From a virus: DNA of 64,000 nucleotides. Each line of letters opens with the position of its first letter. Within the stretch, counting starts at the first letter, position 1. Under the pieces are notes generated by a model that did not search any database, was not told the DNA's origin, and saw only the letters and a list, made by a program, of their open reading frames with translations. Where the stretch lies: positions 206,630-270,629 of the IMG/VR virus record IMGVR_UViG_3300017917_003822; one strand, written 5' to 3'. Shown in pieces: positions 1-64,000 of this stretch. A program made the position numbers and the translations under genes.

Positions 1-692
1 GATTTTCAGAAAAACTGAGACAGTATTTTGTAACTGAGGATTTTGTAAAAGATTCCGAGTATGCTAAAGTGATAGCATGGAGAAATAAAACGGTAGCAAC
101 TATGAACAACATCATCAGAAAAACAATCTATGGAGACGTTGCGGAGGGTACTAAAATTCTGGAAGGTGAAAAACTTATCGCCAACAACCCAGTCATCGAA
201 GACAAGATTATTATATTGAATACCAATGATGAGTTTACTGTTGAGCGTTACACTATAGAAAAGGACACAGCAAGATTTGTTATTGATGATCATCCCGATG
301 CGGAACCACTGTCAGTTGAATTAAACTATTATGACACGGAGGTAAGTTACCTGAATGATGCAGATGAGGTTGTTAAGGTCTGGATTAAGATACTACATGA
401 GAGTAGTGAGGTTGAATTTCAGAAGGTTGCTAACATTCTTAAACTTCGAGCAATACAGAAGAGAGGAAAGGATAAATCTTGGCTTCATTATTATAACTTT
501 CTAAGAAGATTTGCTGATGTAAATTACGCTTATGCAATCACCGCACACAAATCCCAAGGAAGTACATATAACACAACATTCGTTCTGGAGGATGATATTG
601 ATATGAATCTGGACATAGTGGAAAGAAACAGAATCAAATATACAGCCTATACAAGAGCGAGTAGAAAGCTCTATGTTCTAAAGAGATTCTAG
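1..692 (+). CDS. SF1 helicase (Dda/RecD-like), C-terminal part; 5' end lies outside window
   Basis: Frame is open from nt 3 with no upstream stop. Motif AITAHKSQGSTYNTTFV matches helicase motif VI (HKSQG). Confidence 0.5.
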   Translation, partial: FSEKLRQYFVTEDFVKDSEYAKVIAWRNKTVATMNNIIRKTIYGDVAEGTKILEGEKLIANNPVIEDKIIILNTNDEFTVERYTIEKDTARFVIDDHPDAEPLSVELNYYDTEVSYLNDADEVVKVWIKILHESSEVEFQKVANILKLRAIQKRGKDKSWLHYYNFLRRFADVNYAYAITAHKSQGSTYNTTFVLEDDIDMNLDIVERNRIKYTAYTRASRKLYVLKRF

Positions 693-696
693 TTAT

Positions 697-727
697 TTTT
701 TTTATCCGGGATTATTTGATAGATTTG
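697..727 (+). promoter_or_regulatory. recurring promoter-like motif copy 1
   Basis: TTTTTTTT-ATCCGGG-N9-TAGATTTG, ~22 nt upstream of ATG 750. Confidence 0.4.
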
Positions 728-749
728 TAATGTTTAAAAAAATAACAAG

Positions 750-998
750 ATGGCATCAAATCATTATGACGTGAATCACGAGGTTGAAATAAAAATTAAG
801 GTTAAAATTAAGGCCCTTCATAATTATCGTGATCTTGACGAGGAAGGAAAGAAGAAAGCTATAGATTCAGTTGTTGACGATCTACCATCCATAGTGGTGC
901 ACAGTCTGAATAATCATAATAGATTTGTCAGTTATGGAGATCATCTGGGGTACAAAGATTCTGCAGATAGCTACACATTGGAAGCTGAAGAAATATAA
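750..998 (+). CDS. hypothetical protein
   Basis: 82-aa ORF directly downstream of promoter motif 697-727. Confidence 0.35.
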   Translation: MASNHYDVNHEVEIKIKVKIKALHNYRDLDEEGKKKAIDSVVDDLPSIVVHSLNNHNRFVSYGDHLGYKDSADSYTLEAEEI

Positions 999-1011
999 AA
1001 AAAAATAAACT

Positions 1012-1470
1012 ATGTTATCGGATTTATCAAGAGGAGAAGAAAATGTATTAAAAAGCATCAGAAACTCCGAAAAGTATCAGGAAAAAAAATTCTCGGACAA
1101 CTATTTTAAGTTGTCAGGAGAAATGGGAAGGGTTGTGGAGGCTGCCAAAATATACATCCTGGACAACTTCCGAAAGGTTGATGACTATTCGGATCTTTCC
1201 ATGATGCTCAGATGTGCAAACCATAAGGGAACCATTTATATTGGTAAGAAGGAGAATAAAAAAAGAAGTAAATCCAACATCATCGATAAGATGTTGTCTG
1301 AATTGAATGAGATAACGATCGAGGTTTCGTCTTTTGATGATGCAGTTTACGATTGGAGCGACGGAGATTTTTCAATCGTTTTAAATGGGGTTGGATACAA
1401 TTGGATAGATCCACTTTCCATCATCAACATAGCGGACCACATAGAAAGCAAACTAGATGAAAACAATTAG
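1012..1470 (+). CDS. hypothetical protein
   Basis: 152-aa ORF, tight spacing with neighbours. Confidence 0.4.
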   Translation: MLSDLSRGEENVLKSIRNSEKYQEKKFSDNYFKLSGEMGRVVEAAKIYILDNFRKVDDYSDLSMMLRCANHKGTIYIGKKENKKRSKSNIIDKMLSELNEITIEVSSFDDAVYDWSDGDFSIVLNGVGYNWIDPLSIINIADHIESKLDENN

Positions 1471-1798
1471 ATTCTATCGAAAAGATACCAGATGGTATGC
1501 TCATTTACCCGAGTACATTGATCAGGGCGGAACTGAGGAGGAATGTGAGATGGTCTCTGGTGCCGACGATTGGTTGGATCGCATTTCAAATTACTCAGAT
1601 TCTGTGGTTCTGAATTTATCGGACAAGGACCCTCTATCAGAAAAAATAGTTCTCTACGAGAAGGATGAATTTGGTGCAACATATGTGGCACATAGCTATA
1701 AAGAGGAGGATATCAACCAGATCATGTGGCTTTGTCCGGTGACTGTTTATGTTTTTGGTTGCTATCCTGAAGTTATTTATTACAGTATTAAAAGATGA
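1457..1798 (+). CDS. hypothetical protein
   Basis: 113-aa ORF, ATGA overlap with the next gene. Confidence 0.35.
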   Translation: MKTIRFYRKDTRWYAHLPEYIDQGGTEEECEMVSGADDWLDRISNYSDSVVLNLSDKDPLSEKIVLYEKDEFGATYVAHSYKEEDINQIMWLCPVTVYVFGCYPEVIYYSIKR

Positions 1799-2043
1799 GA
1801 ATAAAAGCAATTTACAGAAAAAACCTGAAAATGAGCGAGGGGAAGCTCGCCGCACAGATAGCCCACGCAGTTAAGAACCTAGGAGAAACCCCGAGGGATT
1901 GCGATATAGTCGTTCTAAAGGTTTCAGATAAAAAGTTTGACGAGATGGTTTCGGAGCATGATTGTTACGTTCAGATAGACAAGGGTCTAACTGAGGTAGA
2001 ATCAGGAACTAGAACAGCGGCAGCCTGGATAGAAATAAAATAA
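1795..2043 (+). CDS. minimal PTH2-family (archaeal/eukaryotic type) peptidyl-tRNA hydrolase
   Basis: NLKMSEGKLAAQIAHAV, IVVLKV and DKGLTEVESGTRTAAAW align with PTH2 motifs (DLKMGKGKxAAQxxHA ... DAGLTQxxPGTxTVLAIGP). Only 82 aa. Confidence 0.55.
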   Translation: MRIKAIYRKNLKMSEGKLAAQIAHAVKNLGETPRDCDIVVLKVSDKKFDEMVSEHDCYVQIDKGLTEVESGTRTAAAWIEIK

Positions 2044-2055
2044 CCAACAAGAGAA

Positions 2056-2364
2056 ATGAGCATATTGTCAAAGATTTTTGGGACGAAAAAAGAGGCCGAA
2101 GGTGAAATTAAAATCGAGATACCAGAGGAGGTAATCTTCAAGAAAAAAGAAGTTTCCGAATGGGTAGAATTCAAGAAACAAAAACCTCCCCACGAAGTTG
2201 TTTTAGCTGCCTGTGATACGTATGATTGCGGATGGGTGATGGATACCGCTTGGTGGGATGTTAATAAAAAATGTTGGAGAACCACGGGAGCGATTAAATC
2301 AAAAAGAGCACATTTAGAATACACCCATTGGAGAAGACTTCCAGTTTCACCAGATGGAAATTAA
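2056..2364 (+). CDS. hypothetical protein
   Basis: 102-aa ORF. Confidence 0.35.
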   Translation: MSILSKIFGTKKEAEGEIKIEIPEEVIFKKKEVSEWVEFKKQKPPHEVVLAACDTYDCGWVMDTAWWDVNKKCWRTTGAIKSKRAHLEYTHWRRLPVSPDGN

Positions 2365-2388
2365 TAACATAATAAAGGAGACAAGATC

Positions 2389-2688
2389 ATGGATTTATCA
2401 ACTTACAAATTTCCGGAAGTAACCGGTGCAGACCTAGCATTTCCGACATTCGACACAACAAAGGAGCTAGTAGATGAAGCAAAAAGAAGGAACCCTGTGA
2501 AGGGTATGAAAAAGTTTTCCGAACTATTCTACAGCGGAGGAGAAATAAAACTAAAGGAAGACGTAAAGGGCACATGGAAAGAAAACGCCTATCTTTATGC
2601 AAGAGCACTGATGGGGAGCTGGGCACCTAAACACGAGAACAAGGAGTTGGTTGTAGGCATGATTTTCGAAGAATGTCTAGTTCTTTAG
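2389..2688 (+). CDS. hypothetical protein
   Basis: 99-aa ORF. Confidence 0.35.
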   Translation: MDLSTYKFPEVTGADLAFPTFDTTKELVDEAKRRNPVKGMKKFSELFYSGGEIKLKEDVKGTWKENAYLYARALMGSWAPKHENKELVVGMIFEECLVL

Positions 2689-2692
2689 TGGT

Positions 2693-3481
2693 ATGAGCGA
2701 GAGTAAATCTCTATTTAAGGCCTTTATCAGGGTGGTAAAATCCATCTCGGAAAGGGATAATTATTTCCTTGGTGGATTTGGTGCGGTTGAGGTTGTGAGA
2801 GAACCTCTAATAGAGGCCAAAGACAAATCTGAGGTTAAGAAGATATTACTGGAGAGATATCCCCAATTTTTTACCAACGGTAAAGTCCACGAAAGAGAAA
2901 CTAAGGATAATGCTCAATTTTTCTATGTTGTAATATACCCTCTATACGAATGGGAGAAAAAACAAATCGAAGAGGGAGAATGGATATGTGAAAGTTGTGG
3001 ACATATTCATGAAAATCAATATCTGTCAAAACCAAGAATTAACGAGAGGTTATTTGGAACAGATAAGCTCTTCTGTAGGAGTGACGAGGATCTTTGTCTG
3101 GAGAATTACAAGAAGGAATATTATAAGGATGTAGATCTTCCAGATGATCTAGCATACATCAAAAAAGATAGTCCAAATTACATCTATAAATGTACGGAGA
3201 AAGCAACAGGTAAAAGCTACATAGGTAAAACTAGAAATGCTCCATTCTTTAGATGGTGGAATCACCTAACGCACTCAAGCAGTCCCTTTGGAATTTATCT
3301 AAGACAAACCAAATTGAGTGATTGGACTTTCGAAGTTCTTGAGGAGCTGCCAGGAAATATTGATGAGAGCGAAGTTTTTAGAATAGAATCTGAGTACATA
3401 ATGAAATACGATAGCATTCAGAATGGCTATAATACGGTAATTAGTAATAAGAAGGTTCTGGCTGATAACAACGATAACTAA
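2693..3481 (+). CDS. GIY-YIG nuclease domain protein (possible free-standing homing endonuclease) with N-terminal CxxC region
   Basis: C-terminal YIYKCTEKATGKSYIGKT...R..W.H...E...NGYN is the GIY-YIG signature. CESCGH lies upstream. Confidence 0.6.
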   Translation: MSESKSLFKAFIRVVKSISERDNYFLGGFGAVEVVREPLIEAKDKSEVKKILLERYPQFFTNGKVHERETKDNAQFFYVVIYPLYEWEKKQIEEGEWICESCGHIHENQYLSKPRINERLFGTDKLFCRSDEDLCLENYKKEYYKDVDLPDDLAYIKKDSPNYIYKCTEKATGKSYIGKTRNAPFFRWWNHLTHSSSPFGIYLRQTKLSDWTFEVLEELPGNIDESEVFRIESEYIMKYDSIQNGYNTVISNKKVLADNNDN

Positions 3482-3532
3482 CTTTTTGTAGCTTGTTTCA
3501 GTTGCAAATTATTAGCTAAACATGTAAAAATT

Positions 3533-3724
3533 ATGGATAAGTGGAATTACGATAAAAGAGTTAGAGAATTATCTCAAAAAATTGAACAGTATAAAATACA
3601 CGCTAAACGTGAAATTGAAAACAATAAAGTTTGTCATCCAAGCAAAGTGAGAAATAATTCTCAACGATATTTGGAAATCTGTAAACAAAGGTATAAGGAT
3701 TTTACAGGTGAGGACTATGAATAA
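3533..3724 (+). CDS. hypothetical protein (AT-rich island)
   Basis: 63-aa ORF in the compositionally distinct 3.5-4.9 kb island. Confidence 0.3.
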   Translation: MDKWNYDKRVRELSQKIEQYKIHAKREIENNKVCHPSKVRNNSQRYLEICKQRYKDFTGEDYE

Positions 3725-3799
3725 TTTTTATTGCTTATAACGTTCCCACGCTTGGCGAAGTGGCGGATGTAAAGCACTAAATTTTTAATTAAACAAATT

Positions 3800-4018
3800 A
3801 TGAAAAAGAACAAAACTCGAAATATAGACAAACAACTTCAAAAATTGTTATATGAACAATATGGTGAAGAATACACTCAATGGTATATGAAAACTTTTGA
3901 TGTTAAATTATATTTTGATGGAGCGGAAACATCAGATAGAGGTTATTTAACAGATAGAGAGTTTGACGAATGGAAAGAAGAAAAATGGAAACAATTTTTG
4001 TCCAAGTATGGTTATTAA
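3800..4018 (+). CDS. hypothetical protein (AT-rich island)
   Basis: 72-aa ORF preceded by the TATAACGTT...CTAAATTT motif. Confidence 0.3.
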   Translation: MKKNKTRNIDKQLQKLLYEQYGEEYTQWYMKTFDVKLYFDGAETSDRGYLTDREFDEWKEEKWKQFLSKYGY

Positions 4019-4114
4019 AAATTTATTATATATAACGTTTTCCGTGTATAATAAGTGGCGTACACGATAAACCAAGCCACTAAATTTAAAAATTAACTTT
4101 AAAATACAAAACAA

Positions 4115-4399
4115 ATGAAAAATTTAAAACTTAGAAGCCATTTTTTATACACGTTGTTATGTGTAGTTTTTTTAACATCTTGTAATTGTGATAAACAAAA
4201 AAAAGAAATTATTATTGAAGAAAATAATCATCAAGAAGATTATTACATTTACAATGATACATTACAAAATAATGCAATTCAAGAAAAAAATAATAGTAGC
4301 GGTGTAGGTATCACAACAAGTAGTAAATTAGGTGTAGAAGTAACAGAAGGTGTTTATATTAATTCAAGCGGTGAGTTAGAATTAGGATTTGGTTTGTAA
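4115..4399 (+). CDS. putative lipoprotein
   Basis: N-terminus MKNLKLRSHFLYTLLCVVFLTSC: signal peptide plus lipobox Cys, Bacteroidetes style. Confidence 0.45.
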   Translation: MKNLKLRSHFLYTLLCVVFLTSCNCDKQKKEIIIEENNHQEDYYIYNDTLQNNAIQEKNNSSGVGITTSSKLGVEVTEGVYINSSGELELGFGL

Positions 4400-4474
4400 A
4401 ATTACACATAACGGTTTGCGTATTGGCGTTGTTGCCAATACTGATGTTAAATTGAAAAACTAAATTTGAAATAT

Positions 4475-4723
4475 ATGGAAAATGACAATATGAAACAAGA
4501 AGGCAATAACGCTAATACGCTGTTATCGGCAGTTGTTGTTCATCCACATCCGATAATTGAAATGCAAATAAAGAACTTTAAAAAAGATGAAGTTGGCTAC
4601 ATCGCTGAATGTATTTTATACAACAAAGAATTTAAAGAAGTAGAAAGCTCATTCTTTATTGACGAATATAGAGCCAACGAAATCATTGATTTAATGCAGA
4701 CGTTTTTGAACAATTGCCGATAA
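4475..4723 (+). CDS. hypothetical protein
   Basis: Track start 4466 is TTG. First ATG at 4475 gives MENDNMKQ... Confidence 0.3.
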
Positions 4724-4724
4724 A

Positions 4725-4907
4725 AAATATATTGATAATACTTCATCTATACACACTTTAAGACATTCATCATTTACAAATTTACTAGAATCTGGAACAG
4801 ATTTAAGGATAATTCAAAAAATTGCGGGACATTCAAGTTCCAAAACAACAGAAATCTACACCCATGTTTCGAATAATATCCTAAATAAAGTAAAACTTCC
4901 GATTTAA
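4725..4907 (+). pseudogene. remnant of tyrosine recombinase/integrase (C-terminal box II only, no start codon)
   Basis: Frame translates ...[52 protein letters not shown]. This is the HxxR...Y catalytic C-terminus of XerC/D-like integrases. No ATG in frame, and the catalytic N-terminal ~250 aa is absent. Confidence 0.6.
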
Positions 4908-4939
4908 TTTTTTTATGTCGAGATAATTAATTACTTTTG
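4908..4939 (+). promoter_or_regulatory. promoter-like motif copy 2
   Basis: TTTTTTT-ATGTCGAG-N9-TACTTTTG, upstream of 4972. Confidence 0.4.
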
Positions 4940-4971
4940 TTTTCTTAATAATCCACTATAAATCATAAAAA

Positions 4972-5541
4972 ATGGGACTAGATATCACGGTTTATAAACC
5001 AATTAAAGTAAAGGAGGAGGATTTTCAAAAGATTGAGGATTTTTTAAACATCGAAGACCACCCGGAACTTTCAGTGTTTTCTGATTTTATATTCGAGAAA
5101 GAAAACGAATACTATGATCTTGAAAACGAAGCCAGAGATCTGGGTTACAATCTTGAGGATTTAATCTGGACCGGAACATCTTTTGGACCGGAATCTGCTT
5201 ACACTTTCAAAGATAGTGATGGAAATGATGTTAAAATTATCATCACAAAAACAATCAAGAAAATTGATAAGTGTATTGCCATCGAGGAGGTTGGGTATCA
5301 GAGAAAAGGTGCGAATAAAAAATTCTATGAAGATAAGATATGGGACAGTCCATGTGTTATAGATCAGAAGACACTAAACAATCACTGGGAGACTTACTTT
5401 TCAAACCAAACCCCCGAGAGCAAAGGTGGATGGGGAAGCGGGGTTGAATATGAACAGGATGATGAGACCATGAGAAAAAACTTTAAGAAAAATATCATAG
5501 ATAAATTCATCGAGGGGGAAACTTTTGTCATATATCATTAG
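4972..5541 (+). CDS. hypothetical protein
   Basis: 189-aa ORF downstream of promoter motif 4908-4939. Confidence 0.4.
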   Translation: MGLDITVYKPIKVKEEDFQKIEDFLNIEDHPELSVFSDFIFEKENEYYDLENEARDLGYNLEDLIWTGTSFGPESAYTFKDSDGNDVKIIITKTIKKIDKCIAIEEVGYQRKGANKKFYEDKIWDSPCVIDQKTLNNHWETYFSNQTPESKGGWGSGVEYEQDDETMRKNFKKNIIDKFIEGETFVIYH

Positions 5542-5550
5542 GAGAGCTTT

Positions 5551-5775
5551 ATGAAAAATGAAACTATTATAAAAAAGGTTTTTAAGGAATTTGGTGAGAA
5601 CTTTAATGACTTAACAGGTAGTCAATTATTAGCTATTGATGAGTGTATGTTATTAGCAAGACAAGACAAAGCCAATAGAGTAATTAAAGAAATTGAAAAT
5701 CGCACTAATAAAGTGGGTTGTTTTTGGGCTGATGAGGAAAGAACGAAAAAAATAATCCATGGATACGGGAATTAA
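5551..5775 (+). CDS. hypothetical protein
   Basis: 74-aa ORF. Confidence 0.35.
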   Translation: MKNETIIKKVFKEFGENFNDLTGSQLLAIDECMLLARQDKANRVIKEIENRTNKVGCFWADEERTKKIIHGYGN

Positions 5776-5783
5776 GTAATATT

Positions 5784-6053
5784 ATGAGAGTTGGAGATTT
5801 ATATGAAATGGGATTCTTTCATAGAGATGGCAATTATGCAACATCCAAATGGATAGTTAAAGATGATGGATGGGGTGAAAATAGTTCAGCAACCATACAA
5901 TATAGACCAGGAAATGGGATCGTTTTGAATAGCGGAGACGATGTAGATTTTAGCAGATTTTCCCTCTGTATTTATGGTAATTCATCATGTCCCAGTATAC
6001 CAGTAAAAATAAGATCCAAGGAGGACCTGATTCAGCTGGAGAGATTCTTCTAA
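5784..6053 (+). CDS. hypothetical protein
   Basis: 89-aa ORF. Confidence 0.35.
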   Translation: MRVGDLYEMGFFHRDGNYATSKWIVKDDGWGENSSATIQYRPGNGIVLNSGDDVDFSRFSLCIYGNSSCPSIPVKIRSKEDLIQLERFF

Positions 6054-6065
6054 AAAAAATATGCT

Positions 6066-6530
6066 ATGGAAAGAAAAACATCAAAAGAATGGTATGATTT
6101 AATACCGGATGAATATGGATTAAAAATACTAGATCCAGATGGATGGGATAGAGAAAATTTCCAGATTTCTTTTTATGAGGAACTGATAACAAGGGAGGAG
6201 TTCAAAAATAGAATATCACTTTCCACGATTCAATGTAAAAAAATTAATTTCCTCGATGATGTCACATATAAGGGGAGTTCTCTAAATGGGCACACCATAG
6301 AAGACATTAAGGCAGAAATTTCAAAGTCCACAGGTTACGATCCTTCAAATATTAGATTATTTGGTTCAAGAATAACGGGTGGTTGGAACGATCATTCGGA
6401 TCTTGATGTCGCTATAATGGACGAAAATAAAGTTCATTTGTGTTTATCCAGTGTAAACTATCTTGGATTAAACTGTGAGATCCGATTTGTTGAAGATTTT
6501 GAGGTCTCCTGGTTAAAGGATTCAGTTTAA
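6066..6530 (+). CDS. minimal nucleotidyltransferase (Pol-beta superfamily) domain protein
   Basis: LFGSRITGGWNDHSDLDVAI matches the hG[GS]x(9-13)DhD nucleotidyltransferase motif. Confidence 0.5.
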   Translation: MERKTSKEWYDLIPDEYGLKILDPDGWDRENFQISFYEELITREEFKNRISLSTIQCKKINFLDDVTYKGSSLNGHTIEDIKAEISKSTGYDPSNIRLFGSRITGGWNDHSDLDVAIMDENKVHLCLSSVNYLGLNCEIRFVEDFEVSWLKDSV

Positions 6531-6552
6531 TTAACAATAAACCACAAATTTA

Positions 6553-6585
6553 ATTTTTTTATCCCGAAATAATTTACTATGTTTG
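6553..6585 (+). promoter_or_regulatory. promoter-like motif copy 3
   Basis: TTTTTTT-ATCCCGA-N10-TATGTTTG, upstream of rnlA. Confidence 0.4.
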
Positions 6586-6603
6586 CGTCTATAATCCTTA
6601 GAG

Positions 6604-7683
6604 ATGAAATACGACATAAACATATTAAATAGCTATATTGATAATGGGCTGCTGGAAAAAAACCCACATCCAACATTACCTCTCGATATCTACAACTACT
6701 CCCGGGAGTGCCAATTTTCACGTCATTGGGATGAGATAACCCTCAACATGAGGGGCACAGTCTTAGACAGAGATGGAAATGTAGTAGCAAGAACATTTTC
6801 AAAATTCTTCAATCTGGAAGAACATCAACCCGAAGAAATTCCAAATGAATCATTTGACGTTTTTGAAAAAATGGATGGTTCACTGGGTATTTTATTTAAT
6901 TACAACGATCAGTGGATATTTGCAACTAAGGGATCATTCTCGTCAGATCAATCAATCAGAGGTAAGGAAATTTTGGAGAAGTACGACTATCAAAGTCTAG
7001 CGAAAGATTGCACATATTTATTCGAGATCATATATCCAGAAAATAGAATTGTCGTCAGCTACGATTTCGAAGATCTAGTACTATTAGCAATCATCAATAA
7101 CGAGGATGGCTATGAATATGACATACACTCGGAGGAGGCGCTTTCTGATGTACTGGATATCAAGGGTTTTAGAATTGTTAAAAAATACCATGGAGTTCAG
7201 GACTATAAGGAGCTTAAGAAAATCATAGATAACAATGCAGAGGGATTCGTCATCAGATTCAAATCTGGTTTCAGAATGAAGATCAAAGGGGAAGAGTATG
7301 TTAGACTCCATCGGCTTCTAACAAACTTCTCGAACATTGACATCTGGGAACTTTTGAAGAATGGGGAGGATCTTGGTAATTTTCTGGACAGAGTTCCTGA
7401 TGAATTTGATCTCTGGGTCAAGAATATTATCTCAGATCTAAGAAGACAGTACCTGGTAATCGAGGAATCAGCACATGAGGTCCATTCATCATTCTTTGTT
7501 GCGAGACCAGATTTTTCGAGAGAAGCGGGAAAGAAAGAATATGCTCTGTGGGTTAAAGAACAAGAAAAGAATTTGCAAGGTATATTATTTTGTCTGTATG
7601 ACGAGAAAAGGTATTCGGATCACATTTGGAAAATGATAAGACCGAAATACCAAAAACCATTTTGGAACAAAATTGAGGATTGA
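6604..7683 (+). CDS. rnlA: ATP-dependent RNA ligase, T4 RnlA (Rnl1) family
   Basis: MRGTVLDRDGNVVARTFSKFFNLEE and FEKMDGSLGILF...ATKGSFSSDQ align with T4 Rnl1 (ECRGIMFEMDGE...EKFFNLNE; TKEDGSL...SKGSIKSEQ). Motif I is KxDGS, motif IV is EGFVIR. Confidence 0.8.
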   Translation: MKYDINILNSYIDNGLLEKNPHPTLPLDIYNYSRECQFSRHWDEITLNMRGTVLDRDGNVVARTFSKFFNLEEHQPEEIPNESFDVFEKMDGSLGILFNYNDQWIFATKGSFSSDQSIRGKEILEKYDYQSLAKDCTYLFEIIYPENRIVVSYDFEDLVLLAIINNEDGYEYDIHSEEALSDVLDIKGFRIVKKYHGVQDYKELKKIIDNNAEGFVIRFKSGFRMKIKGEEYVRLHRLLTNFSNIDIWELLKNGEDLGNFLDRVPDEFDLWVKNIISDLRRQYLVIEESAHEVHSSFFVARPDFSREAGKKEYALWVKEQEKNLQGILFCLYDEKRYSDHIWKMIRPKYQKPFWNKIED

Positions 7684-8326
7684 TATGAAAATTATATTAG
7701 AAAAAAACCAGAATTTATATTTCACGAGTGATACACACTATAATCACTCCAATATTTGCCGGGGAACGTCAAATTGGCCAGGCGGAAGAGGAACCCGAAA
7801 TTTCCATTCACTTGGAGAGATGAACGATGCCATAGTCTCTGGGATCAATTCTATTGTAGGTCCTGACGATTATCTTGTTCATATGGGAGATTGGAGCTTT
7901 GGTGGATTTGAATCTATCATAGAATTCAGAAAAAGAATAGCATGTAAGAACATTATTCTTTTCCTCGGGAATCACGATCATCATATCAGAAACAATAAGG
8001 AAGGTGTTCAAGGATACTTTAGAAAAGTTTCAAGCTACGATGTACTGGATATTAGAAGACCGGAAGGAAAGGAAACTGCTAAATATCAATTTGTATGTTG
8101 TCACTTTCCCATAGCAAGTTGGGACGGCATGAACAAGAAGGTTCCACATCTACATGGTCACGTTCACTTGCCTCCAAATTTAAAAATTCACGAGGGGAGA
8201 GCAATGGACGTTGGAGTAGATGGAAACAATCTACAACCCTACAGCTTAAATGAAATATTAAAGATCATGAAGGATCGTCCAATTAAACATTTGACTTTAC
8301 CAAAAGACCATCACACAGAGGAATAG
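7673..8326 (+). CDS. calcineurin-like metallophosphoesterase (candidate RNA-end healing phosphatase)
   Basis: SDTHYNH, HMGDWSFGG and GNHDHH are metallophosphoesterase motifs. Position between ligase and kinase. Confidence 0.65.
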   Translation: MRIDMKIILEKNQNLYFTSDTHYNHSNICRGTSNWPGGRGTRNFHSLGEMNDAIVSGINSIVGPDDYLVHMGDWSFGGFESIIEFRKRIACKNIILFLGNHDHHIRNNKEGVQGYFRKVSSYDVLDIRRPEGKETAKYQFVCCHFPIASWDGMNKKVPHLHGHVHLPPNLKIHEGRAMDVGVDGNNLQPYSLNEILKIMKDRPIKHLTLPKDHHTEE

Positions 8327-8470
8327 TATGGAAGTAAATGTGGCACAAAGGAGGTTTTGTATCTGGAGATTAGAATTGTGGTGGATCGCTTTTGATTTGC
8401 ACCAATTTCATCCGGAAGGTAGGGTTCATTTAAGAGGTAACTGGTTCTGGAGAATATAAAAACAAGAGAA

Positions 8471-8644
8471 ATGATAACACAAGAAATTTTAAACACTTTT
8501 GTCTTCGATACAATCGGGGGAGAAAAATTTGGGGTCAATGATCCAATAGCTCATGATGAGATTATTGGATACTATCCATCGAGAGAGGAAGCAGAAAAAG
8601 CTTTCATTGAGTACGTAGAAAAAGAAGGTATAATATTCGAATAA
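8471..8644 (+). CDS. small hypothetical protein (57 aa, below ORF-track cutoff)
   Basis: ATG at 8471. Stop overlaps the next start (TAATG). MITQEILNTFVFDTIGGEKFG... Confidence 0.25.
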   Translation: MITQEILNTFVFDTIGGEKFGVNDPIAHDEIIGYYPSREEAEKAFIEYVEKEGIIFE

Positions 8645-9090
8645 TGGAAAATTCAAGAACTGGATACAGTATAATTAAACCAACCATGTTTCTCATAAGA
8701 GGAATCCCAGGATCTGGTAAATCGACATTTGCAAATCACATCTGGAACGAGTATGCAATCTGCGAAGCAGACAAATACTTCATAGACAAGGAAACTGGTG
8801 AATATAAATTTGATGCCTCTAAGCTGAAGGATGCGCATGAATGGTGCAGAAATGAAGTTGAGAACAGAATGAAAGAACATCATCTTAATCCACAGTACTA
8901 TCCTGAAATAGCAGTGTCCAATACATTCACCCAAGAATGGGAAATGCAAAATTATCTGGATCTTGCTGATAAGTATGGTTATCAGGTTGTTTCTTTGATA
9001 GTGGAGAACCGACACGGAGGATCGAACGTTCACAACGTTCCGGAAGAAACCTTGGATAGAATGAGACAAAGATTTGAAATTAAACTATAA
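8644..9090 (+). CDS. P-loop polynucleotide 5'-kinase-like protein (T4 Pnk kinase-domain-like)
   Basis: Walker A GIPGSGKST. Overall pattern resembles the T4 Pnk kinase domain (ISDTNL...; ...DRMRQRF). Confidence 0.6.
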   Translation: MENSRTGYSIIKPTMFLIRGIPGSGKSTFANHIWNEYAICEADKYFIDKETGEYKFDASKLKDAHEWCRNEVENRMKEHHLNPQYYPEIAVSNTFTQEWEMQNYLDLADKYGYQVVSLIVENRHGGSNVHNVPEETLDRMRQRFEIKL

Positions 9091-9096
9091 CAACCA

Positions 9097-9843
9097 ATGG
9101 AGGAATTAACATTATCGGAAGCTAAAGAAAAATACAGAGTCAGAAAGGCTTTCGACATCTACATAGAGGACAAACTTCATACAGTTTATGATATAGATGG
9201 ATATGAACATAAAAATGGTGAATGGAACGGTACACCAACAACGTGGTGGTTGGATTACAGCAGGGATGTAGTTAGAGGCGAGGTTACTCCGGAGAGAAAT
9301 CTGATTCCATATGTTGATAAGGGAAATAATAGGATCTGCTGGGAAATTCGTTTCAAACAGAGAAATTATATGAAGCACAAATGGGACGAATGGAGCTTGA
9401 GGAACTCTGGAACCTGCGAGATATTTGCAAATGGCAAAAAGGTCTACAGCTTTGGTACATTTGATGTTTCATACGCTCTAAGTAAGGCACAATATCTGAT
9501 GGTTCAGTTAAGAGAACATCCGTATGATTTTCTCAATCCGGAGAATGAGCAAGATAGAAAGATATGGTACTATGGTCTACCGGCTAAGGTTAAGCCTAGC
9601 GATTATGCACCAGGAGAAATTAGTATACTCCCAGATTACACTGGAATTGAACCAGAAAGATGGTGGGATGAATACGAGAAAAGAAGAAAACCTGTGGATT
9701 TGAAATCGGATAGAGAACTCAGCGAGTGGGAAAAACAAGACATTGAATCTGACGAGCAGGATTTTAATGAGACTAGGAGCTACGGCAGAATAAATCACGG
9801 CGATGCACTCTGGGACGGAATGATAAATTGGTTTAGAAACTAA
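9097..9843 (+). CDS. hypothetical protein
   Basis: 248-aa ORF. Confidence 0.4.
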   Translation: MEELTLSEAKEKYRVRKAFDIYIEDKLHTVYDIDGYEHKNGEWNGTPTTWWLDYSRDVVRGEVTPERNLIPYVDKGNNRICWEIRFKQRNYMKHKWDEWSLRNSGTCEIFANGKKVYSFGTFDVSYALSKAQYLMVQLREHPYDFLNPENEQDRKIWYYGLPAKVKPSDYAPGEISILPDYTGIEPERWWDEYEKRRKPVDLKSDRELSEWEKQDIESDEQDFNETRSYGRINHGDALWDGMINWFRN

Positions 9844-9849
9844 TAAGGA

Positions 9850-10233
9850 ATGACAACATCTCTTATCATCAGAGGCGAAGTTTTGGGAGCATATGATCTT
9901 ACTTTTGAAGAATTTAAGACATCGGAGCTCAGAACAGTTTTTTTCGAGGAGATCGAAAGAACAATCAGCATGATATATCAGAGATACGCTTTTGAACCAA
10001 GAAGTCCAAAAGTTTTAGCAAAGATACTCGAGGATTCGAGGGAGATTCTATTTCCAGGTAAACCCAATGTTAGATTAACATTTAGCAAGGACGTAAATAA
10101 AGGAAGACTCGATTTGAATGTCATCATGAACTCGATGAAAATAGTAATCAGGAAGCAAGAGCTTTCCATAGTTGAATATCTGATCCACTTGGCAGCAATT
10201 AAGTGTGGCATCGCTTTTATAAAAATAAAATAA
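9850..10233 (+). CDS. hypothetical protein
   Basis: 127-aa ORF. Confidence 0.35.
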   Translation: MTTSLIIRGEVLGAYDLTFEEFKTSELRTVFFEEIERTISMIYQRYAFEPRSPKVLAKILEDSREILFPGKPNVRLTFSKDVNKGRLDLNVIMNSMKIVIRKQELSIVEYLIHLAAIKCGIAFIKIK

Positions 10234-10238
10234 TAAAC

Positions 10239-10649
10239 ATGGAATATAATTTATTTCTAGACGACTTCAGGCACCCATATGATTGTGTGCCATATATGCC
10301 GAATCGTGAAATTTACGCGAAATGGAAATGGGAGATAGTTAGAAACTATGACGAGTTTGTCGAGTATATTACGAAAAATGGTCTTCCTACTCACGTCTCA
10401 TTCGATCACGATCTTGCTGATGAGCATTATGACGATAGCATGTATGGAGGTCAGGCAGACTATGATAGGATGTATCAGGAATTCAAGGAAAAGACTGGAC
10501 TTGACTGTGCAAAATGGTTAGTTGATTACTGTATGGACAACAACCAGAAGCTTCCTGAATATTCTGTTCACTCGATGAATCCTGCTGGTGGAAAAAACAT
10601 TCTGGAGTACCTTAACAACTTTAAAAAATTTCAGGAAGATGGAAAATAA
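10239..10649 (+). CDS. hypothetical protein with conserved SFDHDL motif
   Basis: Track start 10203 is GTG. First ATG at 10239 gives MEYNLFLDDFRHP... Confidence 0.4.
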   Translation: MEYNLFLDDFRHPYDCVPYMPNREIYAKWKWEIVRNYDEFVEYITKNGLPTHVSFDHDLADEHYDDSMYGGQADYDRMYQEFKEKTGLDCAKWLVDYCMDNNQKLPEYSVHSMNPAGGKNILEYLNNFKKFQEDGK

Positions 10650-11046
10650 GAAACCTCTCAGAACACTATCAAAAGAAGATCTCATTAATAGCTTCAACCA
10701 CGGTCTGACTGTTGGAGGACTTAAAAAATTCATCGAGGAGAACAACGTTCCGGATGATGCCAAAGTTATGGTTCAGAGAGTTCATGACCACTACTTTGAA
10801 AATAATAATTGGGGAGTTTATCTAAAGGAGGGCTATTGGTATTATTCGGCAGAAAAAACAAATGAAAATATGCTCGAGGAGATCGAGAGAAGAAACAAAG
10901 GGCTTGAACCTGAATATGATCTAGAAGATCCAAAATCTTTAATGGTAGAGCTCGGAGATGAACTTAAGGAACAATATTATCCAGCTTGGTCATGTGTTAG
11001 ATACAGAGATGACCAGGATTTATTATTTATAGACTCACATTATTAA
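10639..11046 (+). CDS. hypothetical protein
   Basis: In-frame ATG at 10639 (MENKKPL) overlaps the upstream stop by 11 nt. The track extension overlaps the previous gene. Confidence 0.4.
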   Translation: MENKKPLRTLSKEDLINSFNHGLTVGGLKKFIEENNVPDDAKVMVQRVHDHYFENNNWGVYLKEGYWYYSAEKTNENMLEEIERRNKGLEPEYDLEDPKSLMVELGDELKEQYYPAWSCVRYRDDQDLLFIDSHY

Positions 11047-11060
11047 CAAAAAATAGAAAT

Positions 11061-11729
11061 ATGAACAACTCAGCAGAATTTAGAAAATACGCTTTAAGTC
11101 AGGGTATAAGCTCGCTAACACTGGACTATCACGATAAACAAATCCAGGCATCAATGACTCCGATGATCCTTGAGGAAAGGGAAATGAGAGTCACCCAGAT
11201 GACTGTTTTTGATAGATTGATGATGGATAGAATCCTTTGGGTAGCTGGTCCGGTTAACGATAGAATGTCAACCATAGTTCAGGCTCAACTTATGTTCCTT
11301 GATTCCGTTGATGATAGGGATATTACTATGCACATTGACTCCCCCGGTGGGTCTGTTAAATCTGGTCTGAGTATGGTTGATGTTATGTCGTATATTAAAT
11401 CGGATATCCGAACAGTTAACACAGGGATGGCAGCTTCGATGGGATCAATTTTACTTGGAGCAGGAACTAAAGGAAAAAGATCGTCGTTAAGATTTAGTAA
11501 AGTTATGTTGCACCAATCCAGCGGTGGATTTAGTGGAAACATCCAGGATGCAGAAATCGACATGATAGAATGGAAAAAATACAATGAGATCCTGTTTGAG
11601 TTATTGGGTGAATATTGTGACAAACCAGCAGAACAAGTAATGCAAGATGCGACTAGGGATTTTTGGTTGAGTGCAGATGATGCTGTTGCTTATGGCATTA
11701 TCGACGAGGTAATCAGATCTAAAAAATAA
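11061..11729 (+). CDS. clpP: ClpP-family serine protease (candidate prohead protease)
   Basis: Catalytic triad context is GMAASMGS (Ser), MLHQ (His), DATRDFWLSA (Asp). Overall ClpP alignment: DSPGGSV..., GAGTKGKR. Confidence 0.85.
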   Translation: MNNSAEFRKYALSQGISSLTLDYHDKQIQASMTPMILEEREMRVTQMTVFDRLMMDRILWVAGPVNDRMSTIVQAQLMFLDSVDDRDITMHIDSPGGSVKSGLSMVDVMSYIKSDIRTVNTGMAASMGSILLGAGTKGKRSSLRFSKVMLHQSSGGFSGNIQDAEIDMIEWKKYNEILFELLGEYCDKPAEQVMQDATRDFWLSADDAVAYGIIDEVIRSKK

Positions 11730-11738
11730 TATCGGGAT

Positions 11739-11948
11739 ATGGCCAAGGGAAACTATATAATTCACGAGGAGCTCAACGACAAACAGCAGAAAATGTACGA
11801 AGAATGGATCGCTCACATTAAAGCGATCTATGGTGAGTATGGTACATTTACCTGGAAGGTTACTCCGACAGGTATTGGAAGCGGAATATCCGTTTATAGT
11901 CACAAAACAAAAACTGAATTGGATCTAACAGATGTCGATAGCTGGTAA
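11739..11948 (+). CDS. hypothetical protein
   Basis: 69-aa ORF. Confidence 0.35.
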   Translation: MAKGNYIIHEELNDKQQKMYEEWIAHIKAIYGEYGTFTWKVTPTGIGSGISVYSHKTKTELDLTDVDSW

Positions 11949-12267
11949 CAAGGAAAAAGAATTATGTGAATGCGGGAAGATGGCCGTTTGGTGCTACCTT
12001 CCAGGTTACAGAGATGGTAGCAGTCCATATTCCTGTGAAGATTGCGTAAATCGAGGTTGTGACTGTAATCACCGATATGTTGACCCTAACTCATATCATC
12101 CTCCACTCGATGAACCGGATCTTCCAGATGGTGAGGAGGGGGTTGATTGGACTTGGGTAGATGAAGATAAGAAAGCATGGACATATATCGACGAAAAGGG
12201 AAGACAGTATCCCTGCTGTGAATATCATCATGATCCCGAGGGGTTCGACGTTTACGAGGAAGACTAA
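11932..12267 (+). CDS. cysteine-rich hypothetical protein
   Basis: CECG...CEDC...CDCNH...CCEYHH suggest metal-binding. Confidence 0.35.
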   Translation: MSIAGNKEKELCECGKMAVWCYLPGYRDGSSPYSCEDCVNRGCDCNHRYVDPNSYHPPLDEPDLPDGEEGVDWTWVDEDKKAWTYIDEKGRQYPCCEYHHDPEGFDVYEED

Positions 12268-12280
12268 AAAAAGATAATAT

Positions 12281-12571
12281 ATGGTAGAATTAAAAGAAAA
12301 GAAAGAAATTTTGATCTGTGATTGCCACTCGACAGAACACCAGGTCGTGATATATTACAGTGAGGATGAGTTTGAGGATGGTAGAAAATACCCCATGTGT
12401 TATTTTCATATTCACTTAAACAAATTACCATTTCTGGAGAGACTGAGGTATGCGATCAAATACATATTCGGACGGAAGTCGAGATATGGGGCATTCGATG
12501 AATTTATCATTAACCCATCCGATGCTGATAAGTTACAGGATCTGGTTAATTATTTAAAACAAAAAGAATGA
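12281..12571 (+). CDS. hypothetical protein
   Basis: 96-aa ORF. Confidence 0.35.
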   Translation: MVELKEKKEILICDCHSTEHQVVIYYSEDEFEDGRKYPMCYFHIHLNKLPFLERLRYAIKYIFGRKSRYGAFDEFIINPSDADKLQDLVNYLKQKE

Positions 12572-12795
12572 TCTGGAAAAGTATCGAAGAAGAAACTCCG
12601 GTTGCCTATGAAAGTGGTAACTGGGACGGACTAAGAAGCGAAGAAGTTCTGGTGTCTGATAAAGAAGGTAAATTGAACATAGCCCGAATGTATAAGGGCA
12701 CAATGGACGGATCTCACTTTAGACAATTCTATGACCATCGAGATTTTGAGATACCTGAAGTAACTCACTGGTGTAAAATTCCCATGCTACTTTAG
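12568..12795 (+). CDS. hypothetical protein
   Basis: 75-aa ORF. Confidence 0.3.
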   Translation: MIWKSIEEETPVAYESGNWDGLRSEEVLVSDKEGKLNIARMYKGTMDGSHFRQFYDHRDFEIPEVTHWCKIPMLL

Positions 12796-12826
12796 TGCAT
12801 GGGAATTTTTTTTTGATATATAGTTC

Positions 12827-13564
12827 ATGCTAAAATACCTAAAGGAATATCACGAATTTGAATATTCACAAGAAACAGATCTTAATGAGGGGTTTCTCGG
12901 TGACATCAAGGACATATGGAACAGCTTCATGAGACTAGTCGAAAAAATACTCAAGGAGAAGAAGGCTGGTCAGAAAACAAAGACACCAACAGTAAAAAAA
13001 CCTTCACCCCTGGAGGGTCAACATATGTTATATCTTCCGCATCAACAGGGACCATCCGGTGCTGTTAAATTGGTAGATGTTTATAGAGGTAAAAAGAAAC
13101 TCGATCCAAACGACAGAACAAAGCTACTTAAGAATATGCCATCATCGGATCCAGGCTATCAAAAAGTTTTAAAAGGTAACGATAGGGAGGCGGTAACTGC
13201 TTTTCTGAATTACCAAAAAAATACATGGGATAATTATCAAAAGGAAGCTCTATCAAAAATAAAACTACCAGAAAATAAGGTAGTTAAAAAAGCGATAGAT
13301 AAGCTACCAAATCCAAATTTTCCTAAAGAATTTTTAACCACTGTGGCTTATAAGGAATCGAGATTTGTTCCAAATCCACCAACAAACAAAACATATAGAG
13401 GACTATTTCAAATAGGTCCTTCTGCGTGGGCACAATTAAAAAGAATAAACCCGGAAAAATATAAAGGATCTCTCCCACCAATAGATCCTATCAAAAACAC
13501 CCAAGCGGGTCACGATTATCTTAAGTGGACCTACGAACAATTTGAAAAGGACGTAAGGGTATAA
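12827..13564 (+). CDS. SLT-like (lytic transglycosylase-like) domain protein
   Basis: KESRFVPNPPTNKTYRGLFQIGPSAW resembles the SLT motif ES.FNP.A.S..GA.GLMQ. Paralogous to the 58931-59749 product. Confidence 0.45.
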   Translation: MLKYLKEYHEFEYSQETDLNEGFLGDIKDIWNSFMRLVEKILKEKKAGQKTKTPTVKKPSPLEGQHMLYLPHQQGPSGAVKLVDVYRGKKKLDPNDRTKLLKNMPSSDPGYQKVLKGNDREAVTAFLNYQKNTWDNYQKEALSKIKLPENKVVKKAIDKLPNPNFPKEFLTTVAYKESRFVPNPPTNKTYRGLFQIGPSAWAQLKRINPEKYKGSLPPIDPIKNTQAGHDYLKWTYEQFEKDVRV

Positions 13565-14143
13565 TTATTTTTTATCTTTTAGATTTGCTTTTGCTTGCTT
13601 GTATAGCGCTTTATCACCGACTTCGGTTGTTCTTCCGCCAGTCACAAAAGAATTAACTCTTGCCATGGCCCATTGCTGAGGAGTAGTTCCGGGAACATGA
13701 CCAGTTTTCCAAGCCGCATAGCCTCTAGCCCAAACTTTCTTTAATATACCAAGAGGGAATCCGGTCTTATCCGATTTCTTTTTAAGAGCCTTGTATACCG
13801 GACTATTTTTACCCATTGACGATTCTTGTAAAATTTCCTCCGTCAAATCATCATTTTCTATAAGGATATCCTCAAAAAGATTGTCTGGCAAGCCGAATGA
13901 ATCGAAATCCACTATATTCTTAGGTTCGAAGTTGTCACTTTCACCAAACATCTCCTTATACTTTTTCGTGTATTTAGATGCTTTGGTTGGAACAGGTTTA
14001 CCCTTTCCAGCTTTTCTGCTTTTATAGTCAGCATCCCATGGACCGTATGCTGATGAGTCATCATCTGCTTTGTGTCCGTGTTTTTTAATTTCTCTCTTCA
14101 TCACTTCCGGATTTCTGGTGAGATATTTCTTAGGTAATTTCAT
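13565..14143 (-). CDS. lysine-rich hypothetical protein
   Basis: 192-aa minus-strand ORF, convergent with the upstream + gene. Confidence 0.4.
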   Translation of the reverse strand: MKLPKKYLTRNPEVMKREIKKHGHKADDDSSAYGPWDADYKSRKAGKGKPVPTKASKYTKKYKEMFGESDNFEPKNIVDFDSFGLPDNLFEDILIENDDLTEEILQESSMGKNSPVYKALKKKSDKTGFPLGILKKVWARGYAAWKTGHVPGTTPQQWAMARVNSFVTGGRTTEVGDKALYKQAKANLKDKK

Positions 14144-14174
14144 ATTCTATATATCGTAAAATTTTTTGAATTAA

Positions 14175-14206
14175 TTTTTTTAATTCGAGAGAATGCCCTA
14201 TATTTG
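14175..14206 (+). promoter_or_regulatory. promoter-like motif copy 4
   Basis: TTTTTTT-AATTCGAG-N9-TATATTTG. Confidence 0.4.
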
Positions 14207-14221
14207 AGAAAAAAATACAAC

Positions 14222-15076
14222 ATGAGTCATTTCACAGTAATGGTTATCGGGGAGAATCCAGAAGATCAACTTGCCCCGTTTCAAGAAAATAACATGAGCA
14301 ATTGTCCGGAGGAGTATCTGGAATTCAACGACGAAACTGAAATTCTACAGAAAGAATGGGAGAGCCTATCTGAGGATGAAAAAAACGAATATGATGACTT
14401 CGAATCTTTCGTTGGTGATCGTGGATATGATGAACATGAAGGTAAGTTTGGTTATTGGGAGAACCCAAACGCCAAATGGGACTGGTATGTTCTGGGAGGA
14501 AGATGGACCGGTTTCTTTAAAATGAAACCAGGTCACAAAGGAGAATCTGGCAGGGGTGGATTGTTTACACCACCACCAGCGTCAGGAACTGCGGATTCAG
14601 CTCTCAAGAAGGATATAGACTTCAGAGAGATGCGAAGAAGTGCTGGTGAGGAGGCTGGTAAAACTTGGGATAAAGTCATGAAAATCGTTGGTAATTTGAA
14701 AGATTATGCAACTTGGGAATATGTTAGGGATACCATATCATCAGGTGATATTGATGCTGCCAGAGAGTATTATGCCAATCAGAAAGCAGTTGTCAAGCTA
14801 AATGAATACAACAGAAAAAACAGCTACAAGATGGCATTTATTAATCTTGATGATTTTGTGGGTTCAAGAGAGGATTACTGTATCGATGCTGCCAATTCTT
14901 CATTCGTAACTTTCGCAGTAATTAAGGACGGAGTTTGGTATGAAAAAGGATCAATGGGATGGTGGGGAATGGTTAGCAACGAGAAAAATCAGGATGATTG
15001 GAATTCGGAGGTTTCTAAAATGATCGACGAACTACCGGAGGACACACTAATCTCAGTTTACGACTGTCATATTTAA
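14222..15076 (+). CDS. hypothetical protein
   Basis: Track start 14204 is TTG inside the promoter -7 box. First ATG at 14222 gives MSHFTVMV... Confidence 0.4.
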   Translation: MSHFTVMVIGENPEDQLAPFQENNMSNCPEEYLEFNDETEILQKEWESLSEDEKNEYDDFESFVGDRGYDEHEGKFGYWENPNAKWDWYVLGGRWTGFFKMKPGHKGESGRGGLFTPPPASGTADSALKKDIDFREMRRSAGEEAGKTWDKVMKIVGNLKDYATWEYVRDTISSGDIDAAREYYANQKAVVKLNEYNRKNSYKMAFINLDDFVGSREDYCIDAANSSFVTFAVIKDGVWYEKGSMGWWGMVSNEKNQDDWNSEVSKMIDELPEDTLISVYDCHI

Positions 15077-15080
15077 TCCA

Positions 15081-15536
15081 ATGATTAAGAATAACGAAAA
15101 TAAATCCATCTGCTTCGGTTGCGGACAGTGCTGCAAATCTCTTCCTGGTATAGTCTCTCCAAGTGATCTGAAAGAGGTTACTGTGGAGTCACTAACAGAT
15201 CTTTTTGAGTCTGGCTATCAGTTTGATTACTGGGAAGGCAATCTAACGGGTAACCCGGAACATGATGACATAACTTTCTTCTACCTACGTCCGCAGACAA
15301 AGAGCTCGGTTAACAAGATAGTTGATGCCTCCTGGGGGGGAGAATGTGTTTTTCTAAATGATGACGGATGTTCAAAATCTTTCGAAGAAAGACCATCCCA
15401 ATGCAGAGCTTTGACACCATCGAAAGATGGTAACTGCTACCTTGATAAAAAATACGAGAAAAAGATCATGATAGAGGAATGGTTACCGTACAATGAAATA
15501 ATTATCGAAACGATTGATAAGATAAGTAAGGATTGA
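15081..15536 (+). CDS. cysteine-rich protein (CxxCxxCC cluster)
   Basis: CFGCGQCCKS motif. Confidence 0.4.
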   Translation: MIKNNENKSICFGCGQCCKSLPGIVSPSDLKEVTVESLTDLFESGYQFDYWEGNLTGNPEHDDITFFYLRPQTKSSVNKIVDASWGGECVFLNDDGCSKSFEERPSQCRALTPSKDGNCYLDKKYEKKIMIEEWLPYNEIIIETIDKISKD

Positions 15537-15540
15537 TAAT

Positions 15541-15624
15541 ATGTATTACATTTTAACATTTTTAGCTGGTTTTATCATCGGAGCAGCAAGGGAAAGAGTG
15601 CTAAATTATAAAAATAAAAAATAA
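15541..15624 (+). CDS. small hydrophobic peptide (27 aa)
   Basis: MYYILTFLAGFIIGAAREKVLNYKNKK. Fills the gap between genes. Below track cutoff. Confidence 0.2.
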   Translation: MYYILTFLAGFIIGAARERVLNYKNKK

Positions 15625-15625
15625 T

Positions 15626-16240
15626 ATGCCAACAGGATACACAGCAGGAATTATAGAAGGTAAAATCACCACTTTTGAACAGTTTGCTAAAAAATGTATG
15701 AGAGCTTTCGGAGCAACAATTCATATGAGGGACGAGTCGCTAGATGCTGAATATGAACCTAGGACTCCATCAGATTATTATGTTGCTAGTCTGGAACGGG
15801 CAAAGAGAAAAATTAAGGAATTAGACGAATTACCAGATTCTCATTTTATTCAGGAGGAGATTTCACAAATCAAAAACGAAATAGTAAGAATAACCGATAA
15901 AATAGAGGAGATCAAAAAATCAAAAAAAAGATTGGAAACAATACTTTCTGATGTTGAAGCGTGGGTCCCCCCTGGGGAGGACCACATGAACTTCAAGGAT
16001 TTCATGATCCAACAGTTGACCGATACTATTGATAGAGATTGCGACACGGAATATTATGATGCCGAGTTGGACAAATATTACAAAAAACTCGAATCCCCTA
16101 TCGACGTGGAGTCAATAAAAGAGGAGTTAAGAAATTCTTTTGAATATGATATTGAGAGATGTCAAAAAAATCTAGACGAGGAAATAGCTAGATGTAAATC
16201 ATCAAACGATTGGGTTGAAACTTTATTAAAATCTATATAA
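15626..16240 (+). CDS. hypothetical protein (coiled-coil-like)
   Basis: 204-aa ORF. Confidence 0.4.
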   Translation: MPTGYTAGIIEGKITTFEQFAKKCMRAFGATIHMRDESLDAEYEPRTPSDYYVASLERAKRKIKELDELPDSHFIQEEISQIKNEIVRITDKIEEIKKSKKRLETILSDVEAWVPPGEDHMNFKDFMIQQLTDTIDRDCDTEYYDAELDKYYKKLESPIDVESIKEELRNSFEYDIERCQKNLDEEIARCKSSNDWVETLLKSI

Positions 16241-16417
16241 ATGGAACAAATTGTCATTATAACTAGTAGTCAATCGACTATCAACGAGCATCTCCGCTCC
16301 GGATGGAGGGTTAAATCTGTGACAGCACAACATGTGGTAACAGGAAGTACCTCCCAAATGAGAGGTGATTTTTGTTTTGTTTTGGAAAAAAATAACGAAC
16401 ACAAATAAACTATAACA

Positions 16418-17560
16418 ATGGAAAGAAAATTAGCAAGTATACAGAAAATAGGAAAAGTTCTGCCTATAGAGGGAGCAGATGCAATCGAGATGGTAATGGT
16501 TAACTCGTGGAAGGTCGTTTCTAAGAAGGATGAATTCAAGGAAGGTGACTATTGCGTTTATTTTGAAATTGATTCATTTCTTCCAATTAGAGAGGAATTT
16601 GAGTTCTTGAGAAAATCCTCCTATAGAAAGATGGGGGATCTTGAGGGATTCAGACTAAAAACCATAAAACTTAGAGGACAGGTTAGTCAGGGGCTTTGTT
16701 TACCAATCTCCATATTGGAGGGAGATGGTGAAATGAAAATTGGAATCAGCAAGCAACCTTGGGGAGATCAATTACAGCTTGGTCCTTATGACGATGCTCT
16801 TGTTATTCAAGAAGGAGTTGATGTCACAGAACATTTGGGAGTTGTTAAATTTGAACCACCTATACCGGCTGAACTTGCAGGAAAGGTTAAAGGAAATTTC
16901 CCTGGTTTCATCAGAAAAACAGACGAGGAAAGAATCCAGAATATGACGAAGCAATTTGAGGAGATGAAGTCACATCAATACTACATCACGGAAAAACTTG
17001 ACGGTAGTTCAGCAACTTACTATTTTAGAGACGGGGTTTTCGGTGTCTGTTCAAGAAACCTTGAGTTAGCGGATCCTGGAGAATTTGTACCTGGTACTAT
17101 CATTGGTGAAGATGGTGTCGAAAGACCCAAAAAAGAAAATACATTCTGGAAGGTTGCTAGAGAGCTAAAGATAGCAGAAAAACTAGGATCTCTTAATCAA
17201 AATTACGCAATCCAGGGGGAGCTTATTGGGGAAGGAGTGCAAGGAAATCCTTACAAGATCAAAGGACACACACTTAGAATATTTAATGTATTCAATATCG
17301 ATCAACAGGAGTATCTGGGACTTGATGAAATGAGGGATTTTCTTTCGAAGGTTAATGTTGACGATTCACCATTGGAATTGGTTCCTGTCATTGATGAAAA
17401 CTACAAGCTGCATGGAACCATCGAGGAAATTCTACAATATGCTGAGGGTAAATCAGTTCTTCATAATGAGGCCGAGAGAGAAGGAATTGTTATCAGAAAC
17501 AAAGACAAGAGCATCTCATTCAAGGCTATTTCTAATAAATTCTTGCTAAAGGAAAAATAG
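16418..17560 (+). CDS. second ATP-dependent RNA ligase (Rnl5/DraRnl-like: N-terminal OB-like domain + KxDG nucleotidyltransferase)
   Basis: Motif I ITEKLDGSS, motif IV EGIVIRNK, motif V KAISNKF. N-terminal ASIQKIGKVLPIEGADAIEMV...WKVVSKKDEFKEGDYCVYFEIDSFLP. Confidence 0.55.
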   Translation: MERKLASIQKIGKVLPIEGADAIEMVMVNSWKVVSKKDEFKEGDYCVYFEIDSFLPIREEFEFLRKSSYRKMGDLEGFRLKTIKLRGQVSQGLCLPISILEGDGEMKIGISKQPWGDQLQLGPYDDALVIQEGVDVTEHLGVVKFEPPIPAELAGKVKGNFPGFIRKTDEERIQNMTKQFEEMKSHQYYITEKLDGSSATYYFRDGVFGVCSRNLELADPGEFVPGTIIGEDGVERPKKENTFWKVARELKIAEKLGSLNQNYAIQGELIGEGVQGNPYKIKGHTLRIFNVFNIDQQEYLGLDEMRDFLSKVNVDDSPLELVPVIDENYKLHGTIEEILQYAEGKSVLHNEAEREGIVIRNKDKSISFKAISNKFLLKEK

Positions 17561-17561
17561 T

Positions 17562-17885
17562 ATGCAGAAACATCAATTAGAATATTTCGATTGGTTCGAT
17601 ATCCAAAGAGAAATCTGTAAGGAGATGGGTATTGAAGAACAATACTTCAGAGATTATCACAAGTTAGTTGGTGGAGAATATAAGGATCTTTGGCATATTT
17701 GGCTGGAATACTTCCAGTCGGAGGTTACAAATGATACGATAGTTCGTAATGATTGCGATGAAAGAATGGAAATTAAAATTGAATGGATAACCGAAGAAGG
17801 TGACGAATGGGCAATACCCTTTGTTGAGGCGGTTTACAAGGTTTGGGATAAATTCGGAATCGAGTATGTAAGATACAGCTGGTAA
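17562..17885 (+). CDS. hypothetical protein
   Basis: 107-aa ORF. Confidence 0.35.
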   Translation: MQKHQLEYFDWFDIQREICKEMGIEEQYFRDYHKLVGGEYKDLWHIWLEYFQSEVTNDTIVRNDCDERMEIKIEWITEEGDEWAIPFVEAVYKVWDKFGIEYVRYSW

Positions 17886-17901
17886 ATACAAAATACTATA
17901 A

Positions 17902-18936
17902 ATGAAAATAATTATCACAGGAGGTGCGGGTTATATTGGATCCCACACTGCAGTAGAAGCACTAAGAGCAGGTCATGAAGTTATCATTATAGATTCCTTC
18001 ATCAATTCATCGAGAGATGTACTTAAAAACATAGAAAAAGCATCAGGCAAGCCTTTTGTAGCTATCGATGTATGTATGACTCAGAATACGCTAGATATTG
18101 CGGAGAAGCTTTTTGGTTTTGCACATAACACCGATGCAATTATTCACTTTGCTGCATTAAAGGATTCCCCAGGATCAACAGAAAACCCGCTGGGATATTA
18201 TAGAAACAATATAGACTCATTGCTTAGTGCGCTGGGGGTTTCTAAATTACTTAAAATCAAGAACTTCATATTCTCCAGTTCTGCGACGGTTTATGGTTAT
18301 CCCGAGTATCTACCGATCAAAGAAACACACCCAATTCTAAGAGGAACTACACCATACGGGACTTCAAAAATAATGGGAGAATGGATTCTAGAGGATGTAA
18401 CCAGAGGTAACGATATGAGGTCCGTTGCACTGAGGTATTTTAATCCGGCTGGTGCAGATCACACTGGACTTATTGGGGAAATGCCAATAGGTAGAGCAAC
18501 AAACCTTGTACCTATTATAACACAATCAGCCGCTGGAATATATGGTCCGTTAAAAATAACTGGTACTGATTATTCAACTCCAGATGGCTCTGCGATTAGA
18601 GACTACATCCACGTGACGGACTTAGCAAAGGCGCACTTAGCGGCTCTAGATTGGATGGTTGACCACGAAATGAAGTTCTTTGAGACTTTTAATCTGGGTA
18701 CGGGTAGAGGAACATCGGTAATTGAAATGGCTGAATTGTTCGACAAGGAGATTGCCCCGGGCTTATTAAAAACAGAGTTTGCTGATAGAAGACCAGGAGA
18801 TCCGGCCGAAGTTTGGTGTGATTCATCAAAGGCACAAAGAATTCTTGGATGGAGATCTGAATTAGACAACTTGGATATTTTGAGAAGTGCCTGGGAGTGG
18901 CAGAAGAACATTGCAACTGAGAATTCGGATATATAA
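17902..18936 (+). CDS. galE: UDP-glucose 4-epimerase (NAD-dependent epimerase/dehydratase)
   Basis: GGAGYIGSH Rossmann motif, catalytic YGTSK, length 344 aa. Confidence 0.85.
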   Translation: MKIIITGGAGYIGSHTAVEALRAGHEVIIIDSFINSSRDVLKNIEKASGKPFVAIDVCMTQNTLDIAEKLFGFAHNTDAIIHFAALKDSPGSTENPLGYYRNNIDSLLSALGVSKLLKIKNFIFSSSATVYGYPEYLPIKETHPILRGTTPYGTSKIMGEWILEDVTRGNDMRSVALRYFNPAGADHTGLIGEMPIGRATNLVPIITQSAAGIYGPLKITGTDYSTPDGSAIRDYIHVTDLAKAHLAALDWMVDHEMKFFETFNLGTGRGTSVIEMAELFDKEIAPGLLKTEFADRRPGDPAEVWCDSSKAQRILGWRSELDNLDILRSAWEWQKNIATENSDI

Positions 18937-18939
18937 TGG

Positions 18940-19584
18940 ATGAAAAACATTAAACTATTCGAAGATTTTAGTAACATACCGGATTTCAATGATATTATTG
19001 ATCAGGTCGTAAAATTCCTTGAGAAGGATAAGAAGGACCTGATTTCAGTTAACAAGATGCATATAATCATAAAAAAAGCTTTTGATTCGGTCACGTTGGC
19101 CGAATTATTTAGCTTTCTGAATAATCTGGGATATAAAATGACAATATATCCCGACATTTCACCCTCCTCAATGAATTCGAGATTTACTGTAAGTAAAATA
19201 AACTACAAGGATCCCATAGGTGATCTAAAATACGGTCTTAGTTTATTAATAGATTCAAAGTTAGGAGAAAAGCAGACTAAAACCTGCATTAACATATTGG
19301 GAAACAACATTGGAATAACCAGTCTGGGTAATTTCATGCAGGATATTTTAATCAAAAAAATCAACGACAATGAAATTGATTTGCTTTTCTGGAACGGGAA
19401 ATATTTAGTTACAGGCGAATTTGAACAGACGTCCATCCACCGGGAGGATGATATGGTTGCATTAGACTTTGAAAGCTACGAGACTTCAGATAAAAGAGAC
19501 TATATTCTTTCCGCTACTGCATCAGGATCTTGGGCGGCAGGATATGATATTGAACAAATCGAATATATAGATTTTTTAAATTAA
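18940..19584 (+). CDS. hypothetical protein with MKNIKLFEDF N-terminal motif
   Basis: N-terminus matches the recurring motif seen on the minus-strand block proteins. Confidence 0.4.
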   Translation: MKNIKLFEDFSNIPDFNDIIDQVVKFLEKDKKDLISVNKMHIIIKKAFDSVTLAELFSFLNNLGYKMTIYPDISPSSMNSRFTVSKINYKDPIGDLKYGLSLLIDSKLGEKQTKTCINILGNNIGITSLGNFMQDILIKKINDNEIDLLFWNGKYLVTGEFEQTSIHREDDMVALDFESYETSDKRDYILSATASGSWAAGYDIEQIEYIDFLN

Positions 19585-20051
19585 TTCCCTATAGACATCC
19601 TTCTGTGTATTTGTTTTTTTGCATGATTTATCAGGTAGTCTCCAACTCCAGGAACTTTAAGAAGGTATGCTAATTCGGCTCTGTAACACACCAATTCTTC
19701 CTCATTTTCCGACATTTTTTGGTTACTCATCCTAATCATTAGGTGAAAGGATTCATGTACTAAAACCGCACATATGTTGTCTATATCATCATACTGAATG
19801 TCTCTTCGGGAGATGATGATAGTTCCTTTGGTGTCTATACCCCCGCCACTGTTGGTTGAAAAAGAACCATTCCAAAAGGAAATATTATTGCACGAGTTAA
19901 CTATAATGTCATAGTAGGCAGGATCAACGGATTTAATTTTATCCAAAGCCATCTGTGCCTTAACTTCCCAAAAATCACCAGCACGGTCTATTTTAATTTG
20001 GGCAGTTGAAAAAATGGGAAGGATAAATATTATCAATAGGTTTTTTAGCAT
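19581..20051 (-). CDS. secreted HExxH-motif protein (putative metallopeptidase)
   Basis: N-terminal signal MLKNLLIIFILPIFSTAQ. HESFH motif. Confidence 0.35.
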   Translation of the reverse strand: MLKNLLIIFILPIFSTAQIKIDRAGDFWEVKAQMALDKIKSVDPAYYDIIVNSCNNISFWNGSFSTNSGGGIDTKGTIIISRRDIQYDDIDNICAVLVHESFHLMIRMSNQKMSENEEELVCYRAELAYLLKVPGVGDYLINHAKKQIHRRMSIGN

Positions 20052-20078
20052 AACCTATATATTTTTAAAAAAGAGAGA

Positions 20079-20522
20079 ATGATGACTAGATCAAAAACAA
20101 AAAAGCAACCGGAAAAAAGAAGTGACGAGATTACCGATCTGGAGGTTGCTAGAAAAATGTTAAAAATATACCAGAGCGCACAGGACAGAAAGCTTGACTT
20201 TGATCTTGGCTTTGAGTCGGTTAAAAAATTATTGTCATACCCAACTTGTTACTATACTGGAAGAAGATTTGAAGAGGAAGGTTCGTTTTCCAGAAGTTTC
20301 GATAGAGTTGATTCATCCAAGGGATACGTCGAGGGAAATGTTGTTGCATGCACTGTTGACATTAACGGGAAAAAGAGCAATTTATCGGTGGAGGAAATAG
20401 AATGTCTGTACATTAAATTGGTTAAGCCTCAATCGTTTAAAATGGAGGAGTCCAAAAAAATAGAAATGGAGGTAAATTTCCAGGAAATAAATAATCTGGA
20501 GGGGAACCAGGAGGATATATAA
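20079..20522 (+). CDS. HNH-family endonuclease-like protein
   Basis: CYYTG...SFDRVDSSKGYVEGNVVACTVDINGKKSN resembles phage HNH homing endonucleases (SIDRIDxxKGY...N). Confidence 0.4.
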   Translation: MMTRSKTKKQPEKRSDEITDLEVARKMLKIYQSAQDRKLDFDLGFESVKKLLSYPTCYYTGRRFEEEGSFSRSFDRVDSSKGYVEGNVVACTVDINGKKSNLSVEEIECLYIKLVKPQSFKMEESKKIEMEVNFQEINNLEGNQEDI

Positions 20523-20525
20523 TGA

Positions 20526-21329
20526 ATGGAGATAAAAAATTTTAATACCTGGATAACTGAATCTGAAGACCCGGATAATGGTATAGTAAACAAGGACCAC
20601 ATAGATAAATTAATCAACGATGTGGATTTTTTAAAAAGAGTACCCAAGGGAGATCTACGTTTTGAGGTTCTTAAAAACGGTCAGCAACCACCATTAAAGT
20701 TTTATCTAATTAGGATAATGACGCATGGAAGCCTCTATAGACAAATAAACAGGCTGCTGGATGAAACCGGATTTGATGTTGTACCCGATATGGTTGGTAA
20801 TTATATTACAATTACAATTTTAATTGATGATAGCCTTCCCGGAGGCGATTTTAAAATCAAACAGCTATATGACTGGAGTGAAAGACATAATATGACTGTT
20901 TTATCAAACCCGAAGAACTATGATCAATTAAAAAACGTTGTAGAGAAATCAATTGAACATATTTTCGAGAAAATAAAACAGGTTAGATTGATTGTCCCAT
21001 CAAACATAAGAAAGATTGAAGGATTCTCGGATAAGATTAAGGAGAGCGTAAAGTCCCTTTACGATGGTATAATTGATAATTTTATTGAGAATGGAAGTAT
21101 ACCAAACGAACTAATTGATGATGATATTCTGACTGAAATTTTCACTAAAACTCTTCATGAAAATCCACAGTACATTGAGAAAATAAACAATCTACCTCCA
21201 TCTGCTAAGAAGAGGATTTTTAAAAGCTCGTTGGATCTTTTCAAGGACGATAATATTGAAATAAATCAAAAAACTCTGAACGGCATAGTGGCGTTCTTCA
21301 AAGTTAAAAAAACATGGGGGATGATATGA
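20526..21329 (+). CDS. hypothetical protein
   Basis: 267-aa ORF. Confidence 0.4.
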   Translation: MEIKNFNTWITESEDPDNGIVNKDHIDKLINDVDFLKRVPKGDLRFEVLKNGQQPPLKFYLIRIMTHGSLYRQINRLLDETGFDVVPDMVGNYITITILIDDSLPGGDFKIKQLYDWSERHNMTVLSNPKNYDQLKNVVEKSIEHIFEKIKQVRLIVPSNIRKIEGFSDKIKESVKSLYDGIIDNFIENGSIPNELIDDDILTEIFTKTLHENPQYIEKINNLPPSAKKRIFKSSLDLFKDDNIEINQKTLNGIVAFFKVKKTWGMI

Positions 21330-21724
21330 CAAAAAATCTAAAAACCTTTGAAAGCTGGAATAGTAAGGACGACGAAATAGAGAATCTTCAGGAGTTGCTT
21401 AATTATAACATGGATTATATTAGAGAACTCTTCGATGAGAGAACCATGGAATCGGATTTCTTGGAAATTTCGGAACCGGAAGAATTTGTGGTTGAATATT
21501 GGCCTAAATCTTTGGATGGAGCCATTCCAAAGAGAATCTCATATTATATAGACGAGATCGCGGAGAAAATATCGGAGCGAATGAAAAATAAAATCGATTG
21601 GAGATTCTCACCTAACGGCAACGTGCAGAGAATAATTTTCGAACTCGATAGTCCTGTAAATACGGAACATTTGGAACTCGTCAGAAAATTTAATAAAACA
21701 AAAGAAAAACTAAGATACACATAA
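21314..21724 (+). CDS. hypothetical protein
   Basis: 136-aa ORF. Confidence 0.35.
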   Translation: MGDDMTKNLKTFESWNSKDDEIENLQELLNYNMDYIRELFDERTMESDFLEISEPEEFVVEYWPKSLDGAIPKRISYYIDEIAEKISERMKNKIDWRFSPNGNVQRIIFELDSPVNTEHLELVRKFNKTKEKLRYT

Positions 21725-21754
21725 ATCCGGATTTAACCCCGGATTTATTTTTTT
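21722..21754 (+). terminator. rho-independent terminator
   Basis: 9-bp stem TAAATCCGG/CCGGATTTA, 8-nt loop, then a T7 run. It overlaps the stop codon. Confidence 0.5.
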
Positions 21755-21779
21755 GTAACGGATTCATTTATTACATTTG
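21748..21779 (+). promoter_or_regulatory. promoter-like motif copy 5
   Basis: TTTTTTT-GTAACGGA-N9-TACATTTG, immediately after terminator 21722-21754. Confidence 0.4.
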
Positions 21780-21797
21780 CCAGATAATATAGAAAAA

Positions 21798-22085
21798 ATG
21801 GATCATCTTTCAAAATACTTATCTTCGCCAAAACCGGAGGAAATAGTAGTCCAGTCCAGATATTCATATGTTGATCAATTACATTTGGAGAATAGTAATG
21901 TGGATATCGAGAGTGCACTTAAGAACGATATAGCTAGAAAAATGGTTGATATTTTAATCGAGAGGAATCTGATTGAATTTAAAATGATTAACACAACAAA
22001 TCCATACGAAGCTTCAGTTACGATTTCAGGTAAAATAAAAGTCCAACCTCCGTATTTAGAATTTAAACTTTCAGGAATGATATGA
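21798..22085 (+). CDS. hypothetical protein
   Basis: Track start 21777 is TTG inside the -7 box. ATG at 21798 gives MDHLSKY... Confidence 0.35.
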   Translation: MDHLSKYLSSPKPEEIVVQSRYSYVDQLHLENSNVDIESALKNDIARKMVDILIERNLIEFKMINTTNPYEASVTISGKIKVQPPYLEFKLSGMI

Positions 22086-22525
22086 TCAAGAAATCTGTAA
22101 ATATAGTTAATAAAAAGGCAAAATTTGAGTTCGAGTTCATCAGGGTTTTAGATGCTGGAATTCAGCTAACCGGATCCGAGGTCAAATCAATTAGGGATTC
22201 AAAAGTGGATTTTACAGATTCATATTGCTATTTTGTAAATAATGAGTTATTCATTAAGAATTTACACATTTCGTCCAATGACTATCGTTATTCACACGAT
22301 CCCAAAAGAGAAAGAAAACTACTTCTTAAAAGGAGAGAACTAGATAAGCTACAGAAGGATCTCGTTAAAAATATGAGCATAGTTCCATATAGAATTCACG
22401 AAAACGGAAAATCTCTACTAAAAATAGAAATAGCTTTGGGTAGAGGAAAAAAACTTTATGATAAAAGAGAAACTATCAAAAGTAGGGACATCGAAAGAGA
22501 AACACAAAAACAACTTAAGGGATAA
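22082..22525 (+). CDS. smpB: SsrA-binding protein SmpB homolog
   Basis: NKKAKFEFEFIRVLDAGIQLTGSEVKSIRDSKVDFTDSY, HDPKRERKLLLKRRELDKL and GRGKKLYDKRETIK align closely with bacterial SmpB. Confidence 0.85.
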   Translation: MIKKSVNIVNKKAKFEFEFIRVLDAGIQLTGSEVKSIRDSKVDFTDSYCYFVNNELFIKNLHISSNDYRYSHDPKRERKLLLKRRELDKLQKDLVKNMSIVPYRIHENGKSLLKIEIALGRGKKLYDKRETIKSRDIERETQKQLKG

Positions 22526-22541
22526 TCAAAATTTATTTATC

Positions 22542-23093
22542 ATGGAAAAGAAAATCAACTTCGTCATCAGCAAAGAAGATAAGATTCGTTGGATCATAGA
22601 AAAACACGTTCAGACAAATCACCAATATTCAGAATATTTACCGTACGAGTTTCATTTAAGAATGGTAGCTCAGGTTGCTAAAGACTTCGACTACCTTATA
22701 CCATCCGAAGAAATGAGGGAGTCGATATTGATAGCTGCATACGGTCACGATCTTATCGAGGATACCAGAGTTTCCTATAATGATGTTAAATCTATCCTCG
22801 GCGTAACTGTGGCTGATATTATCTATGCATTAACCAATGAGAAGGGTAAAAATAGAAAGGAGAGAGCAAATTCTAAATATTATGAGGGCATCTTAGAAAC
22901 TCCAGGTGCAGTTTTTGTTAAACTCTGCGATCGTATTGCCAATGTTCAGTATTCTAAAATGACCAAAAGCAGAATGTTCGAAATGTACAAGAAGGAGAAT
23001 CCAGAATTTCTAACCAGTCTGGGATTTCCTAAGGGACAAAGTCACCCATTGGAGCCAATGAGTAAATATTTGTTAAATTTATTTGAGGATTAA
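22542..23093 (+). CDS. HD-domain hydrolase resembling small alarmone (p)ppGpp hydrolases (Mesh1/SpoT-HD-like)
   Basis: AAYGHDLIEDT...LGVTVADIIYALTNEKG...VFVKLCDRIANV fits the RelA/SpoT HD pattern (HDxxED...LADRLHN). ATG at 22542; the track extension overlaps smpB. Confidence 0.5.
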   Translation: MEKKINFVISKEDKIRWIIEKHVQTNHQYSEYLPYEFHLRMVAQVAKDFDYLIPSEEMRESILIAAYGHDLIEDTRVSYNDVKSILGVTVADIIYALTNEKGKNRKERANSKYYEGILETPGAVFVKLCDRIANVQYSKMTKSRMFEMYKKENPEFLTSLGFPKGQSHPLEPMSKYLLNLFED

Positions 23094-23096
23094 ATT

Positions 23097-23375
23097 ATGA
23101 AACATAAGGCCATCAGAGGTAACAGGGGTAACGGAAAACCAGCTAATCCCTACGCATATCCGGTTTCAAGTAACAGTACCACATATTATGGAATGACCCT
23201 GAGGGACCATTTTGCTGGGATAGCAATGCAGGGTCTGATCAGTAATTTTAAAGGTGATGTTTCCGCTAATTATGAAATTGTATCTATTGCTTCCTACAAG
23301 ATGGCCGATGCCATGCTAAAGGAAAGATGCATAGAGAGATCATTAGATACTGATGACGACCAATCAAAATTTTAA
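23097..23375 (+). CDS. hypothetical protein
   Basis: 92-aa ORF. Confidence 0.35.
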   Translation: MKHKAIRGNRGNGKPANPYAYPVSSNSTTYYGMTLRDHFAGIAMQGLISNFKGDVSANYEIVSIASYKMADAMLKERCIERSLDTDDDQSKF

Positions 23376-23384
23376 CGTTTATAA

Positions 23385-23417
23385 TTTTTTAATCCCGAAT
23401 GATATTCATATATTTAG
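23385..23417 (+). promoter_or_regulatory. promoter-like motif copy 6
   Basis: TTTTTT-AATCCCGA-N10-TATATTTAG. Confidence 0.35.
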
Positions 23418-23435
23418 GAAACTAAAATTAAAAGG

Positions 23436-23843
23436 ATGAAAAGATTAGAAAATTTTTTAGATACTGCCTCGACATGGAAGGTTTTTATTTTTGGATGGGT
23501 ATTTTCTGGAGTATTGGCCTTTCTATTATTTCAGTTCCTTCCAGACGGTACAGAATTGGAGAGAGACGCATTTATTAATTTTAAGATTGGTGCCACGATG
23601 GGGATTATATTAGGATTAGTTTTCGCTCTTCTGAACTCAATGGCCAAAAAATCTCAAAAATTTTGGGATTACTCAAAAGAAGTTAAATCGTTAATAGATA
23701 AGGCGGAAACTAAGGAGGAATTAAGTTCCATTTATAAAAATGAATTTAATACTTTGAGAAATTTATCGATGGGCAACCCACACTCAATGGAACTAACAAG
23801 ATTGTTCGCAATCTTGCAAACAAAACATAAATATGGAAAATAA
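23436..23843 (+). CDS. membrane protein
   Basis: Two hydrophobic segments near the N-terminus. Confidence 0.4.
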   Translation: MKRLENFLDTASTWKVFIFGWVFSGVLAFLLFQFLPDGTELERDAFINFKIGATMGIILGLVFALLNSMAKKSQKFWDYSKEVKSLIDKAETKEELSSIYKNEFNTLRNLSMGNPHSMELTRLFAILQTKHKYGK

Positions 23844-24501
23844 AAAGAAACATTTGGATGTGGAAAATCCAATGGCAATTCTTGCTGCTTTTACTCAAAT
23901 GATTTCTGATCCAGGTATCGGAAATTACTTTGGTGGTCTCATCAAAGAAATGGATCCAGAATCAAAGTACCCACACGACAAATTAGGTGGCGGCTATGAA
24001 TTACGTGAAATTGAAATTCTTGCAGAGGGTGGTCAATTCATCGTAAATAATCGAGAAAAATACTCACATTTATACCATAACGGATTAAAAGTTTCTGATG
24101 AAGTCTTTCGTAGAGGTGGAACCGGTGGTAAATTCAAGGATGGTTATTGTAAACTAATTCATTACATTCAAAAGGAGCCTCATACTGAAAAACGTCACGG
24201 ATTTGATTTTGGTACTCATGTTATCATTAATCACTTAGGTGATATTAAGCTGAAAGGAGAAGGTATATCCTCATACCCGGACCATATAGGAGGACACTTG
24301 GGATCTCTTGGTAATTATGTATATGACTTAAGAACAGGTGAAGCGATTGCGGTGAAAAGCTCAACCTCCATTACTGGCTCTAATTGTATCATAATCGATC
24401 ACCGTTACGAATGGTACAATAAGGATATCTCAATGCCTCTAGGCATTTACCAAATAGATTTCTGGACAGCAGAAATCAAAAAAATTGACGACGTAAAATA
24501 A
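23833..24501 (+). CDS. hypothetical protein
   Basis: 222-aa ORF. Confidence 0.4.
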   Translation: MENKKKHLDVENPMAILAAFTQMISDPGIGNYFGGLIKEMDPESKYPHDKLGGGYELREIEILAEGGQFIVNNREKYSHLYHNGLKVSDEVFRRGGTGGKFKDGYCKLIHYIQKEPHTEKRHGFDFGTHVIINHLGDIKLKGEGISSYPDHIGGHLGSLGNYVYDLRTGEAIAVKSSTSITGSNCIIIDHRYEWYNKDISMPLGIYQIDFWTAEIKKIDDVK

Positions 24502-24508
24502 ATCTACT

Positions 24509-25009
24509 ATGAAATTTAACTATATAGAAGGGGATTTAATCAAGTTAGCTAAAGAGGGTAAATTTGATGTCATCACACACGGATGCAACTGTTTATCCAC
24601 AATGGGAGCCGGAATTGCACCACAAATGGCAAAAGCTTTCGGGTGCGACAAATTTGAGATGGAGTTAATCGGACCAGATATCAATAAACTGGGAAACATC
24701 GACTACCAAACCATGGTTTTAGGTGAGAATGCAGTTTGGTCACTGGAGGATTTTAAAAATAATAGAAATGAACCTGAATTGATTGTTATTAATTCATACA
24801 CTCAATATCACTACGGAGGTCAAAAACCTCTAGATTATGAGGCATTGACATTGTGTCTCCGTAAAATCAATCATCAATTCAAAGGAAAGCATATCGGATT
24901 ACCAAAGATTGGAGCTGGATTGGCAGGAGGAAACTGGAATCGAATAGAGCACATCATACAAACGGAATTAAAAGACATGGAGGTGTCAGTGGTAATCTAT
25001 AAAGGATAA
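24509..25009 (+). CDS. Macro domain protein (ADP-ribose binding/processing)
   Basis: GDLIKL...DVITHGCNCLSTMGAGIA and IGLPKIGAGLAGGNW resemble macro-domain motifs (GDIT..DAIVNAAN..GGGV; AFPAISTG). Confidence 0.5.
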   Translation: MKFNYIEGDLIKLAKEGKFDVITHGCNCLSTMGAGIAPQMAKAFGCDKFEMELIGPDINKLGNIDYQTMVLGENAVWSLEDFKNNRNEPELIVINSYTQYHYGGQKPLDYEALTLCLRKINHQFKGKHIGLPKIGAGLAGGNWNRIEHIIQTELKDMEVSVVIYKG

Positions 25010-25030
25010 GAAACAAAGAAAAATATTAAA

Positions 25031-25189
25031 ATGAAAAGATTAAAAGACTTACTGGCTCCAGCCTACTTAGGATTTGCACTTTCTTTTTTTGCAAATCTGA
25101 GCTTTACAAACCCAAAATTTTGGGCAATATTAATTCCATTCCTGGTTATTGTAAAAGTAACAGGATTTAACACAAAAGAGAATGAGTAG
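25031..25189 (+). CDS. small membrane protein (52 aa, not in track)
   Basis: MKRLKDLLAPAYLGFALSFFANLSFTNPKFWAILIPFLVIV... Confidence 0.25.
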   Translation: MKRLKDLLAPAYLGFALSFFANLSFTNPKFWAILIPFLVIVKVTGFNTKENE

Positions 25190-25763
25190 AACAGAATTTC
25201 ACACAGGAAAATTATACCCGGTTAGATTCTCAGGATCTTTAGAAGAGGCCTGCAGGGATATTGCTAGAAGACACAATTTTGATCTTGGAGAAAACTGGAA
25301 GGAAGAATTCAGAGATAAATTTGACGAATATTCAAATAAAAAGGATCATGCCTCAGAGGAGTACTTTATTCATGGTGAAAATTTATATCGGGTAATAGAT
25401 CACGAGGAGAGTGACTCAGAGGAATATTTCATGAAGCTTATTAGAAATTCGGACGGTAGCATCTCATTTATAGGTCAATTTTATAACGGGGGTACATGTT
25501 TCTCGGAAATGCTGGAAGATGCACTTAGTGAACTAAAGCCGACCTACGTTGAACTTATAAGAAATGAGATTGATGAAATTGTTAAAGAACACAACCAACC
25601 TCAACCTAAGACTGTTCCAAGTGCAGGATCTCTGATTATGAAATATAGAGGTCTTGATAGAGCAAGGAAGCTTTTTGAGGGTGCAGCAGAGGAAACGAAA
25701 TCAGACGTATTTAAAAGTTCGGCTTACGAAGCAACCCTGAAAACAATTCTTAAATCTAATTAA
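25182..25763 (+). CDS. hypothetical protein
   Basis: 193-aa ORF. Confidence 0.4.
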   Translation: MSRTEFHTGKLYPVRFSGSLEEACRDIARRHNFDLGENWKEEFRDKFDEYSNKKDHASEEYFIHGENLYRVIDHEESDSEEYFMKLIRNSDGSISFIGQFYNGGTCFSEMLEDALSELKPTYVELIRNEIDEIVKEHNQPQPKTVPSAGSLIMKYRGLDRARKLFEGAAEETKSDVFKSSAYEATLKTILKSN

Positions 25764-26285
25764 ATGAAAACAATAGAGATAGAGGATTCGGTATACGAAA
25801 AGCTAATTGAGCTTGCAACCGAGATGACGACTCAAGATCCTAGATGTACGAGGATGCCTCACATGTTCCAGATCAGAGACTGGGAAAGAGATTATGATTG
25901 GAACCTAAATGGTGATACTAAGTGCTGGATCGATCGAGATGACGACTTTACTGTTATTGAGACGCTCGAAGAGTTCAAAGATCATCTGGCGTACTTGGGA
26001 ATTGATGCACCTGAAAATATTAATGAGCTTTGGGAGGACGATTGGGATTTAAAGGATTGGATCTCCGATAACTGCGATCGATTAGAAGAATGCTCGTATT
26101 CAATGAGAGCAATCTATAAGAACTGCTTCTTAACCGCAAAGGCTGCTGAAGAACATTTAAAGTCGAATTATTATCACTATCATCCAAACGCGGATGTTTA
26201 TTTAAATCATGCTTGGAGAAATCCGGAGGCAGATCTTGTATCGGAGTTTCTGTGCAGTTTGGTAGGAAAATCACTACATACATAG
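25764..26285 (+). CDS. hypothetical protein
   Basis: 173-aa acidic ORF. Confidence 0.4.
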   Translation: MKTIEIEDSVYEKLIELATEMTTQDPRCTRMPHMFQIRDWERDYDWNLNGDTKCWIDRDDDFTVIETLEEFKDHLAYLGIDAPENINELWEDDWDLKDWISDNCDRLEECSYSMRAIYKNCFLTAKAAEEHLKSNYYHYHPNADVYLNHAWRNPEADLVSEFLCSLVGKSLHT

Positions 26286-26364
26286 AACTTTTTCGGAGTA
26301 CTGATCTATAATAACAATTAACCAGCATCCAACCCAACGGAAGGTTGCACAATACCATATAATT

Positions 26365-27138
26365 ATGAAAGACGCACTAGGCGACAGAATGAAAGAGTTC
26401 TATGAGGATAGAACTAGAATCAAACTCCCAAGGAGAACCTACACAATTATCCGCATCGACGGAAAAGCATTTCACACTTACACAAAAGGATTAGAAAGAC
26501 CGTTTGACGAAGGTCTAATTGAAGACATGAACGGCACGACTGCATACCTGTGCAAGAATATACAGGGTGCTAAATTCGGTTACGTCCAATCCGATGAGAT
26601 CTCACTAGTATTAACAGATTTTGATGATCTAAGTACACACGCATGGTTTGATAACAATCTTCAAAAGATGGCTTCTGTTGCAGCATCGATGGCCACATCT
26701 GAATTTAATCGATTGAGATTGATGAGAGATTCAAAGAACGGAGCACTTGATATTCGAGAGCTAAACCTTTTTAAAATGGCACAGTTTGATGCTAGAGTGT
26801 TTCAAATTCCATTTATCGATGAAGTTGAAAACTACTTCATCTGGAGACAACAGGATGCAGTAAGGAATAGTATATCATCAGTTGCACAAAGCCTATACAG
26901 TCCAAAGCAACTACACGGGGTTAAGACTGATCAGATGCAGGAGATGATCTTTCAAAAAGGAATTAATTGGAACGACTATGATTTCCGTCTGAAAAGAGGT
27001 GCAGTTATCGGGAAGGTCCCAGTTGAGCTAACCAGCGGGGACGTAACTTACACAAGGAATAGATGGATGGTAATAGACACTCCAACATTTACTCAGGATA
27101 GAGAATTCATTAAAAATCTTTTAAAAATAGAAAAATGA
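26365..27138 (+). CDS. Thg1-like protein (tRNA-His guanylyltransferase family, 3'-5' nucleotidyltransferase)
   Basis: TIIRIDGKAFHTY, YVQSDEISLVL and FDARVFQIP...IWRQQDAVRNS align with the Thg1 N-terminal catalytic core (VVRLDGRNFHRF; YGQSDEYSFVF; FDGRVVVYP...SWRQADCHINN). Confidence 0.8.
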   Translation: MKDALGDRMKEFYEDRTRIKLPRRTYTIIRIDGKAFHTYTKGLERPFDEGLIEDMNGTTAYLCKNIQGAKFGYVQSDEISLVLTDFDDLSTHAWFDNNLQKMASVAASMATSEFNRLRLMRDSKNGALDIRELNLFKMAQFDARVFQIPFIDEVENYFIWRQQDAVRNSISSVAQSLYSPKQLHGVKTDQMQEMIFQKGINWNDYDFRLKRGAVIGKVPVELTSGDVTYTRNRWMVIDTPTFTQDREFIKNLLKIEK

Positions 27139-27527
27139 AAAGTAAATTTTACTTTCAAGCAGGAAAGGTCCATTCAATTACATTAACTCCAGAAAGGGAA
27201 TCCGGTTACGAATGGTTTGAAGCAATTCCAGAACAATCCAAAAAGTTCCTAGGATTTACAATCGGTACCATACCATCAGTTCCAGCTGGATGGTCTGATT
27301 ATGAAGATGGCAGATTACGAAAAGAATCATCATATTTCGAACAGTACTCCTGGTATCGTGTTGACGAGGTAAATAAAAAAGTCTTTAATAAAGCAAACAT
27401 TAGCATTCGCTTTAATTATAAGGAGAGTTATGGAATGAATTTTAATTCTAATGAGGAGGCTCAACAGTGGATTGACGATTTAATCAAAGAAACCGGATTG
27501 GAATTTTCAGTAATCGTTAACAAATAA
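27135..27527 (+). CDS. hypothetical protein
   Basis: 130-aa ORF. Confidence 0.35.
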   Translation: MKSKFYFQAGKVHSITLTPERESGYEWFEAIPEQSKKFLGFTIGTIPSVPAGWSDYEDGRLRKESSYFEQYSWYRVDEVNKKVFNKANISIRFNYKESYGMNFNSNEEAQQWIDDLIKETGLEFSVIVNK

Positions 27528-27533
27528 GCATAA

Positions 27534-27565
27534 TTTTTTTATGCCGAGGATATTTTATATCTTTG
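27534..27565 (+). promoter_or_regulatory. promoter-like motif copy 7
   Basis: TTTTTTT-ATGCCGAG-N9-TATCTTTG. Confidence 0.4.
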
Positions 27566-27582
27566 TTAAAAAATAAAAAATA

Positions 27583-28341
27583 ATGGAAGAAAATGTTTTC
27601 GATAGGGGTTTACCTAAATGGCCAGCTCTAGTAGTAAAAGGGAAACCCGTTACGAAAGATCAGGCTAAGGAGATCATAGTTCGAACCTCTGGATTTTATT
27701 TTGGATGTAACGACAGGGAGTGGGAATCAATTATAAACGAGCTCATCTTCGGAATTCGAGCAACTAGTAACGAATTCGATAAGTTGCTGAAAGAAAAACA
27801 TGGAATAGACGAAAAGGATTTCAATAAATTCTGGGAAGTCAAGGAGAGTTATTACGAAAAATATAGCCCTGTAGAGAATCTTGACTATCTAACAAATAGT
27901 AGGATTTCGTCAGCCTGGATTGGTGGACCACATGGATGGTGCTCGTGGAACGGTAAGATTGGTTGTTCTAATTACAACATCGGAAAATACCCATCAGTTA
28001 CGGATGTCTATAACGAATGGGTAGAAATAGCCAAAGCATTTCCATTTCTAGATCTTAAATGTCAACTTATGAATGGAGAGGCTGGAGAGGACGAAGTTCC
28101 AGTTCCAGTTGTTGAATTCGAAGTTAAAGATGGGGAGGTTAAGGCATACGCTCCGAAAGAAATTCTAGATTACCCTTGCTTCGGATCTGATGATATTGCA
28201 CTTAGATTTTCAAATCCGTATGCGGAGAGAGGCTGTGACAGAGAAACCCTTAAAGATGCGCTTGAATACGTTTCAGCGGAATTTGTAACAAGAGAAAAAA
28301 TCAAGAAAAATGAATTTTGGGTGGATTTACCCGAAATCTAA
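27583..28341 (+). CDS. hypothetical protein
   Basis: 252-aa ORF downstream of promoter motif. Confidence 0.4.
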   Translation: MEENVFDRGLPKWPALVVKGKPVTKDQAKEIIVRTSGFYFGCNDREWESIINELIFGIRATSNEFDKLLKEKHGIDEKDFNKFWEVKESYYEKYSPVENLDYLTNSRISSAWIGGPHGWCSWNGKIGCSNYNIGKYPSVTDVYNEWVEIAKAFPFLDLKCQLMNGEAGEDEVPVPVVEFEVKDGEVKAYAPKEILDYPCFGSDDIALRFSNPYAERGCDRETLKDALEYVSAEFVTREKIKKNEFWVDLPEI

Positions 28342-28361
28342 TTAACTAAATTATAGAAAAA

Positions 28362-28904
28362 ATGAAATTAAATTTAAATTCAACATCAGCAAGATTATAT
28401 CGATGGGTATTTGCAACTAGTAGAATGCCAGATTCTCTTTGTCCATATTTTTGGAAACTCGTACTTATGTGGATCGTCTTGATTCCATACACGATACTTT
28501 CCTTGCCGTATATGACGATTCAAAAATTGTCAGAAGGCGATTTTTTCGAAAGAGGAAGTTCTTTCGGTGAAAAGCCTGGTTCAGGTTTGGTGATTTGGGG
28601 AGCTATTTATTTAGCTGGAGTTATGCTCTTCTCAATCTCAGTTTTTTGGGTCGATTTTCCAAAAGAATCGTTCGCTGAACACATGCAGATTTTAGGAATT
28701 TTCCTGTGGATCATCACATTAGGTGTTGGCGGATGGAACGGTACTAAATGGTTGATTGAGAAGTATAAGGACTCTAAAATAAAGTACGATGAAAATGGTT
28801 ACCGAATCTGGGAACCGGTTAAGGAAAAATCTGACTCAATCATAGTATCATTCGTTAAATCGACGTACCATAAGTACTGTCCTAAAATTGAATGGTTTAA
28901 ATAA
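28362..28904 (+). CDS. membrane protein
   Basis: Several hydrophobic helices. Confidence 0.4.
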   Translation: MKLNLNSTSARLYRWVFATSRMPDSLCPYFWKLVLMWIVLIPYTILSLPYMTIQKLSEGDFFERGSSFGEKPGSGLVIWGAIYLAGVMLFSISVFWVDFPKESFAEHMQILGIFLWIITLGVGGWNGTKWLIEKYKDSKIKYDENGYRIWEPVKEKSDSIIVSFVKSTYHKYCPKIEWFK

Positions 28905-28912
28905 TAGAAATC

Positions 28913-29350
28913 GTGGAAGAGAAAGATTTAAGGAGTTTGTCTCAGAGAATGAAGGATTGGTTTGATAGTCCGGAGGGAAGGAAGTCAGCCGAGGACTACT
29001 TCGAAAAGCTTAAAAAGAAAGAAGAGGTTTTAGAAAAAAGATGCGAGAGATTAAAAACTCATTTTAGTGACAATCAATCTTTCGATTCTCTAATGTCAAG
29101 GATCTTAGAGAAACAAGAAAAATACGACAAGAGACACTATTACACGTATACCGAGAGGCCTCTGCATGTAACCGATCTGGTCTGGGAATTGGCTTCAAGC
29201 GAGGGAACCCCAATCGAACCAGTTGATGGTTTAACGGAAAACTTTCCCTCCTCTATCTATGAATATTTTGGATATCAATTTGCTATCACACACGGACAAG
29301 GTTCGGTGTTAAGCATCTACAAAAACAAGGAATGCTTGTATAGAAGTTAA
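28913..29350 (+). CDS. hypothetical protein
   Basis: 145-aa ORF. Confidence 0.35.
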   Translation: MEEKDLRSLSQRMKDWFDSPEGRKSAEDYFEKLKKKEEVLEKRCERLKTHFSDNQSFDSLMSRILEKQEKYDKRHYYTYTERPLHVTDLVWELASSEGTPIEPVDGLTENFPSSIYEYFGYQFAITHGQGSVLSIYKNKECLYRS

Positions 29351-29360
29351 TCTGGTAATT

Positions 29361-29738
29361 ATGAGAATAAGAATCAATAACATAGAGTGCAGAAAGTACA
29401 CATCAACAAAAACTGATGATGTTCATTATGAGATCATAAAATGGGAACCTAATGAATACTTCGGTCAGGAGGAGAAACTGAGAAAAGAGGGTTATGAGGA
29501 TAGCTTTGGTGGCGATTTTCTAGTGAAGAATGGACATAATATACAAAAAACATTTTTCTCTAGTCCTGAATATTGCTTTACTATAGCATCATTATATCTC
29601 AATAGAAGAGAACCTTGCGTGTATTTAGAAAGCGTAGCTTCAAGACTTCTTGACTTGAACGAAGACGAGATCAAAGATTTTTTTGAGGTCTACAGATCAG
29701 CTGTTCCTAGGATAGAGAAAAAACATTTTAGAGATTAG
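29361..29738 (+). CDS. hypothetical protein
   Basis: 125-aa ORF. Confidence 0.35.
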   Translation: MRIRINNIECRKYTSTKTDDVHYEIIKWEPNEYFGQEEKLRKEGYEDSFGGDFLVKNGHNIQKTFFSSPEYCFTIASLYLNRREPCVYLESVASRLLDLNEDEIKDFFEVYRSAVPRIEKKHFRD

Positions 29739-29741
29739 AAC

Positions 29742-29894
29742 ATGGACAGAGAAACTGAAAAAATCTGGATTGGAATTCTCATCTTTCTTTTCGGATTTGC
29801 TGCAGGATATTTGCTTGCAAGTTCTATTCTAGATAAGAGGGAAGTTACTGAGGAGGATATGATAGAATTAAATAAAACACAATACTACGAATAA
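29742..29894 (+). CDS. small membrane protein (50 aa, not in track)
   Basis: MDRETEKIWIGILIFLFGFAAGYLLASSIL... Confidence 0.25.
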   Translation: MDRETEKIWIGILIFLFGFAAGYLLASSILDKREVTEEDMIELNKTQYYE

Positions 29895-29895
29895 T

Positions 29896-30228
29896 ATGAA
29901 AACAAAAATTGTTATTTTGATTGGGCTTCTACTTGCTCTTATCATTGCGTGCGAGGAAGCTGGGATCACCAGAACTAAAATACAGGGCACGGAGGGAAAC
30001 CTACCTCCAGAATTGAAGGGATTAAAGATCTATGACGTTTCTACCGGAGGTGGATCTTATGTTAAGGTTGGTATTTTAAACGGAGAGGTCAATGGACTAA
30101 CATACCCGAAGGGAAAACTTCAGGAATCTTTAATAATGGTCCAGAACGGTAAAAATAGAGTAATAGAAATTGAATCAATCATTTCGGAAAATGATTCCAT
30201 CATCGTTGTTAAAAAATCAACCAAGTAA
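29896..30228 (+). CDS. putative lipoprotein
   Basis: MKTKIVILIGLLLALIIAC has a lipobox-like Cys. Confidence 0.4.
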   Translation: MKTKIVILIGLLLALIIACEEAGITRTKIQGTEGNLPPELKGLKIYDVSTGGGSYVKVGILNGEVNGLTYPKGKLQESLIMVQNGKNRVIEIESIISENDSIIVVKKSTK

Positions 30229-30437
30229 TGGTATCTGCTGATTTTAAAAGAATGATGTCCGAGAGTGACGGTAGTCAAAGATCAAAAGAATATATCGAAC
30301 AACTTGCAAGACAACACGGCTACATTCTTGAATGGGATAAAGGGATTGCTTATGCCGAGACCAGATGTGGCTGGAGGGAAGAGATGCAAAGAGATAGGGA
30401 AGCAGTAAGAAGAGCCAAAGCTAGAGGTTGCTTTTAA
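30228..30437 (+). CDS. hypothetical protein
   Basis: 69-aa ORF. Confidence 0.3.
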   Translation: MVSADFKRMMSESDGSQRSKEYIEQLARQHGYILEWDKGIAYAETRCGWREEMQRDREAVRRAKARGCF

Positions 30438-30449
30438 AAATATAATATT

Positions 30450-30650
30450 ATGAACGAAAAAGACGAAAAAATGAATGATGATTTATGGTGTCACTACAGC
30501 AATCTTCCCTCGCCGATGGCTTACGCCGAATGTGCAGATTATGACAGCATGGGAAATCACGGGAGATTTCCGGAAACAAAGAAAAAGAATCCTAAATCAA
30601 TTCTTAAAAGGATGAAGAAGCTAAAATTAATCTCAACAATACTTCATTAA
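30450..30650 (+). CDS. hypothetical protein
   Basis: 66-aa ORF. Confidence 0.3.
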   Translation: MNEKDEKMNDDLWCHYSNLPSPMAYAECADYDSMGNHGRFPETKKKNPKSILKRMKKLKLISTILH

Positions 30651-30667
30651 TTATCAAGACTAGAAAA

Positions 30668-31153
30668 ATGAATAAAGAAAATCAACCATGGCTAAGAGCC
30701 AGCATTAAAATAACAAAACCAATAGTTCTAATTGATATGGACGGGGTTATTTGTGATTTTGATAAGAGAGCTAAAGAACTGGAGGCACAAGGTATTAAAG
30801 GTCACAGTCTTTTCAAACATCCGAGTGCATACAGAGCTTTAGAACCCATAGAAGGAGCGGTTGATGCATGGCACGATTTACAGGATAAGTACGAGACCTA
30901 TATTTTAAGTACTCCACCTTGGAGTAATCCTGATGCTTGGTCAGAAAAAAGAATCTGGGTTCAGCAGTATCTAGGTGACAGTGCTAAGAAAAAACTGATC
31001 CTATGTCACAACAAAGGTCTAGTTATCGGTGATTATCTTATCGATGATCGAATTGCCAACGGTGTAGCTGATTTCAAGGGGGAACACATTCACTTTGGAA
31101 CAGATAAGTTTCCTGGATGGGAAAGTGTACTTGAGTATCTTAAATCTAAATAA
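30668..31153 (+). CDS. 5'(3')-deoxyribonucleotidase (NT5C-family HAD phosphatase)
   Basis: VLIDMDGVICDF (DxDG HAD motif I) and LIDDR align with cytosolic 5'(3')-deoxyribonucleotidase. Confidence 0.7.
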   Translation: MNKENQPWLRASIKITKPIVLIDMDGVICDFDKRAKELEAQGIKGHSLFKHPSAYRALEPIEGAVDAWHDLQDKYETYILSTPPWSNPDAWSEKRIWVQQYLGDSAKKKLILCHNKGLVIGDYLIDDRIANGVADFKGEHIHFGTDKFPGWESVLEYLKSK

Positions 31154-31170
31154 TATGAATTTTGATATAG

Positions 31171-31404
31171 ATGAGAGGTGGCTTTAAATCTCTAAGAGAT
31201 CAGTATTATGACATTATATTAGGAAAGGTCATGATACCCAAGGAAGATCTCAATGAGGTAGAAATGGAAATAATCGATGCTGGTTTCGAACTGATGAAGG
31301 AAAAACTTGAGGATATAAAAATTCTCAATGATGAGATAAAGAGACTATCGATAGAGAACGCAAATCTAAAAGCATATAACGACGATAAAGAATACGGTGA
31401 ATAA
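31171..31404 (+). CDS. hypothetical protein (coiled-coil)
   Basis: 77-aa ORF. Confidence 0.35.
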   Translation: MRGGFKSLRDQYYDIILGKVMIPKEDLNEVEMEIIDAGFELMKEKLEDIKILNDEIKRLSIENANLKAYNDDKEYGE

Positions 31405-31427
31405 TTTTTATTCACCGTATTCTTTTA
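31389..31427 (+). terminator. rho-independent terminator
   Basis: ~16-bp stem AGAATACGGTGAATAA/TTATTCACCGTATTCT, then TTTTA. It overlaps the gene's 3' end. Confidence 0.55.
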
Positions 31428-31452
31428 TTAATCTTGCTAAAAAATAAAAAGG

Positions 31453-32196
31453 ATGTTTAAATTTTACGAAGTAGGTGGAAAAGTTAGAGATGAGATTTTA
31501 GGTCTAGAATCTAAGGACGTTGATTATGTTGCAGTTCCGAACGATGGGCTATTGGAAAAGAATCATGACGCTTATGAGATGTTTGTCATTCTCGAAACCT
31601 ATCTGCACAATCAGAATTTTGAAATTTTTCTAACAACACCAGAATGCTTTACGATCAGAGCAAAATTCCCGAAGGATCATAAATATCAAGGGGTTGCTGA
31701 TTTCGTGATGGCAAGGAAAGAGGTTGGATACATTCAGGGTACAAGAACTCCGATCATTAAACCTGGAACACTATATGATGATCTTGAAAGAAGAGACTTT
31801 ACTCTTAATGCACTAGCAAGAGATGAAGACGGTCAAATTATTGATTATTTCAATGGTTTAAACGATCTAAATGAGAAAAAGCTTGTAACCCCTCTGGAAG
31901 CAAAAACAACGATGCTAGACGATCCCTTAAGGCTTCTAAGAGCTTTCAGATTTTCAATCACCAAGGGATTTGAGATATCACCGGACATTATGAATACCTG
32001 CACGAGCAACGAGGTTATAGATAAGTTGGAGACTGTTGTTTCTCAGGAAAGAATCCGGGAGGAGATTTTTAAAATGACGAAGCATGACACATTAGGTACG
32101 TTGGAACTATTCGAGAGAATAAGAGTTCTAAACCCAAGAATTTTGAAAATTATATTCAGTAACGGTATGTGGCTAAAACCAACAAACGAGAAATAA
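31453..32196 (+). CDS. class II nucleotidyltransferase, CCA-adding enzyme / poly(A) polymerase head-domain type
   Basis: N-terminal YEVGGKVRDEILGLESKDVDYV matches the GG.VRD..LG...D.D head-domain signature. Confidence 0.55.
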   Translation: MFKFYEVGGKVRDEILGLESKDVDYVAVPNDGLLEKNHDAYEMFVILETYLHNQNFEIFLTTPECFTIRAKFPKDHKYQGVADFVMARKEVGYIQGTRTPIIKPGTLYDDLERRDFTLNALARDEDGQIIDYFNGLNDLNEKKLVTPLEAKTTMLDDPLRLLRAFRFSITKGFEISPDIMNTCTSNEVIDKLETVVSQERIREEIFKMTKHDTLGTLELFERIRVLNPRILKIIFSNGMWLKPTNEK

Positions 32197-32198
32197 TT

Positions 32199-32420
32199 AT
32201 GGACAAGAAAAACGAGTTTAAAAACGTAATCCCAGGCAAAATCTATAGACACTATAAGGGAGGTCTGTATGAGGTTTTACATTTAGCAACGCACACTGAT
32301 GACGATTCGATAATGGTCATCTATCGCTCAGTTCACTTCGGAACATATTATGCTAGACCATTGTCTGATTGGAACACACCAGTAAACAACAACCCAAGAT
32401 TTTATGAATACAACGGATAG
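32199..32420 (+). CDS. DUF1653-like hypothetical protein
   Basis: GKIYRHYKGGLYEV...HTDD...VIYRS...W.RP pattern. ATG at 32199. Confidence 0.35.
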   Translation: MDKKNEFKNVIPGKIYRHYKGGLYEVLHLATHTDDDSIMVIYRSVHFGTYYARPLSDWNTPVNNNPRFYEYNG

Positions 32421-32715
32421 GAACAAATTTTTAGAAATGGATGGACTTTATTGGGAATCTGAGACCCATGAATGGTTCAATGACAAGATATCTACGGATT
32501 ATGCCAGAAAAAAATCCGTTCTATGGGGAAGCGGAGAACAGAACGATGCACTGGACGTAGTTTGCTTTGTGGTTAGAAACAAAGAGACCGGAGAGTATGA
32601 TCGGGTTATGGTTGACGCTAAAACTAGTCAGCCAATCTACGATACAAAATCACTGGAGGATCTTTCATACAAGATAGATCAAATGAAAGTAACAAAAAGA
32701 TTCAACAATGCCTGA
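32404..32715 (+). CDS. hypothetical protein
   Basis: 103-aa ORF. Confidence 0.35.
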   Translation: MNTTDRNKFLEMDGLYWESETHEWFNDKISTDYARKKSVLWGSGEQNDALDVVCFVVRNKETGEYDRVMVDAKTSQPIYDTKSLEDLSYKIDQMKVTKRFNNA

Positions 32716-33445
32716 ATTTAAACTACTTTGTCCCGTCTGTAGATCTGAACTGGAGATTACACACACCGGTCGATATCAGGATATGTGCGAGCATGTATCA
32801 AATCCAAATTCCGAACCTAGCCTGAAGGATGGCTACCAATGCACAAACGTTGATTGGTGCGAAGCTGCACTGATGAATTTCACTTGGATAGCTGACGGTG
32901 ATGTTTTTCTATCTGATCCTCCACCAGGAGTAACAAGAAGTGGTGCGTTTGATAAACTAGAGAAGTTAAGCACCAGTGGCATGACATATGCGATAAACTC
33001 ATGGAATCATTTTTACCGTAGAGGCAAAGCTGAAATAGCTAAACGTTCTAGAAAAATTCATATCGGGAAATATACACTCAAGATCGAACCTAAAGAACTT
33101 GGATATAAGTACCCAACGTATAAACAATATATGCCAAGTACATTCAGCTGGAGATATGAGATATGGAAAAAAAATGAAAATCACACTTCAACACATATTA
33201 TACCAATCCATGAAATGGTCCTTTATACAGTCGGTAGCTTTAAAAGAACCTATGGATTAATTCAGAGGGGAAGTGAACACAAGTCTAATGTAAGAGAATG
33301 TATGGAATATATGACAGGGAGAAGGTATGGTCAGGATGACGATAGACTCTATGTCAGAATTTCGGCATTTCTGATTAAATTTTTATATCCGCTAAAATGC
33401 AGAAAGATACGAAGATTAACTAAAGAATTGAATATAACATGGTGA
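32708..33445 (+). CDS. hypothetical protein with N-terminal CxxC zinc-ribbon
   Basis: LLCPVCRSEL...CEH. Confidence 0.4.
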   Translation: MPEFKLLCPVCRSELEITHTGRYQDMCEHVSNPNSEPSLKDGYQCTNVDWCEAALMNFTWIADGDVFLSDPPPGVTRSGAFDKLEKLSTSGMTYAINSWNHFYRRGKAEIAKRSRKIHIGKYTLKIEPKELGYKYPTYKQYMPSTFSWRYEIWKKNENHTSTHIIPIHEMVLYTVGSFKRTYGLIQRGSEHKSNVRECMEYMTGRRYGQDDDRLYVRISAFLIKFLYPLKCRKIRRLTKELNITW

Positions 33446-33786
33446 GAATGAGCAGACAAAGTGGGAGGACATCAAAAATAGCTCTTTTTGCAGCTACCCA
33501 GCTATTCGAGGTTGGACAGGTGGTCGTTACAGATCACACCTCATTTGAATATAAGTCAGCTAGAAATGATACTCAGATGTATCTTGTTGATAAGATCAAA
33601 AGAATATATCATGCCATTAATTCGAGGGACACTGATGAGTATGAAATTCATCATAACATAATCCCAGCTGGACAGAGAGGGCGTAATGATTTTATGGTTG
33701 TTCATCTATGGGTGGAATTTAAAAAGAAGAGAAAAAATACTGAAGATGAGGAAGTTGAATGGATAAAACTAAAAGATTATGAATAA
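33439..33786 (+). CDS. hypothetical protein
   Basis: 115-aa ORF. Confidence 0.35.
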   Translation: MVRMSRQSGRTSKIALFAATQLFEVGQVVVTDHTSFEYKSARNDTQMYLVDKIKRIYHAINSRDTDEYEIHHNIIPAGQRGRNDFMVVHLWVEFKKKRKNTEDEEVEWIKLKDYE

Positions 33787-34033
33787 AGCAAAATATGTAA
33801 TAGTAGAAGGAAGTGCCATCGTTTTCTCTGCAGCTATCCAACATAAAGATATGGTTGGATTTAACCAAAAATGCGAGGGTGCTGGGTTTGTAACTTTTTA
33901 CACACAATTGGATACCTACGGTGATACCATTATCAAAGCCGATTGTTATGGTGAATCAATTTCACTTGGGATTAAATCAAGAGGGGCTGAAGATAGCGCC
34001 ATTGTAACCAGACAAATTTCAAACATCTTCTGA
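33779..34033 (+). CDS. hypothetical protein
   Basis: 84-aa ORF. Confidence 0.3.
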   Translation: MNKAKYVIVEGSAIVFSAAIQHKDMVGFNQKCEGAGFVTFYTQLDTYGDTIIKADCYGESISLGIKSRGAEDSAIVTRQISNIF

Positions 34034-34037
34034 TAAC

Positions 34038-34457
34038 ATGTACAGAGAATATTCACTTCTTGAAATTGGTAAACCAAATTCTATTGGCAACATCTATGAC
34101 AGAGAAGGTGTTGAAAAGATATTAGAGATATTTCACGATAAGGGCTCTCTATCGGGCGAATTTGTTGAAACACGTACGGGGGAAAGGGATTCGATTTTAT
34201 CTAAAACTCATGACATACATCACATGTATGTCGAGGACGATTTCTTGGTGATAGTGGTGAAATTTATGGACACTAAAAACGGGAGGATAGCAGAGAGAGC
34301 GTTTAGTGAGGGTGAGGCCGTATTTAGACCAACGATCAGAGGAAAAATCAACTACGATACTCAAATAATCAAAGTGATTGATGTTATAAGCATAGATCTG
34401 ATCTCAATAAACGATAGAATAACATCCCCCGATATATCATGGAAAAAATTAAAATAA
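34038..34457 (+). CDS. hypothetical protein
   Basis: 139-aa ORF. Confidence 0.35.
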   Translation: MYREYSLLEIGKPNSIGNIYDREGVEKILEIFHDKGSLSGEFVETRTGERDSILSKTHDIHHMYVEDDFLVIVVKFMDTKNGRIAERAFSEGEAVFRPTIRGKINYDTQIIKVIDVISIDLISINDRITSPDISWKKLK

Positions 34458-34468
34458 CCTTCAAATAA

Positions 34469-34500
34469 TTTTTTATTACCGAATAACTTATCTACATTTG
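34469..34500 (+). promoter_or_regulatory. promoter-like motif copy 8
   Basis: TTTTTT-ATTACCGA-N10-TACATTTG. Confidence 0.4.
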
Positions 34501-34527
34501 TCAAACAATCTTAAAAAAAAAGAAGTC

Positions 34528-34944
34528 ATGGCGGTAATATCAATCAATTACGACGGAGGCGGTAAAGAATATGACGATAACGATAACGTTATTGGGGAAA
34601 TACCAATAGTATACGAATCAGTTGAACTGAGTATCTCAGGTTCAGACAGAATTATTTTTTCTAGTGGTAATTTTATTAAAGATTGGTATGATGCTAAGAA
34701 GAAATATCTGGAGAATGATGAGGATCCAGTTTTTTGTCACTCGTCATCAGTCGATCATTTCTTCATGGACGGTGCAAAATACGACAGCGCATATCTACAT
34801 GTTGTTGACGGGTCACCAGTTCTTAAGTATTTAGATCGAACCAAGGAAGATTGGTATCTAGATCCAATTGGTGAAGGATGGGAATTCTTTGTTAACGAGG
34901 GAGAAACCCCAACATTTGAAGAACTTAAAGAGTTTTGTAAATAA
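34528..34944 (+). CDS. hypothetical protein
   Basis: Track start 34498 is TTG inside the -7 box. ATG at 34528 gives MAVISINYDGGG. Confidence 0.35.
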   Translation: MAVISINYDGGGKEYDDNDNVIGEIPIVYESVELSISGSDRIIFSSGNFIKDWYDAKKKYLENDEDPVFCHSSSVDHFFMDGAKYDSAYLHVVDGSPVLKYLDRTKEDWYLDPIGEGWEFFVNEGETPTFEELKEFCK

Positions 34945-35564
34945 TGAAAGCCACTGTAAAATATGATGTTCTTTTCTACAATGGTGAAAGGGGAACGGTA
35001 AGAGAAACGTACGATTGTCCAGACTTTGAGGATATGGGTCCACAACAGGTAGTAATAAACGGAGAAAAAATCTCGGACGAGTACAACAACACAATAGAGA
35101 ACCAGATCGATGAATGGGTCTCGGATCTTGATAAGAGAGACTTAATGAATTCCAGAGACATTGCCATCATATTTAATTGGGAGATTATATCGGCTAAAAA
35201 GGAGACAACCAAAAATTTAATCGTCAAAGAAAGAAAGCTTACCCAGTCTGAGTTGGTTGGTTTATTTGTTAAGATGTCTCCAATGTCAGACGAATTAAAA
35301 ACTGAATTCGTTGCAGTTTACAAGGAACTAAAACCATCAATCAAGAATCTTAAGTTCGACAAGCAAATTGATATAACATTCAAGGGATTAAATATTGGAA
35401 TGAAAGCTGCGAGTCAGGCATATAAGTACATTAACGAATTTTCAAAGACCATGAGCGATATGAAAACTGAGGACTATAAATCTGTTTCATGGGGAGAAAC
35501 GGTTTTTAATAAAAAGAAGATGTTGGAGGATGCTAAGGAAAAAACAACTAAGAAATTAGAATAG
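34944..35564 (+). CDS. hypothetical protein
   Basis: 206-aa ORF. Confidence 0.4.
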   Translation: MKATVKYDVLFYNGERGTVRETYDCPDFEDMGPQQVVINGEKISDEYNNTIENQIDEWVSDLDKRDLMNSRDIAIIFNWEIISAKKETTKNLIVKERKLTQSELVGLFVKMSPMSDELKTEFVAVYKELKPSIKNLKFDKQIDITFKGLNIGMKAASQAYKYINEFSKTMSDMKTEDYKSVSWGETVFNKKKMLEDAKEKTTKKLE

Positions 35565-35568
35565 ACAT

Positions 35569-35718
35569 ATGGAAACTATTTATATTATCTCAATTTTACT
35601 ATTTTTTAATCTGTTGTTATTCTTAATTATCTACATGGACAAAAAGATCTCAGAACTACCAGACAACCACCGCTTTAAGAAATGGTGGGAGAGAAATATA
35701 ATAGGTCCGGAGGAATAA
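35569..35718 (+). CDS. small membrane protein (49 aa, not in track)
   Basis: METIYIISILLFFNLLLFLIIYMDKK... Confidence 0.25.
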   Translation: METIYIISILLFFNLLLFLIIYMDKKISELPDNHRFKKWWERNIIGPEE

Positions 35719-35796
35719 TATTTATCAACAACTAAAATTTTTATAATAAGGAATGACTAAATTTGTAATTTTTAACTTTAATTTTAATTTATATTT

Positions 35797-37239
35797 ATGA
35801 CAACTATTTTATCTTTGGTATCTTACATAGTACCTGCAATTATCGGAATCTTTATTTTAATTTATATTCTCTCATTAAGGAGAATTGTACCAACCAATGT
35901 GGTTCACATCGTTCAAAGAGGAAACCAAACTGTTTCATACGGAACAAATAAACAATCAAATGTTTATTATGAATGGCCAAGCTGGCTACCTAAATTAGGG
36001 GTAACTGTTCGTGTTCTTCCTGTATCTAACTTCGATATTGATTTGAAACGTTATGAAGCTTATGATAAAGATCGTGTACCATTTGTCGTCGACGTTAAAG
36101 CTTTCTTCCATATTTCGAATACAAACATTGCAGCTGAAAAGGTTGAATCTTTCGAAGAACTTAGAGGCCAATTAGAAAATGTAGTTCAAGGTGCGGTTCG
36201 TTCAATCTTAGCTAAATCTAAATTGGAAGAGATCATGGAGGAACGTTCAGTCTTTGGTAAACAATTTACCGACGCAGTCAACACAGATTTACAAAACTGG
36301 GGTGTTGAAGCAATAAAAAGTATTGAATTAATGGACGTAAGAGACGCTGACGGATCTCACGTAATCCAACAGATCATGGCAAAACGTATGTCAGCAATCG
36401 ACATGGAATCAAGAACTGAAGTTGCTAAAAACCAGAAACTTGCGAAACAGGCAGAGCTTGAAGCCAAAAAAGAGATTGATGTAACTACGGCGGAGACTGA
36501 GAGAATTGCCGGAGAAGCACAAGCACAATCTCAACAAGCAATCGGTATCGCCAAAGCAGAATCGATGAAGAAAACTGGTATTGCCGAACAAGAGTCAATT
36601 TCAGAAATTGCCAGAGCCGAAAGAGCCACTGCAGAACAGCAAATGGAGGTTGTTAAGGTCAACCAGGTAAAACAAGCAGAGATCGACAGAGAGCGTGAAA
36701 TTATTACTGCCGAACAGGAAAAACAAAAAATGGAAATCCAGGCACAGGCTGATAAATTTAGAATTGAAACCGAAGCTGCTGCTCAATTAGAAGCAAAAAG
36801 AAAAGAGGCTGAGGCTGTTAAAACCGTCGGATCCGCAGAAGCAGAGGTTATTAAGGCTAAGGGTATTTCAGAGGCTGAATCTAAAAAGGCAATGGAATTG
36901 GCAGGGGTAACTGCACAAACAACACTGGCGAAAGAAATTGGTGAGAACAAGCCTTATCAAGAGTACTTAATTAAAGTTAAGGAAGTTGAAGTTAGTCAAG
37001 TTGTTGGAGTTGCTCAGTATGAGTCTATGGCAAAAGCATTATCAGCAGCTGACTTAAAGCTATTAGTTAACAGTGGAGATGTTCATTCTGGAATTGGTAA
37101 GTTATCTGACTTATTTACATCAAAGGGTGCATCTCAGATTAACGGGTTACTTGAAGGTCTAAAACAAACCGACGAGGGCAAGAATTTATTAGAGATGCTG
37201 AACGGCTTAACTTCGTCTAAGGTTACTAAATCTGAATAA
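35797..37239 (+). CDS. SPFH/band-7 (flotillin-like) domain protein with long coiled-coil
   Basis: N-terminal TM, then an SPFH-like region (VVHIVQRGNQ...VPFVVDVKAFFHISN...). A long E/A/K/Q-rich heptad region follows. Confidence 0.65.
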   Translation: MTTILSLVSYIVPAIIGIFILIYILSLRRIVPTNVVHIVQRGNQTVSYGTNKQSNVYYEWPSWLPKLGVTVRVLPVSNFDIDLKRYEAYDKDRVPFVVDVKAFFHISNTNIAAEKVESFEELRGQLENVVQGAVRSILAKSKLEEIMEERSVFGKQFTDAVNTDLQNWGVEAIKSIELMDVRDADGSHVIQQIMAKRMSAIDMESRTEVAKNQKLAKQAELEAKKEIDVTTAETERIAGEAQAQSQQAIGIAKAESMKKTGIAEQESISEIARAERATAEQQMEVVKVNQVKQAEIDREREIITAEQEKQKMEIQAQADKFRIETEAAAQLEAKRKEAEAVKTVGSAEAEVIKAKGISEAESKKAMELAGVTAQTTLAKEIGENKPYQEYLIKVKEVEVSQVVGVAQYESMAKALSAADLKLLVNSGDVHSGIGKLSDLFTSKGASQINGLLEGLKQTDEGKNLLEMLNGLTSSKVTKSE

Positions 37240-37243
37240 CAGG

Positions 37244-37591
37244 ATGAAGGTTATTATAGCAGGAAGCAGAGAATTCTCAAATTTCCAACTCATGTTTGCC
37301 AAATGCGAGGAGATACTCGGGGACGCTGAACAGGTAGAAATTGTCAGCGGAACAGCAAGAGGAGCGGATAAAATGGGAGAGCACTATGCTAGTCTAAAAG
37401 GGTTCAAAGTTAAACAATTTCCCGCTGACTGGAATAAATTCGGCAAGGCTGCTGGTCACATTAGAAATAAAGAGATGGCAGAATACGCAGATATGCTGAT
37501 AGCTTTCTGGGATGGAATAAGTTCAGGAACCAGTAGCATGATTAATCTCGCTAAGGAGAATGGACTTGAAGTTCACGTCATTAGATATTAA
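37244..37591 (+). CDS. SLOG-family (DUF2493/DprA-like Rossmann) protein
   Basis: VIIAGSREF...VSGTARGADKMGE...IAFWDGISSGTSSMINLA pattern. Confidence 0.4.
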   Translation: MKVIIAGSREFSNFQLMFAKCEEILGDAEQVEIVSGTARGADKMGEHYASLKGFKVKQFPADWNKFGKAAGHIRNKEMAEYADMLIAFWDGISSGTSSMINLAKENGLEVHVIRY

Positions 37592-37612
37592 ATAATCTCG
37601 AAACACACTAAC

Positions 37613-37642
37613 AAAAAACCCAATCATCAGATTGGGTTTTTT
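37613..37642. terminator. bidirectional hairpin terminator between convergent genes
   Basis: AAAAACCCAATC-ATCAG-GATTGGGTTTTTT stem-loop with A-run and T-run flanks. Confidence 0.5.
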
Positions 37643-37654
37643 ATTGTTTTTTTA

Positions 37655-37924
37655 TTATGAGTAGGGTTTATCCATCGTTGGGTAACCTGTTCTGTCCATA
37701 CATTTTTTAAGATACCCCATGGCCTCATTAATATATCCCTCATATGTGTGTGCCTCCTCCATATCATCGTGATAATCTTTAGCTTCCTTTGTCAGATACT
37801 CCTCACAAAGTTTTTCCATCTGCATTTTAGCAGATTCACTCATACAAGAACTTCCCTCCTGCATTCCGTAATTTTCCTGAATTTCGGAAATCCCGTAATT
37901 TTCATAAGATTGTAAATTTTTCAT
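37655..37924 (-). CDS. hypothetical protein
   Basis: 89-aa minus ORF. Confidence 0.35.
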   Translation of the reverse strand: MKNLQSYENYGISEIQENYGMQEGSSCMSESAKMQMEKLCEEYLTKEAKDYHDDMEEAHTYEGYINEAMGYLKKCMDRTGYPTMDKPYS

Positions 37925-37942
37925 AGTATTTTATTTAATTTT

Positions 37943-38191
37943 TTATTGTTCGTCTCCAGTTTTTTTGGAATTTTTAGCTGAAAATATTTTTTCGATTACA
38001 GTTAAACCTAAACCACCACCTGCTATTAAAACAAGGGCATCAAACATAAACTCCGGAGTAACGAAATCCTTAGAATTTATTGTTGCAACCCAGGTTAAGA
38101 TTATCACATTAAATAATGCAAAAAGTGCGGCGAACCTCTTGCTAGAAGTATCACTTTGCCCCGAAAGTAGGTCGTTAAAAAACTTTTTCAT
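37943..38191 (-). CDS. small two-TM membrane protein (holin-like architecture, speculative)
   Basis: 82 aa with two hydrophobic helices and charged C-terminus SAKNSKKTGDEQ. Preferred over the overlapping + ORF 37965-38243. Confidence 0.3.
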   Translation of the reverse strand: MKKFFNDLLSGQSDTSSKRFAALFALFNVIILTWVATINSKDFVTPEFMFDALVLIAGGGLGLTVIEKIFSAKNSKKTGDEQ

Positions 38192-38246
38192 GTCTATTTT
38201 GGTTATTTTAATCTATATATCTGAAAATGACTTAAATATATAGTAC

Positions 38247-38684
38247 ATGAAGAATCTACTTGAATATAATCACTGGAACAATAACAGCATAAAATGGAAC
38301 CAAGGAGGCTGGTTGTTGATTAAAGGTAAACCTAATAAAGAGGGTAAATCTCACATTTTCGCAGCACAGGTTAGAAACGTGAGCCAGCTTGCTAGATATA
38401 AGACTAGTGGCAAGGAAGGTATACCCGTTAATATGGCGAATCTATATCCAGATTTTTATGGGATTGTTACCGATAGTTCGGGTGAAATAAAGGCTATGAA
38501 ACTTATTTCAGATACAGCTTATATAGATAAGTGGATTGGTTTAAAAAATCTTAGTGTTGGTCTAAATAAAAACAAGACTCTAAATTGGAGAGAAACCATT
38601 GCAGAAACATCACTGAGCAAGGTACTAAAATCAAATGAAGGTTTACTAAAAAATTCAGATGAATTTATAATACCTCAGAAATAA
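38247..38684 (+). CDS. hypothetical protein
   Basis: 145-aa ORF. Confidence 0.35.
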   Translation: MKNLLEYNHWNNNSIKWNQGGWLLIKGKPNKEGKSHIFAAQVRNVSQLARYKTSGKEGIPVNMANLYPDFYGIVTDSSGEIKAMKLISDTAYIDKWIGLKNLSVGLNKNKTLNWRETIAETSLSKVLKSNEGLLKNSDEFIIPQK

Positions 38685-38716
38685 ACCGGCAGTTTATATT
38701 TTAAATATAAAATAAA

Positions 38717-39292
38717 CTATTTCTTATTTTTTAATAGATCATTAATAACCCATTGATCTCTCTCATCAATATGGATATCACTTAGATCCGTGTATGGTAT
38801 TTTTTCTAGTTCCAAATAATTTTTAATTATGGAGTCTATTTTGACGATTTCCTCCTTATCGTGGAATCTTATCCCGTCTGAAGTCTCCTCGTCATCCAAA
38901 AATGGAGGAACGTAATATATCTTGTGCCATCTCCCTATTGATTTTAATATCTCTTTCTGAATGTGATTGATGGTTGCAATATCCTTCAGACTGAGATTTG
39001 TACTAAATAGAGATCTGAAATAAAAATAATTAAGAACAGAGCTGGAGTCACAAACTATCCACTCCTTACTTCCCATGTACATGCTCTCCCTTGCAAGCTG
39101 CTTATAGAATATAACAATCTGATCCGTCGGGGTATCAGGTATTCCCCACTCGGCTATGTAATCAGTAGCAGCCTCACCTACAAAGACTGAATTTTTCTTT
39201 CTAATCTTTAAACCATGATGTACCGAAGTTGCCAATGTGCTTTTTCCTGAACTTGGTGCACCTATAACTGAAACTAATTTAGATGTGCTCAT
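38717..39292 (-). CDS. P-loop NTPase/kinase-like protein
   Basis: Walker A VIGAPSSGKSTLA at N-terminus. Confidence 0.45.
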   Translation of the reverse strand: MSTSKLVSVIGAPSSGKSTLATSVHHGLKIRKKNSVFVGEAATDYIAEWGIPDTPTDQIVIFYKQLARESMYMGSKEWIVCDSSSVLNYFYFRSLFSTNLSLKDIATINHIQKEILKSIGRWHKIYYVPPFLDDEETSDGIRFHDKEEIVKIDSIIKNYLELEKIPYTDLSDIHIDERDQWVINDLLKNKK

Positions 39293-39344
39293 TATTTTCT
39301 ATTTTAATTTTATATCAAAGGTGTTTAAAATAATTTCACATTTA

Positions 39345-39376
39345 TTTTTTATTACCGTGAATCTTTTTTACATTTG
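39345..39376 (+). promoter_or_regulatory. promoter-like motif copy 9
   Basis: TTTTTT-ATTACCGTG-N9-TACATTTG. Divergent intergenic region. Confidence 0.4.
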
Positions 39377-39411
39377 TCATCTATAAAAACAAAAAACAAA
39401 ATTATTAAAAA

Positions 39412-39969
39412 ATGGAAACATCAAAAATTATTAAGTACTCAATTATTGCATTAGTTGCATTTTTATTCATTGGGATATTCTCCAGTGTGATCTCAGTTTC
39501 TAACCAGGAGGTTGATTTAAGAAACAGATTCAAACAAAAGATGGATCAGAGAACTGCATTTTACGACAAAATGTGGAAGACTATTTCTCAGAAATCTCAA
39601 GTTGCGATCAAGAATGATAGCTCATTCGCAAAGAATGTTAATGTCATCATGGAGGGAAGAAAGGATGCACCTCAAGTCTTTATGAAGTGGGTCCAAGAAA
39701 GTAATCCGAACGCAAATTATGAATCAGTTGCAGCTTTATATGGAGACCTTAGCAGAGCTATCGAGGGACAAAGAAACGATTTCTTCATGGAGGAAAAAAT
39801 GATCCAGGGAATAGTTTTAGAGCACGATAATATAATGTCAAAATTCCCATCTGGATTTATCCTATCAACATTTATGGGCAGAACAAAACTTGTCTATAAG
39901 CCTATCACATCGGACAGAACCGACGAGGTCATTAAAACCGGCAAGGATAACGACGTGGACGTATTCTAA
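39412..39969 (+). CDS. LemA-like membrane protein
   Basis: N-terminal TM, then VSNQEVDLRNRFKQKMDQRTAFYDKMW. Length ~185 aa, typical of LemA. Confidence 0.35.
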   Translation: METSKIIKYSIIALVAFLFIGIFSSVISVSNQEVDLRNRFKQKMDQRTAFYDKMWKTISQKSQVAIKNDSSFAKNVNVIMEGRKDAPQVFMKWVQESNPNANYESVAALYGDLSRAIEGQRNDFFMEEKMIQGIVLEHDNIMSKFPSGFILSTFMGRTKLVYKPITSDRTDEVIKTGKDNDVDVF

Positions 39970-39986
39970 TATTCAATAAAAAACTA

Positions 39987-40020
39987 AAGCCAGTCTTAGG
40001 ACTGGCTTCTTATAATTTTT
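39987..40020 (+). terminator. rho-independent terminator
   Basis: AAGCCAGTC-TTAG-GACTGGCTT hairpin followed by a T-rich tract. Confidence 0.5.
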
Positions 40021-40033
40021 AAATCGTATCAAT

Positions 40034-41242
40034 ATGTCAATCTGGTTTTGTTTACTTATACCCGTAGTGGGTGCTTTAGTTATGCTAAAGTGGTTCAGAA
40101 AAAATCTTGCCTGGTGGGAGGTTATTGTTCCCGCTGTTGTTTGTTTTTTATTCATACTAATCTTTAAACTGACGGTTGAAAGAATCCAGGTTAATGATAC
40201 TGAATATCACGGAGCAATCATAACGGAGGCAAGATATTATGAGTATTGGGAAACTTATGTTCATAAAACATGCACAAGGACAGTTAGCTGTGGTAAGAAT
40301 TGCACGACCACGGTTAGCTACGATTGTTCATATTGTGACGAGACACCGAAACGTTGGACCGTTGTTAATTCATTGGGTGAGGAATTTAGAGTATCGGAAG
40401 AATATTATAAATATCTGACTAAAAAATGGAAAGCAACACCAAAATTTGTTGAACTTAATAGAGATATTGATTATACTGGTGGTTGTGGACAGGACGGAGA
40501 TATGTACGTCATTAAATGGAATGTTGATCCGATGACTGCTGAATCAACCACAACTGATCACTGGTACGAAAATAGAATACAGGCAGCACACACCGCATTC
40601 GATTTCGTTGATGTTACTGAAGAAGATGTCAAAAAATACTCTCTCTACGATTATCCCGACGTAAATGGATTCCACCAGGAAACTGTTCTTGGAATGGATA
40701 AAGCCAAATGGATCACCAAGATCCAAACTAACCGAATGAAACAATGGGGTAAATTTCTAAATGGTCATCTGGGAGTAAAGAAACATGCCCGCATCTATTT
40801 TCTTTTCTTTGTTGATAAATCAATGTTAGCTGCAAATATGCAGGAGGCTTATTGGGACGGAGGAAATGATAACGAGCTAGTTGTTTGCATTGGACTTAGC
40901 AGTAAATCCAAGGAGATTCAATGGGTTAAACCTTTCTCATGGTCACCAACGGGAAGAATAGTTCCTGATGTTCGTGAGGGTATAATGAAAAATCCAGATT
41001 TTAATGTTGATCAAATAGCAAAAACCGTTTGGAGTACTGTCGATAAAGAATATGTTAGAAGAGACTTCGAGGAATTTTCATATGTAACGGTTGAACCTCC
41101 TACATGGGCTATTTGGGTAACATTCTTTATAACTTTGGCAATAACAATTGGAATTTGTTATTGGGCAGTTGTTAATGATATAGATGGGGGCAACGATCCG
41201 ATATTCGGAAAAACAAATCGCTATGGAGGATATAGATATTAA
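40034..41242 (+). CDS. large cysteine-rich membrane protein
   Basis: 402 aa. N-terminal and C-terminal hydrophobic helices. Many Cys. Confidence 0.45.
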   Translation: MSIWFCLLIPVVGALVMLKWFRKNLAWWEVIVPAVVCFLFILIFKLTVERIQVNDTEYHGAIITEARYYEYWETYVHKTCTRTVSCGKNCTTTVSYDCSYCDETPKRWTVVNSLGEEFRVSEEYYKYLTKKWKATPKFVELNRDIDYTGGCGQDGDMYVIKWNVDPMTAESTTTDHWYENRIQAAHTAFDFVDVTEEDVKKYSLYDYPDVNGFHQETVLGMDKAKWITKIQTNRMKQWGKFLNGHLGVKKHARIYFLFFVDKSMLAANMQEAYWDGGNDNELVVCIGLSSKSKEIQWVKPFSWSPTGRIVPDVREGIMKNPDFNVDQIAKTVWSTVDKEYVRRDFEEFSYVTVEPPTWAIWVTFFITLAITIGICYWAVVNDIDGGNDPIFGKTNRYGGYRY

Positions 41243-41564
41243 AAAAACGGTGTCTTTTAAAAATAGACACGGAAAGGAGATCCTAATTTCAAGAACTGGA
41301 CTAAATGAATTTAGAATGAGAGGGATTGACACCTTCTTTATGAGAACTTCAACAACCGATGATGGAAAACTTATTATGTTTGATCCTTCAGGTGGTCCTT
41401 ATATGACAGCAGAGCACAATGATAGTCCAGGAATAGATATGGGATTTTTTGATATCGAGTGGGAAGGACTTAGAGTTGAATCTATGACCTGGGGTGAAAT
41501 TAGTGGAGAAGTTATTCTAAAGTGCTATTCAGAAAAACCAGTAGATTGGGTTGAAGTTAAATAA
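41223..41564 (+). CDS. hypothetical protein
   Basis: ATG at ~41223 gives MEDIDIKK. The track extension overlaps the upstream gene. Confidence 0.3.
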   Translation: MEDIDIKKTVSFKNRHGKEILISRTGLNEFRMRGIDTFFMRTSTTDDGKLIMFDPSGGPYMTAEHNDSPGIDMGFFDIEWEGLRVESMTWGEISGEVILKCYSEKPVDWVEVK

Positions 41565-42141
41565 AAGCTCTCTTCTTAATCTCCAGATACTTATTTATAT
41601 TCTTTTCGAACTCTTCCTTGGTCTGGTTTATTTTTCCGAGGAAGATTTCTCTTTCCCTTTCTGTTAATCTATTGTAAACCTTGATAAAGGAACCCGGATC
41701 TGATTTATAGACGTCAACAATCACATTTCCAAAGTTGGCATCTTGTCCCGTTGTTGCGTAGTCTATCGCTCTGCCCTTTCTGCTTTTATATCTCTTTCTT
41801 GCCCATTCCAGAACGTAGAAAAATCTAAGATTCCAATCATCAAGAGTTCTTATCTCGGTAAATCTCTTAAGAATATGAACATGGAATGAATTTTGATATC
41901 CCGGGGTCGATTTTCTTATCGGCCCATTTCCATAAATTGTGATGCAATTACCGGGCCTATCCATATCAAGTTCATCATTATAAAGTCTCATATTTCCATT
42001 ATCCCAGATCCTGTCGGTTGTGGAATCATAAAACCCAACAGATTCTAAAACTGAAAAAATAGGCAGGGCCTTTACCTCATCCAGGGTATAGTTATAACCA
42101 TTAGATTCGAAAAGAGCAAAGGACTTTAAATTGATCATCAT
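41557..42141 (-). CDS. hypothetical protein
   Basis: 194-aa minus ORF, divergent from 42215. Confidence 0.4.
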   Translation of the reverse strand: MMINLKSFALFESNGYNYTLDEVKALPIFSVLESVGFYDSTTDRIWDNGNMRLYNDELDMDRPGNCITIYGNGPIRKSTPGYQNSFHVHILKRFTEIRTLDDWNLRFFYVLEWARKRYKSRKGRAIDYATTGQDANFGNVIVDVYKSDPGSFIKVYNRLTEREREIFLGKINQTKEEFEKNINKYLEIKKRAFI

Positions 42142-42170
42142 ACGTGTGGTTTAAATTTATCCCATATATA

Positions 42171-42203
42171 TTTTTTTTATTCCGATGCTTTTTTATACAT
42201 TTG
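42171..42203 (+). promoter_or_regulatory. promoter-like motif copy 10
   Basis: TTTTTTTT-ATTCCGAT-N9-TACATTTG. Divergent intergenic region. Confidence 0.4.
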
Positions 42204-42214
42204 TAAAAAAAATA

Positions 42215-42973
42215 ATGGATATGAACCCTATATTGGAATCAGTAAAAGATTTTTGTCAGGTTAGAAACACCGGAAGAGCGTATGAGAATGGACCAGAACC
42301 AACTCCAAGGGTTAATTTCATAATCAGCCTATTAGAAAAGTTTGAGATACCGTACGAGATCGATGTGTTCGATGATTTTGATACGAATCTATATAATATC
42401 GTCATGAGAGGAACGAGTAAAAGAATGGTGATAGCACATCATGATATAGTCAATCCCAACTCAGAAAATGCCAATGATAACTCAGCATCAGTTATTAATG
42501 CGATCTATTTAAAGTCGCTGGTACCTGAACTTAACGTGGTTATTACCGACGGTGAGGAAGTTGGTTTCCGCGGTGCTAGAAGATTGGCCAAGAGAATAGT
42601 TAGCGGCGATTTTGGTGAGATTGAGTGGGTTCTCAATATAGAACTATCGGGAAGAGGGGGTAAACATTTCATGATAGGTAAACATGACGGCAAACTAACC
42701 GAACATATCGTGGACATGTTCGATCCACCGATTGTGCAGACCCCAGGAAGCGATTGTTATGCGCTTGCTTCATATGGGATAGATACTAATGTAATCAATC
42801 CACTTCCACTTCTGAGCGAAGGTCAGATTTCAGAAATAGCTAGCAACAATGGGTATTTGGATAATTCGTCATGGTGGTTATGTCACAGCGACGAGGACAC
42901 TCTAGACAAGATATCAACGAAAGACATGGAAGAGTTCGTAACTGAGGTTCTTGTTCCGATTGTAACAAAATAA
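42215..42973 (+). CDS. M28/M20-like zinc peptidase domain protein
   Basis: VIAHHDIV...NANDNSASV and DGEEVGFRGARRLA resemble the M28 aminopeptidase metal-binding motifs. Track ATG 42185 lies inside the promoter box; ATG 42215 (MDMNPIL) is preferred. Confidence 0.45.
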   Translation: MDMNPILESVKDFCQVRNTGRAYENGPEPTPRVNFIISLLEKFEIPYEIDVFDDFDTNLYNIVMRGTSKRMVIAHHDIVNPNSENANDNSASVINAIYLKSLVPELNVVITDGEEVGFRGARRLAKRIVSGDFGEIEWVLNIELSGRGGKHFMIGKHDGKLTEHIVDMFDPPIVQTPGSDCYALASYGIDTNVINPLPLLSEGQISEIASNNGYLDNSSWWLCHSDEDTLDKISTKDMEEFVTEVLVPIVTK

Positions 42974-42981
42974 AAATATAA

Positions 42982-43182
42982 ATGATAGGAGCAGTTGTAA
43001 TTAAAGCGGAGTACATCTCGGAGGCCAAAGAGAAATACGGTAATGAAATGGTGGATAAGATCTTCACTCTAATGAAAGGACAACATCCGGATACCATTTT
43101 ATGGGAACTAGAAAATGAGGAAAAAGAATGTTTTTTGTTACTGATGAAAAATAGATATCAAAAAGATGAAACAAAAAACTAA
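42982..43182 (+). CDS. hypothetical protein
   Basis: 66-aa ORF. Confidence 0.3.
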   Translation: MIGAVVIKAEYISEAKEKYGNEMVDKIFTLMKGQHPDTILWELENEEKECFLLLMKNRYQKDETKN

Positions 43183-43316
43183 ATGGCGGATATAGTAAAA
43201 GACAACTCTAGAAGGCTTGGTTTAAACCACTCATAGATGTTTGTTTTGGTTCACCAGGGTCCAATTGGACTCTGGTTTTTTGTTTCCCGTGAATATATAA
43301 AAAAAATCTTGTTGTT

Positions 43317-43502
43317 ATGGGTCTAACTAGTTCAGAAATAGTTGAAGAAATTCTTCATGAATGCCACAAATTGGGTATACACAAATCCGTTATGAGCTTA
43401 GCAAAAACTTACATCATAAAGGGTAAACCCGTTGCAGACTCCTACGAGAAAGCATTCAGCGAAGTTACCAGATCTTCAAAAACAGAAAAAGTCAATCCGT
43501 AG
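43317..43502 (+). CDS. hypothetical protein
   Basis: 61-aa ORF. Confidence 0.3.
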   Translation: MGLTSSEIVEEILHECHKLGIHKSVMSLAKTYIIKGKPVADSYEKAFSEVTRSSKTEKVNP

Positions 43503-43818
43503 GATCAACTTTCTCTTTCTTTGGGCCGAATATCAATAGCATCGGTGATTTACCCGAGAGCCAAAAATACAACCCAAAAAACAAGGCTGAGAGGCAATAG
43601 AAGATTCCGTCCGTAATCCAATATGACCCTGTCCACTTCATGACAAGAGCAAAGAGTGCATCGAACCCCAGGGGGTTGAAGAATGTCGCCAGTATCAGCA
43701 CAGCCGTCTGAAGTTTTTTCTTTTGCATTTCGTTTATTACTATCGGTGTCCATAATGGAAATATTTTGCACTTTTTTGATCCATGGTGGAAAAAAATAGC
43801 GGGATTCGAGTTATCCAA
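43492..43818 (-). CDS. membrane protein
   Basis: 108 aa with hydrophobic helices. Confidence 0.35.
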   Translation of the reverse strand: MDNSNPAIFFHHGSKKCKIFPLWTPIVINEMQKKKLQTAVLILATFFNPLGFDALFALVMKWTGSYWITDGIFYCLSALFFGLYFWLSGKSPMLLIFGPKKEKVDPTD

Positions 43819-43936
43819 TCTATATATTGGAAATTTTTTTTATTTTTCGAGTATAATTATTATGTTTGCAGAAAGATACGTAAAACACACTAGAAGTCAC
43901 TAAAAAAATAGATGAATAAAAACACCATGGTACAAG

Positions 43937-44260
43937 ATGAGTAAAGCCAAATTTAAAAAAATTGTAAAGGAGTATAAGGACGCAAGTTTCGCTGAGATAT
44001 TCGAGGGTATAAGAGATAATTTCACCTTCGGGTTACTTGGTGCCATCTTGGTGGTCTTTATCTCAGCCAGAGTTGATTTAGCTGTTCTCATTGGCTATAT
44101 TGTCTACTACTTCTATATGGGAAGAATTGTTAACAGACCCAAGTACGTGACATCATTAGGCAGACTTATAGTCTTTCCTATCCCATCGGCACTTGGGGCT
44201 TTCACAGGTTACAAGTTAGCTTCCATCTTAGCAGCAGCAATAGAAACATTCCCTAAATAA
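43937..44260 (+). CDS. membrane protein
   Basis: 107 aa with hydrophobic helices. Confidence 0.35.
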   Translation: MSKAKFKKIVKEYKDASFAEIFEGIRDNFTFGLLGAILVVFISARVDLAVLIGYIVYYFYMGRIVNRPKYVTSLGRLIVFPIPSALGAFTGYKLASILAAAIETFPK

Positions 44261-44280
44261 ATCTTAAAAAAATATAAATT

Positions 44281-44592
44281 ATGCCAGAATTTGAAGCATC
44301 AGTCGAAATCGAAACTTATGAATTTATCGAAGCTTGTTCAAGAAGAGAAAAAATCTCACTAGTTAATAATGTCATCGAGGAATGTGTAGTTGACAACGAC
44401 ATGGAGAAGGCACTTAGAAGTTCCCTTCGTGAACATTTTCCAGGAACTGATATTGAAACAGGGGAAGGTCTTAGCTACGATCATGAGTTCTTTATAAGCT
44501 CGCTAAGAGCCCTAGCAAGCTCGTATTATCAACTTTCTAACGAGGTAATAGAAAACATCAATTCGGTAGCAAACCCCTTTAGATATCGCTAA
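44281..44592 (+). CDS. hypothetical protein
   Basis: 103-aa ORF. Confidence 0.35.
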   Translation: MPEFEASVEIETYEFIEACSRREKISLVNNVIEECVVDNDMEKALRSSLREHFPGTDIETGEGLSYDHEFFISSLRALASSYYQLSNEVIENINSVANPFRYR

Positions 44593-44615
44593 AACAAGCT
44601 AAAAACAAAAGTATA

Positions 44616-44876
44616 ATGGGAGAACATAAATGCAAATGTGGGGATCAGGCAAAACTGAGGATCTACACAGATTCAGAAATGGGCAATTTTGTTGATTGTT
44701 GTCAAAAATGTGCAGATAAGTTTAAGAAAGATCTCGAAGACTGGAAAGAAGACGAAATGTACAGACAAGGGAGAAGCTTGAGCCATTATAACAGAAACAT
44801 CAGATTGGTTGAGATAGTGGTTGTTGCGTTTCTGGTGATTTTAGCTACAATCGTCATATCTAAAATAATAACATAA
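44616..44876 (+). CDS. zinc-ribbon protein with C-terminal TM anchor
   Basis: CKCGD...CCQKC. C-terminal VVAFLVILATIVISKII. Confidence 0.35.
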   Translation: MGEHKCKCGDQAKLRIYTDSEMGNFVDCCQKCADKFKKDLEDWKEDEMYRQGRSLSHYNRNIRLVEIVVVAFLVILATIVISKIIT

Positions 44877-44893
44877 TTCTAAAAATAAACAAA

Positions 44894-45136
44894 ATGAAAA
44901 AAAGCAGAGTTATTCAAGCTTTAAAGGCTCAAGCTGTAGCTGATAGAGAAAAAGCATTATTGGCGTTACATCTTATGAGGGATCAAGCAGTCGCTATTGG
45001 TGACCACACGGCAAATGATTTTTTAAAGGATGCAACTGAATCCCTACAGCTTCTAGTAGATGCCGAAGATAAATTGGAAGTAATCGAAAAGTATTTCGGC
45101 GAGGATGAATCAGCATTATCAACAGGAGCCAGATAA
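44894..45136 (+). CDS. hypothetical protein
   Basis: 80-aa ORF. Confidence 0.3.
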   Translation: MKKSRVIQALKAQAVADREKALLALHLMRDQAVAIGDHTANDFLKDATESLQLLVDAEDKLEVIEKYFGEDESALSTGAR

Positions 45137-45172
45137 TATCGAAACAAAATCATAATTTAAAAAAAATATATC

Positions 45173-45442
45173 ATGGCAAAAATTAAATTACTTGAGGACG
45201 TTCAAGTTGTGTGGTGGGTTGAAACAATTCAAGGGAAAGCAGAAGTTGATGGTGAAGTTGTTGAATTTAGATATTCAGAAAATCCCAAAGGAGTAGATTG
45301 TTATATCTGGGATGAAGAGTCCGGTAGATGGACCGATGAATATGATGAAAAATACGACTCCATTTTTAATGTGTGCGGAAGTCTTGAGATTAACAAGGAT
45401 TCGGAGGCTGGTGAGGAATTTGATTCGGAGGATTACGAATAA
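45173..45442 (+). CDS. acidic hypothetical protein
   Basis: 89-aa ORF. Confidence 0.35.
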   Translation: MAKIKLLEDVQVVWWVETIQGKAEVDGEVVEFRYSENPKGVDCYIWDEESGRWTDEYDEKYDSIFNVCGSLEINKDSEAGEEFDSEDYE

Positions 45443-45466
45443 GAGTCTAACAAAAACATATTTTCA

Positions 45467-45497
45467 AGCCCGGAATTTTTTTATTCCGGGCTTTTTA
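45467..45497 (+). terminator. rho-independent terminator
   Basis: AGCCCGGAAT-TTTTTT-ATTCCGGGCT hairpin plus T-run. Its 3' arm doubles as the ATTCCGGG promoter element. Confidence 0.5.
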
Positions 45498-45507
45498 GTT
45501 ATCTTTG
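45476..45507 (+). promoter_or_regulatory. promoter-like motif copy 11
   Basis: TTTTTTT-ATTCCGGG-N9-TATCTTTG. Overlaps terminator 45467-45497. Confidence 0.4.
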
Positions 45508-45533
45508 CTTTTGTAATTTAATTAGAAACGCTG

Positions 45534-46241
45534 ATGAAAAATATTTTTAAAGTTGCGAAGTATAAAAAAACCGAGGAGGGTTTCTCACATCTGGGTTATG
45601 ATGAATATGTCATCGAATACCTCAAAGGTAAAAAGGTACATCAACTAAGAATTGTTGTTAACGGGATTTTAACAAATAGCGTTATTAATCTGGTTGATCC
45701 AGGTAAGGGTTACAGAAACAGTATATTGATGGGCATTAGCGACTATGTAAACGGTAGGATAAGCCACAATAATACCATCTCAGAAAAGAAGAAAATCACA
45801 ATTTCTAACATCTCAAATTTTTACAGCAAACATATTGTTAGTAATGTTAAGAATTATCTTATCGGAATCAATAAGGAAGAAAGCAGAGACAGATTGACAA
45901 AATATGGGTTAATTCCAAAAGAAGAGTCTCAAAATCTGGAAAACTTTAGAAAATTGGTCAGTGATGAGGTTTCTCCTGCTATGTCAAATTTCATAGAGGA
46001 GAAGAAGACAGATGAAAGAATTAAGAAGATAGCCGAAAGATTTTTTGAAGAGCAAGAAAAATTAAACTACAGCTACGATTCCATTGAATCTTTTATTGAG
46101 GGTTATAAATTAGCACAACAACAAATGTATAACGAAGATGATATGGAAGAATGCTGGAATGCTTGCTTAGCTTTTAATAGACCCGCTGGTTTTGACAGTG
46201 GTATCAATTTCAAGGATTTTATTAAATCAAAAAGAAAATAA
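45534..46241 (+). CDS. hypothetical protein
   Basis: 235-aa ORF. Confidence 0.4.
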   Translation: MKNIFKVAKYKKTEEGFSHLGYDEYVIEYLKGKKVHQLRIVVNGILTNSVINLVDPGKGYRNSILMGISDYVNGRISHNNTISEKKKITISNISNFYSKHIVSNVKNYLIGINKEESRDRLTKYGLIPKEESQNLENFRKLVSDEVSPAMSNFIEEKKTDERIKKIAERFFEEQEKLNYSYDSIESFIEGYKLAQQQMYNEDDMEECWNACLAFNRPAGFDSGINFKDFIKSKRK

Positions 46242-46245
46242 TATT

Positions 46246-46530
46246 ATGAAAAAATTAATTTTTTTAATCTGCTTTATGTTTCTATTTTCTTGTCAGGAAA
46301 AAAAATACGAGCATATAGGTCAGGAGGTAATCGACGGTAAGGTCTCTGCTACTAAGGAGGGAAAGACAGCCTCATATGGGAGTCCAGCATATTCTCCAAA
46401 AATATGGGTACAAACACCAACAGAAACTAAAGAAGTGGAAATTCCATTTCGATACGAGGGGAGATGGAAAGTCGGTGACAGCTGCTTATTAATTATTGAA
46501 AAATATAAAGAAGTAACGGATGGAAAATAA
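46246..46530 (+). CDS. putative lipoprotein
   Basis: ATG at 46246 gives MKKLIFLICFMFLFSCQEKK (signal plus lipobox). Confidence 0.45.
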   Translation: MKKLIFLICFMFLFSCQEKKYEHIGQEVIDGKVSATKEGKTASYGSPAYSPKIWVQTPTETKEVEIPFRYEGRWKVGDSCLLIIEKYKEVTDGK

Positions 46531-47110
46531 GAATATATTCATATTACCCACAGACAGACCGACCTGGTTACATAAATCATTATTGAGTGGAATTTTAAGA
46601 AAATCATCAGCCTGTATTGGTGATATGAAACAAGCACAAGGGATGAATATCTATATTACTTCCAACGAAGAAATTAAAGAGGGTGATTGGTGTTTGGATG
46701 AAGATGGGTTAAAGAAATGTACTGCTCACGCAGGTGCTATGAATCATTATTTTGAAAAAATCATCCTAACAACAGACCAAGACTTAATCAACGATGGTGT
46801 ACAAGCTATTGATGATGAGTTTTTAGAATGGTTTGTTAAGAATCCAAGTTGTGATGAGGTTGAAGTTGGATATGGGCGGATTAGGCTCACCGAAACTGAC
46901 AATAAAGGATATTGGGTTGCTATTCCTAATGCAGAATTTAATATGCAAGAAGAAAAACCTAAACAAGAAAAATCTGAAGATAAATTCCAATCTTGGGATG
47001 AATTAATAAAAGAAGTAGGTGGTGAAAAAGAATTATTAAGAATACTAAAACTTCCACATATAGCACCTTTAGTCAGAGAAGCAATGAGGAGTAATTGTAA
47101 AAACAAATAA
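46520..47110 (+). CDS. paralog family A member 1
   Basis: Shares NIYITS(N/D)E(E/K)IKEGDW and ILTTDQDLI(N/K)DGVQAIDDEFLEWFVKNPSC with the two following genes. Confidence 0.45.
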   Translation: MENKNIFILPTDRPTWLHKSLLSGILRKSSACIGDMKQAQGMNIYITSNEEIKEGDWCLDEDGLKKCTAHAGAMNHYFEKIILTTDQDLINDGVQAIDDEFLEWFVKNPSCDEVEVGYGRIRLTETDNKGYWVAIPNAEFNMQEEKPKQEKSEDKFQSWDELIKEVGGEKELLRILKLPHIAPLVREAMRSNCKNK

Positions 47111-47199
47111 GACTATGATGGAAGACTTTTTACTTATTTTCGCAATAATCTATACCTTAATGTATGGATTAAAAATTTGGGAGGAAAACAAATAATGAT

Positions 47200-47913
47200 A
47201 TGAAAAACATACACGTATTACCAACAGAAAAAGCAAGCAATGGATATGTTCTTGGAAAATGTATCAAAGAATTATCAGATGTAAAAATAGGTCAATTTAC
47301 TAAAACCTATTATTTAATGTTTGATGAAAAATATTTTCAACCACATAACATCTACATTACTTCCGATGAAAAAATTAAAGAAGGAGATTGGTTCTTACCG
47401 CAAGGACATATAAATCCTCATAAACTAAAAGGATATAATAAAATCAATGGGGATTTAGAAAGTTATAATGGGTTATGTTATGATATTTCAAAATGTAAAA
47501 AAATCATCCTAACAACAGACCAAGATTTAATCAAGGATGGTGTACAAGCTATTGATAATGAGTTTTTAGAATGGTTTGTTAAGAATCCAAGTTGTGAGTG
47601 GGTTGAGGTTGAAATAGAATCAAAGTTTGACAGAGTTGATGGTCATTATCATGATGTGTGGGAAATAATCATTCCAAAAGAAGAAGCTAAACAAGAAACA
47701 CTTGAAGAAGCTGCAGAGAGATGGGTATTTGAAACAAATGGGCATAAATGGTCCAATAACGACGATAGCGCAGGGGACAATTTCGGATCTTTCGTTGCAG
47801 GTTCAAGGTGGAGATCTGATAATTCATACACTCTGGATGAATTAAAGGAGGCTTATTCTATGGGGAGATTAGGAAAATCGATCTCAGAATTCAACGAAAG
47901 ATTCAAAAATTAA
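47200..47913 (+). CDS. paralog family A member 2
   Basis: ~100 nt of DNA is near-identical with member 1 (46748-46850 vs 47506-47608). Confidence 0.45.
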   Translation: MKNIHVLPTEKASNGYVLGKCIKELSDVKIGQFTKTYYLMFDEKYFQPHNIYITSDEKIKEGDWFLPQGHINPHKLKGYNKINGDLESYNGLCYDISKCKKIILTTDQDLIKDGVQAIDNEFLEWFVKNPSCEWVEVEIESKFDRVDGHYHDVWEIIIPKEEAKQETLEEAAERWVFETNGHKWSNNDDSAGDNFGSFVAGSRWRSDNSYTLDELKEAYSMGRLGKSISEFNERFKN

Positions 47914-47916
47914 TCT

Positions 47917-48591
47917 ATGAAAAATTTACATATATTACCGACATCCAAACCAAGTAGATTATATGAATTTGGTGGTGCATATTATATTCAAGACAAGCCA
48001 CAAGAAAATTTTAGAAGTTATAATATCTACATCACTGGGGAGGAAAAAATTAGGATAGGGGATTGGGTAATTGATGATGATTATGACGAACCAGTATTAT
48101 ATAAAGCAGACAAATATTTTTTTGATATTGGTAAGGAAGCTAGAAAAATCATATTAACAACCGACACAGAATTAATTGACGGAGGGGTACAGAACATCCA
48201 AGATGTATTTTTAAGTTGGCTGATCCAGAATCCAACTTGTGAGAAGGTCGAGGTTAGAAAAAATCCAAAAGTGAGTGGAATAGTAAAAGGTTTGGGTATT
48301 AAAAGTTTCGACAACGGTTATAAAATAATAATACCCAAGAATAAGAATAAAGAAGAGAAAGTTAACGAACCTCAAAACTTAAAAAACTTTAAAAAATTAG
48401 ACAGTGCAGCCATGGACGATTCCATAAAGAAAAAAGAAGCAATTGACGGGATTATTGGGGGATTATTTAAGAAATATTCAAACAATACTTCACTAGCTGA
48501 GGGTGATTATGAACACCTAATGGATAGCGAAGATTTTAGAGAAGCTTCTATTGAATTGATTGAATGGTTAGAAAAATTTAAAAAGGAATAG
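47917..48591 (+). CDS. paralog family A member 3 (more diverged)
   Basis: MKNLHILPTSKPSRL...NIYITGEEKIRIGDW...ILTTDTELIDGGVQNIQDVFLSWLIQNPTC. Confidence 0.45.
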   Translation: MKNLHILPTSKPSRLYEFGGAYYIQDKPQENFRSYNIYITGEEKIRIGDWVIDDDYDEPVLYKADKYFFDIGKEARKIILTTDTELIDGGVQNIQDVFLSWLIQNPTCEKVEVRKNPKVSGIVKGLGIKSFDNGYKIIIPKNKNKEEKVNEPQNLKNFKKLDSAAMDDSIKKKEAIDGIIGGLFKKYSNNTSLAEGDYEHLMDSEDFREASIELIEWLEKFKKE

Positions 48592-48594
48592 TTC

Positions 48595-48864
48595 ATGAGC
48601 ATTTTTTGTAAATTGGGATTTCATTCATATATCGAAAAAACCATCCATATTAATTGGCTAATGTCAACGGATCCATCAATCGAATGGGCAAAAAAACATT
48701 CAGGATGGCATGAATTTAGAGAGTGTGAAAGATGCGGTAACATTCAACAAAAAAGGATCTCTGTCTTCTATGGAAGGGTTTCTTATATAAGCAAATGGTC
48801 CGAGATGAATAAGGAATCGGAGATGGTTTTTAGAATGTATCTGGGTTTTAATAAAAAAAATTAA
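48595..48864 (+). CDS. hypothetical protein
   Basis: 89-aa ORF with CERCG. Confidence 0.3.
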   Translation: MSIFCKLGFHSYIEKTIHINWLMSTDPSIEWAKKHSGWHEFRECERCGNIQQKRISVFYGRVSYISKWSEMNKESEMVFRMYLGFNKKN

Positions 48865-48865
48865 T

Positions 48866-49234
48866 ATGGAGGGGGTACTGAAAATACGAAACATAGATTC
48901 ATTAAGAAAGCTTAGCTTAAAAAGGGCTATGGGTAAAAGAAAACACGTTTCTGAGATGTATAAATCAATTGACGTGACTCTAAAAACTCTTGAGGAAATT
49001 CAAGAACTCACACCGGAATTACTATGTAGATTAATCAGGAAAAAGGGATTGGTTGGAAAGGAGATTTATAAATTGGATCATGTTATATTTTGCAGACAGC
49101 GAGAGATCCCGGTGAGAGAAGAGGATGTTAATGCACACCTAAACAGACAATCAAATTTAAAAATACCGGTGTTGTTGGTTCCTTATGAATTTAGAGATAA
49201 GTATTCAAGATACATTTACGAGCATTTCAAATAG
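48866..49234 (+). CDS. hypothetical protein
   Basis: 122-aa ORF. Confidence 0.35.
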   Translation: MEGVLKIRNIDSLRKLSLKRAMGKRKHVSEMYKSIDVTLKTLEEIQELTPELLCRLIRKKGLVGKEIYKLDHVIFCRQREIPVREEDVNAHLNRQSNLKIPVLLVPYEFRDKYSRYIYEHFK

Positions 49235-49253
49235 TCACTACAATTCATTAAAA

Positions 49254-49287
49254 TATTTTTTTGAACCGGGATTCTGTTCTATATTAG
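49254..49287 (+). promoter_or_regulatory. promoter-like motif copy 12
   Basis: TTTTTTT-GAACCGGG-N9-TATATTAG. Confidence 0.35.
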
Positions 49288-49310
49288 CACTATCATTAAA
49301 AAAAAAGCAC

Positions 49311-49484
49311 ATGGCAAAACCTAGAGTTATTCTACAAGAAAAATACAAAAAAGGTGTGGTTGTAGATAAAAATGAAATAAAGAGGATGGTTGATGAAAAC
49401 ATCGAAAAAATAGTTGTTGAAATCAGAGAGACTCTTAAATACAGCGACGGAACTGAGGGTATAGTTATCGAAATCAGATTCTAA
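49311..49484 (+). CDS. small hypothetical protein
   Basis: The track ORF 49185-49484 contains a promoter motif at 49254-49287. In-frame ATG at 49311 (MAKPRVIL) is preferred. Confidence 0.25.
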   Translation: MAKPRVILQEKYKKGVVVDKNEIKRMVDENIEKIVVEIRETLKYSDGTEGIVIEIRF

Positions 49485-49495
49485 ATCTAGTCTAT

Positions 49496-49864
49496 ATGGA
49501 AAAAGAATTTATACCTTATGAACAGGCATTAGCTTTAAAAGAATTAGGATTTGATGAACCATGTTTTTGGTTATATGATGGAAAAATACTTAAAACTCAA
49601 ATTATACCAAGTAGTAATTCTGATTTTAAATATATTGATATAGTTCAAGCACCACTTAAACAACAAGCATTTAGATGGTTTAGAGAAAAGTATAAATTAT
49701 GTGGTTTAATTGAGATTGGAACACAAGAGTTTTCTTATCAAGTTTTTAATAATAAAGGGAATAGACAACTTGGAACTGAACCTATAAGCTATAATGGAAC
49801 CTACGAAGAAGCAGAACTTGAATGTTTAAAGAAACTAATTGAAATTGTTAAAGATAAGAAATAA
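49496..49864 (+). CDS. paralog family B member 1
   Basis: MEKEFIPYEQALALKELGFDEPCF...FRWFREKYKL...GTYEEAELECLKKLIEIVKDKK. Confidence 0.4.
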   Translation: MEKEFIPYEQALALKELGFDEPCFWLYDGKILKTQIIPSSNSDFKYIDIVQAPLKQQAFRWFREKYKLCGLIEIGTQEFSYQVFNNKGNRQLGTEPISYNGTYEEAELECLKKLIEIVKDKK

Positions 49865-50271
49865 TGGAAAAAGAATTTGTGCCTTATGAACAAGCACTAA
49901 CTTTAAAAGAACTTGGTTTTGATGAACCTTGTTTAGGTTACTACTTAACTAATTTGTTAACAAACGAAGTAAAACTATTTATTGATAATAGAACAGGACT
50001 TTCATCATTTGAAAAAACTACACCTGCTCCAACATTCTCTCAAGTATTTAGATGGTTTAGAGAGAAGTATAACTTGAGAGGATTTATTGGATTTAGACCA
50101 AATGTAAAAAAATTTGATTGTCATGTTTATGATATGTCTCTGTCTGGCAAAGAATATGTTGAACAAAGAACTATGGAAGAGTTTAACAAAGACCCTAAAG
50201 TTGGAACCTACGAAGAAGCAGAACTTGAATGTTTAAAGAAACTAATTGAAATTGTTAAAGATAAGAAATAA
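49864..50271 (+). CDS. paralog family B member 2
   Basis: C-terminal ~80 nt (including stop and next start) is identical to member 1 (49797-49875 vs 50204-50282). Confidence 0.4.
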   Translation: MEKEFVPYEQALTLKELGFDEPCLGYYLTNLLTNEVKLFIDNRTGLSSFEKTTPAPTFSQVFRWFREKYNLRGFIGFRPNVKKFDCHVYDMSLSGKEYVEQRTMEEFNKDPKVGTYEEAELECLKKLIEIVKDKK

Positions 50272-50777
50272 TGGAAAAAGAATTTATTCCTTACGAACAA
50301 GCATTAGTTTTAAAAGAATTAGGATTTGATGAACCTTGTTTTAAATATGTTTATATTGGAGATACTGGAAATAACTTTGATCATTATCTTGAAGTAGAAC
50401 CATCAAAGGCAAAAAATTATAATGAGGATGATTTATGTATATCACAGCCAACTTACTCAGCAGCATTTAGATGGTTTAGAGAGAAGTATAATATTCATCA
50501 TTCAATGAGACCCGTGGTTGGATCTAAAAATGGATACGACTCATATCCAATTTTGGGGTGGGAATCAGATATTTTTGCTACAAATCAAGGAACTCAAAAT
50601 TCATATTACATGGGATATCCGGTCTGTGAGTGGTTCACAGCAACACTAGATAATTTTGACGAGGGTGACACATTGAAGGATTTGAATTTAGATCCACTTA
50701 AATATGAAGAGGCAGAGCTTAAATGTTTAAAAAATATTATAAAATACGTCAAAAAAGAAAAGCTGAATGGAAGATAA
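50271..50777 (+). CDS. paralog family B member 3 (diverged C-terminus)
   Basis: Same N-terminus MEKEFIPYEQALVLKELGFDEPCF and the FRWFREKYN motif. Confidence 0.4.
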   Translation: MEKEFIPYEQALVLKELGFDEPCFKYVYIGDTGNNFDHYLEVEPSKAKNYNEDDLCISQPTYSAAFRWFREKYNIHHSMRPVVGSKNGYDSYPILGWESDIFATNQGTQNSYYMGYPVCEWFTATLDNFDEGDTLKDLNLDPLKYEEAELKCLKNIIKYVKKEKLNGR

Positions 50778-50883
50778 CTCATTAGGTACCGGTATAGGTA
50801 TGATCCTAGTTTTTATTGTTATTCCATTATTCTCAGAAATTATTTCCATTATCCTTAGTTGGAACAAAAGGAATAGGAAATAG
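50767..50883 (+). CDS. small hydrophobic peptide (38 aa)
   Basis: MEDNSLGTGIGMILVFIVIPLFSEIISIILSWNKRNRK. Directly precedes the first tRNA-like gene. Confidence 0.2.
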   Translation: MEDNSLGTGIGMILVFIVIPLFSEIISIILSWNKRNRK

Positions 50884-50894
50884 TAAAATGAAGG

Positions 50895-50982
50895 AGTCAG
50901 GTGACTGGTGTCTGCACAGTAAGCTGTGTGTTGGTTCGATCCCAACGAGGTGTAAATTCAGGTTCGAATCCTGTCCTGACTA
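50895..50982 (+). tRNA. tRNA-like gene U1 (non-canonical: two T-loop-like hairpins)
   Basis: 7-bp acceptor AGTCAGG/CCTGACT, D-like hairpin ACTG-GTGTCTGCA-CAGT, internal GTTGG-TTCGATC-CCAAC, T arm CAGG-TTCGAAT-CCTG, discriminator A. No encoded CCA. 88 nt. Confidence 0.4.
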
Positions 50983-51335
50983 CTAAGGTTAAACATTGAA
51001 TACCTTTGTAAATGTTAGAAGTGAGGAAGAGTACCTCAATAAAAAATAAGTTCAATTAAGAACAAATAATTTACATAAAGATACTATCAGTAATGGTAGA
51101 TGTGTTGTTCCCTTGAGAAAGGAATGGGCAAAGGTGGCTAATTAAAGTTAACAACAACTCCACACAACACAAATGAGTTCTCAGCAAGTAGTTCGAAAAG
51201 CTATGCAGTTTTAAAACTCTTATGGAGCCTTACAAACTAGAACTACGTGACCCTACTCCACTTGGGCGATTCACAGATGAGTTGTTAAGACAGGTTTGAA
51301 TCCTGTATTGTCCTACCGAAAGAGGGTGCTAAAAA

Positions 51336-51457
51336 AGTCAGGTGGCAGAATGGTAAACGCATGCTCCATCGGTGATACATCTCCTCGATGGACATGGTAT
51401 TTATTAAGTTCGCTTAATAATGTAAAACTGGTGCAGGTTCGAATCCTGCCCTGACTT
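51336..51457 (+). ncRNA. tRNA-like gene U2 with ~45-nt extra structure (122 nt)
   Basis: Same acceptor AGTCAGG/CCTGACT and T arm GCAGG-TTCGAAT-CCTGC. Leu-like D region GCAG-AATGGTAAA-CGC. Internal 11-bp hairpin with 14-nt loop, plus a 7-bp hairpin with a UUCG tetraloop. Confidence 0.4.
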
Positions 51458-51474
51458 CTATTAACTACAAAGAA

Positions 51475-51696
51475 ATGAAAAATCCAAAAATCAAAACGAA
51501 GGTTGTGCATTCAGAATCAAAACCTGCATGGAATATAATAGGAACAACATTGGGAGGAAAGTACAAAATAGCAAGAGTCCCTTATTTAGTGGAAACTGGA
51601 AATGATATTATAGACGCCAGGGAAAAAGCTGAAGCACTTGAACATGCAAATTTCATATCCTTCTGTTTTAACAATTCAGATTCAATCTGCAAGTAA
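51475..51696 (+). CDS. hypothetical protein
   Basis: 73-aa ORF between tRNA-like genes. Confidence 0.35.
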   Translation: MKNPKIKTKVVHSESKPAWNIIGTTLGGKYKIARVPYLVETGNDIIDAREKAEALEHANFISFCFNNSDSICK

Positions 51697-51716
51697 CTAA
51701 AAAAATCTCAAGAATT

Positions 51717-51749
51717 ATTTTTTTATTCCGATCTGATATCTTACATTAG
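51717..51749 (+). promoter_or_regulatory. promoter-like motif copy 13
   Basis: TTTTTTT-ATTCCGAT-N9-TACATTAG. Inside the tRNA-like array. Confidence 0.35.
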
Positions 51750-51781
51750 CAAAGTAAAAATAAACAAAAAGTTAAATCTAG

Positions 51782-51913
51782 ATGTTGGTAGAAATTTGTA
51801 ATTATTGCAACAAGTTGCTGGGAATATTAATCTTTAACGGTAAACCCTGCTGTCAATTTTGTGAGGAGGAACAGAAAAAGAAATCAAAAAATACCAAAGA
51901 AAATGAAAAGTAG
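51782..51913 (+). CDS. mini zinc-ribbon protein (43 aa, not in track)
   Basis: MLVEICNYCNKLLGILIFNGKPCCQFCEEEQKKKSKNTKENEK has two CxxC pairs. Follows promoter motif 51717-51749. Confidence 0.25.
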   Translation: MLVEICNYCNKLLGILIFNGKPCCQFCEEEQKKKSKNTKENEK

Positions 51914-52151
51914 AGGATGCAACGATTGCAAGAACTACAAATCAGAATTCGATTTCTGGGGAGAGAAACCAACACAAAGAATATGTTTATCTGGTAATGA
52001 TCTCGAGGTAAATGCATGGTGGAGGGATAATGGCAGAAAAAATATCAATGATGAGGTGGATTCAATGGATTGTTTCGAGGAGACAGAGTCTTCGAAAATG
52101 CTGAATAAAATGTCATCTTTATTGGATAAGATGAACGAAGTTCTAAAATAA
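51903..52151 (+). CDS. hypothetical protein with CxxC motif
   Basis: ATG at 51903 gives MKSRGCNDCKNYK. The track start 51861 overlaps the mini-ORF. Confidence 0.35.
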   Translation: MKSRGCNDCKNYKSEFDFWGEKPTQRICLSGNDLEVNAWWRDNGRKNINDEVDSMDCFEETESSKMLNKMSSLLDKMNEVLK

Positions 52152-52155
52152 AAAA

Positions 52156-52325
52156 GGTCGGGTGGCGGAATTTAATCGATTGCTGAAATTGGCCAATCTA
52201 CGAATCGATTATCGGTAGACGTTATGAGAAAACCCAAATACTGAGGGCGTCCATCTAGGGAGTGATAAAGGCAATACTAGTTTACCAATCAGGCTCCCGT
52301 CCAGGTTCGAATCCTGTACCGACTA
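52156..52325 (+). ncRNA. tRNA-like gene U3 with ~95-nt palindrome-rich insertion (170 nt)
   Basis: Acceptor GGTCGGG/ACCGACT (one mismatch) and T arm CCAGG-TTCGAAT-CCTGT. Leu-like GCGGAAT D region. Insert contains paired palindromes AATCGATT x2 and ATTGGCCAAT. Confidence 0.35.
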
Positions 52326-52486
52326 CAATGAGTTGATTACTCAGATGGATTCATCTATCCTGAAAGATGCCGACATACTCTTGGGCGTAAGGCAAGAGCG
52401 GGTTTTGAAATTCAGTAGCGCCGTTACGGAAACTGAGCTCGGAGGGCAATAAACTTCGTGAGGTCTAATCAACCGTAATTGCAAAT

Positions 52487-52564
52487 AGTCAGGTGGCGGA
52501 ATTGGTAGCGCATTTCTCTATACCAACGAGAATCGGAGTGCAGGTTCGAATCCTGTCCTGACTA
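52487..52564 (+). tRNA. tRNA-like gene U4 (canonical length, 78 nt; anticodon arm irregular so isotype unassigned)
   Basis: AGTCAGG-TG-GCGGAATTGGTAGCGC (Leu-like D arm) ... GCAGG-TTCGAAT-CCTGT-CCTGACT-A. Best anticodon stem TCTC/GAGA leaves an ATACCAA loop. Confidence 0.45.
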
Positions 52565-52579
52565 CTAAAAATTGGAAGT

Positions 52580-53194
52580 ATGATAGTAAATAAAATTGAA
52601 TTTCCTAAGTTCACTGGAGTAAAATGTAATATGATGCCATTCATCCAGGGGGACAGTTCATCATTACCAGATGAATATAAATCCTACTCAAAAATAGTCG
52701 AGGAGAATTATATTGAGAAGGGAGAGGTTGGCTATCTAACTATTGACGAATCCTTTGTTAGTTCGGGTGAATCCCAAAGAGGGTACAATTCCAAAGGGAT
52801 TAACAGAAACGTTCATATAGAAGTTGGACGATGTGGTGATAAAAACAGATGGGGAGGAAGTGGAGGAGGATCGTCTTGGGGAGGTAGAAATCAAACTTTT
52901 CTTTCCGACGACACAATGGTTCTAATTGCCAATAACATTTCTGACACTTGCAGGGTGTGGGACACAAAGGAGTTATCATACACAGATGACGGGGATTTGA
53001 GTGAGTACATAGACAAATATCCTGAGAATACCGGGATTATGTTAAAATCGGGTGAGGTTGCAAAGATAAGTATTTTTACTCCGCATGAATGCGTTACACA
53101 AAAAGAATCAGGTCTTAGACAATTCTTCAGGATTGTCGGTAAAGGTGTCACTGGGAGAGAAGAATATTTTACAATTAATCCATTGTTGAATTAG
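52580..53194 (+). CDS. hypothetical protein (Gly-rich centre)
   Basis: 204-aa ORF between tRNA-like genes. Confidence 0.4.
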   Translation: MIVNKIEFPKFTGVKCNMMPFIQGDSSSLPDEYKSYSKIVEENYIEKGEVGYLTIDESFVSSGESQRGYNSKGINRNVHIEVGRCGDKNRWGGSGGGSSWGGRNQTFLSDDTMVLIANNISDTCRVWDTKELSYTDDGDLSEYIDKYPENTGIMLKSGEVAKISIFTPHECVTQKESGLRQFFRIVGKGVTGREEYFTINPLLN

Positions 53195-53321
53195 TTACAA
53201 AAGCCCTAAGGCCAAGGGATCGTAGAACAGAAGCTGCCTCTTAACAATGCACACTGACTTCTCTGAATCGTAAGTCAGCACAGTTTCGGATGTTCTGGTG
53301 GTATTATAAAAACATCTAAAA

Positions 53322-53431
53322 GGTCAGGTGGCGGAATTGGCTATCGCACTCCACTTAAATATGGAGAGTATTGTTTCAACACAGTTAATCAGGTGAAAGG
53401 CACCATACAGGTTCGAGTCCTGTCCTGACCA
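53322..53431 (+). ncRNA. tRNA-like gene U5 with ~35-nt insertion in the variable region (110 nt)
   Basis: Perfect acceptor GGTCAGG/CCTGACC and T arm ACAGG-TTCGAGT-CCTGT. D arm GCGG-AATTGGCTAT-CGC. Anticodon-like hairpin CTCCA-CTTAAATA-TGGAG has an 8-nt loop containing UAA. Confidence 0.4.
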
Positions 53432-53444
53432 CAAAAATAAAGTT

Positions 53445-53627
53445 ATGATTGTAGAAATTTATCAATCCGAAATTGAAAATAGTATAACTGTGATATCCGA
53501 TGAATCTCAGAAGAAATTATTAGAACCCGATGCGGTACTATTAAGAACCATTGAGGGTGATGATTGGAATGATTGTATGACTCAACATCATAAATTAATG
53601 GGATGGGAACCTTATAAACCATTTTAA
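53445..53627 (+). CDS. hypothetical protein
   Basis: 60-aa ORF. Confidence 0.3.
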   Translation: MIVEIYQSEIENSITVISDESQKKLLEPDAVLLRTIEGDDWNDCMTQHHKLMGWEPYKPF

Positions 53628-53633
53628 AAAACT

Positions 53634-54245
53634 ATGGAATTTGTAAAAAAACCGGCATTTAATTATACACATCTCAAAGGATTGAGAAAATACATTAAGA
53701 ATACTAAAGGATTTATAGCCGGAGGGTGTTTTAAAGATATTTTTTCAGGAAAGAAACTTAGAGACGTCGATATTTTCTTCCCAACTGAGGAGGACTATAA
53801 CAAGGCACTTGAGATCTACACAAAAAAATGCAAGGGTAAAAAAGGGGGATTGAGTGAGATATACTCTAATGATAATTGCACAGGATACAGAGATTCCAAA
53901 AGAGGTATAAATATTGAGCTTATAAAATCTATATTTGGAAATCCGGAGGATGTTATTAATCAATTTGATTTTACTGTGGTTCAAGCGGCATATTTCAATC
54001 CGGAGGGGGACGAACCAATACAGTTCATATATCACCCGCAGTTTTTTGAACACCTAACCCTAAAAAGGTTGGTTGTTAACTCCGATAATATAGTAAAACC
54101 TGTCTCAACTCTAAACAGGGCATTTAAATATGCCGGGTATGGGTTTGGTTTATGTCGGGAGAGTAAGGTAACTTTGACTAAAGCTGTTATCGAGAGAGGA
54201 GTTGTTGACGATATTAACGGCGATCTTTATTTTGGATTCGATTAA
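53634..54245 (+). CDS. second nucleotidyltransferase with poly(A) polymerase/CCA-enzyme head-like motif
   Basis: KGFIAGGCFKDIFSGKKLRDVDIFFP follows the GG.hRD..hG....D.Dh head pattern, as in 31453-32196. Confidence 0.4.
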   Translation: MEFVKKPAFNYTHLKGLRKYIKNTKGFIAGGCFKDIFSGKKLRDVDIFFPTEEDYNKALEIYTKKCKGKKGGLSEIYSNDNCTGYRDSKRGINIELIKSIFGNPEDVINQFDFTVVQAAYFNPEGDEPIQFIYHPQFFEHLTLKRLVVNSDNIVKPVSTLNRAFKYAGYGFGLCRESKVTLTKAVIERGVVDDINGDLYFGFD

Positions 54246-54259
54246 TTAAATACTAAAAT

Positions 54260-54466
54260 ATGAGAAATTTGTTTATATTTCTGATCTTTTTAACTTTAAC
54301 ATCATGCTCAGTTGAGAAGAGAATCAAGGATCACAGCTACACTGAAGAGTGGCACTTCGAGAACGGAACAAGATACCAAGTCTATAAAACAAAGACTGGT
54401 AGAAAATACATCATAGTTTTTACACGAAACAACTACAATTTAAAAAGGAAATACATTAGAACCTAA
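54260..54466 (+). CDS. putative lipoprotein
   Basis: MRNLFIFLIFLTLTSCSVEKR. Confidence 0.4.
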   Translation: MRNLFIFLIFLTLTSCSVEKRIKDHSYTEEWHFENGTRYQVYKTKTGRKYIIVFTRNNYNLKRKYIRT

Positions 54467-54518
54467 AAAGAGAAACTAATACATTTTAGCAGCATAGAAT
54501 AATAAAAAGATAAACAAA

Positions 54519-54953
54519 ATGAGTAAAGTAAAGATTTCAACAGATAAGGGAGATATGATCGCGGAATTATATGATAAGGAAACTCCGATCACAGTAAACA
54601 ACTTTTTAAAGTTGATCAACGAGGGATTTTATAACGGATTGAATTTTCATCGAGTTATTCCAAATTTCGTTATCCAAGGAGGATGTCCAAATGGGACAGG
54701 TGCAGGTGGTCCTGGTTACACTATTCCGTGTGAGGTAACCGCACCTAATCAATACCATGACAGAGGAGTTTTATCCATGGCGCATGCAGGGCGTAATACC
54801 GGAGGATCTCAGTTCTTCATCTGTCACAGCAGACAAAACACTGCACACCTTGACGGAAACCACACATGCTTCGGTAAAGTTGTGGAGGGATTGGATATTA
54901 TAGATTCGATCCAAATGGGAGATAAAATTAATTCAATCACAGTAACAGAGTAA
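54519..54953 (+). CDS. cyclophilin-type peptidyl-prolyl cis-trans isomerase
   Basis: [29 protein letters not shown] and [10 protein letters not shown] are cyclophilin signatures. Confidence 0.85.
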
Positions 54954-54955
54954 TT

Positions 54956-55189
54956 ATGGCAAAGATCAATAAAACAAACACGATGGTGAGCTACTCTATT
55001 GAGAAGGATAATGTCGAGTATGCAGTAAGAATCAACACTAATCACGAGACAGGTAAAGATGAGTGGACTATTCTGGATTCGGATGGCAACGATGTTGCTG
55101 ATGTCGATCTTGTTGAGGAAATGGTATTTTTGGTTGAAGCTTACATTAATTACGAAATCATAAATAAGCATGACTTCCATAACAACTAA
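54956..55189 (+). CDS. hypothetical protein
   Basis: 77-aa ORF. Confidence 0.3.
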   Translation: MAKINKTNTMVSYSIEKDNVEYAVRINTNHETGKDEWTILDSDGNDVADVDLVEEMVFLVEAYINYEIINKHDFHNN

Positions 55190-55403
55190 CAAGATGCGTC
55201 ATATGGTTGAGTTAACCAAGATCGACGTTCTTGGTGATAGAAAAATAGCAATCAACACCCAGCTAATAGAGGCATTTTGGGAAAGACAAGGAGGAGAGGG
55301 GACAATCATTAGATTGGCGGCCAGCTCATATGAGTATCACATTAAAGAAAACTACGACGAGGTTAAAAAAGCAGTTAAAACAGCTAAAGATTTCGTCTTT
55401 TAA
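55170..55403 (+). CDS. hypothetical protein
   Basis: 77-aa ORF. Confidence 0.3.
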   Translation: MTSITTNKMRHMVELTKIDVLGDRKIAINTQLIEAFWERQGGEGTIIRLAASSYEYHIKENYDEVKKAVKTAKDFVF

Positions 55404-55415
55404 ATTGAATAAGAG

Positions 55416-55673
55416 ATGAAAAGAGAAAATTGGTTAGATTATGGAGATTTTTTAGATCTTGGATCGAATGTAGCTCAAAATTCTAATCTATTGGCAAATC
55501 TATGGGGTGAAGATGGGACAATAACTTCACAGAAACTCAGCGCAGAGAGGGAAATCGAGGAACTTCATAAGCTGTTCGATGAATTGGCTCCGGATACCTC
55601 AGGAATGAAAAGTATTGCCGATAAGCTTAGATCGATATTAACTGAGCCTAGATTTGAATCAGTTAGAAAATAG
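55416..55673 (+). CDS. hypothetical protein
   Basis: 85-aa ORF. Confidence 0.3.
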   Translation: MKRENWLDYGDFLDLGSNVAQNSNLLANLWGEDGTITSQKLSAEREIEELHKLFDELAPDTSGMKSIADKLRSILTEPRFESVRK

Positions 55674-55685
55674 AACTAATTAAAA

Positions 55686-55718
55686 AAAGGAATCTGTGAT
55701 AGATTCCTTTTTTTTGTT
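55686..55718. terminator. bidirectional hairpin terminator
   Basis: AAAGGAATCT-GTGAT-AGATTCCTTT flanked by an A-run and a T-run. Sits between convergent genes. Confidence 0.5.
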
Positions 55719-56387
55719 TTATACTGAGTATTTCTTAGCGAGATTTGCAAGACCCTGAAATAATCCCTTCCAGTTTGGATCGAGTTTAATCAACTGATCC
55801 ATCGTAAAGTATGATGCGTTCTCCATCTGAAAATCCTCACCATTTCTTTTATAGACAGCAACAAATCCATTATATGCTCCTGGAGCAACTTTGAGATCCT
55901 GCTTTTTAACTTTATCAAAGGGAGAATGCCATTCAAAATTTAAAGCTTTCTGATCATACCCAACTGCAACATCAATAAAAACTGTTGGATAATATCGGTC
56001 ATCATATTTAGACTCCTGGGTTCTCGTAGCATACATCCAAACTCCAGCACCTTTTCTAGGTCCTGATGCTGACCAAGAAGCATCAGCCCATTTTTCAATC
56101 TTGAAAGTTGCAGGTTTTATTTGTCCCCATTCCGGTATTTTGAAATCCTTTCCACCATAAGCAGCAACTAAATTTTTGGTGTCCTGATAATATGCCTTGG
56201 ATTTATTCTTATCGGTGTAATACGGATCCTCATTAACTTTAGCCTGATCACCGCTTGCAAGCATATTCTCAACCTGAGATTTATAATCCGCAATGTCTGA
56301 AGTTTTTCCTTTTAATTCAGGAGCCTCCATTGCTTCCATTGATGCTGACTCGTTTAAAAAGTCATCAAATCTTAATAATTTATTCAT
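55719..56387 (-). CDS. hypothetical protein with MNKLLRFDDFLNES N-terminal motif
   Basis: 222-aa minus ORF. Confidence 0.4.
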   Translation of the reverse strand: MNKLLRFDDFLNESASMEAMEAPELKGKTSDIADYKSQVENMLASGDQAKVNEDPYYTDKNKSKAYYQDTKNLVAAYGGKDFKIPEWGQIKPATFKIEKWADASWSASGPRKGAGVWMYATRTQESKYDDRYYPTVFIDVAVGYDQKALNFEWHSPFDKVKKQDLKVAPGAYNGFVAVYKRNGEDFQMENASYFTMDQLIKLDPNWKGLFQGLANLAKKYSV

Positions 56388-56391
56388 TTTA

Positions 56392-56748
56392 TTATTTATT
56401 TTGTCTAATTAATAATTCCCCTAAGACCTCGATTTTACCAACAATCTCCTGGAAATCAACCTGTGATATGTTCATATCATTTTTTGTTGATGAGTAAAGA
56501 ACATCAAGAAGATCTTTATACTCCTTCTCTGCCTCTGCTCTGTCAAATTTCCCCTCCTTTGCTTTCTTATAAGTCGATAGTTTAACCTTAAAGTGGTGAT
56601 ATGTTAACATCGCATCGCCGCCTTTTTCTTTAGCTGAGTCAGCTATTTTGGTAGCTCCTGCCAATCTAGTAGCAGAAAATTCTTCGAACGTCTCCTTAGT
56701 TTTGGATTCGTTTAAAAATTGGTTGTATTTTTTAATTTGTTCGCTCAT
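56392..56748 (-). CDS. hypothetical protein with ...KKYNQFLNESK N-terminal motif
   Basis: Track start is TTG. ATG five codons in gives MSEQIKKYNQFLNESK. Confidence 0.4.
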   Translation of the reverse strand: MSEQIKKYNQFLNESKTKETFEEFSATRLAGATKIADSAKEKGGDAMLTYHHFKVKLSTYKKAKEGKFDRAEAEKEYKDLLDVLYSSTKNDMNISQVDFQEIVGKIEVLGELLIRQNK

Positions 56749-56781
56749 ACATCTATATATCAATAAAAAAAACCAGTTTTA

Positions 56782-56813
56782 TTTTTTTATTCCGAGATAA
56801 TATCTTATATTTG
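56782..56813 (+). promoter_or_regulatory. promoter-like motif copy 14
   Basis: TTTTTTT-ATTCCGAG-N9-TATATTTG. Divergent intergenic region. Confidence 0.4.
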
Positions 56814-56838
56814 TATAACAAATTTAAAATATTTTAAA

Positions 56839-57258
56839 ATGTACGTAAAAAAACCAGTAAACAGCGCAGCACCATCTAATAACAAGATCTGGACAGCTGA
56901 AGAAGATGCTATTTTAAGAAAAATGGCTGAAGAAAAATCAACAACAGCAAAAATTGCTAAAGCTCTAGGAAGAACTAAAGCTTCAATTTGGGGCAGAAAA
57001 AGCATTCTAGGAATCAAAACTCGTTTGCTATCTTCTAAAGGACACAACATTTCGGTTCCAACAACTCTTTCTACAAAAAACAGAGGAGCAAAATCGAAAG
57101 TGAACAGCTCACCGAAAAACGTGGTTAAGGTCTCTACTCAATCAAACAAATCACAGGCTGCAGTTGAAAAATCTTATCAGGGTATGTGTTACGAGTTTGA
57201 TATGCTATCTAAATTAGCTAAACAAACTGGTGCTAAAATCGTTGTTACCTTCGAATAA
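56839..57258 (+). CDS. SANT/Myb-like DNA-binding domain protein (possible regulator)
   Basis: WTAEEDAILRK...IAKALGRTKASIWGRK resembles a Myb/SANT repeat. S/K-rich tail. Confidence 0.3.
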   Translation: MYVKKPVNSAAPSNNKIWTAEEDAILRKMAEEKSTTAKIAKALGRTKASIWGRKSILGIKTRLLSSKGHNISVPTTLSTKNRGAKSKVNSSPKNVVKVSTQSNKSQAAVEKSYQGMCYEFDMLSKLAKQTGAKIVVTFE

Positions 57259-57283
57259 GAAGGAACGAATAATCTTATTAAAA

Positions 57284-57311
57284 AGCCTGATGAGTCATCA
57301 GGCTTTTTTTA
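57284..57311 (+). terminator. rho-independent terminator
   Basis: AAGCCTGATGA-G-TCATCAGGCTT hairpin plus T7. Confidence 0.5.
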
Positions 57312-57327
57312 TGTAGATATATAAAGC

Positions 57328-57789
57328 ATGTTTAAATTTATTAGAACCTTCGACGATTACGACACGCCAATTTTACCATCCGGATTAAGTATAACTAAAG
57401 ACGGAATAGAAAATTTGGCAAATAGTTTTTTGGAAGAGATAGAGAAGAATTATAATATAGGGAGAAATAAGCCATTCGACAAAAAGATTGGGAACTGTGC
57501 TTGGTTCACCGAATCATTTTACGAGTGGAGCGAGATTAATAATGTACCAGCTAGAATCATATATTTTCCAGAAACTCAAAAGGCCAAGGATGCACACATA
57601 GCAATTCTGATTGGCGGATATGTTCTGGACTTCACACATAAACAATTTAGTAAGGATCCCAAAGATAATTTCTCAATCAACAAAGTTGACCACTATAAAA
57701 AATTCGGATATGATGTTGATGATGCGGAGGTGGTCGACGAATTTCCTTCCTGGATTGATGACATTCACCCGCCAAAAGAAAAAAAATAA
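57328..57789 (+). CDS. hypothetical protein
   Basis: 153-aa ORF. Confidence 0.35.
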   Translation: MFKFIRTFDDYDTPILPSGLSITKDGIENLANSFLEEIEKNYNIGRNKPFDKKIGNCAWFTESFYEWSEINNVPARIIYFPETQKAKDAHIAILIGGYVLDFTHKQFSKDPKDNFSINKVDHYKKFGYDVDDAEVVDEFPSWIDDIHPPKEKK

Positions 57790-57794
57790 GACAC

Positions 57795-58610
57795 ATGAAA
57801 CACATTCAACTATTCGAATGGTTTTTGAAAACAAGAGAACCGGAGGAAATTCTTAGATGGGACAAACCAATCAACAACCCATTGAAGCAGGGAAGATTTA
57901 AAGACGTTATTGTCAATTCAAAGAGAGTTTCTCCGAGAACAACCAAGGGGGTAAGAACCCTAGCAAGAGAAATGTATGAATTTCCAAACGATAAAGAATT
58001 ACTTAGAGATGTTAAATACATGACTAATTTATCAGACCGAGAAATTTCCACTCTGGTTGACTATGGACTTTCTCATATGCCCGCTAAAATAGACCTTATG
58101 GATTATGATACAATCCTTATACCCCAAACTGGATCTAAGATAGTTTATAAAATTCTAGATTCACTTTATAACGTTGAGACTGAATTTGGATCAAATAAGA
58201 AAACTCAGTGGAACCCTAAAGTTTATGATAACGCCTTCATAAAAAGAAAATGGAAAGACGTTGAGTGGAACATGGATTTAATTAACAAGACCGGTGAGAA
58301 AACTAAAAACGATGTTCTTAATATGATCGAGAGGCTAAAAACACAAAAAGGCAACGAGGATGCTAAATTAGGGGGAAATGTGATACCAATCTATAGAAAA
58401 TTTCTTGATAAGTTCATGGATATTAATCCAGAAATAGCTAAGGATCTGGCTGGAAAAAGGGTAATTATTCTGGACGATTTTGTAACAGATGGTGCGACTA
58501 GAAAACAGATGAGAAATTTAACGATTCCATATGGACCAAAGTCAATTCTAAATTTAGCTTTATTCCACATAAGAGGTCAAAAGAGAGAATCAGACCCTGA
58601 CTACGAATAA
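57795..58610 (+). CDS. hypothetical protein with MKHIQLFEWF N-terminal motif
   Basis: 271-aa ORF. Confidence 0.4.
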   Translation: MKHIQLFEWFLKTREPEEILRWDKPINNPLKQGRFKDVIVNSKRVSPRTTKGVRTLAREMYEFPNDKELLRDVKYMTNLSDREISTLVDYGLSHMPAKIDLMDYDTILIPQTGSKIVYKILDSLYNVETEFGSNKKTQWNPKVYDNAFIKRKWKDVEWNMDLINKTGEKTKNDVLNMIERLKTQKGNEDAKLGGNVIPIYRKFLDKFMDINPEIAKDLAGKRVIILDDFVTDGATRKQMRNLTIPYGPKSILNLALFHIRGQKRESDPDYE

Positions 58611-58639
58611 TCGATATATACAATAAATAAAAACTCAAT

Positions 58640-58930
58640 ATGTTACAAGGAAATAATTGCTATCGTTTAGTTGCAAGTACGAATTATCAACCAGGTGCTA
58701 CTGGTGCCACTGCGGGACCAACCTTAATGGAAGGACCAATTACATTAGTTTATGTTGCTCCTGGAGCAGCGGTCTTGGATTTTTATGATGCCAAGAATAA
58801 TAGGAATACGATTAATATAGGATCTACCAATACAGGTGTGCTTTTACCAATTACTGTTACCGCAACAGGATCAAGTTTATCTGGTACCATCTTTGGATTC
58901 TCACAAGGTGGAATCTATGCTAATAGATAA
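58640..58930 (+). CDS. Gly/Thr/Ala-rich small protein
   Basis: 96-aa ORF. Confidence 0.35.
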   Translation: MLQGNNCYRLVASTNYQPGATGATAGPTLMEGPITLVYVAPGAAVLDFYDAKNNRNTINIGSTNTGVLLPITVTATGSSLSGTIFGFSQGGIYANR

Positions 58931-59749
58931 TTAGGCTAGATTTTTAGCCCAAGATGCTATATTTAAGGAGGCAAGAGTTCTAGGTCCTAGAGTTTTCTTA
59001 AACTCCTTGATATTATCTTTTAGTGTTTGTATTCCAGCACTTGCATTATCATCTGCACTAAATATATTACCGCCAGGGACGTATTTGTTAAATCCAGGTT
59101 GACTTAGAGCATACAGACCTTTATATTTATTATTACCTGCCTTAGGATTAAATCCTGATTCTATCTTAGCTACAGTTGTTGCAAAATCAAAGGGAACACC
59201 GAACTTGGAGCTGTATTTCTGTATGGTTTGTTTAACTGCGGAGTTTTGTGGTTTATTGATATCGATTTTAGCCTGTTCTCCCTGTTTTTTCCATTTTTCT
59301 TTCCACATATTTAAGAAGAGAGCAGCAGCTGTTTTTTGATCTCCAGCATCAAGAGCTTTGATGATTGATGTCTTAACTTGAGGTTTATCGCTAGGAATAT
59401 TCTTTACTAGATTTGCGTATTTAACACCTCCCTTAGTTTTAATTGTGTCAGGTGCAAGTTTACCTGTACCCAAAGAAGCCTCTATTAAACCCTTAGCACC
59501 AGCTATTCCCTGTTGGTGCTGCATATAAAGTGTGAAATCATCGTTACCTGGGATTGGATTGAAGTCGGCAGGTAAAAAGGCTCCTTGTGAAGTATCGGAT
59601 ACCCCGGTGTCATCCGCCTTTTGTTTCTTAAGCTCTTCCGCTTTTTTCTGTGCTTCTATTTCCATATTACCCAGCATCGGAGCTATAGCTGACAAGAAAC
59701 TTCCAGTTCCTTCATTGATAAATTCTTCAAAAGATGATATTTTCTTCAT
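58931..59749 (-). CDS. SLT-like domain protein, paralog of 12827-13564, with MKKISSFEEFINE N-terminus
   Basis: YMQHQQGIAGAKGL and TVAKIESGFNPKAGNNKYKGLYALSQPGF parallel the + strand paralog (YLPHQQGPSGAVKL; TVAYKESRFVPNPPTNKTYRGLFQIGPSAW). Confidence 0.45.
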   Translation of the reverse strand: MKKISSFEEFINEGTGSFLSAIAPMLGNMEIEAQKKAEELKKQKADDTGVSDTSQGAFLPADFNPIPGNDDFTLYMQHQQGIAGAKGLIEASLGTGKLAPDTIKTKGGVKYANLVKNIPSDKPQVKTSIIKALDAGDQKTAAALFLNMWKEKWKKQGEQAKIDINKPQNSAVKQTIQKYSSKFGVPFDFATTVAKIESGFNPKAGNNKYKGLYALSQPGFNKYVPGGNIFSADDNASAGIQTLKDNIKEFKKTLGPRTLASLNIASWAKNLA

Positions 59750-59785
59750 ATGATGTTTATTGATTGTACTATATATCCAAAAAAA

Positions 59786-59817
59786 GACGGAAGTAGCGAA
59801 TTTCCGTCTTATATGTA
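59786..59817 (-). terminator. minus-strand hairpin terminator
   Basis: On the minus strand, AAGACGGAA-ATTCGCTAC-TTCCGTCTT followed by T7. Confidence 0.4.
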
Positions 59818-59881
59818 GTCGTAACTACTCCGGTCCTAAAATGGGGCACTGAGCCCGCCGGATATGTTTTAATGTGATAGT

Positions 59882-60334
59882 TTATTCTTCGTGAGCCAAA
59901 ACTCTTTTTAATCTACCCAATTCTCTAACCATGTCCTTATTTGTGTTATCCTCCAATACTATTTTGGGTGATTGTGATTCTTTATTTCCGACGGTATCCA
60001 GAACGATAGCATTTCTTTTTCTTGTTATACCCATATTCATGATCTTTTGGATCTGAATTGCAATCTCTTCCTCTCTTTCTATGATTTTGTTCGTACATTC
60101 TCTCTGTCCTCTGATTAATTCAAGATTAAGACGGGAAGTTTCGTTTTGTAATACACGTATTTGTGCTGATTGCTTCTCCAATGTGACATTAACATCATCA
60201 GGTGTACCTTTGATTGCTTTAATCAAATCGCTACCATTAGTCATTAGCACGATTGAAAATAGCAATAACAATAATGCAATCACTCTTTGTTGAGGTGTAA
60301 ATTTACCTAATATTTCTGATACGTAACTTAGCAT
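59882..60334 (-). CDS. membrane-anchored coiled-coil protein
   Basis: TM segment VIALLLLLFSIVLM near the N-terminus. Confidence 0.4.
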   Translation of the reverse strand: MLSYVSEILGKFTPQQRVIALLLLLFSIVLMTNGSDLIKAIKGTPDDVNVTLEKQSAQIRVLQNETSRLNLELIRGQRECTNKIIEREEEIAIQIQKIMNMGITRKRNAIVLDTVGNKESQSPKIVLEDNTNKDMVRELGRLKRVLAHEE

Positions 60335-60474
60335 AATTATTTCTTATTTATATTAAAATCCCTCGGACCTCATTTTTTATTCTTAAATTTGTCAACAATG
60401 AAAAATAATAAAATTACAAAAAATGGTGAGAGTATAATAAGAACAGACTCGGAGTGATACATTTCTGTGAATTA

Positions 60475-60828
60475 TTAACGTCTTAGAAATGCAAGATCTC
60501 TACCGCCTCTTTCACCTCCGTGCATCTTAGCCATTACAAGACCAAATAAAAACGCGTTAAACGCTTCGTAATGATCCGTAGCGTAAATTACATTGTTATC
60601 TATTGCTACACCTGATTGTCCGTCTGTGGTGTGTCTAATTGATAAATTTGGATATAATCTCTTAACATCCGATTCCAATTTAGCTCTCATTGCTTCTTGT
60701 TCTCTGTTTGCAACCGTATGATCCGCTGGAGAAGCAACATCGGTAGTTCCAGTAGATGTAGTCTGTGGTAGATTAGACATCTCAGGGGATTCGTTTACGA
60801 AGTTCTCGTATACTTTTAAATTTTCCAT
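60475..60828 (-). CDS. hypothetical protein with MENLKVYENFVNES N-terminal motif
   Basis: Internal ATG (CAT at 60826-60828) preferred. The track extension overlaps the upstream gene. Confidence 0.35.
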   Translation of the reverse strand: MENLKVYENFVNESPEMSNLPQTTSTGTTDVASPADHTVANREQEAMRAKLESDVKRLYPNLSIRHTTDGQSGVAIDNNVIYATDHYEAFNAFLFGLVMAKMHGGERGGRDLAFLRR

Positions 60829-60847
60829 CTCAAAAATCTGATATTTT

Positions 60848-61153
60848 TTATAAGTTCCAAGCAGGATTTGCAATTATGAGGATATCTCCCTCTATTCTAG
60901 GTAACTCCTTTGTTGAGTGATAATCATCATACTTTATCTGGTCAGGATAAAATTTCTTCCCATTAAAAACTATATAGTTATCCTCGGATCTTTCACCCTC
61001 ACCTCTAAGACTAAAATCATTTGTTTTTAGGACATCATGAGTTGCAGATTTAATGGTGGGTTTACCGAAGATGCTGTCCCAGAAGCTCTCGTTTACATCA
61101 GCATTTTCTGTAACTACTCCTCTGAAATCTTCGTATTTTTTAATGTTTTCCAT
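60848..61153 (-). CDS. hypothetical protein with MENIKKYEDF N-terminal motif
   Basis: 101-aa minus ORF. Confidence 0.35.
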   Translation of the reverse strand: MENIKKYEDFRGVVTENADVNESFWDSIFGKPTIKSATHDVLKTNDFSLRGEGERSEDNYIVFNGKKFYPDQIKYDDYHSTKELPRIEGDILIIANPAWNL

Positions 61154-61200
61154 GTGATATTTTTTCTTTATATATCACATAACAAATAGAGAAAGATTGA

Positions 61201-62190
61201 TTAGATGAGATCCTTGAGATTGTTATATCTTCTAAGGTTGGAGTATTTTTTAATCTCATCCTCCGAGAGATATGGGTTATCCTGAAACATATGAATCTGG
61301 TCCTCAATCGGTATTTTCTTCCAGACCTTAGAAAGGCCCATCCCGTAATCACCCTTCTCCTTTTTCATCGAGTTAAAGACCACTTTCAAGGTCTTCTCAC
61401 TTACTACGTTTCCTTTAAAGTTGAGTTGTCTTAGTGTTAAATTGATAGGTGCACCTTTTACAGATATTAACTGATTGAACGAAACATCTAGCCAATCAGT
61501 GATTTCCGGACATCCAATTAAATCCGTGAGTTGATTATAGGAGCATTTGAGAGATTCCATTTTTTTAACTCTTAGCCCAGAAAGTGATGTGATTGCATTT
61601 TTATTGCAGCTCATTGATTCAACCTTTATTGGTGCTCCTTCTAGACTTTTGAGTTCATTATATGAGCAATCGTAGTTATCAAGGACTTTAACCGGTCCAC
61701 CCTTAAGGGACTTAAGCTTATTATGTGACCCATCAAATCTTCTACATTTTTTTGGAAAATTCGGCCAGAATTTTGAAACCTTGCAAGATCTGATTGATAT
61801 CGAGGAAATGAATGAAAATTTGATACCCCTAGCTATCTTGGCATCTTTCTCTCTTTGTTTTTTCTCCTTAGCGCTTTCTTTATTCCATGTCCTGGAAGAT
61901 AAACCCCAGTCATCGGAGTACATGTGATCGATTACCACACCTCCATTTTCAGAATCAATATACCAGTTATTACTGGAACCATCAAGCAATCTGATCCCGT
62001 CCTCGGTTAGGCTATCACTTTTTCTGTATTTGTCGAATAAAAAATCCGATGCTGCAATGATCTGTGCATGTTGTTCAGGATGGTCCTTACTCATGCCAGA
62101 TATGAGATTCTCCAGTGCGGTTTTTTGTGAAGAGGTCCACTTAAATCTTCTCTCAATCATATCTACAATTCTAATAATGAATATCATCAT
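61201..62190 (-). CDS. leucine-rich repeat (LRR) protein
   Basis: Tandem ~22-aa repeats CSYNELKSLEGAP / CSYNQLTDLIGCP / VSFNQLISVKGAP / CNKNAITSLSGL. Confidence 0.5.
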   Translation of the reverse strand: MMIFIIRIVDMIERRFKWTSSQKTALENLISGMSKDHPEQHAQIIAASDFLFDKYRKSDSLTEDGIRLLDGSSNNWYIDSENGGVVIDHMYSDDWGLSSRTWNKESAKEKKQREKDAKIARGIKFSFISSISIRSCKVSKFWPNFPKKCRRFDGSHNKLKSLKGGPVKVLDNYDCSYNELKSLEGAPIKVESMSCNKNAITSLSGLRVKKMESLKCSYNQLTDLIGCPEITDWLDVSFNQLISVKGAPINLTLRQLNFKGNVVSEKTLKVVFNSMKKEKGDYGMGLSKVWKKIPIEDQIHMFQDNPYLSEDEIKKYSNLRRYNNLKDLI

Positions 62191-62234
62191 TATAGATAAT
62201 TGGGATGCGTGGGTTTCGGTAAAAAAATAGTGAT

Positions 62235-62741
62235 TTATTCTAGTGCGTGATTCTCCCAGTGGCCTTCAGGATAACTTGGATTCACGTAACAGATGTAATC
62301 TGTCCAGCCATTTCCTTTATCATCTTTCCAGTGGTTATAGACTGCATCCTCGTCCATGAATGGCACGTAACCAGACTTCTTAAGCAACTCAACGAACCAT
62401 TTTAGTAGATCCCGTTTGAATTCCTCAGGTTTCTCTCCTTCCAACGAGATCTGACATGCGATCCAAGGTGTTCTCATGGCTTTACCTGGTGAGTCCGGAT
62501 CGCCATAAGCAAGTAACTCTGGATAAAACACCATTGTGGTTTTATTAACCCAGTCCCTGTTCTTAGCATCAGGATTGATCTCAAATGGAGTCTTAACTTC
62601 CAAAACACCCTCATCAACAACCTCACATTCTGGATTTTGTAACATTTTATCGACCAATTCCTTGATCTCAGCATCAAGTTCAGCCGATACGTTGATCAAC
62701 GACTCGTTGATGAAGCTATTGAAATTTAATATTCTGATCAT
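62235..62741 (-). CDS. hypothetical protein with MIRILNFNSFINES N-terminal motif
   Basis: 168-aa minus ORF. Confidence 0.4.
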   Translation of the reverse strand: MIRILNFNSFINESLINVSAELDAEIKELVDKMLQNPECEVVDEGVLEVKTPFEINPDAKNRDWVNKTTMVFYPELLAYGDPDSPGKAMRTPWIACQISLEGEKPEEFKRDLLKWFVELLKKSGYVPFMDEDAVYNHWKDDKGNGWTDYICYVNPSYPEGHWENHALE

Positions 62742-62742
62742 C

Positions 62743-63030
62743 TTATTTCTTTTTATCAGTTTTAAACTTTTTGATGAATCTTTCTCTTCTACCCTTGTCC
62801 TCGCCTAAACCTGTGCCTGATATCATGTCCCTAACATCATATTTTTCTTTATGATCCTTATTAGCTTTCACGTATGCTGCTAGTTTTTCGGCATCTATGT
62901 CGTTGTCGTCGATGAAATTCTGAATTGAATTCTGTCCGGATCCAGTGATCTGATGAATATAAACAGCCTCCATTGAAACTTTCTCATTCAGAAAGTTCTC
63001 GTATAGTTCAATGTGTTTCATGTTTTTCAA
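62743..63030 (-). CDS. hypothetical protein with MKNMKHIELYENFLNE N-terminal motif
   Basis: 95-aa minus ORF. Confidence 0.35.
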   Translation of the reverse strand: MKNMKHIELYENFLNEKVSMEAVYIHQITGSGQNSIQNFIDDNDIDAEKLAAYVKANKDHKEKYDVRDMISGTGLGEDKGRRERFIKKFKTDKKK

Positions 63031-63044
63031 TTTTATATTTATGT

Positions 63045-63290
63045 TTATTCTATTACTCCATCGGTTCCATCCAGACTATCATGAACTGAATTAAGGCCAT
63101 TCACTGCTGAGGTTAATTTGGAATACATCCATGGGGACAGCTGTTGTCCTTTATTTACTCTATCCAGAATCATGTTGGCGTAATCTGAGATTCGTTCCAA
63201 ATCTCCTTTTGCCATCCTATTTAACCCATCGACAACCTCCTGTGGGGTTCTTTCAGCTGAAAATTCCTCTAGTAGTTTAATATTTTTCAT
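63045..63290 (-). CDS. hypothetical protein with MKNIKLLEEFSAE N-terminal motif
   Basis: 81-aa minus ORF. Confidence 0.35.
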   Translation of the reverse strand: MKNIKLLEEFSAERTPQEVVDGLNRMAKGDLERISDYANMILDRVNKGQQLSPWMYSKLTSAVNGLNSVHDSLDGTDGVIE

Positions 63291-63292
63291 GA

Positions 63293-63757
63293 TTATGATT
63301 TGTGATTTAATGTTTCAAAAACAACCTTCTGTTCCTGTAGATAAACGTCAGTGTCAACATAAACCATACCCAGATGATTCTCTTTGTCACGATCACTGAT
63401 GTCGGTGATGGAAAGCAAGGTTACATTCACTTTCTCACCTTTTCTACCCTGCATCATTAGCTGGTAGTCATTCAACCAATACTGGCTGTTGTGAATTCTA
63501 TATGTTGGACGATCTGGTGAATTTCCATTCGGTCTCACATCGAAATACTGATAGTGAACAAACATCGTACTTCCATAGAATGAAAAAACTCTTCTCTCTG
63601 CTTCATCTACAGTTGCTGCAGTTTTGGGCATGAGAGATGCAAAGAAAGCAGGATCTATCTCATTCTCAACATCAAGCTCCTTCGGATCAAATCTGTCGAT
63701 TGTCATCTCATTTAGAACGCTACCTGAGAAGTCCTCGTATAGTGCAATGTGTTTCAT
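63293..63757 (-). CDS. hypothetical protein with MKHIALYEDFSG N-terminal motif
   Basis: 154-aa minus ORF. Confidence 0.4.
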   Translation of the reverse strand: MKHIALYEDFSGSVLNEMTIDRFDPKELDVENEIDPAFFASLMPKTAATVDEAERRVFSFYGSTMFVHYQYFDVRPNGNSPDRPTYRIHNSQYWLNDYQLMMQGRKGEKVNVTLLSITDISDRDKENHLGMVYVDTDVYLQEQKVVFETLNHKS

Positions 63758-63765
63758 GTTATTAG

Positions 63766-64000
63766 TTATATATTATTTTGATCGGCATCTGAAATATCAT
63801 CTTCAAAAAATTCAAAATTTTCAATGACTTCTTCATTAATTACCGGTTCCTTATACTCCACATTAAAAAATAAAAGCCTTTCAATTAATGAATCCAAATC
63901 ATTAAAAAATTCTAAATTGGGTTGGGTTGTATTAACCACTTGTTCCTCCGTGATTTCACTATAGTGAAAAATGTCTACTGAATTATGTGCTAAAAAATAT
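63766..64000 (-). CDS. partial CDS (C-terminal 77 aa; N-terminus beyond window end)
   Basis: Minus-strand frame is open from the window edge to stop TAA (forward TTA at 63766-63768). Acidic ...EEVIENFEFFEDDISDADQNNI*. Confidence 0.35.
   Translation of the reverse strand, partial: YFLAHNSVDIFHYSEITEEQVVNTTQPNLEFFNDLDSLIERLLFFNVEYKEPVINEEVIENFEFFEDDISDADQNNI

Follow-up and report, generated by a model that had tools for sequence, protein, structure and literature searches.

T-tract/CpG/-7-box elements of an uncultivated Bacteroidota jumbo phage are probable pre-late promoters of the sigma-A type

Middle promoters of phage T4 combine the -10 element of sigma-70 promoters with a MotA box at -30, as AsiA and MotA appropriate sigma. 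Other known routes are the sigma cascades of large phages, with gp28 and gp33/34 in SPO1, and gp55 with its TATAAATA late promoters in T4. The hyperplastic regions of T4-like phages contain PeSLs, which are composite terminator/promoter motifs (PMC4122927). Promoters of Bacteroidota have a -7 element of T-12 A-11 T-8 T-7 T-6 G-5 with transcription starting 4–5 nt downstream, and in Flavobacterium johnsoniae their -33 element can be detected weakly or not at all (PMC6847099). The most frequent leader length is 23 nt in Bacteroides thetaiotaomicron, and the median length in Flavobacterium psychrophilum is 24 nt.

We analysed a 64-kb stretch of phage DNA (the window), in which a first-pass annotation had reported 14 copies of a promoter-like composite motif. 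The recurring element is real, with 15 good copies and one weak copy. It spans 32 bases and consists of a run of 5–8 T, 3–6 nt, an invariant CG, exactly 11 nt, and the box TAnnTTTG. The copies are as follows.

Copy 1, 696..727, + strand: T8-ATC-CG-N11-TAGATTTG; ATG 750; position-weight-matrix score 37.2
Copy 2, 4908..4939, + strand: T7-ATGT-CG-N11-TACTTTTG; ATG 4972
Copy 3, 6554..6585, + strand: T7-ATCC-CG-N11-TATGTTTG; ATG 6604 of a T4-type RNA ligase 1 (Rnl1)
Copy 4, 14175..14206, + strand: T7-AATT-CG-N11-TATATTTG; ATG 14222; divergent region
Copy 5, 21721..21779 including an upstream hairpin, + strand: T-run 21748-21754, CG 21759, box 21772-21779, ATG 21798
Copy 6, variant box, 23385..23416, + strand: T6-AATCC-CG-N11-TATATTTA; ATG 23436; matrix score 30.8
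Copy 7, 27534..27565, + strand: T7-ATGC-CG-N11-TATCTTTG; ATG 27583
Weak 16th copy with hairpin, 31384..31436, + strand: CG 31416, N11, TAATCTTG; ATG 31453; matrix score 12.7
Copy 8, 34469..34500, + strand: T6-ATTAC-CG-N11-TACATTTG; ATG 34528
Copy 9, 39345..39376, + strand: T6-ATTAC-CG-N11-TACATTTG; ATG 39412; divergent region
Copy 10, 42171..42203, + strand: T8-ATTC-CG-N11-TACATTTG; probable true ATG 42215; divergent region
Copy 11, 43834..43868, + strand: T8-A-T5-CG-N11-TATGTTTG; next long ORF 43937, 68 nt away; divergent region
Copy 12, terminator-fused, 45466..45507, + strand: box 45500-45507; ATG 45534
Copy 13, outside the strict list, 49256..49287, + strand: T7-GAAC-CG-N11-TATATTAG; ATG 49311 (57-aa ORF); matrix score 25.0
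Copy 14, variant box, 51718..51749, + strand: T7-ATTC-CG-N11-TACATTAG; ATG 51782; unit leads into a tRNA-like array
Copy 15, best match, 56782..56813, + strand: T7-ATTC-CG-N11-TATATTTG; ATG 56839; matrix score 42.8; divergent region

The strict pattern TTTTT-N2-7-CG-N11-TAnnTTTG has 12 distinct sites on the + strand and none on the - strand in a pattern scan of the window. About 0.03 sites are expected from whole-window dinucleotide shuffles with overlapping matches counted, and intergenic-only shuffles (n = 1000) gave a mean of 0.004 copies. Three more sites have the same geometry with variant boxes (23396, TATATTTA; 49267, TATATTAG; 51729, TACATTAG). Together with the weak site at 31416, these are the 4 of 16 copies that carry one mismatch in the box, which is exact in the other 12. 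All 16 copies are intergenic, on the + strand, and co-oriented with the downstream gene, in a window of which 9% is intergenic; the element might have been equally frequent inside coding DNA and is absent from it. A position-weight-matrix scan of the window likewise found no copy on the - strand.

Invariance is confined to five T of the T-run, the CG, and the box, and 'ATTCCGAG' is a loose consensus. The CG core described in the first-pass annotation stands while its neighboring letters do not, the literal TTCCGAK-N8-11-TANNTTTG matching only at 42180 and 56790, and the described run of 6–8 T has to be widened to 5–8. The described 9–10 nt spacer is replaced by a rigid spacing of exactly 11 nt from CG to TA, or 9 nt after the annotated 8-mer. 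The first T of the run lies 11 nt upstream of the C of the CG at 13 of the 16 sites. The CpG is usually within CCG, and an A-rich stretch precedes the T-tract. The distance from box to ATG, given earlier as 20–30 nt, is a variable 11–35 nt with the single exception of 68 nt, and five divergent intergenic regions carry the motif (14186, 39356, 42183, 43848, and 56793) instead of three. As had been suspected, the TTG and GTG gene starts inside the boxes are artefacts. At 14204, 21777, and 34498, the TTG called as a start is that of the box, and the ATG at 42185 falls inside a CCGATG element; in-frame ATGs lie downstream at 14222, 21798, 34528, and 42215.

When numbered as a Bacteroidota promoter, the T-run is at -36..-30, the CG at -25/-24, and the box at -12..-5. 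This box is identical to the published -7 element; the proposal that the element is promoter-like, carries a -7 box of Bacteroidota type, and lies upstream of + strand genes is supported. The element also shares an AT-rich upstream region and a matching implied leader length with sigma-ABfr promoters; the box-to-ATG distances are compatible with the leader lengths of B. thetaiotaomicron and F. psychrophilum. The upstream half had been described as unlike the -33 element. It begins at -36, however, where more distant relatives have the canonical TTTG, so that the T's are kept and the G alone is missing. None of the 16 copies has G at -33/-32, where the T-tract lies instead, and TTTG-N17-21-TAnnTTTG has no intergenic + strand match in the window. 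Unlike sigma-ABfr promoters, the phage sites add a 7-T tract and the invariant CpG, have A at -9 in 75–85% vs 29% of bacterial examples and A at -37 in 85% vs 43%, and are far more uniform. Every copy lacks the -33 G, and a CpG is fixed in what is usually a spacer free of contacts, so recognition cannot be entirely canonical.

The composite also occurs in bacteria. On bacterial Bacteroidota contigs, the strict composite lies 16–68 nt upstream of rpmE (L31), rpsP (S16), ahcY, aroQ, pepT, gyrA, pdxA, and a purF-like gene, among the matches listed. Since these include housekeeping genes, the cellular polymerase is presumably able to read the composite unaided, although the bacterial matches could be chance combinations. 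Of 167 gene-proximal boxes in bacteria, only 6.6% have CG at -25/-24, and the composite has 0 occurrences in the covered portion of the transcription-start table for F. psychrophilum.

The motif is conserved in related phage contigs of 340–435 kb, including upstream of orthologous genes. In these contigs it precedes RNA ligase, DNA ligase, ClpB-like ATPase, and phage sigma-70-family genes. Upstream of the Rnl1 orthologue in three related loci (L004, L005, and L006), the T-run, CCCG, 11-nt spacing, and box are kept amid changing intervening bases. In five diverged relatives (46–95% identical), the sigma gene has the same element upstream in 5/5. Related IMG/VR loci, which were fetched with the strict pattern, contain 148 unique sites in 946 kb; 53 of these do not fit the strict pattern and still have T at -36..-30 in 94–100%. 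An ORF follows 103 of the 148 sites at a median distance of 24 nt. The GenBank phage records searched included no close relative of this clade.

A second motif, GATATATA(A/G), is found upstream of virion-type genes, namely those for a probable tail sheath, a lectin-domain protein, SLT proteins, and proteins with T4-like capsid-targeting N-termini. It consists of a -10-like block alone with no -35-like block. The genes behind the T-run/CG element, on the other hand, are non-structural (Rnl1, DNA ligase, ClpB-like ATPase, and sigma factor). By the mark of T4-type late promoters, a single AT-rich block near -10 before virion genes with nothing upstream, GATATATA(A/G) fits and the T-run/CG class does not. 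Because virion-type genes carry GATATATA(A/G), the T-run/CG class is placed as pre-late, and the earlier suggestion of a late determinant is dropped.

The elements are thus best read as the standard pre-late (early and/or middle) sigma-A(Bfr)-type promoters of an uncultivated Bacteroidota jumbo phage, a reading to which we give a probability of about 0.65. The element is real, conserved in relatives, and ordinary in kind, and is neither a late-gene signal nor a strictly phage-only one. RNA polymerase with a sigma-A-type factor, which we infer to be the host holoenzyme, would bind the TAnnTTTG box at -12..-5, with the T-tract at -36..-30 in place of the canonical -33 TTTG. Transcription would start 4–5 nt after the box, giving leaders of ~10–30 nt, and would run rightward through units of ~1–10 small non-structural genes. 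These units would serve RNA repair, nucleotide metabolism, and host takeover, and in relatives would also include the phage's own sigma gene. The T-tract and CpG may affect affinity, bend the DNA, or contact a second factor. Against this reading stand the departure from canonical recognition, the rarity of the composite in hosts, and the chance that its bacterial matches are coincidental; in addition, a sigma-A-like factor with altered DNA-contact residues, encoded by relatives, could be the true reader.

That reader is central to a rival account which we regard as rather unlikely, in which these are 'middle'-type promoters dependent on a phage factor. Region 2 of a sigma-A-type factor would read the -7 box, and a phage protein would bind the T-tract/CCG half at -37..-24. 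This protein could be either the phage's own sigma-A paralogue, whose region 4.2 is altered, or an activator acting like MotA/AsiA; the window encodes one candidate, the Myb-like putative transcriptional regulator at 56839-57258 (Myb_DNA-bind_6, E = 0.0075; phrog_323, E = 5e-15), directly behind the best copy (copy 15). Such a factor would suit an element that is uniform across the phage clade, is rare in hosts, and has an invariant CpG at a rigid 11-bp spacing instead of the -33 G. Relatives encode a ~300-aa sigma-70-family protein that has FAVWHIRK in region 2.4 vs YAVWWIRQS in host-like sequences, and TGDCVRIKY, SGENVRCKY, or SSEMVRVRY in the region 4.2 helix vs host-like [ST]RERVRQI. The late-type motif lacks a -35-like block, which leaves the T-run/CG element as the only obvious bipartite site for a sigma with region 4.

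The sigma gene, however, lies behind this promoter in all five variants, so that the reader must be available before that sigma is. Sigma type does not predict the motif either, since no such site occurs in 12.9 kb of seven phage loci with the same sigma signature (L331, L333, L334, L343, L345, L346, and L376), and a different phage with a host-like sigma (L386) has ~20 copies of the same geometry. Pfam and PHROG searches of the window found no MotA-, AsiA-, or gp55-like protein. With the element also at bacterial housekeeping genes, the phage sigma or activator site proposed by the first-pass annotation is possible and not required.

Stem-loops accompany 3 of the 16 copies (21721, 31384, and 45466). 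In copy 5, a 10-bp stem pairs 21721-21730 with 21739-21748 (dG -12.8 kcal/mol, z -2.0); it is terminator-like, lies upstream of the T-run, which forms its U-tract, and is separate from the CG element AACGG, contrary to the claim that the two merge at 21721-21779. The same claim holds for copy 12 (45466-45507), where 45466-45476 pairs with 45483-45493 (dG -18.7 kcal/mol, z -5.3), the T-run being the loop and ATTCCGGGC the 3' arm, followed by U5. The weak 16th copy has a strong terminator with the T-run as loop and ATTCACCG in the 3' arm (dG -22.7 kcal/mol, z -8.75). Where the preceding unit stops at the promoter, its terminator hairpin would share the T-run or CCG element. These overlaps with real hairpins and U-runs could be taken to mean that the element is no promoter, its T-run being a terminator U-tract or loop and the rest AT-rich intergenic noise or a translation signal. 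We consider this highly improbable: nine other copies that were folded have no hairpin better than shuffles (z +0.4 to +1.2, or -0.6), invariant CG and box follow the T-run at fixed spacing, no + strand gene ends in the divergent regions at 14186, 39356, 42183, and 56793, and the variable box-to-ATG distance is unlike that of a ribosome-binding signal.

The same hairpins bear on whether the main evolutionary role of the element, in addition to promoter function, is that of a cassette boundary, with PeSL-like short homologies for the insertion, deletion, and swapping of small gene cassettes. The copies are situated among small ORFan-like genes and adjoin indels between close relatives in a plastic region, as PeSLs do in hyperplastic regions of T4-like phages (PMC4122927). 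The segment 1795-6530 (12 small genes and two copies, ending at the Rnl1 copy) is missing in 7/7 closest relatives, and the first gene after a kept promoter is present or absent among relatives (e.g., 750-998 and 14222-15076). This synteny evidence is correlative, coming from 21-kb samples of the seven relatives, and a stem-loop accompanies only 3 of the 16 copies. Because the sequence between the blocks is unconserved, each copy offers only ~15 scattered identical bases for recombination. We find such a main role improbable.

If read as pre-late sigma-A-type promoters, the elements resemble T4 early promoters and PeSLs as information-rich promoters of host-sigma type, repeated before small accessory genes in plastic regions, with an AT-rich upstream stretch, some fusion to a preceding terminator stem-loop, and cassette indels between relatives. 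They differ in host system, in having neither a -35/-10 hexamer pair nor a Shine-Dalgarno sequence, in the few copies with stem-loops, and in a recombination role that is putative here. The geometry is analogous to that of T4 middle promoters, with the host-type downstream element retained and a phage-typical element centered near -30 standing in for the upstream hexamer, although this upstream half also occurs at bacterial genes. Unlike T4 middle promoters, the element has no MotA/AsiA homologue beside it in the window, is also found at bacterial genes, and in relatives would drive the phage sigma gene itself; because of the last two points, dependence on a phage factor does not follow. Similar to the SPO1 and T4 cascades, a phage sigma gene is predicted to be expressed from the first promoter class and a separate -10-like-only motif precedes virion genes. 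The phage sigma, however, resembles the host primary sigma over its full length and is not a small gp55-type protein.

The spacer CpG and the missing -33 G raise a concrete question, namely how DNA upstream of the -7 box is read by holoenzymes of the Bacteroidota type or by a phage version of their sigma. We consider it doubtful that the T-tract and the -25/-24 CpG form a dedicated element for a phage sigma-A paralogue of host-type architecture with the FAVWHIRK signature and an altered region 4.2, or that the CpG is an undescribed spacer element of Bacteroidota promoters. If the former were true, the phage could put host sigma-A out of action or outcompete it, with the phage sigma continuing to read the same -7 geometry, a 'sigma substitution'; if the latter, the CpG would be exploited by the phage clade and some housekeeping genes. 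The elements provide a promoter model, ready for testing, for a clade of 340–435 kb phages that are uncultivated, correct gene starts, and allow pre-late and virion-type regulatory classes to be told apart in the genome from sequence alone. They are also candidate strong promoters for Bacteroidota genetics.

The T-run/CG element is real, conserved, and far from random. All occurrences of TANNTTTG in the window were listed with their context and then aligned, and an invariant-core pattern was substituted for the literal consensus of the first-pass annotation. The element does recur as that annotation had claimed, but 42180 and 56790 are the sole matches to the consensus as written (TTCCGAK, 8-11 nt, TANNTTTG). 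What recurs is a run of 5-8 T, 3-6 variable bases (mostly A-T-n-C), an invariant CG, exactly 11 bases, and TAnnTTTG. TTTTT-N2-7-CG-N11-TAnnTTTG occurs 12 times on the + strand, each at a distinct site, and never on the - strand, with ~0.03 expected from dinucleotide-preserving shuffles of the window, and a mean of 0.004 expected for the core pattern when the intergenic DNA alone is shuffled 1000 times. CG occupies the fixed offset in 12 of the 18 intergenic + strand boxes, and is almost absent at other offsets.

A weight matrix adds copies at 23396, 49267, and 51729 (one-base variant box) and a weak copy at 31416, while its scan of the - strand of the window found none. The census is thus 15 good copies and 1 weak copy, named by the position of CG, all within the intergenic 9% of the window. 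The gap from box to ATG is 11-35 nt in every copy with the sole exception of one at 68 nt. The 49267 copy, upstream of a 57-aa ORF starting at 49311, had been hidden by the overlay of a - strand ORF (49238-49402), rejected here as a spurious gene call. Several start codons in the ORF list do fall inside the element (TTG at 14204, 21777, and 34498, and ATG at 42185), with in-frame ATGs downstream. By eye, no dyad symmetry around CG, as for a dimer operator, was found across the copies, and no common restriction or methylation site at CG, whose contexts are CCGA, CCGG, TCGA, ACGG, and CCGT.

In the numbering of Flavobacterium johnsoniae promoters (T-12, A-11, T-8, T-7, T-6, G-5, with the start 4-5 nt past the box; PMC6847099), CG lies at -25/-24, usually with C at -26, and the T-run spans -36 to -30; 13 of the 16 copies have its first T at -36. 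Bases upstream of the T-run are A/T-rich, and TTT is favoured at -17 to -15. The implied leaders of ~10-30 nt are consistent with host reports, which give a mode of 23 nt for Bacteroides thetaiotaomicron and a median of 24 nt for F. psychrophilum. Distant relatives (loci L011-L083) and megaphages have no CG and carry the canonical TTTG at -36 to -33/-32 instead, so the T-run sits at the -33 position. The upstream half had been described as unlike the host -33 element, a description contradicted by this shared position.

The seven closest relatives, with 61-73% identity in Rnl1 (the T4-type RNA ligase 1), all have the element, always co-oriented with genes. Upstream of the Rnl1 orthologue in the related loci L004, L005, and L006, the T-run, CCCG, 11-nt spacing, and box are kept and the bases between differ; in L007-L009, Rnl1 lies directly 3' of another gene, and the element is missing there. 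When IMG/VR was scanned with the strict pattern TTTTTTTATNCCG-N11-TANNTTTG, matches clustered on a small number of 208-435 kb contigs, and 3300027770_000025 alone has at least 8. The fetched related IMG/VR loci (946 kb) contain 148 unique sites, 103 of which have an ORF downstream, the median distance being 24 nt. Even the 53 sites outside the search pattern have T at -36 to -30 in 94-100% and A at -37 in 85%. Clade sites are A-rich at -54 to -40, and 75-85% have A at -9. LR745206.1 and LR756502.1, megaphages that match best in ClpP (64% and 46%), were dropped as a footprint for being too distant; in 40 kb of each there are 0 CG-N11-box sites, and canonical TTTG is used.

Genes in the window are nearly all small and on the + strand up to ~58.9 kb. 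Their Pfam/PHROG matches are to accessory functions: a Dda-like helicase fragment, Pth2, Rnl1, an Rnl2-like ligase, a PNK-like ATPase, a cREC domain, ClpP, two SLT proteins, an epimerase, Thg1, a CCA-type nucleotidyltransferase, NT5C, an SPFH protein, an M28 peptidase, and a cyclophilin. ClpP is nearest to metagenomic huge phages (LR745206.1 above all) and Prevotella Lak megaphages, and Rnl1 has 80 IMG/VR relatives, the longest of their contigs being 349 kb. A nucleotide search of GenBank phages with the window returned no relatives; its matches were confined to short stretches of RNA-ligase and epimerase sequence. From the -7 box, the A-rich leaders, and the phage relatives, we infer that the host is a member of the Bacteroidota. 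Seven loci form an RNA/tRNA repair or maturation set, whose density suggests counter-defence against host tRNA or RNA nucleases; these and other features are as follows.

1795-2043: Pth2
6604-7683: Rnl1
8644-9090: PNK-like ATPase
10239-10649: cREC domain
16418-17560: Rnl2-like ligase
26365-27138: Thg1
31453-32196: CCA-type nucleotidyltransferase
46520-48591 and 49496-50777: two tandem triplets of paralogous genes, function unassigned; members of one triplet start M(E/K)N(K/I/L)(N/H)..LPT and have ILTTDQDLI.DGVQAID in common, and those of the other start MEKEF(I/V)PYEQAL.LKELGFDEPC
50890-53431: array of about five tRNA-like genes with type-II-like ends GTCAGGTGGCGGAAT...GGTTCGAATCCTGTCCTGAC and large internal insertions; one ARAGORN call (52487-52565, 'Tyr', anticodon ATA) and two Rfam calls (52487-52564 and 53322-53431)

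The upstream half had been taken as phage-specific. The strict composite has at least 120 matches in bacteria sampled at one genome per species, and among those listed, most are singletons and many are from Bacteroidota. Long bacterial contigs carry it in front of housekeeping genes, at a distance of 16-68 nt, namely those for ribosomal proteins L31 (two species) and S16, adenosylhomocysteinase, type II dehydroquinase, and peptidase T (two species each), gyrA, pdxA, and a purF-like gene. The composite is therefore not exclusive to phages, though rare in hosts, and because it fronts housekeeping genes, the cellular polymerase can presumably use such promoters without a phage protein. The matches may also be chance combinations among millions of bacterial promoters, the expected count being a rough ~10 to >1000 by assumption. 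Among 167 other gene-proximal boxes of the bacterial loci, 11 have CG at -25/-24, with no T-run preference, and the upstream half has 0 instances in the portion of the F. psychrophilum transcription-start table that was searched. Contigs from diverse Bacteroidota that carry T7-AT-n-CCG-N11-TAnnTTTG (L135, L165, L191, L145, L147, L084, L172, L127, L184, L120, and L199) have it in front of rpmE, rpsP, ahcY, aroQ, pepT, gyrA, and pdxA.

Alternatively, the T-tract/CpG half could require a phage-encoded reader, a less probable but still credible reading. Relatives do encode a sigma factor of ~300 aa (L282:4801-5703, +; L209:1243-2139, -; L318, L321, and L324 at 10001). That of L282 belongs to a metagenomic family annotated 'primary sigma factor' and has no close homologue among GenBank phages. 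The phage protein is a look-alike of the Bacteroidota primary sigma factor with predicted DNA-contact residues changed. Aligned with the host-like sequences P0063 and P0069, it reads FAVWHIRK(E/Q) in region 2.4 versus YAVWWIRQS, and TGDCVRIKY, SGENVRCKY, SSEMVRVRY, or SGERVRQIY in the region 4.2 helix versus [ST]RERVRQI. In all five variants examined, 46-95% identical, a T-run/CG promoter stands upstream of the sigma gene, and the divergent neighbour has GATATATA(A/G) upstream. As the sigma is made from a T-run/CG promoter, a factor present earlier must read that promoter, and the host holoenzyme is the simplest candidate. The sigma's own target may be the T-run/CG class, the GATATATA class, or another class.

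Covariation between the sigma region 4.2 helix and the upstream element was looked for across clades. The T-run/CG motif does not change between phages whose helices diverge as far as TGDCVRIKY does from SGERVRQIY, and some phages with the same sigma signature have no T-run/CG sites. The motif geometry is also present with a host-like sigma on an unrelated-looking contig, L386 (IMGVR_UViG_3300028025_007001), whose 12.7 kb contain ~20 copies of GTAGG-T7-CCTACG-N11-TAnnTT(T/A)(G/A) upstream of small genes. This element shares the geometry of the window element, but its T-run forms the loop between the arms of a 5-bp hairpin. No MotA, AsiA, gp55, or sigma was found when the window was scanned against Pfam and PHROG. 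Two window genes have regulator-type matches.

20079-20522, + strand, 147 aa: matches PHROGs 'Srd anti-sigma factor' (E = 3e-22) and 'decoy of host sigma70' and also HNH endonuclease and endonuclease VII families, so that its annotation is ambiguous
56839-57258, + strand, behind the best motif copy: candidate DNA-binding factor, with a Myb/SANT-like helix-turn-helix (Pfam E = 0.0075, below cut-off) and a match to PHROG 323 'transcriptional regulator' (E = 5e-15)

A second motif, (G/T)ATATATA(A/G), lies upstream of nearly all - strand genes and some + strand genes, and 14 of its 17 occurrences in the window are intergenic.

+ strand, motif starts: 12816, 18929, 20515, 38236, 43293, 57317
(-) strand, motif starts: 14154, 20062, 38220, 42171, 56760, 59776, 61175, 63773

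Its clade consensus over 194 gene-proximal sites is G-ATATATA-R, with no -35-like block upstream. An A three bases downstream, found in 80% of these sites, is probably the transcription start. The ATG is either at this conserved A (3-nt gap), which would make the mRNA leaderless, or 16-21 nt beyond. The second motif resembles T4 late promoters and stands upstream of virion-type genes. Behind it in the window are both SLT proteins, and many proteins with N-termini MKHIELYENFLNE, MKKISSFEEFINE, or MENIKKYEDF..., which are similar to the T4 capsid-targeting sequence MKTYQEFIAE (PMC8442874; PMC9026906). In relatives, it precedes the gene of a probable tail sheath of 1122 aa (Phage_sheath_1C, E = 3e-5, which does not reach Pfam's cut-off); a 610-aa Laminin_G_3 protein is also behind it. 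T-run/CG elements stand in front of the genes for Rnl1, an ATP-dependent DNA ligase, a ClpB-like ATPase, and two sigma-70-family proteins. Because these genes are non-virion and virion-type genes follow the second motif, the T-run/CG class is a non-virion, pre-late class, and the late half of the earlier middle/late proposal falls away.

Many otherwise unrelated window proteins have an N-terminus MKxIxxYExF(L/I)NE in common.

+ strand, genes at: 12827, 18940, 20526, 38247, 57328, 57795
(-) strand, genes at: 41557-42141, 55719-56387, 56392-56748, 58931-59749, 60475-60828, 60848-61153, 62235-62741, 62743-63021, 63045-63290, 63293-63757

The similarity to the T4 internal-protein targeting sequence includes (L/I)xE, the T4 prohead-protease cleavage motif. 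By this analogy, the shared N-terminus suggests that many of the phage's proteins are packaged into the head and injected.

At two places, the 3' arm of a terminator hairpin had been proposed to be the promoter element. This is so at 45466-45493 (GCCCGGAAU-U6-AUUCCGGGC, -18.7 kcal/mol, z -5.3, then U5), where the loop is the T-run and the 3' arm is the ATTCCGGGC element, but the 10-bp hairpin at 21721-21748 (-12.8 kcal/mol, z -2.0) lies 5' of the T-run, and the T-run serves as its U-tract. The hairpin at 31384-31429 (-22.7 kcal/mol, z -8.75) has the same loop-and-arm arrangement as that at 45466-45493. Nine other copies, when folded, had no structure beyond shuffles; with significant hairpins at only 3 copies, a general role of the T-run as terminator U-tract was ruled out. 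A strong terminator hairpin at 57283-57310, GCCUGAUGAGUCAUCAGGC with U7 behind it, lies immediately 5' of a GATATATAA motif (fold of 57260-57330: dG -19.5 kcal/mol, z -4.3), and the two are a terminator-promoter unit of the second class.

The window and the seven relatives have a syntenic backbone in common. A window-specific cassette at 1795-6530, with syntenic flanks, ends at the Rnl1 promoter; its 12 small genes include a GIY-YIG-like gene at 2693-3481, and the block has no counterpart in the seven relatives. In two units, the promoter is retained while relatives differ in whether they have the first gene behind it. Such an arrangement has been described for the promoter-early stem-loop (PeSL) elements of T4 (PMC4122927); here the evidence is correlative only.

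Large phages have information-rich promoters, and the window element is of that kind, with PeSL-like features. It is unusual in two respects only, the absence of the -33 G and an invariant CpG in the spacer. With a probability of about 0.65, the element is best explained as a pre-late promoter of the sigma-A type in a clade of jumbo phages.

Follow-up and report, generated by a model that had tools for sequence, protein, structure and literature searches.

The systems closest to the locus described here are integrons and the related clusters of integron cassette sites. In integron integrases, acquisition of the I2 helix is presented as the step from double-strand to single-strand recombination (PMC7790495). 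Surveys with IntegronFinder reported integrons to be almost absent from Bacteroidetes (PMC9024848). CALINs have nevertheless been described in phages, one of them in a Polaribacter phage, and most of the sites tested were recombined by IntI1 (PMC9892861). In the Freya, Leef and Ingeline phages, the integrases were read as markers of lysogeny, and cassettes were not mentioned (Bartlau et al. 2021, PMC8776804). In the literature, we found no published description of a variant in which a Xer-type integrase is associated with hairpin cassettes.

We analysed a 64,000-nucleotide stretch of viral DNA (the window; positions 206,630 to 270,629 of IMG/VR record IMGVR_UViG_3300017917_003822). A preliminary description, made from the sequence alone, had drawn attention to an AT-rich island at 3482-4960. 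As judged from sequence comparisons, this island is very probably a decayed integron-like cassette array of Bacteroidota phages. The presence of hairpin sites, the rule that links successive cassettes, the extent of the homology blocks and an integrase stump together argue for a cassette array, rather than for the cargo of an endonuclease or a family of promoters. The island is read as follows.

3476-3566, + strand: degenerate sequence, doubtful as a recombination site, on the left border of the island (covariance model R1, 17.1 bits, E 0.19).
3483-3741, + strand: cassette 1, with ORF 3533-3724 and terminal box TTATAAC (3735-3741); left boundary uncertain.
3735-3853, + strand: recombination site 1 (attC-like), decayed (R1, 42.5 bits, E 1.2e-6).
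3742-4036, + strand: cassette 2, with ORF 3800-4018 (72 aa) and terminal box ATATAAC (4030-4036).
4030-4162, + strand: recombination site 2 (attC-like; R1, 62.6 bits, E 8.7e-11).
4037-4412, + strand: cassette 3, with hairpin site, putative lipoprotein ORF 4115-4399 and terminal box ACATAAC (4406-4412).
4406-4528, + strand: recombination site 3 (attC-like), intact (R1, 56.6 bits, E 1.5e-9).
4413-4723, + strand: cassette 4, with hairpin site, ORF and truncated terminal box CGATAA (4718-4723).
4721-4724, + strand: deletion junction, with the crossover box of cassette 4 joined to an internal position of the integrase gene (codon ~206).
4724-4907, + strand: integrase remnant, last ~61 codons and stop (PF00589, E 1.7e-13).
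4908-4967, + strand: right end of the insert, beyond the stop codon of the integrase; backbone sequence again from 4968 onwards.

The island had been described as AT-rich with a codon usage of its own, and both statements were borne out. Its GC content is 0.278 as compared to 0.361 for the 64-kb window, the lowest of all 1479-nt segments (minimum elsewhere, 0.295). With respect to the 14 flanking genes, the island prefers TTA for leucine (60% vs 25%), GAA for glutamate (91% vs 59%) and GGT for glycine (71% vs 32%), and GC3 is 0.13-0.35 as compared to 0.24-0.45. Across the family of arrays described below, the GC content of the array minus that of its flanks was -0.006 on average, with no systematic difference. 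The low GC content of the island therefore reflects the cassette pool as compared to this particular phage and is not a general rule. It may be the mark of a shared pool (arrays at ~0.30-0.36) rather than of the host phage (0.36).

Three short ORFs had been counted in the island. Short ORFs are indeed present, but four are listed, all on the same strand (3533-3724, 3800-4018, 4115-4399 and 4466/4475-4723). The ORF of cassette 1 (63 aa) had no match in Pfam or PHROG, and no function could be assigned from these collections to that of cassette 2. The gene previously called a lipoprotein (4115-4399, 94 aa) has an N-terminus that, read by eye, fits this assignment, with basic residues, a hydrophobic stretch and LTSC; we keep it as a putative lipoprotein. 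The ORF of cassette 4 probably starts at ATG 4475 and encodes 82 aa, as do its homologues, with its stop codon at 4721-4723. Around the island, the DNA of 2400-6000 matched none of 50,697 phage records. Protein searches of phage records with the 99-aa gene 2389-2688 and with the gene at 4972 gave no match, nor did an IMG/VR scan with the latter.

The preliminary description had also noted an element repeated three times upstream of the ORFs. The three copies are present where they had been placed, but they correspond only to the left (5') part of hairpin sites of 119-133 nt. This was seen with a covariance model, R1, trained on 60 elements that all come from other contigs. Over the 64 kb, R1 gave exactly three significant full-length matches, all on the + strand and all in the island. 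Counted alone in the window, the motifs ATAACGKTT and CTAAATTT are not more frequent than expected by chance; the signal therefore resides in the composite element. In the window sites, a right arm is located 65-80 nt downstream of the GC-rich left arm. Thus, ATAACG(G)TT is best read as a crossover box and the GC-rich segment as the left arm of a long hairpin. Copy 2 had first been read as short repeats in an interleaved, pseudoknot-like pairing, a view that we gave up on finding the long-range right arms.

The sites differ in their state of preservation (the arrow marks the crossover point). Site 3 has a box ACATAAC↓G, 19-nt arms (4418-4436 and 4502-4520) and a 3' box GTTATCG (4522-4528). Its full-length hairpin has a predicted energy of -19.2 kcal/mol (z = -4.65; 0/200 shuffles as stable), as compared to -14.4 kcal/mol for the bottom strand. 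Site 2 has a box ATATAAC↓G, arms at 4042-4059 and 4137-4153 that are 88% complementary over 17 nt, and a 3' box GTTATGT (4156-4162). Its loop contains the CTAAATTT motif and the start codon of the putative lipoprotein, and its fold is weakly better than that of shuffled sequences (z = -0.97). Site 1 keeps the box TTATAAC↓G, the left arm and the 3' box GTTATAT (3847-3853); its right arm is unpaired and the long-range fold is absent (z = 0.08). At the left edge, the AACTAAC box of 3476-3566 shares bases with the GIY-YIG stop codon. This sequence folds no better than shuffles (z = +0.7) and does not pair with the next box, leaving cassette 1 with no convincing site of its own.

The repeats had been interpreted as a private promoter/operator set serving three moron genes, on an island mobilised by the neighbouring GIY-YIG endonuclease. 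Taken as a whole, we consider this model very unlikely. Each element does lie upstream of an ORF, with CTAAATTT(G) 7-28 nt before the ATG, and one copy matches the Bacteroidetes -7 motif TAnnTTTG exactly, the two others at 7/8 positions. However, upstream of the family cassette ORFs this motif is not enriched (5/85, as compared to 2.9 expected from shuffles). A scan for sigma-70-like promoters remained at chance level (13 vs 11.3), as did a terminator scan. Moreover, private promoters would leave the right arms, their covariation and the cassette rule unexplained. The promoter/operator claim is thus not supported, the elements consisting of a crossover box and a hairpin arm; it is possible that a promoter is present inside the hairpin loops.

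In order to place the island in a wider context, 79 IMG/VR loci with integrase homologues were surveyed. In many contigs of Bacteroidota phages, arrays are found directly upstream of a Xer-like integrase of ~266 aa. We counted 184 hairpin elements per 281 kb upstream of the integrase (+ strand) and 24 per 411 kb downstream. Because the elements used for statistics were chosen by a hairpin scan with AAC/GTT cores imposed, the percentage of paired positions is partly circular; the upstream enrichment, the cassette rule and the cassette homology blocks are independent of this selection. Compensatory double changes occur at 13/19 stem pairs. The covariation score is 0.67, as compared to 0.16 for shuffles (0/500 reach the observed value) and 0.09-0.12 for slid controls. 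The lengths of the sites cluster at ~70-75, 85-95 and 120-135 nt, and the box consensus is nnMTAAC↓G ... TGTTAKnn, with a bulge of 3-4 nt behind AAC↓G. Only the core is common with the extended RYYYAAC/GTTRRRY consensus, which fits 7% of the elements. At E values up to 0.001, R1 had no match in the Acidobacteria loci searched.

The boxes of successive elements are related by a simple rule. In 87/128 consecutive pairs, complementarity is complete between the 3' box of the first element and the 5' box of the second. On average, 3.19 of the 4 variable positions match, as compared to 1.82 in shuffled pairings and 2.01 between the two boxes of the same element. The window follows this cassette rule three times, with GTTATAT/ATATAAC, GTTATGT/ACATAAC and GTTATCG/CGATAA(C). 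In cassette 2, for instance, the 3' box at 3847-3853 is complementary to the terminal box at 4030-4036, and the ends of cassette 4, whose terminal box in its intact form is CGATAAC, are 93% complementary over 15 nt. In the family, cassettes that obey the rule have a median length of 472 bp and their longest ORF is co-oriented with the integrase in 85/85 cases. Among the 100 largest ORFs of the array regions, 13 encode DNA-modification enzymes, from which we infer that part of the cargo serves anti-restriction functions.

At the integrase end of the arrays, a predicted terminal box located 43-54 nt before the integrase ATG is followed by TAYTATATGTA at 35/56 loci. For integrases of the L177 or L181 type, the region includes AAC↓TATTATATATGTAA, and homology between loci starts at the AAC↓TAYTATATGTA junction. 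We take this junction as a putative attI-like site, which is deleted in the window. The ends of homology blocks fall 16 times at AAC and twice at GTT. Crossover at the 3' GTT box, with the hairpin 3' of the ORF, was considered and rejected on account of the attI junctions and of this 16:2 ratio. The 5' AAC box is also favoured by the breakpoints in Freya and by the ends of cassettes 3 and 4.

These data bear on whether the hairpins might instead act at the RNA level, as terminators, insulators or translational regulators, the integrase being an unrelated prophage scar. In 167/184 elements, folding is better for the sense strand than for its complement, G-T (G-U) wobbles are conserved at two stem positions and several start codons are located in loops, as expected for RNA elements. 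However, such a function explains neither the complementarity of boxes between elements nor homology blocks that end at AAC, neither the attI-like junction 52 nt before the integrase nor a stump that begins at a crossover box, and an Rfam search of the island gave no match. We regard an RNA role as a replacement for recombination as extremely improbable, but it could coexist with it.

The cassettes of the window were then found elsewhere as discrete units. The DNA of cassette 3 has homologues (82-97% identity) in six contigs, L181-L186, where homology extends only from 4030/4040 to 4412/4416 and other neighbours are found on either side; L181 has an intact integrase four cassettes further downstream. 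The DNA of cassette 4 has homologues (85-90%) in six other contigs, L187-L192, only from 4401/4409 to 4723. These copies end with ...AACAATTGCCGATAAC↓ and are followed each time by a different site, and in L187 and L188 intact integrases are found downstream. For both cassettes, homology runs exactly from AAC box to AAC box. In addition, relatives of the phage lack the island. In the syntenic contigs L177 and L178 and in an ENA contig, the GIY-YIG homologue is directly followed by the homologue of gene 4972. L177 has 23 nt where the window has 3451-4967, DNA homology stopping at 3450 and resuming at 4968; its own intact integrase is at another locus, upstream of a helicase. The island had been proposed to be a horizontally acquired mobile cassette, and alignment with relatives had been suggested in order to see whether it is an indel. 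Recurrence of two cassettes in unrelated arrays, together with the absence of the island from L177 and L178, supports this proposal.

The same comparisons bear on the endonuclease half of the earlier model. The gene at 2693-3481 encodes a C-terminal GIY-YIG domain (Pfam, 20.6 bits for a cut-off of 22.6) and matches the PHROG 'homing endonuclease' (E 2.7e-11). It adjoins the island, and a GIY-YIG/NUMOD3 gene also occurs in L187/L188, which could suggest mobilisation by such an enzyme. However, its homologue in L177 (71% aa identity) is kept where the island is absent. In L177 and L178 the endonuclease thus occurs without the island, and the units themselves end at AAC boxes rather than at boundaries of the endonuclease type. 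The GIY-YIG gene is therefore conserved backbone, present with or without the island, and is not retained as the mobilising agent. In L187/L188, the GIY-YIG/NUMOD3 gene is located at the far end of the array; a link with the GIY-YIG gene of the window was rejected, no homology being detected between the L187 endonuclease and that of the window (E 0.18).

The island had been said to end in an integrase fragment. We confirmed this, as 4728-4907 matches Pfam PF00589 with an E value of 1.7e-13, over profile positions 127-170 of 172. The remnant corresponds to residues 206-266 of a 266-aa full-length homologue, retains the HxxR, GH and catalytic Y motifs, and shares 93, 90 and 64% aa identity with the integrases of L177, L087 and L003, respectively. 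It is the sole integrase-like sequence in the window. No start codon was seen in the stretch read directly (4707 to ~4850), and for this frame the ORF list has no entry of 30 aa or more. Homology to the integrase locus of L177 reaches position 4920. Only the last ~61 integrase codons are retained; the attI-like site and the ~205 first codons are gone.

The position of the break is precise. The junction reads CCGAT-AA-AAAATATATTG in the window, as compared to TATAC-AA-AAAGTATATTG in the intact L087 gene and CCGAT-AA-C in intact cassettes. Intact copies of cassette 4 end with ...GCCGATAAC↓, whereas in the window ...GCCGATAA runs directly into codon ~206 of the integrase. The junction therefore corresponds to an AA microhomology at the crossover box of cassette 4. 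Most likely, the integrase caused the deletion by aberrant recombination of its regular site with a pseudo-site (..ATACAA↓A..) located within the integrase gene itself; a simple microhomology-mediated deletion is also possible.

The full-length family integrase resembles Xer recombinases. That of L003 scores 150 bits against TIGR02249, 'integron integrase', below the cut-off of 265 and with the match split in two stretches. Its best NCBIfam matches are XerA (176 bits), XerD (163) and XerC (156). In the alignment with VchIntIA (2a3v), residues 176-210 of the query face residues 179-261 of the chain, ~48 residues being absent. The family integrase lacks the IntI-specific insertion (I2 helix), a point against the integron-like reading insofar as that insertion is described as the step toward single-strand recombination (PMC7790495).

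Two further explanations are weighed against these results. According to the first, the island is an ordinary CALIN that came from a bacterial integron and needs a bacterial IntI. The attC architecture, with AAC/GTT boxes flanking an imperfect hairpin, is what such a cluster would show, and the window sites (119-133 nt) are within the 57-141 nt range of attC lengths. However, the arrays adjoin their own Xer-like integrase devoid of the IntI insertion, only 7% of the boxes fit RYYYAAC/GTTRRRY, the ORFs are inverted with respect to classical cassettes in 85/85 cases, and Bacteroidetes are reported to be nearly integron-free (PMC9024848). An ordinary CALIN is thus very improbable. According to the second explanation, the modules are moved by the XerC/XerD proteins of the host at dif-like sites and the phage protein is a lysogeny integrase. 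Xer enzymes (XerCD) can indeed use a folded single-stranded site, that of the CTX phage. The similarity scores given above and the interpretation of the Freya, Leef and Ingeline genes as signs of lysogeny (PMC8776804) go in the same direction. Still, no 28-bp dif-like structure was seen in the elements as read by eye, the arrays are always physically linked to the phage integrase, whose 5' end carries a conserved site, and Freya variants differ at the integrase junction only. Movement by host Xer proteins is accordingly judged very improbable, and we favour a cassette array served by its own phage integrase.

The nearest annotated relatives of the family integrase are the genes of Freya, Leef and Ingeline (34-36% identity). 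In the aligned stretches that we compared, Polaribacter phages Freya_1, 2, 5, 8 and 10 share 99.8-100% identity. They differ from one another cassette-wise, immediately upstream of the integrase, and in Freya_1, 2, 5 and 8 the breakpoints are all located at TTGTTnnnAAC↓. In the Freya and Leef loci searched, R1 gave no match at E values up to 0.001, and the Freya evidence is therefore one of analogous architecture rather than of site homology.

Overall, the data suggest the following mechanism. In an intact platform, which occurs in phages and also prophages of Bacteroidota, one-ORF cassettes are located upstream of, and co-oriented with, a Xer-like recombinase of ~266 aa. Each cassette spans the interval between two successive crossover boxes (nnMTAAC↓G), and comprises an imperfect hairpin of 75-135 nt, a (T)GTTAKnn box, the ORF and a terminal box that pairs with the former. 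The last cassette adjoins the attI-like AAC↓TAYTATATGTA site, ~52 nt before the integrase start. Such an arrangement would be expected of cassettes that leave the array as circles and enter again at the crossover box. The sites would act as folded single strands, like integron attC, the folded strand being the sense strand of the ORFs and of the integrase, that is the geometric equivalent of the 'bottom' strand of integrons; the better folding of this strand and the two conserved wobbles speak indirectly for such a mode of action. In the window, four cassettes (3483-3741, 3742-4036, 4037-4412 and 4413-4723) are left, the break being exactly at the box of cassette 4. After loss of the integrase, the sites would be decaying, site 3 remaining intact, site 2 being weakened and site 1 having lost its right arm. 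The cassettes would now stay in place, except where a related integrase can serve them in trans. The island is foreign and modular, and no longer self-mobile.

Whether Bacteroidota phages, ranging in size between siphoviruses of ~40 kb and contigs of several hundred kb, own a class of integrons in which a short Xer-like integrase without I2 reshuffles self-contained hairpin cassettes is a wider question, to which we give about even chances. The recombinase of the family lacks a domain considered to be the hallmark of integron integrases. If an integrase without I2 captures hairpin cassettes, the IntI-specific domain is not required for hairpin recombination, and the system may either have arisen independently or be a relic of integron evolution before IntI. 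If active, it would offer a testable system for folded-DNA recombination without I2 and would explain the hypervariable small-gene regions found beside the 'integrases' of flavobacterial phages. It would also provide a general route for the exchange of counter-defence genes among these phages. The mobile cargo pool, which includes methyltransferases and unknown small proteins, would be worth screening for anti-defence functions.

Comparison with the known systems can be summarized as follows. Like the family studied here, Freya, Leef and Ingeline carry small ORFs upstream of, and on the same strand as, the integrase gene; Freya differs by using short TTGTTnnnAAC boxes as sites. Phage CALINs (17 published; Qi et al. 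2023, PMC9892861) also are attC-like clusters without a working integrase, and DNA methyltransferases are common among their cargo as well. They were found with bacterial attC models and taken for integron components that bacterial IntI can use, whereas the window contains the remnant of a platform with a different integrase of its own, namely three sites detected by the family model and an integrase stump. The dif modules of Acinetobacter plasmids are likewise gene modules bounded by recombination sites and moved by a Xer enzyme without the IntI insertion (PMC7399989). The Xer/dif and CTX systems differ in that they use host enzymes and 28-bp dif sites (two 11-bp arms and a 6-bp spacer), with neither hairpin arrays nor a dedicated attI-integrase pair.

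The closest likeness is to integrons. Both have one-ORF cassettes of a few hundred bp and covarying hairpins with constant AAC/GTT boxes. In both, the 3' box belongs to the next cassette and a conserved site, attI in integrons and attI-like in the family, is located at the 5' end of the integrase gene. Read in the sense of the integrase, the order crossover box, hairpin, GTT, attI, integrase is that of the classical bottom strand. The differences lie in the integrase, of ~266 aa and without the I2 insertion, in the carriers, which are phages of Bacteroidota, and in the inactive state of the window copy. Finally, the ORFs of the family are on the integrase strand and read toward attI, with the hairpin 5' of the ORF, so that no promoter of the Pc type can serve these cassettes.

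The island at window positions 3482-4960 is in all likelihood a defunct copy of an integron-like platform. The preliminary description had singled it out as AT-rich with its own codon usage. It is indeed the lowest-GC 1479-nt stretch of the window (GC 0.278 vs 0.361 window-wide; next-lowest such stretch elsewhere, 0.295), and the synonymous codon choice of its ORFs differs from that of 14 flanking genes (Leu TTA 60% vs 25%, Glu GAA 91% vs 59%, Gly GGT 71% vs 32%). Short ORFs are present as reported, though they number four, not three, and all lie on the + strand. The GIY-YIG domain of the neighbouring gene product and the integrase fragment were also recovered. The features of the region are as follows.

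2693-3481: GIY-YIG gene, domain at the C-terminus of the product (Pfam, PHROG)
3533-3724, + strand: first island ORF (ORF listing)
3735-3853, + strand: attC-like hairpin element, site 1
3800-4018, + strand: second island ORF (ORF listing)
4030-4162, + strand: attC-like hairpin element, site 2
4115-4399, + strand: third island ORF, putative lipoprotein (ORF listing)
4406-4528, + strand: attC-like hairpin element, site 3
4466/4475-4723, + strand: fourth island ORF (ORF listing)
4728-4907: integrase remnant

Pfam and PHROG searches gave no significant match for any of the four island ORFs. The N-terminus of the third, MKNLKLRSHFLYTLLCVVFLTSC, shows features of a putative lipoprotein signal peptide, as judged by eye.

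Contig L177 (52.5 kb) carries a homologue of the gene at 4972 with 74% identity, and two further contigs have one as well. All three are syntenic with the window over at least 12 genes (70-93% aa identity), among them the GIY-YIG gene (71%) and its neighbour, the 99-aa gene at 2389-2688, and in all three the 4972 homologue directly follows the GIY-YIG gene. On L177, window 3451-4967 is replaced by 23 nt. Neither of the findings that would have refuted the preliminary description was made: composition is not uniform, nor is the segment present with conserved synteny in all relatives, and the island is foreign. The GIY-YIG gene, previously proposed as a possible mobilising agent, most probably does not have this role: it is kept in relatives without the island and is a backbone gene outside the mobile unit. 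A GIY-YIG/NUMOD3 endonuclease gene also stands at the distal end of a long cassette array in L187/L188 (1-582). Beyond the domain, no kinship of the window protein with the L187 endonuclease was detectable (E 0.18), and the two array-flanking positions are probably a coincidence. The 99-aa gene (L001 7940-8370; L003 5895-6324; L005 200-600) is the sole backbone gene that the window shares with five IMG/VR contigs to which it is not otherwise related. Matching boxes flank this gene in L001, GTTATGG on the upstream side and CCATAAC with a 58-nt hairpin on the downstream side; it thus looks like a cassette there, but is box-free backbone in the window and L177.

The repeated element upstream of the ORFs had been read as a promoter/operator. 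The repeats exist, but this reading is most probably wrong, as each is half of a larger hairpin site. A repeat finder located the complement of each copy's GC-rich part 65-80 nt downstream, the arms being 4043-4059/4137-4153 at site 2 (17 nt, 88% complementary) and 4418-4436/4502-4520 at site 3 (19 nt, 89%). The units start with nnATAAC|G, the bar marking the crossover point, and finish with TGTTATnn.

The IMG/VR contig L003 was reached through its homologue of the 99-aa gene. Behind that gene, L003 has three short ORFs with similar inverted repeats of 87-136 nt between them, and then a complete 266-aa tyrosine recombinase whose C-terminus is ~63% identical to the window fragment. With the L003 integrase as query, 117 relatives were retrieved in IMG/VR (80 loci kept) and 199 in GTDB genomes, the closest genomic matches being from Flavobacterium and other Bacteroidota. 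The hairpin scan called for YAAC...GTTR 45-175 nt apart, pairing of AAC with GTT, 18 or more outer pairs and a free energy no higher than -12 kcal/mol. On the integrase strand, 184 elements were found in 281 kb upstream of the integrases, as compared to 24 in 411 kb downstream; their lengths cluster at ~70-75, 85-95 and 120-135 nt.

Integron cassettes are circularly permuted units cut at a fixed box point, and complementarity between neighbouring boxes is their classical signature. In 87 of 128 consecutive pairs, the 3′ box of an element was fully complementary, at four variable positions, to the next 5′ box (for example GTTAGTA then TACTAAC). Mean complementarity was 3.19/4; shuffled pairings gave 1.82, and the two boxes within one element 2.01. 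This relation between neighbours is the decisive evidence of integron-type cassette logic. When 60 elements were aligned, compensatory double changes were seen at 13 of 19 stem pairs, and the covariation score was 0.67 versus 0.16 for shuffles (0/500 reached it) and 0.09-0.12 for slid partners. The figure of 94% paired is partly circular since elements were selected for pairing; pair-type diversity, the cassette rule and positional enrichment are unaffected. For cassettes that obey the rule, the median length is 472 bp, and in 85/85 the longest ORF lies on the integrase strand, its stop codon ~10 nt ahead of the next box. We infer both the mode of expression and the functions of the cassettes. 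After the 3′ box of many elements (e.g. L003 6325-6340, L031, L043, L065), a sequence ..CGG(C)TTTTT(T)A... is found. It can sometimes pair with the inner right arm (GCCGAAA.../...TTTCGGC) as a terminator-like hairpin followed by a run of T, which may be an alternative RNA-level structure.

A covariance model trained solely on elements from other contigs was searched against both strands of the 64 kb. Exactly three significant matches were obtained, at 4030-4162 (62.6 bits), 4406-4528 (56.6 bits) and 3735-3853 (42.5 bits), along with a doubtful fourth at 3476-3566 (17 bits). The stretch of the window with the second-lowest GC, 48000-51000 (GC 0.31-0.32), gave no significant model match (weak partial ones, E 3 and 8.7) and no integrase similarity. 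The cassette rule holds in the window: GTTATAT (3847-3853) pairs with ATATAAC (4030-4036), GTTATGT (4156-4162) with ACATAAC (4406-4412) and GTTATCG (4522-4528) with CGATAA (4718-4723). Site 3 has a full hairpin fold (z = -4.65). Site 2 folds weakly (z = -0.97), two positions of its left arm differing from the homologous L181 and L184 sites (boundary sequences read by eye). At site 1 the right arm is gone (z = 0.08). This gradation fits decay following loss of the enzyme. Elsewhere, the model detected arrays next to homologues of the integrase, the genomes or MAGs being labelled Flavobacterium, Bacteroidales, Prolixibacteraceae, Chitinophagaceae, Bernardetia and Ignavibacteria. In the more distant relatives L102, L108, L109, L112 and L167 (genomes with integrases 41-45% identical), matches are on the strand opposite to the integrase and downstream of it, unlike the main-family geometry.

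Crossover is at the 5′ box (..AAC|), not the 3′ GTT box, according to four lines of evidence: the attI-like junction, homology block starts, the window cassettes and the Freya phages. The box that the last full element predicts sits, hairpin-free, 43-54 nt before the integrase ATG at 35 of 56 loci and precedes a conserved TAYTATATGTA, forming the attI-like junction. Where arrays share blocks of homology, 16 block starts lie within 12 nt of an AAC box and two within 12 nt of a GTT box. On the integrase sense strand the order is crossover box, hairpin, GTT box, ORF ... attI, integrase. Set against the established structure of classical integrons, this geometry equals that of the integron bottom strand, with the difference that family ORFs are sense on it. 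In 167/184 elements the sense strand gives a more stable fold than the complementary strand (means -16.7 vs -14.1 kcal/mol), and two G-T wobbles are conserved (59/60 and 52/60 sequences). A single-strand mechanism using the sense strand would be consistent with these data.

Six short contigs encode homologues of the putative lipoprotein (72-95% aa identity). DNA homology is confined to window 4030/4040-4412/4416, from one AAC box to the next, and the flanks differ on both sides across contigs. On L181, an intact 267-aa integrase with the attI-like junction stands four cassettes downstream of the lipoprotein cassette. Homologues of the fourth ORF, located in long arrays, have 82 aa, so that ATG 4475 is the likely start; DNA homology is confined to window 4401/4409-4723. 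Since the blocks run from box to box, the upstream hairpin travels with its ORF. The cassette units are thus 3742-4036, 4037-4412 and 4413-4723, a first unit at 3483-3741 being less certain. These cassette-bounded blocks and the indel relative to L177 bear out the earlier view of acquired modular DNA. In L183 (360-2060) and L184, the lipoprotein cassette is followed by an attI-like ACATAAC|TAGTTTATATGAG and by a 520-aa ORF that replaces the usual integrase; no Pfam domain was found in it.

The remnant at 4728-4907 is the C-terminal catalytic end of a tyrosine recombinase (PF00589, E 1.7e-13, profile positions 127-170 of 172) and the sole integrase-like sequence within the window. It has no start codon in the directly read stretch, and the ORF listing shows nothing of 30 aa or more in its frame. 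Intact copies of the fourth cassette end ...AACAATTGCCGATAAC|, the next site being different in each. In the window, ...AACAATTGCCGATAA is directly joined to AAAATATATTGAT, which aligns from codon ~206 on of the intact L087 and L177 integrase genes (remnant vs L177: 83% nt, 93% aa identity). The deletion therefore took away the last C of the box together with the attI-like site and ~205 codons. On L177 the intact integrase, with its attI-like junction, stands at another locus, upstream of a helicase inside which the window starts. The junction partners have only AA in common, and plain microhomology-mediated deletion is a possible origin of the truncation. One deletion end falls exactly at the normal cleavage position, and we infer that the deletion would be an aberrant integrase-mediated event at a pseudo-site (ATACAA|A) in the enzyme's own gene. 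Cassette insertion outside att sites is known for integron integrases, according to a preprint (bioRxiv 10.1101/2022.09.11.507474).

The integrase of Polaribacter phages Freya_1, 2, 5, 8 and 10 shows 34% identity to that of the family. These phages, from a set of isolates that also includes Freya_6 (L006/L008-L010/L171-L176), are 99.8-100% identical over compared aligned stretches, save immediately upstream of the integrase, where small ORFs spanning between 0 and 4.9 kb set them apart in a ladder. Breakpoints in Freya_1, 2, 5 and 8 are all at TTGTTnnnAAC|, and Freya_8 has an internal deletion of 903 bp from AAC| to AAC|. Freya_6 and Freya_10 diverge after the TTGTTACCAAC box, Freya_6 including a stretch without match in Freya_10. 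In the paper describing these phages the integrase gene is taken as a marker of lysogeny, and neither cassettes nor these differences are mentioned (PMC8776804). The family covariance model gave no match to the short Freya sites; the support is therefore by analogy, and the differences would argue for recent activity of this kind of platform.

The window also carries phage genes, those for a Dda-like helicase, two RNA ligases, a phosphoesterase and a kinase-like ATPase, the last four looking like an RNA-repair gene set; the ligase genes, 6604-7683 and 16418-17560, are distinct (PHROG 562, PHROG 968). A 480-aa protein (35797-37239) is 72% identical to a gene product of the 634-kb uncultured phage LR745206 and 44-48% identical to those of flotillin/SPFH-domain (or hypothetical) genes of large Brevundimonas, Xanthomonas, Ralstonia and Vibrio phages. 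These relatives suggest a very large phage as the window source. With one flanking gene having homologues in Cellulophaga phages, the source would be a large phage of a Bacteroidota host. The only tRNA, at 52487-52565, is a tRNA-Tyr with anticodon ATA (ARAGORN), which is unusual, the normal one being GTA.

The family integrase combines an N-terminal PF13495 and a catalytic PF00589 domain and scores best against XerA, XerD and XerC models. TIGR02249 gave 150 bits (cut-off 265) in a match split in two, and ~48 residues are absent at the IntI-specific insertion as compared to VchIntIA; under the usual definition, therefore, the enzyme does not count as an IntI. In the integron-like subgroup of tyrosine recombinases this insertion is 'not fully conserved' (Smyshlyaev et al., PMC8138268), so that insertion-less relatives were already known as proteins. 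A full-text search of open-access papers and bioRxiv found no description of their sites or cassettes and, as far as checked in this literature, the integron-like variant is undescribed so far. IntegronFinder surveys report integrons to be almost absent in Bacteroidetes (PMC9024848). Phage CALINs, one of them in a Polaribacter phage, have been published with methyltransferase cargo and recombination by IntI1 (PMC9892861). Similarly, 13 of the 100 largest ORFs of the family array regions encode DNA methyltransferases, Mom or related enzymes. Compared with classical integrons, the family thus differs by an integrase without the I2 insertion, by inverted cassettes each with its own hairpin site, and by its carriage in Bacteroidota phages.
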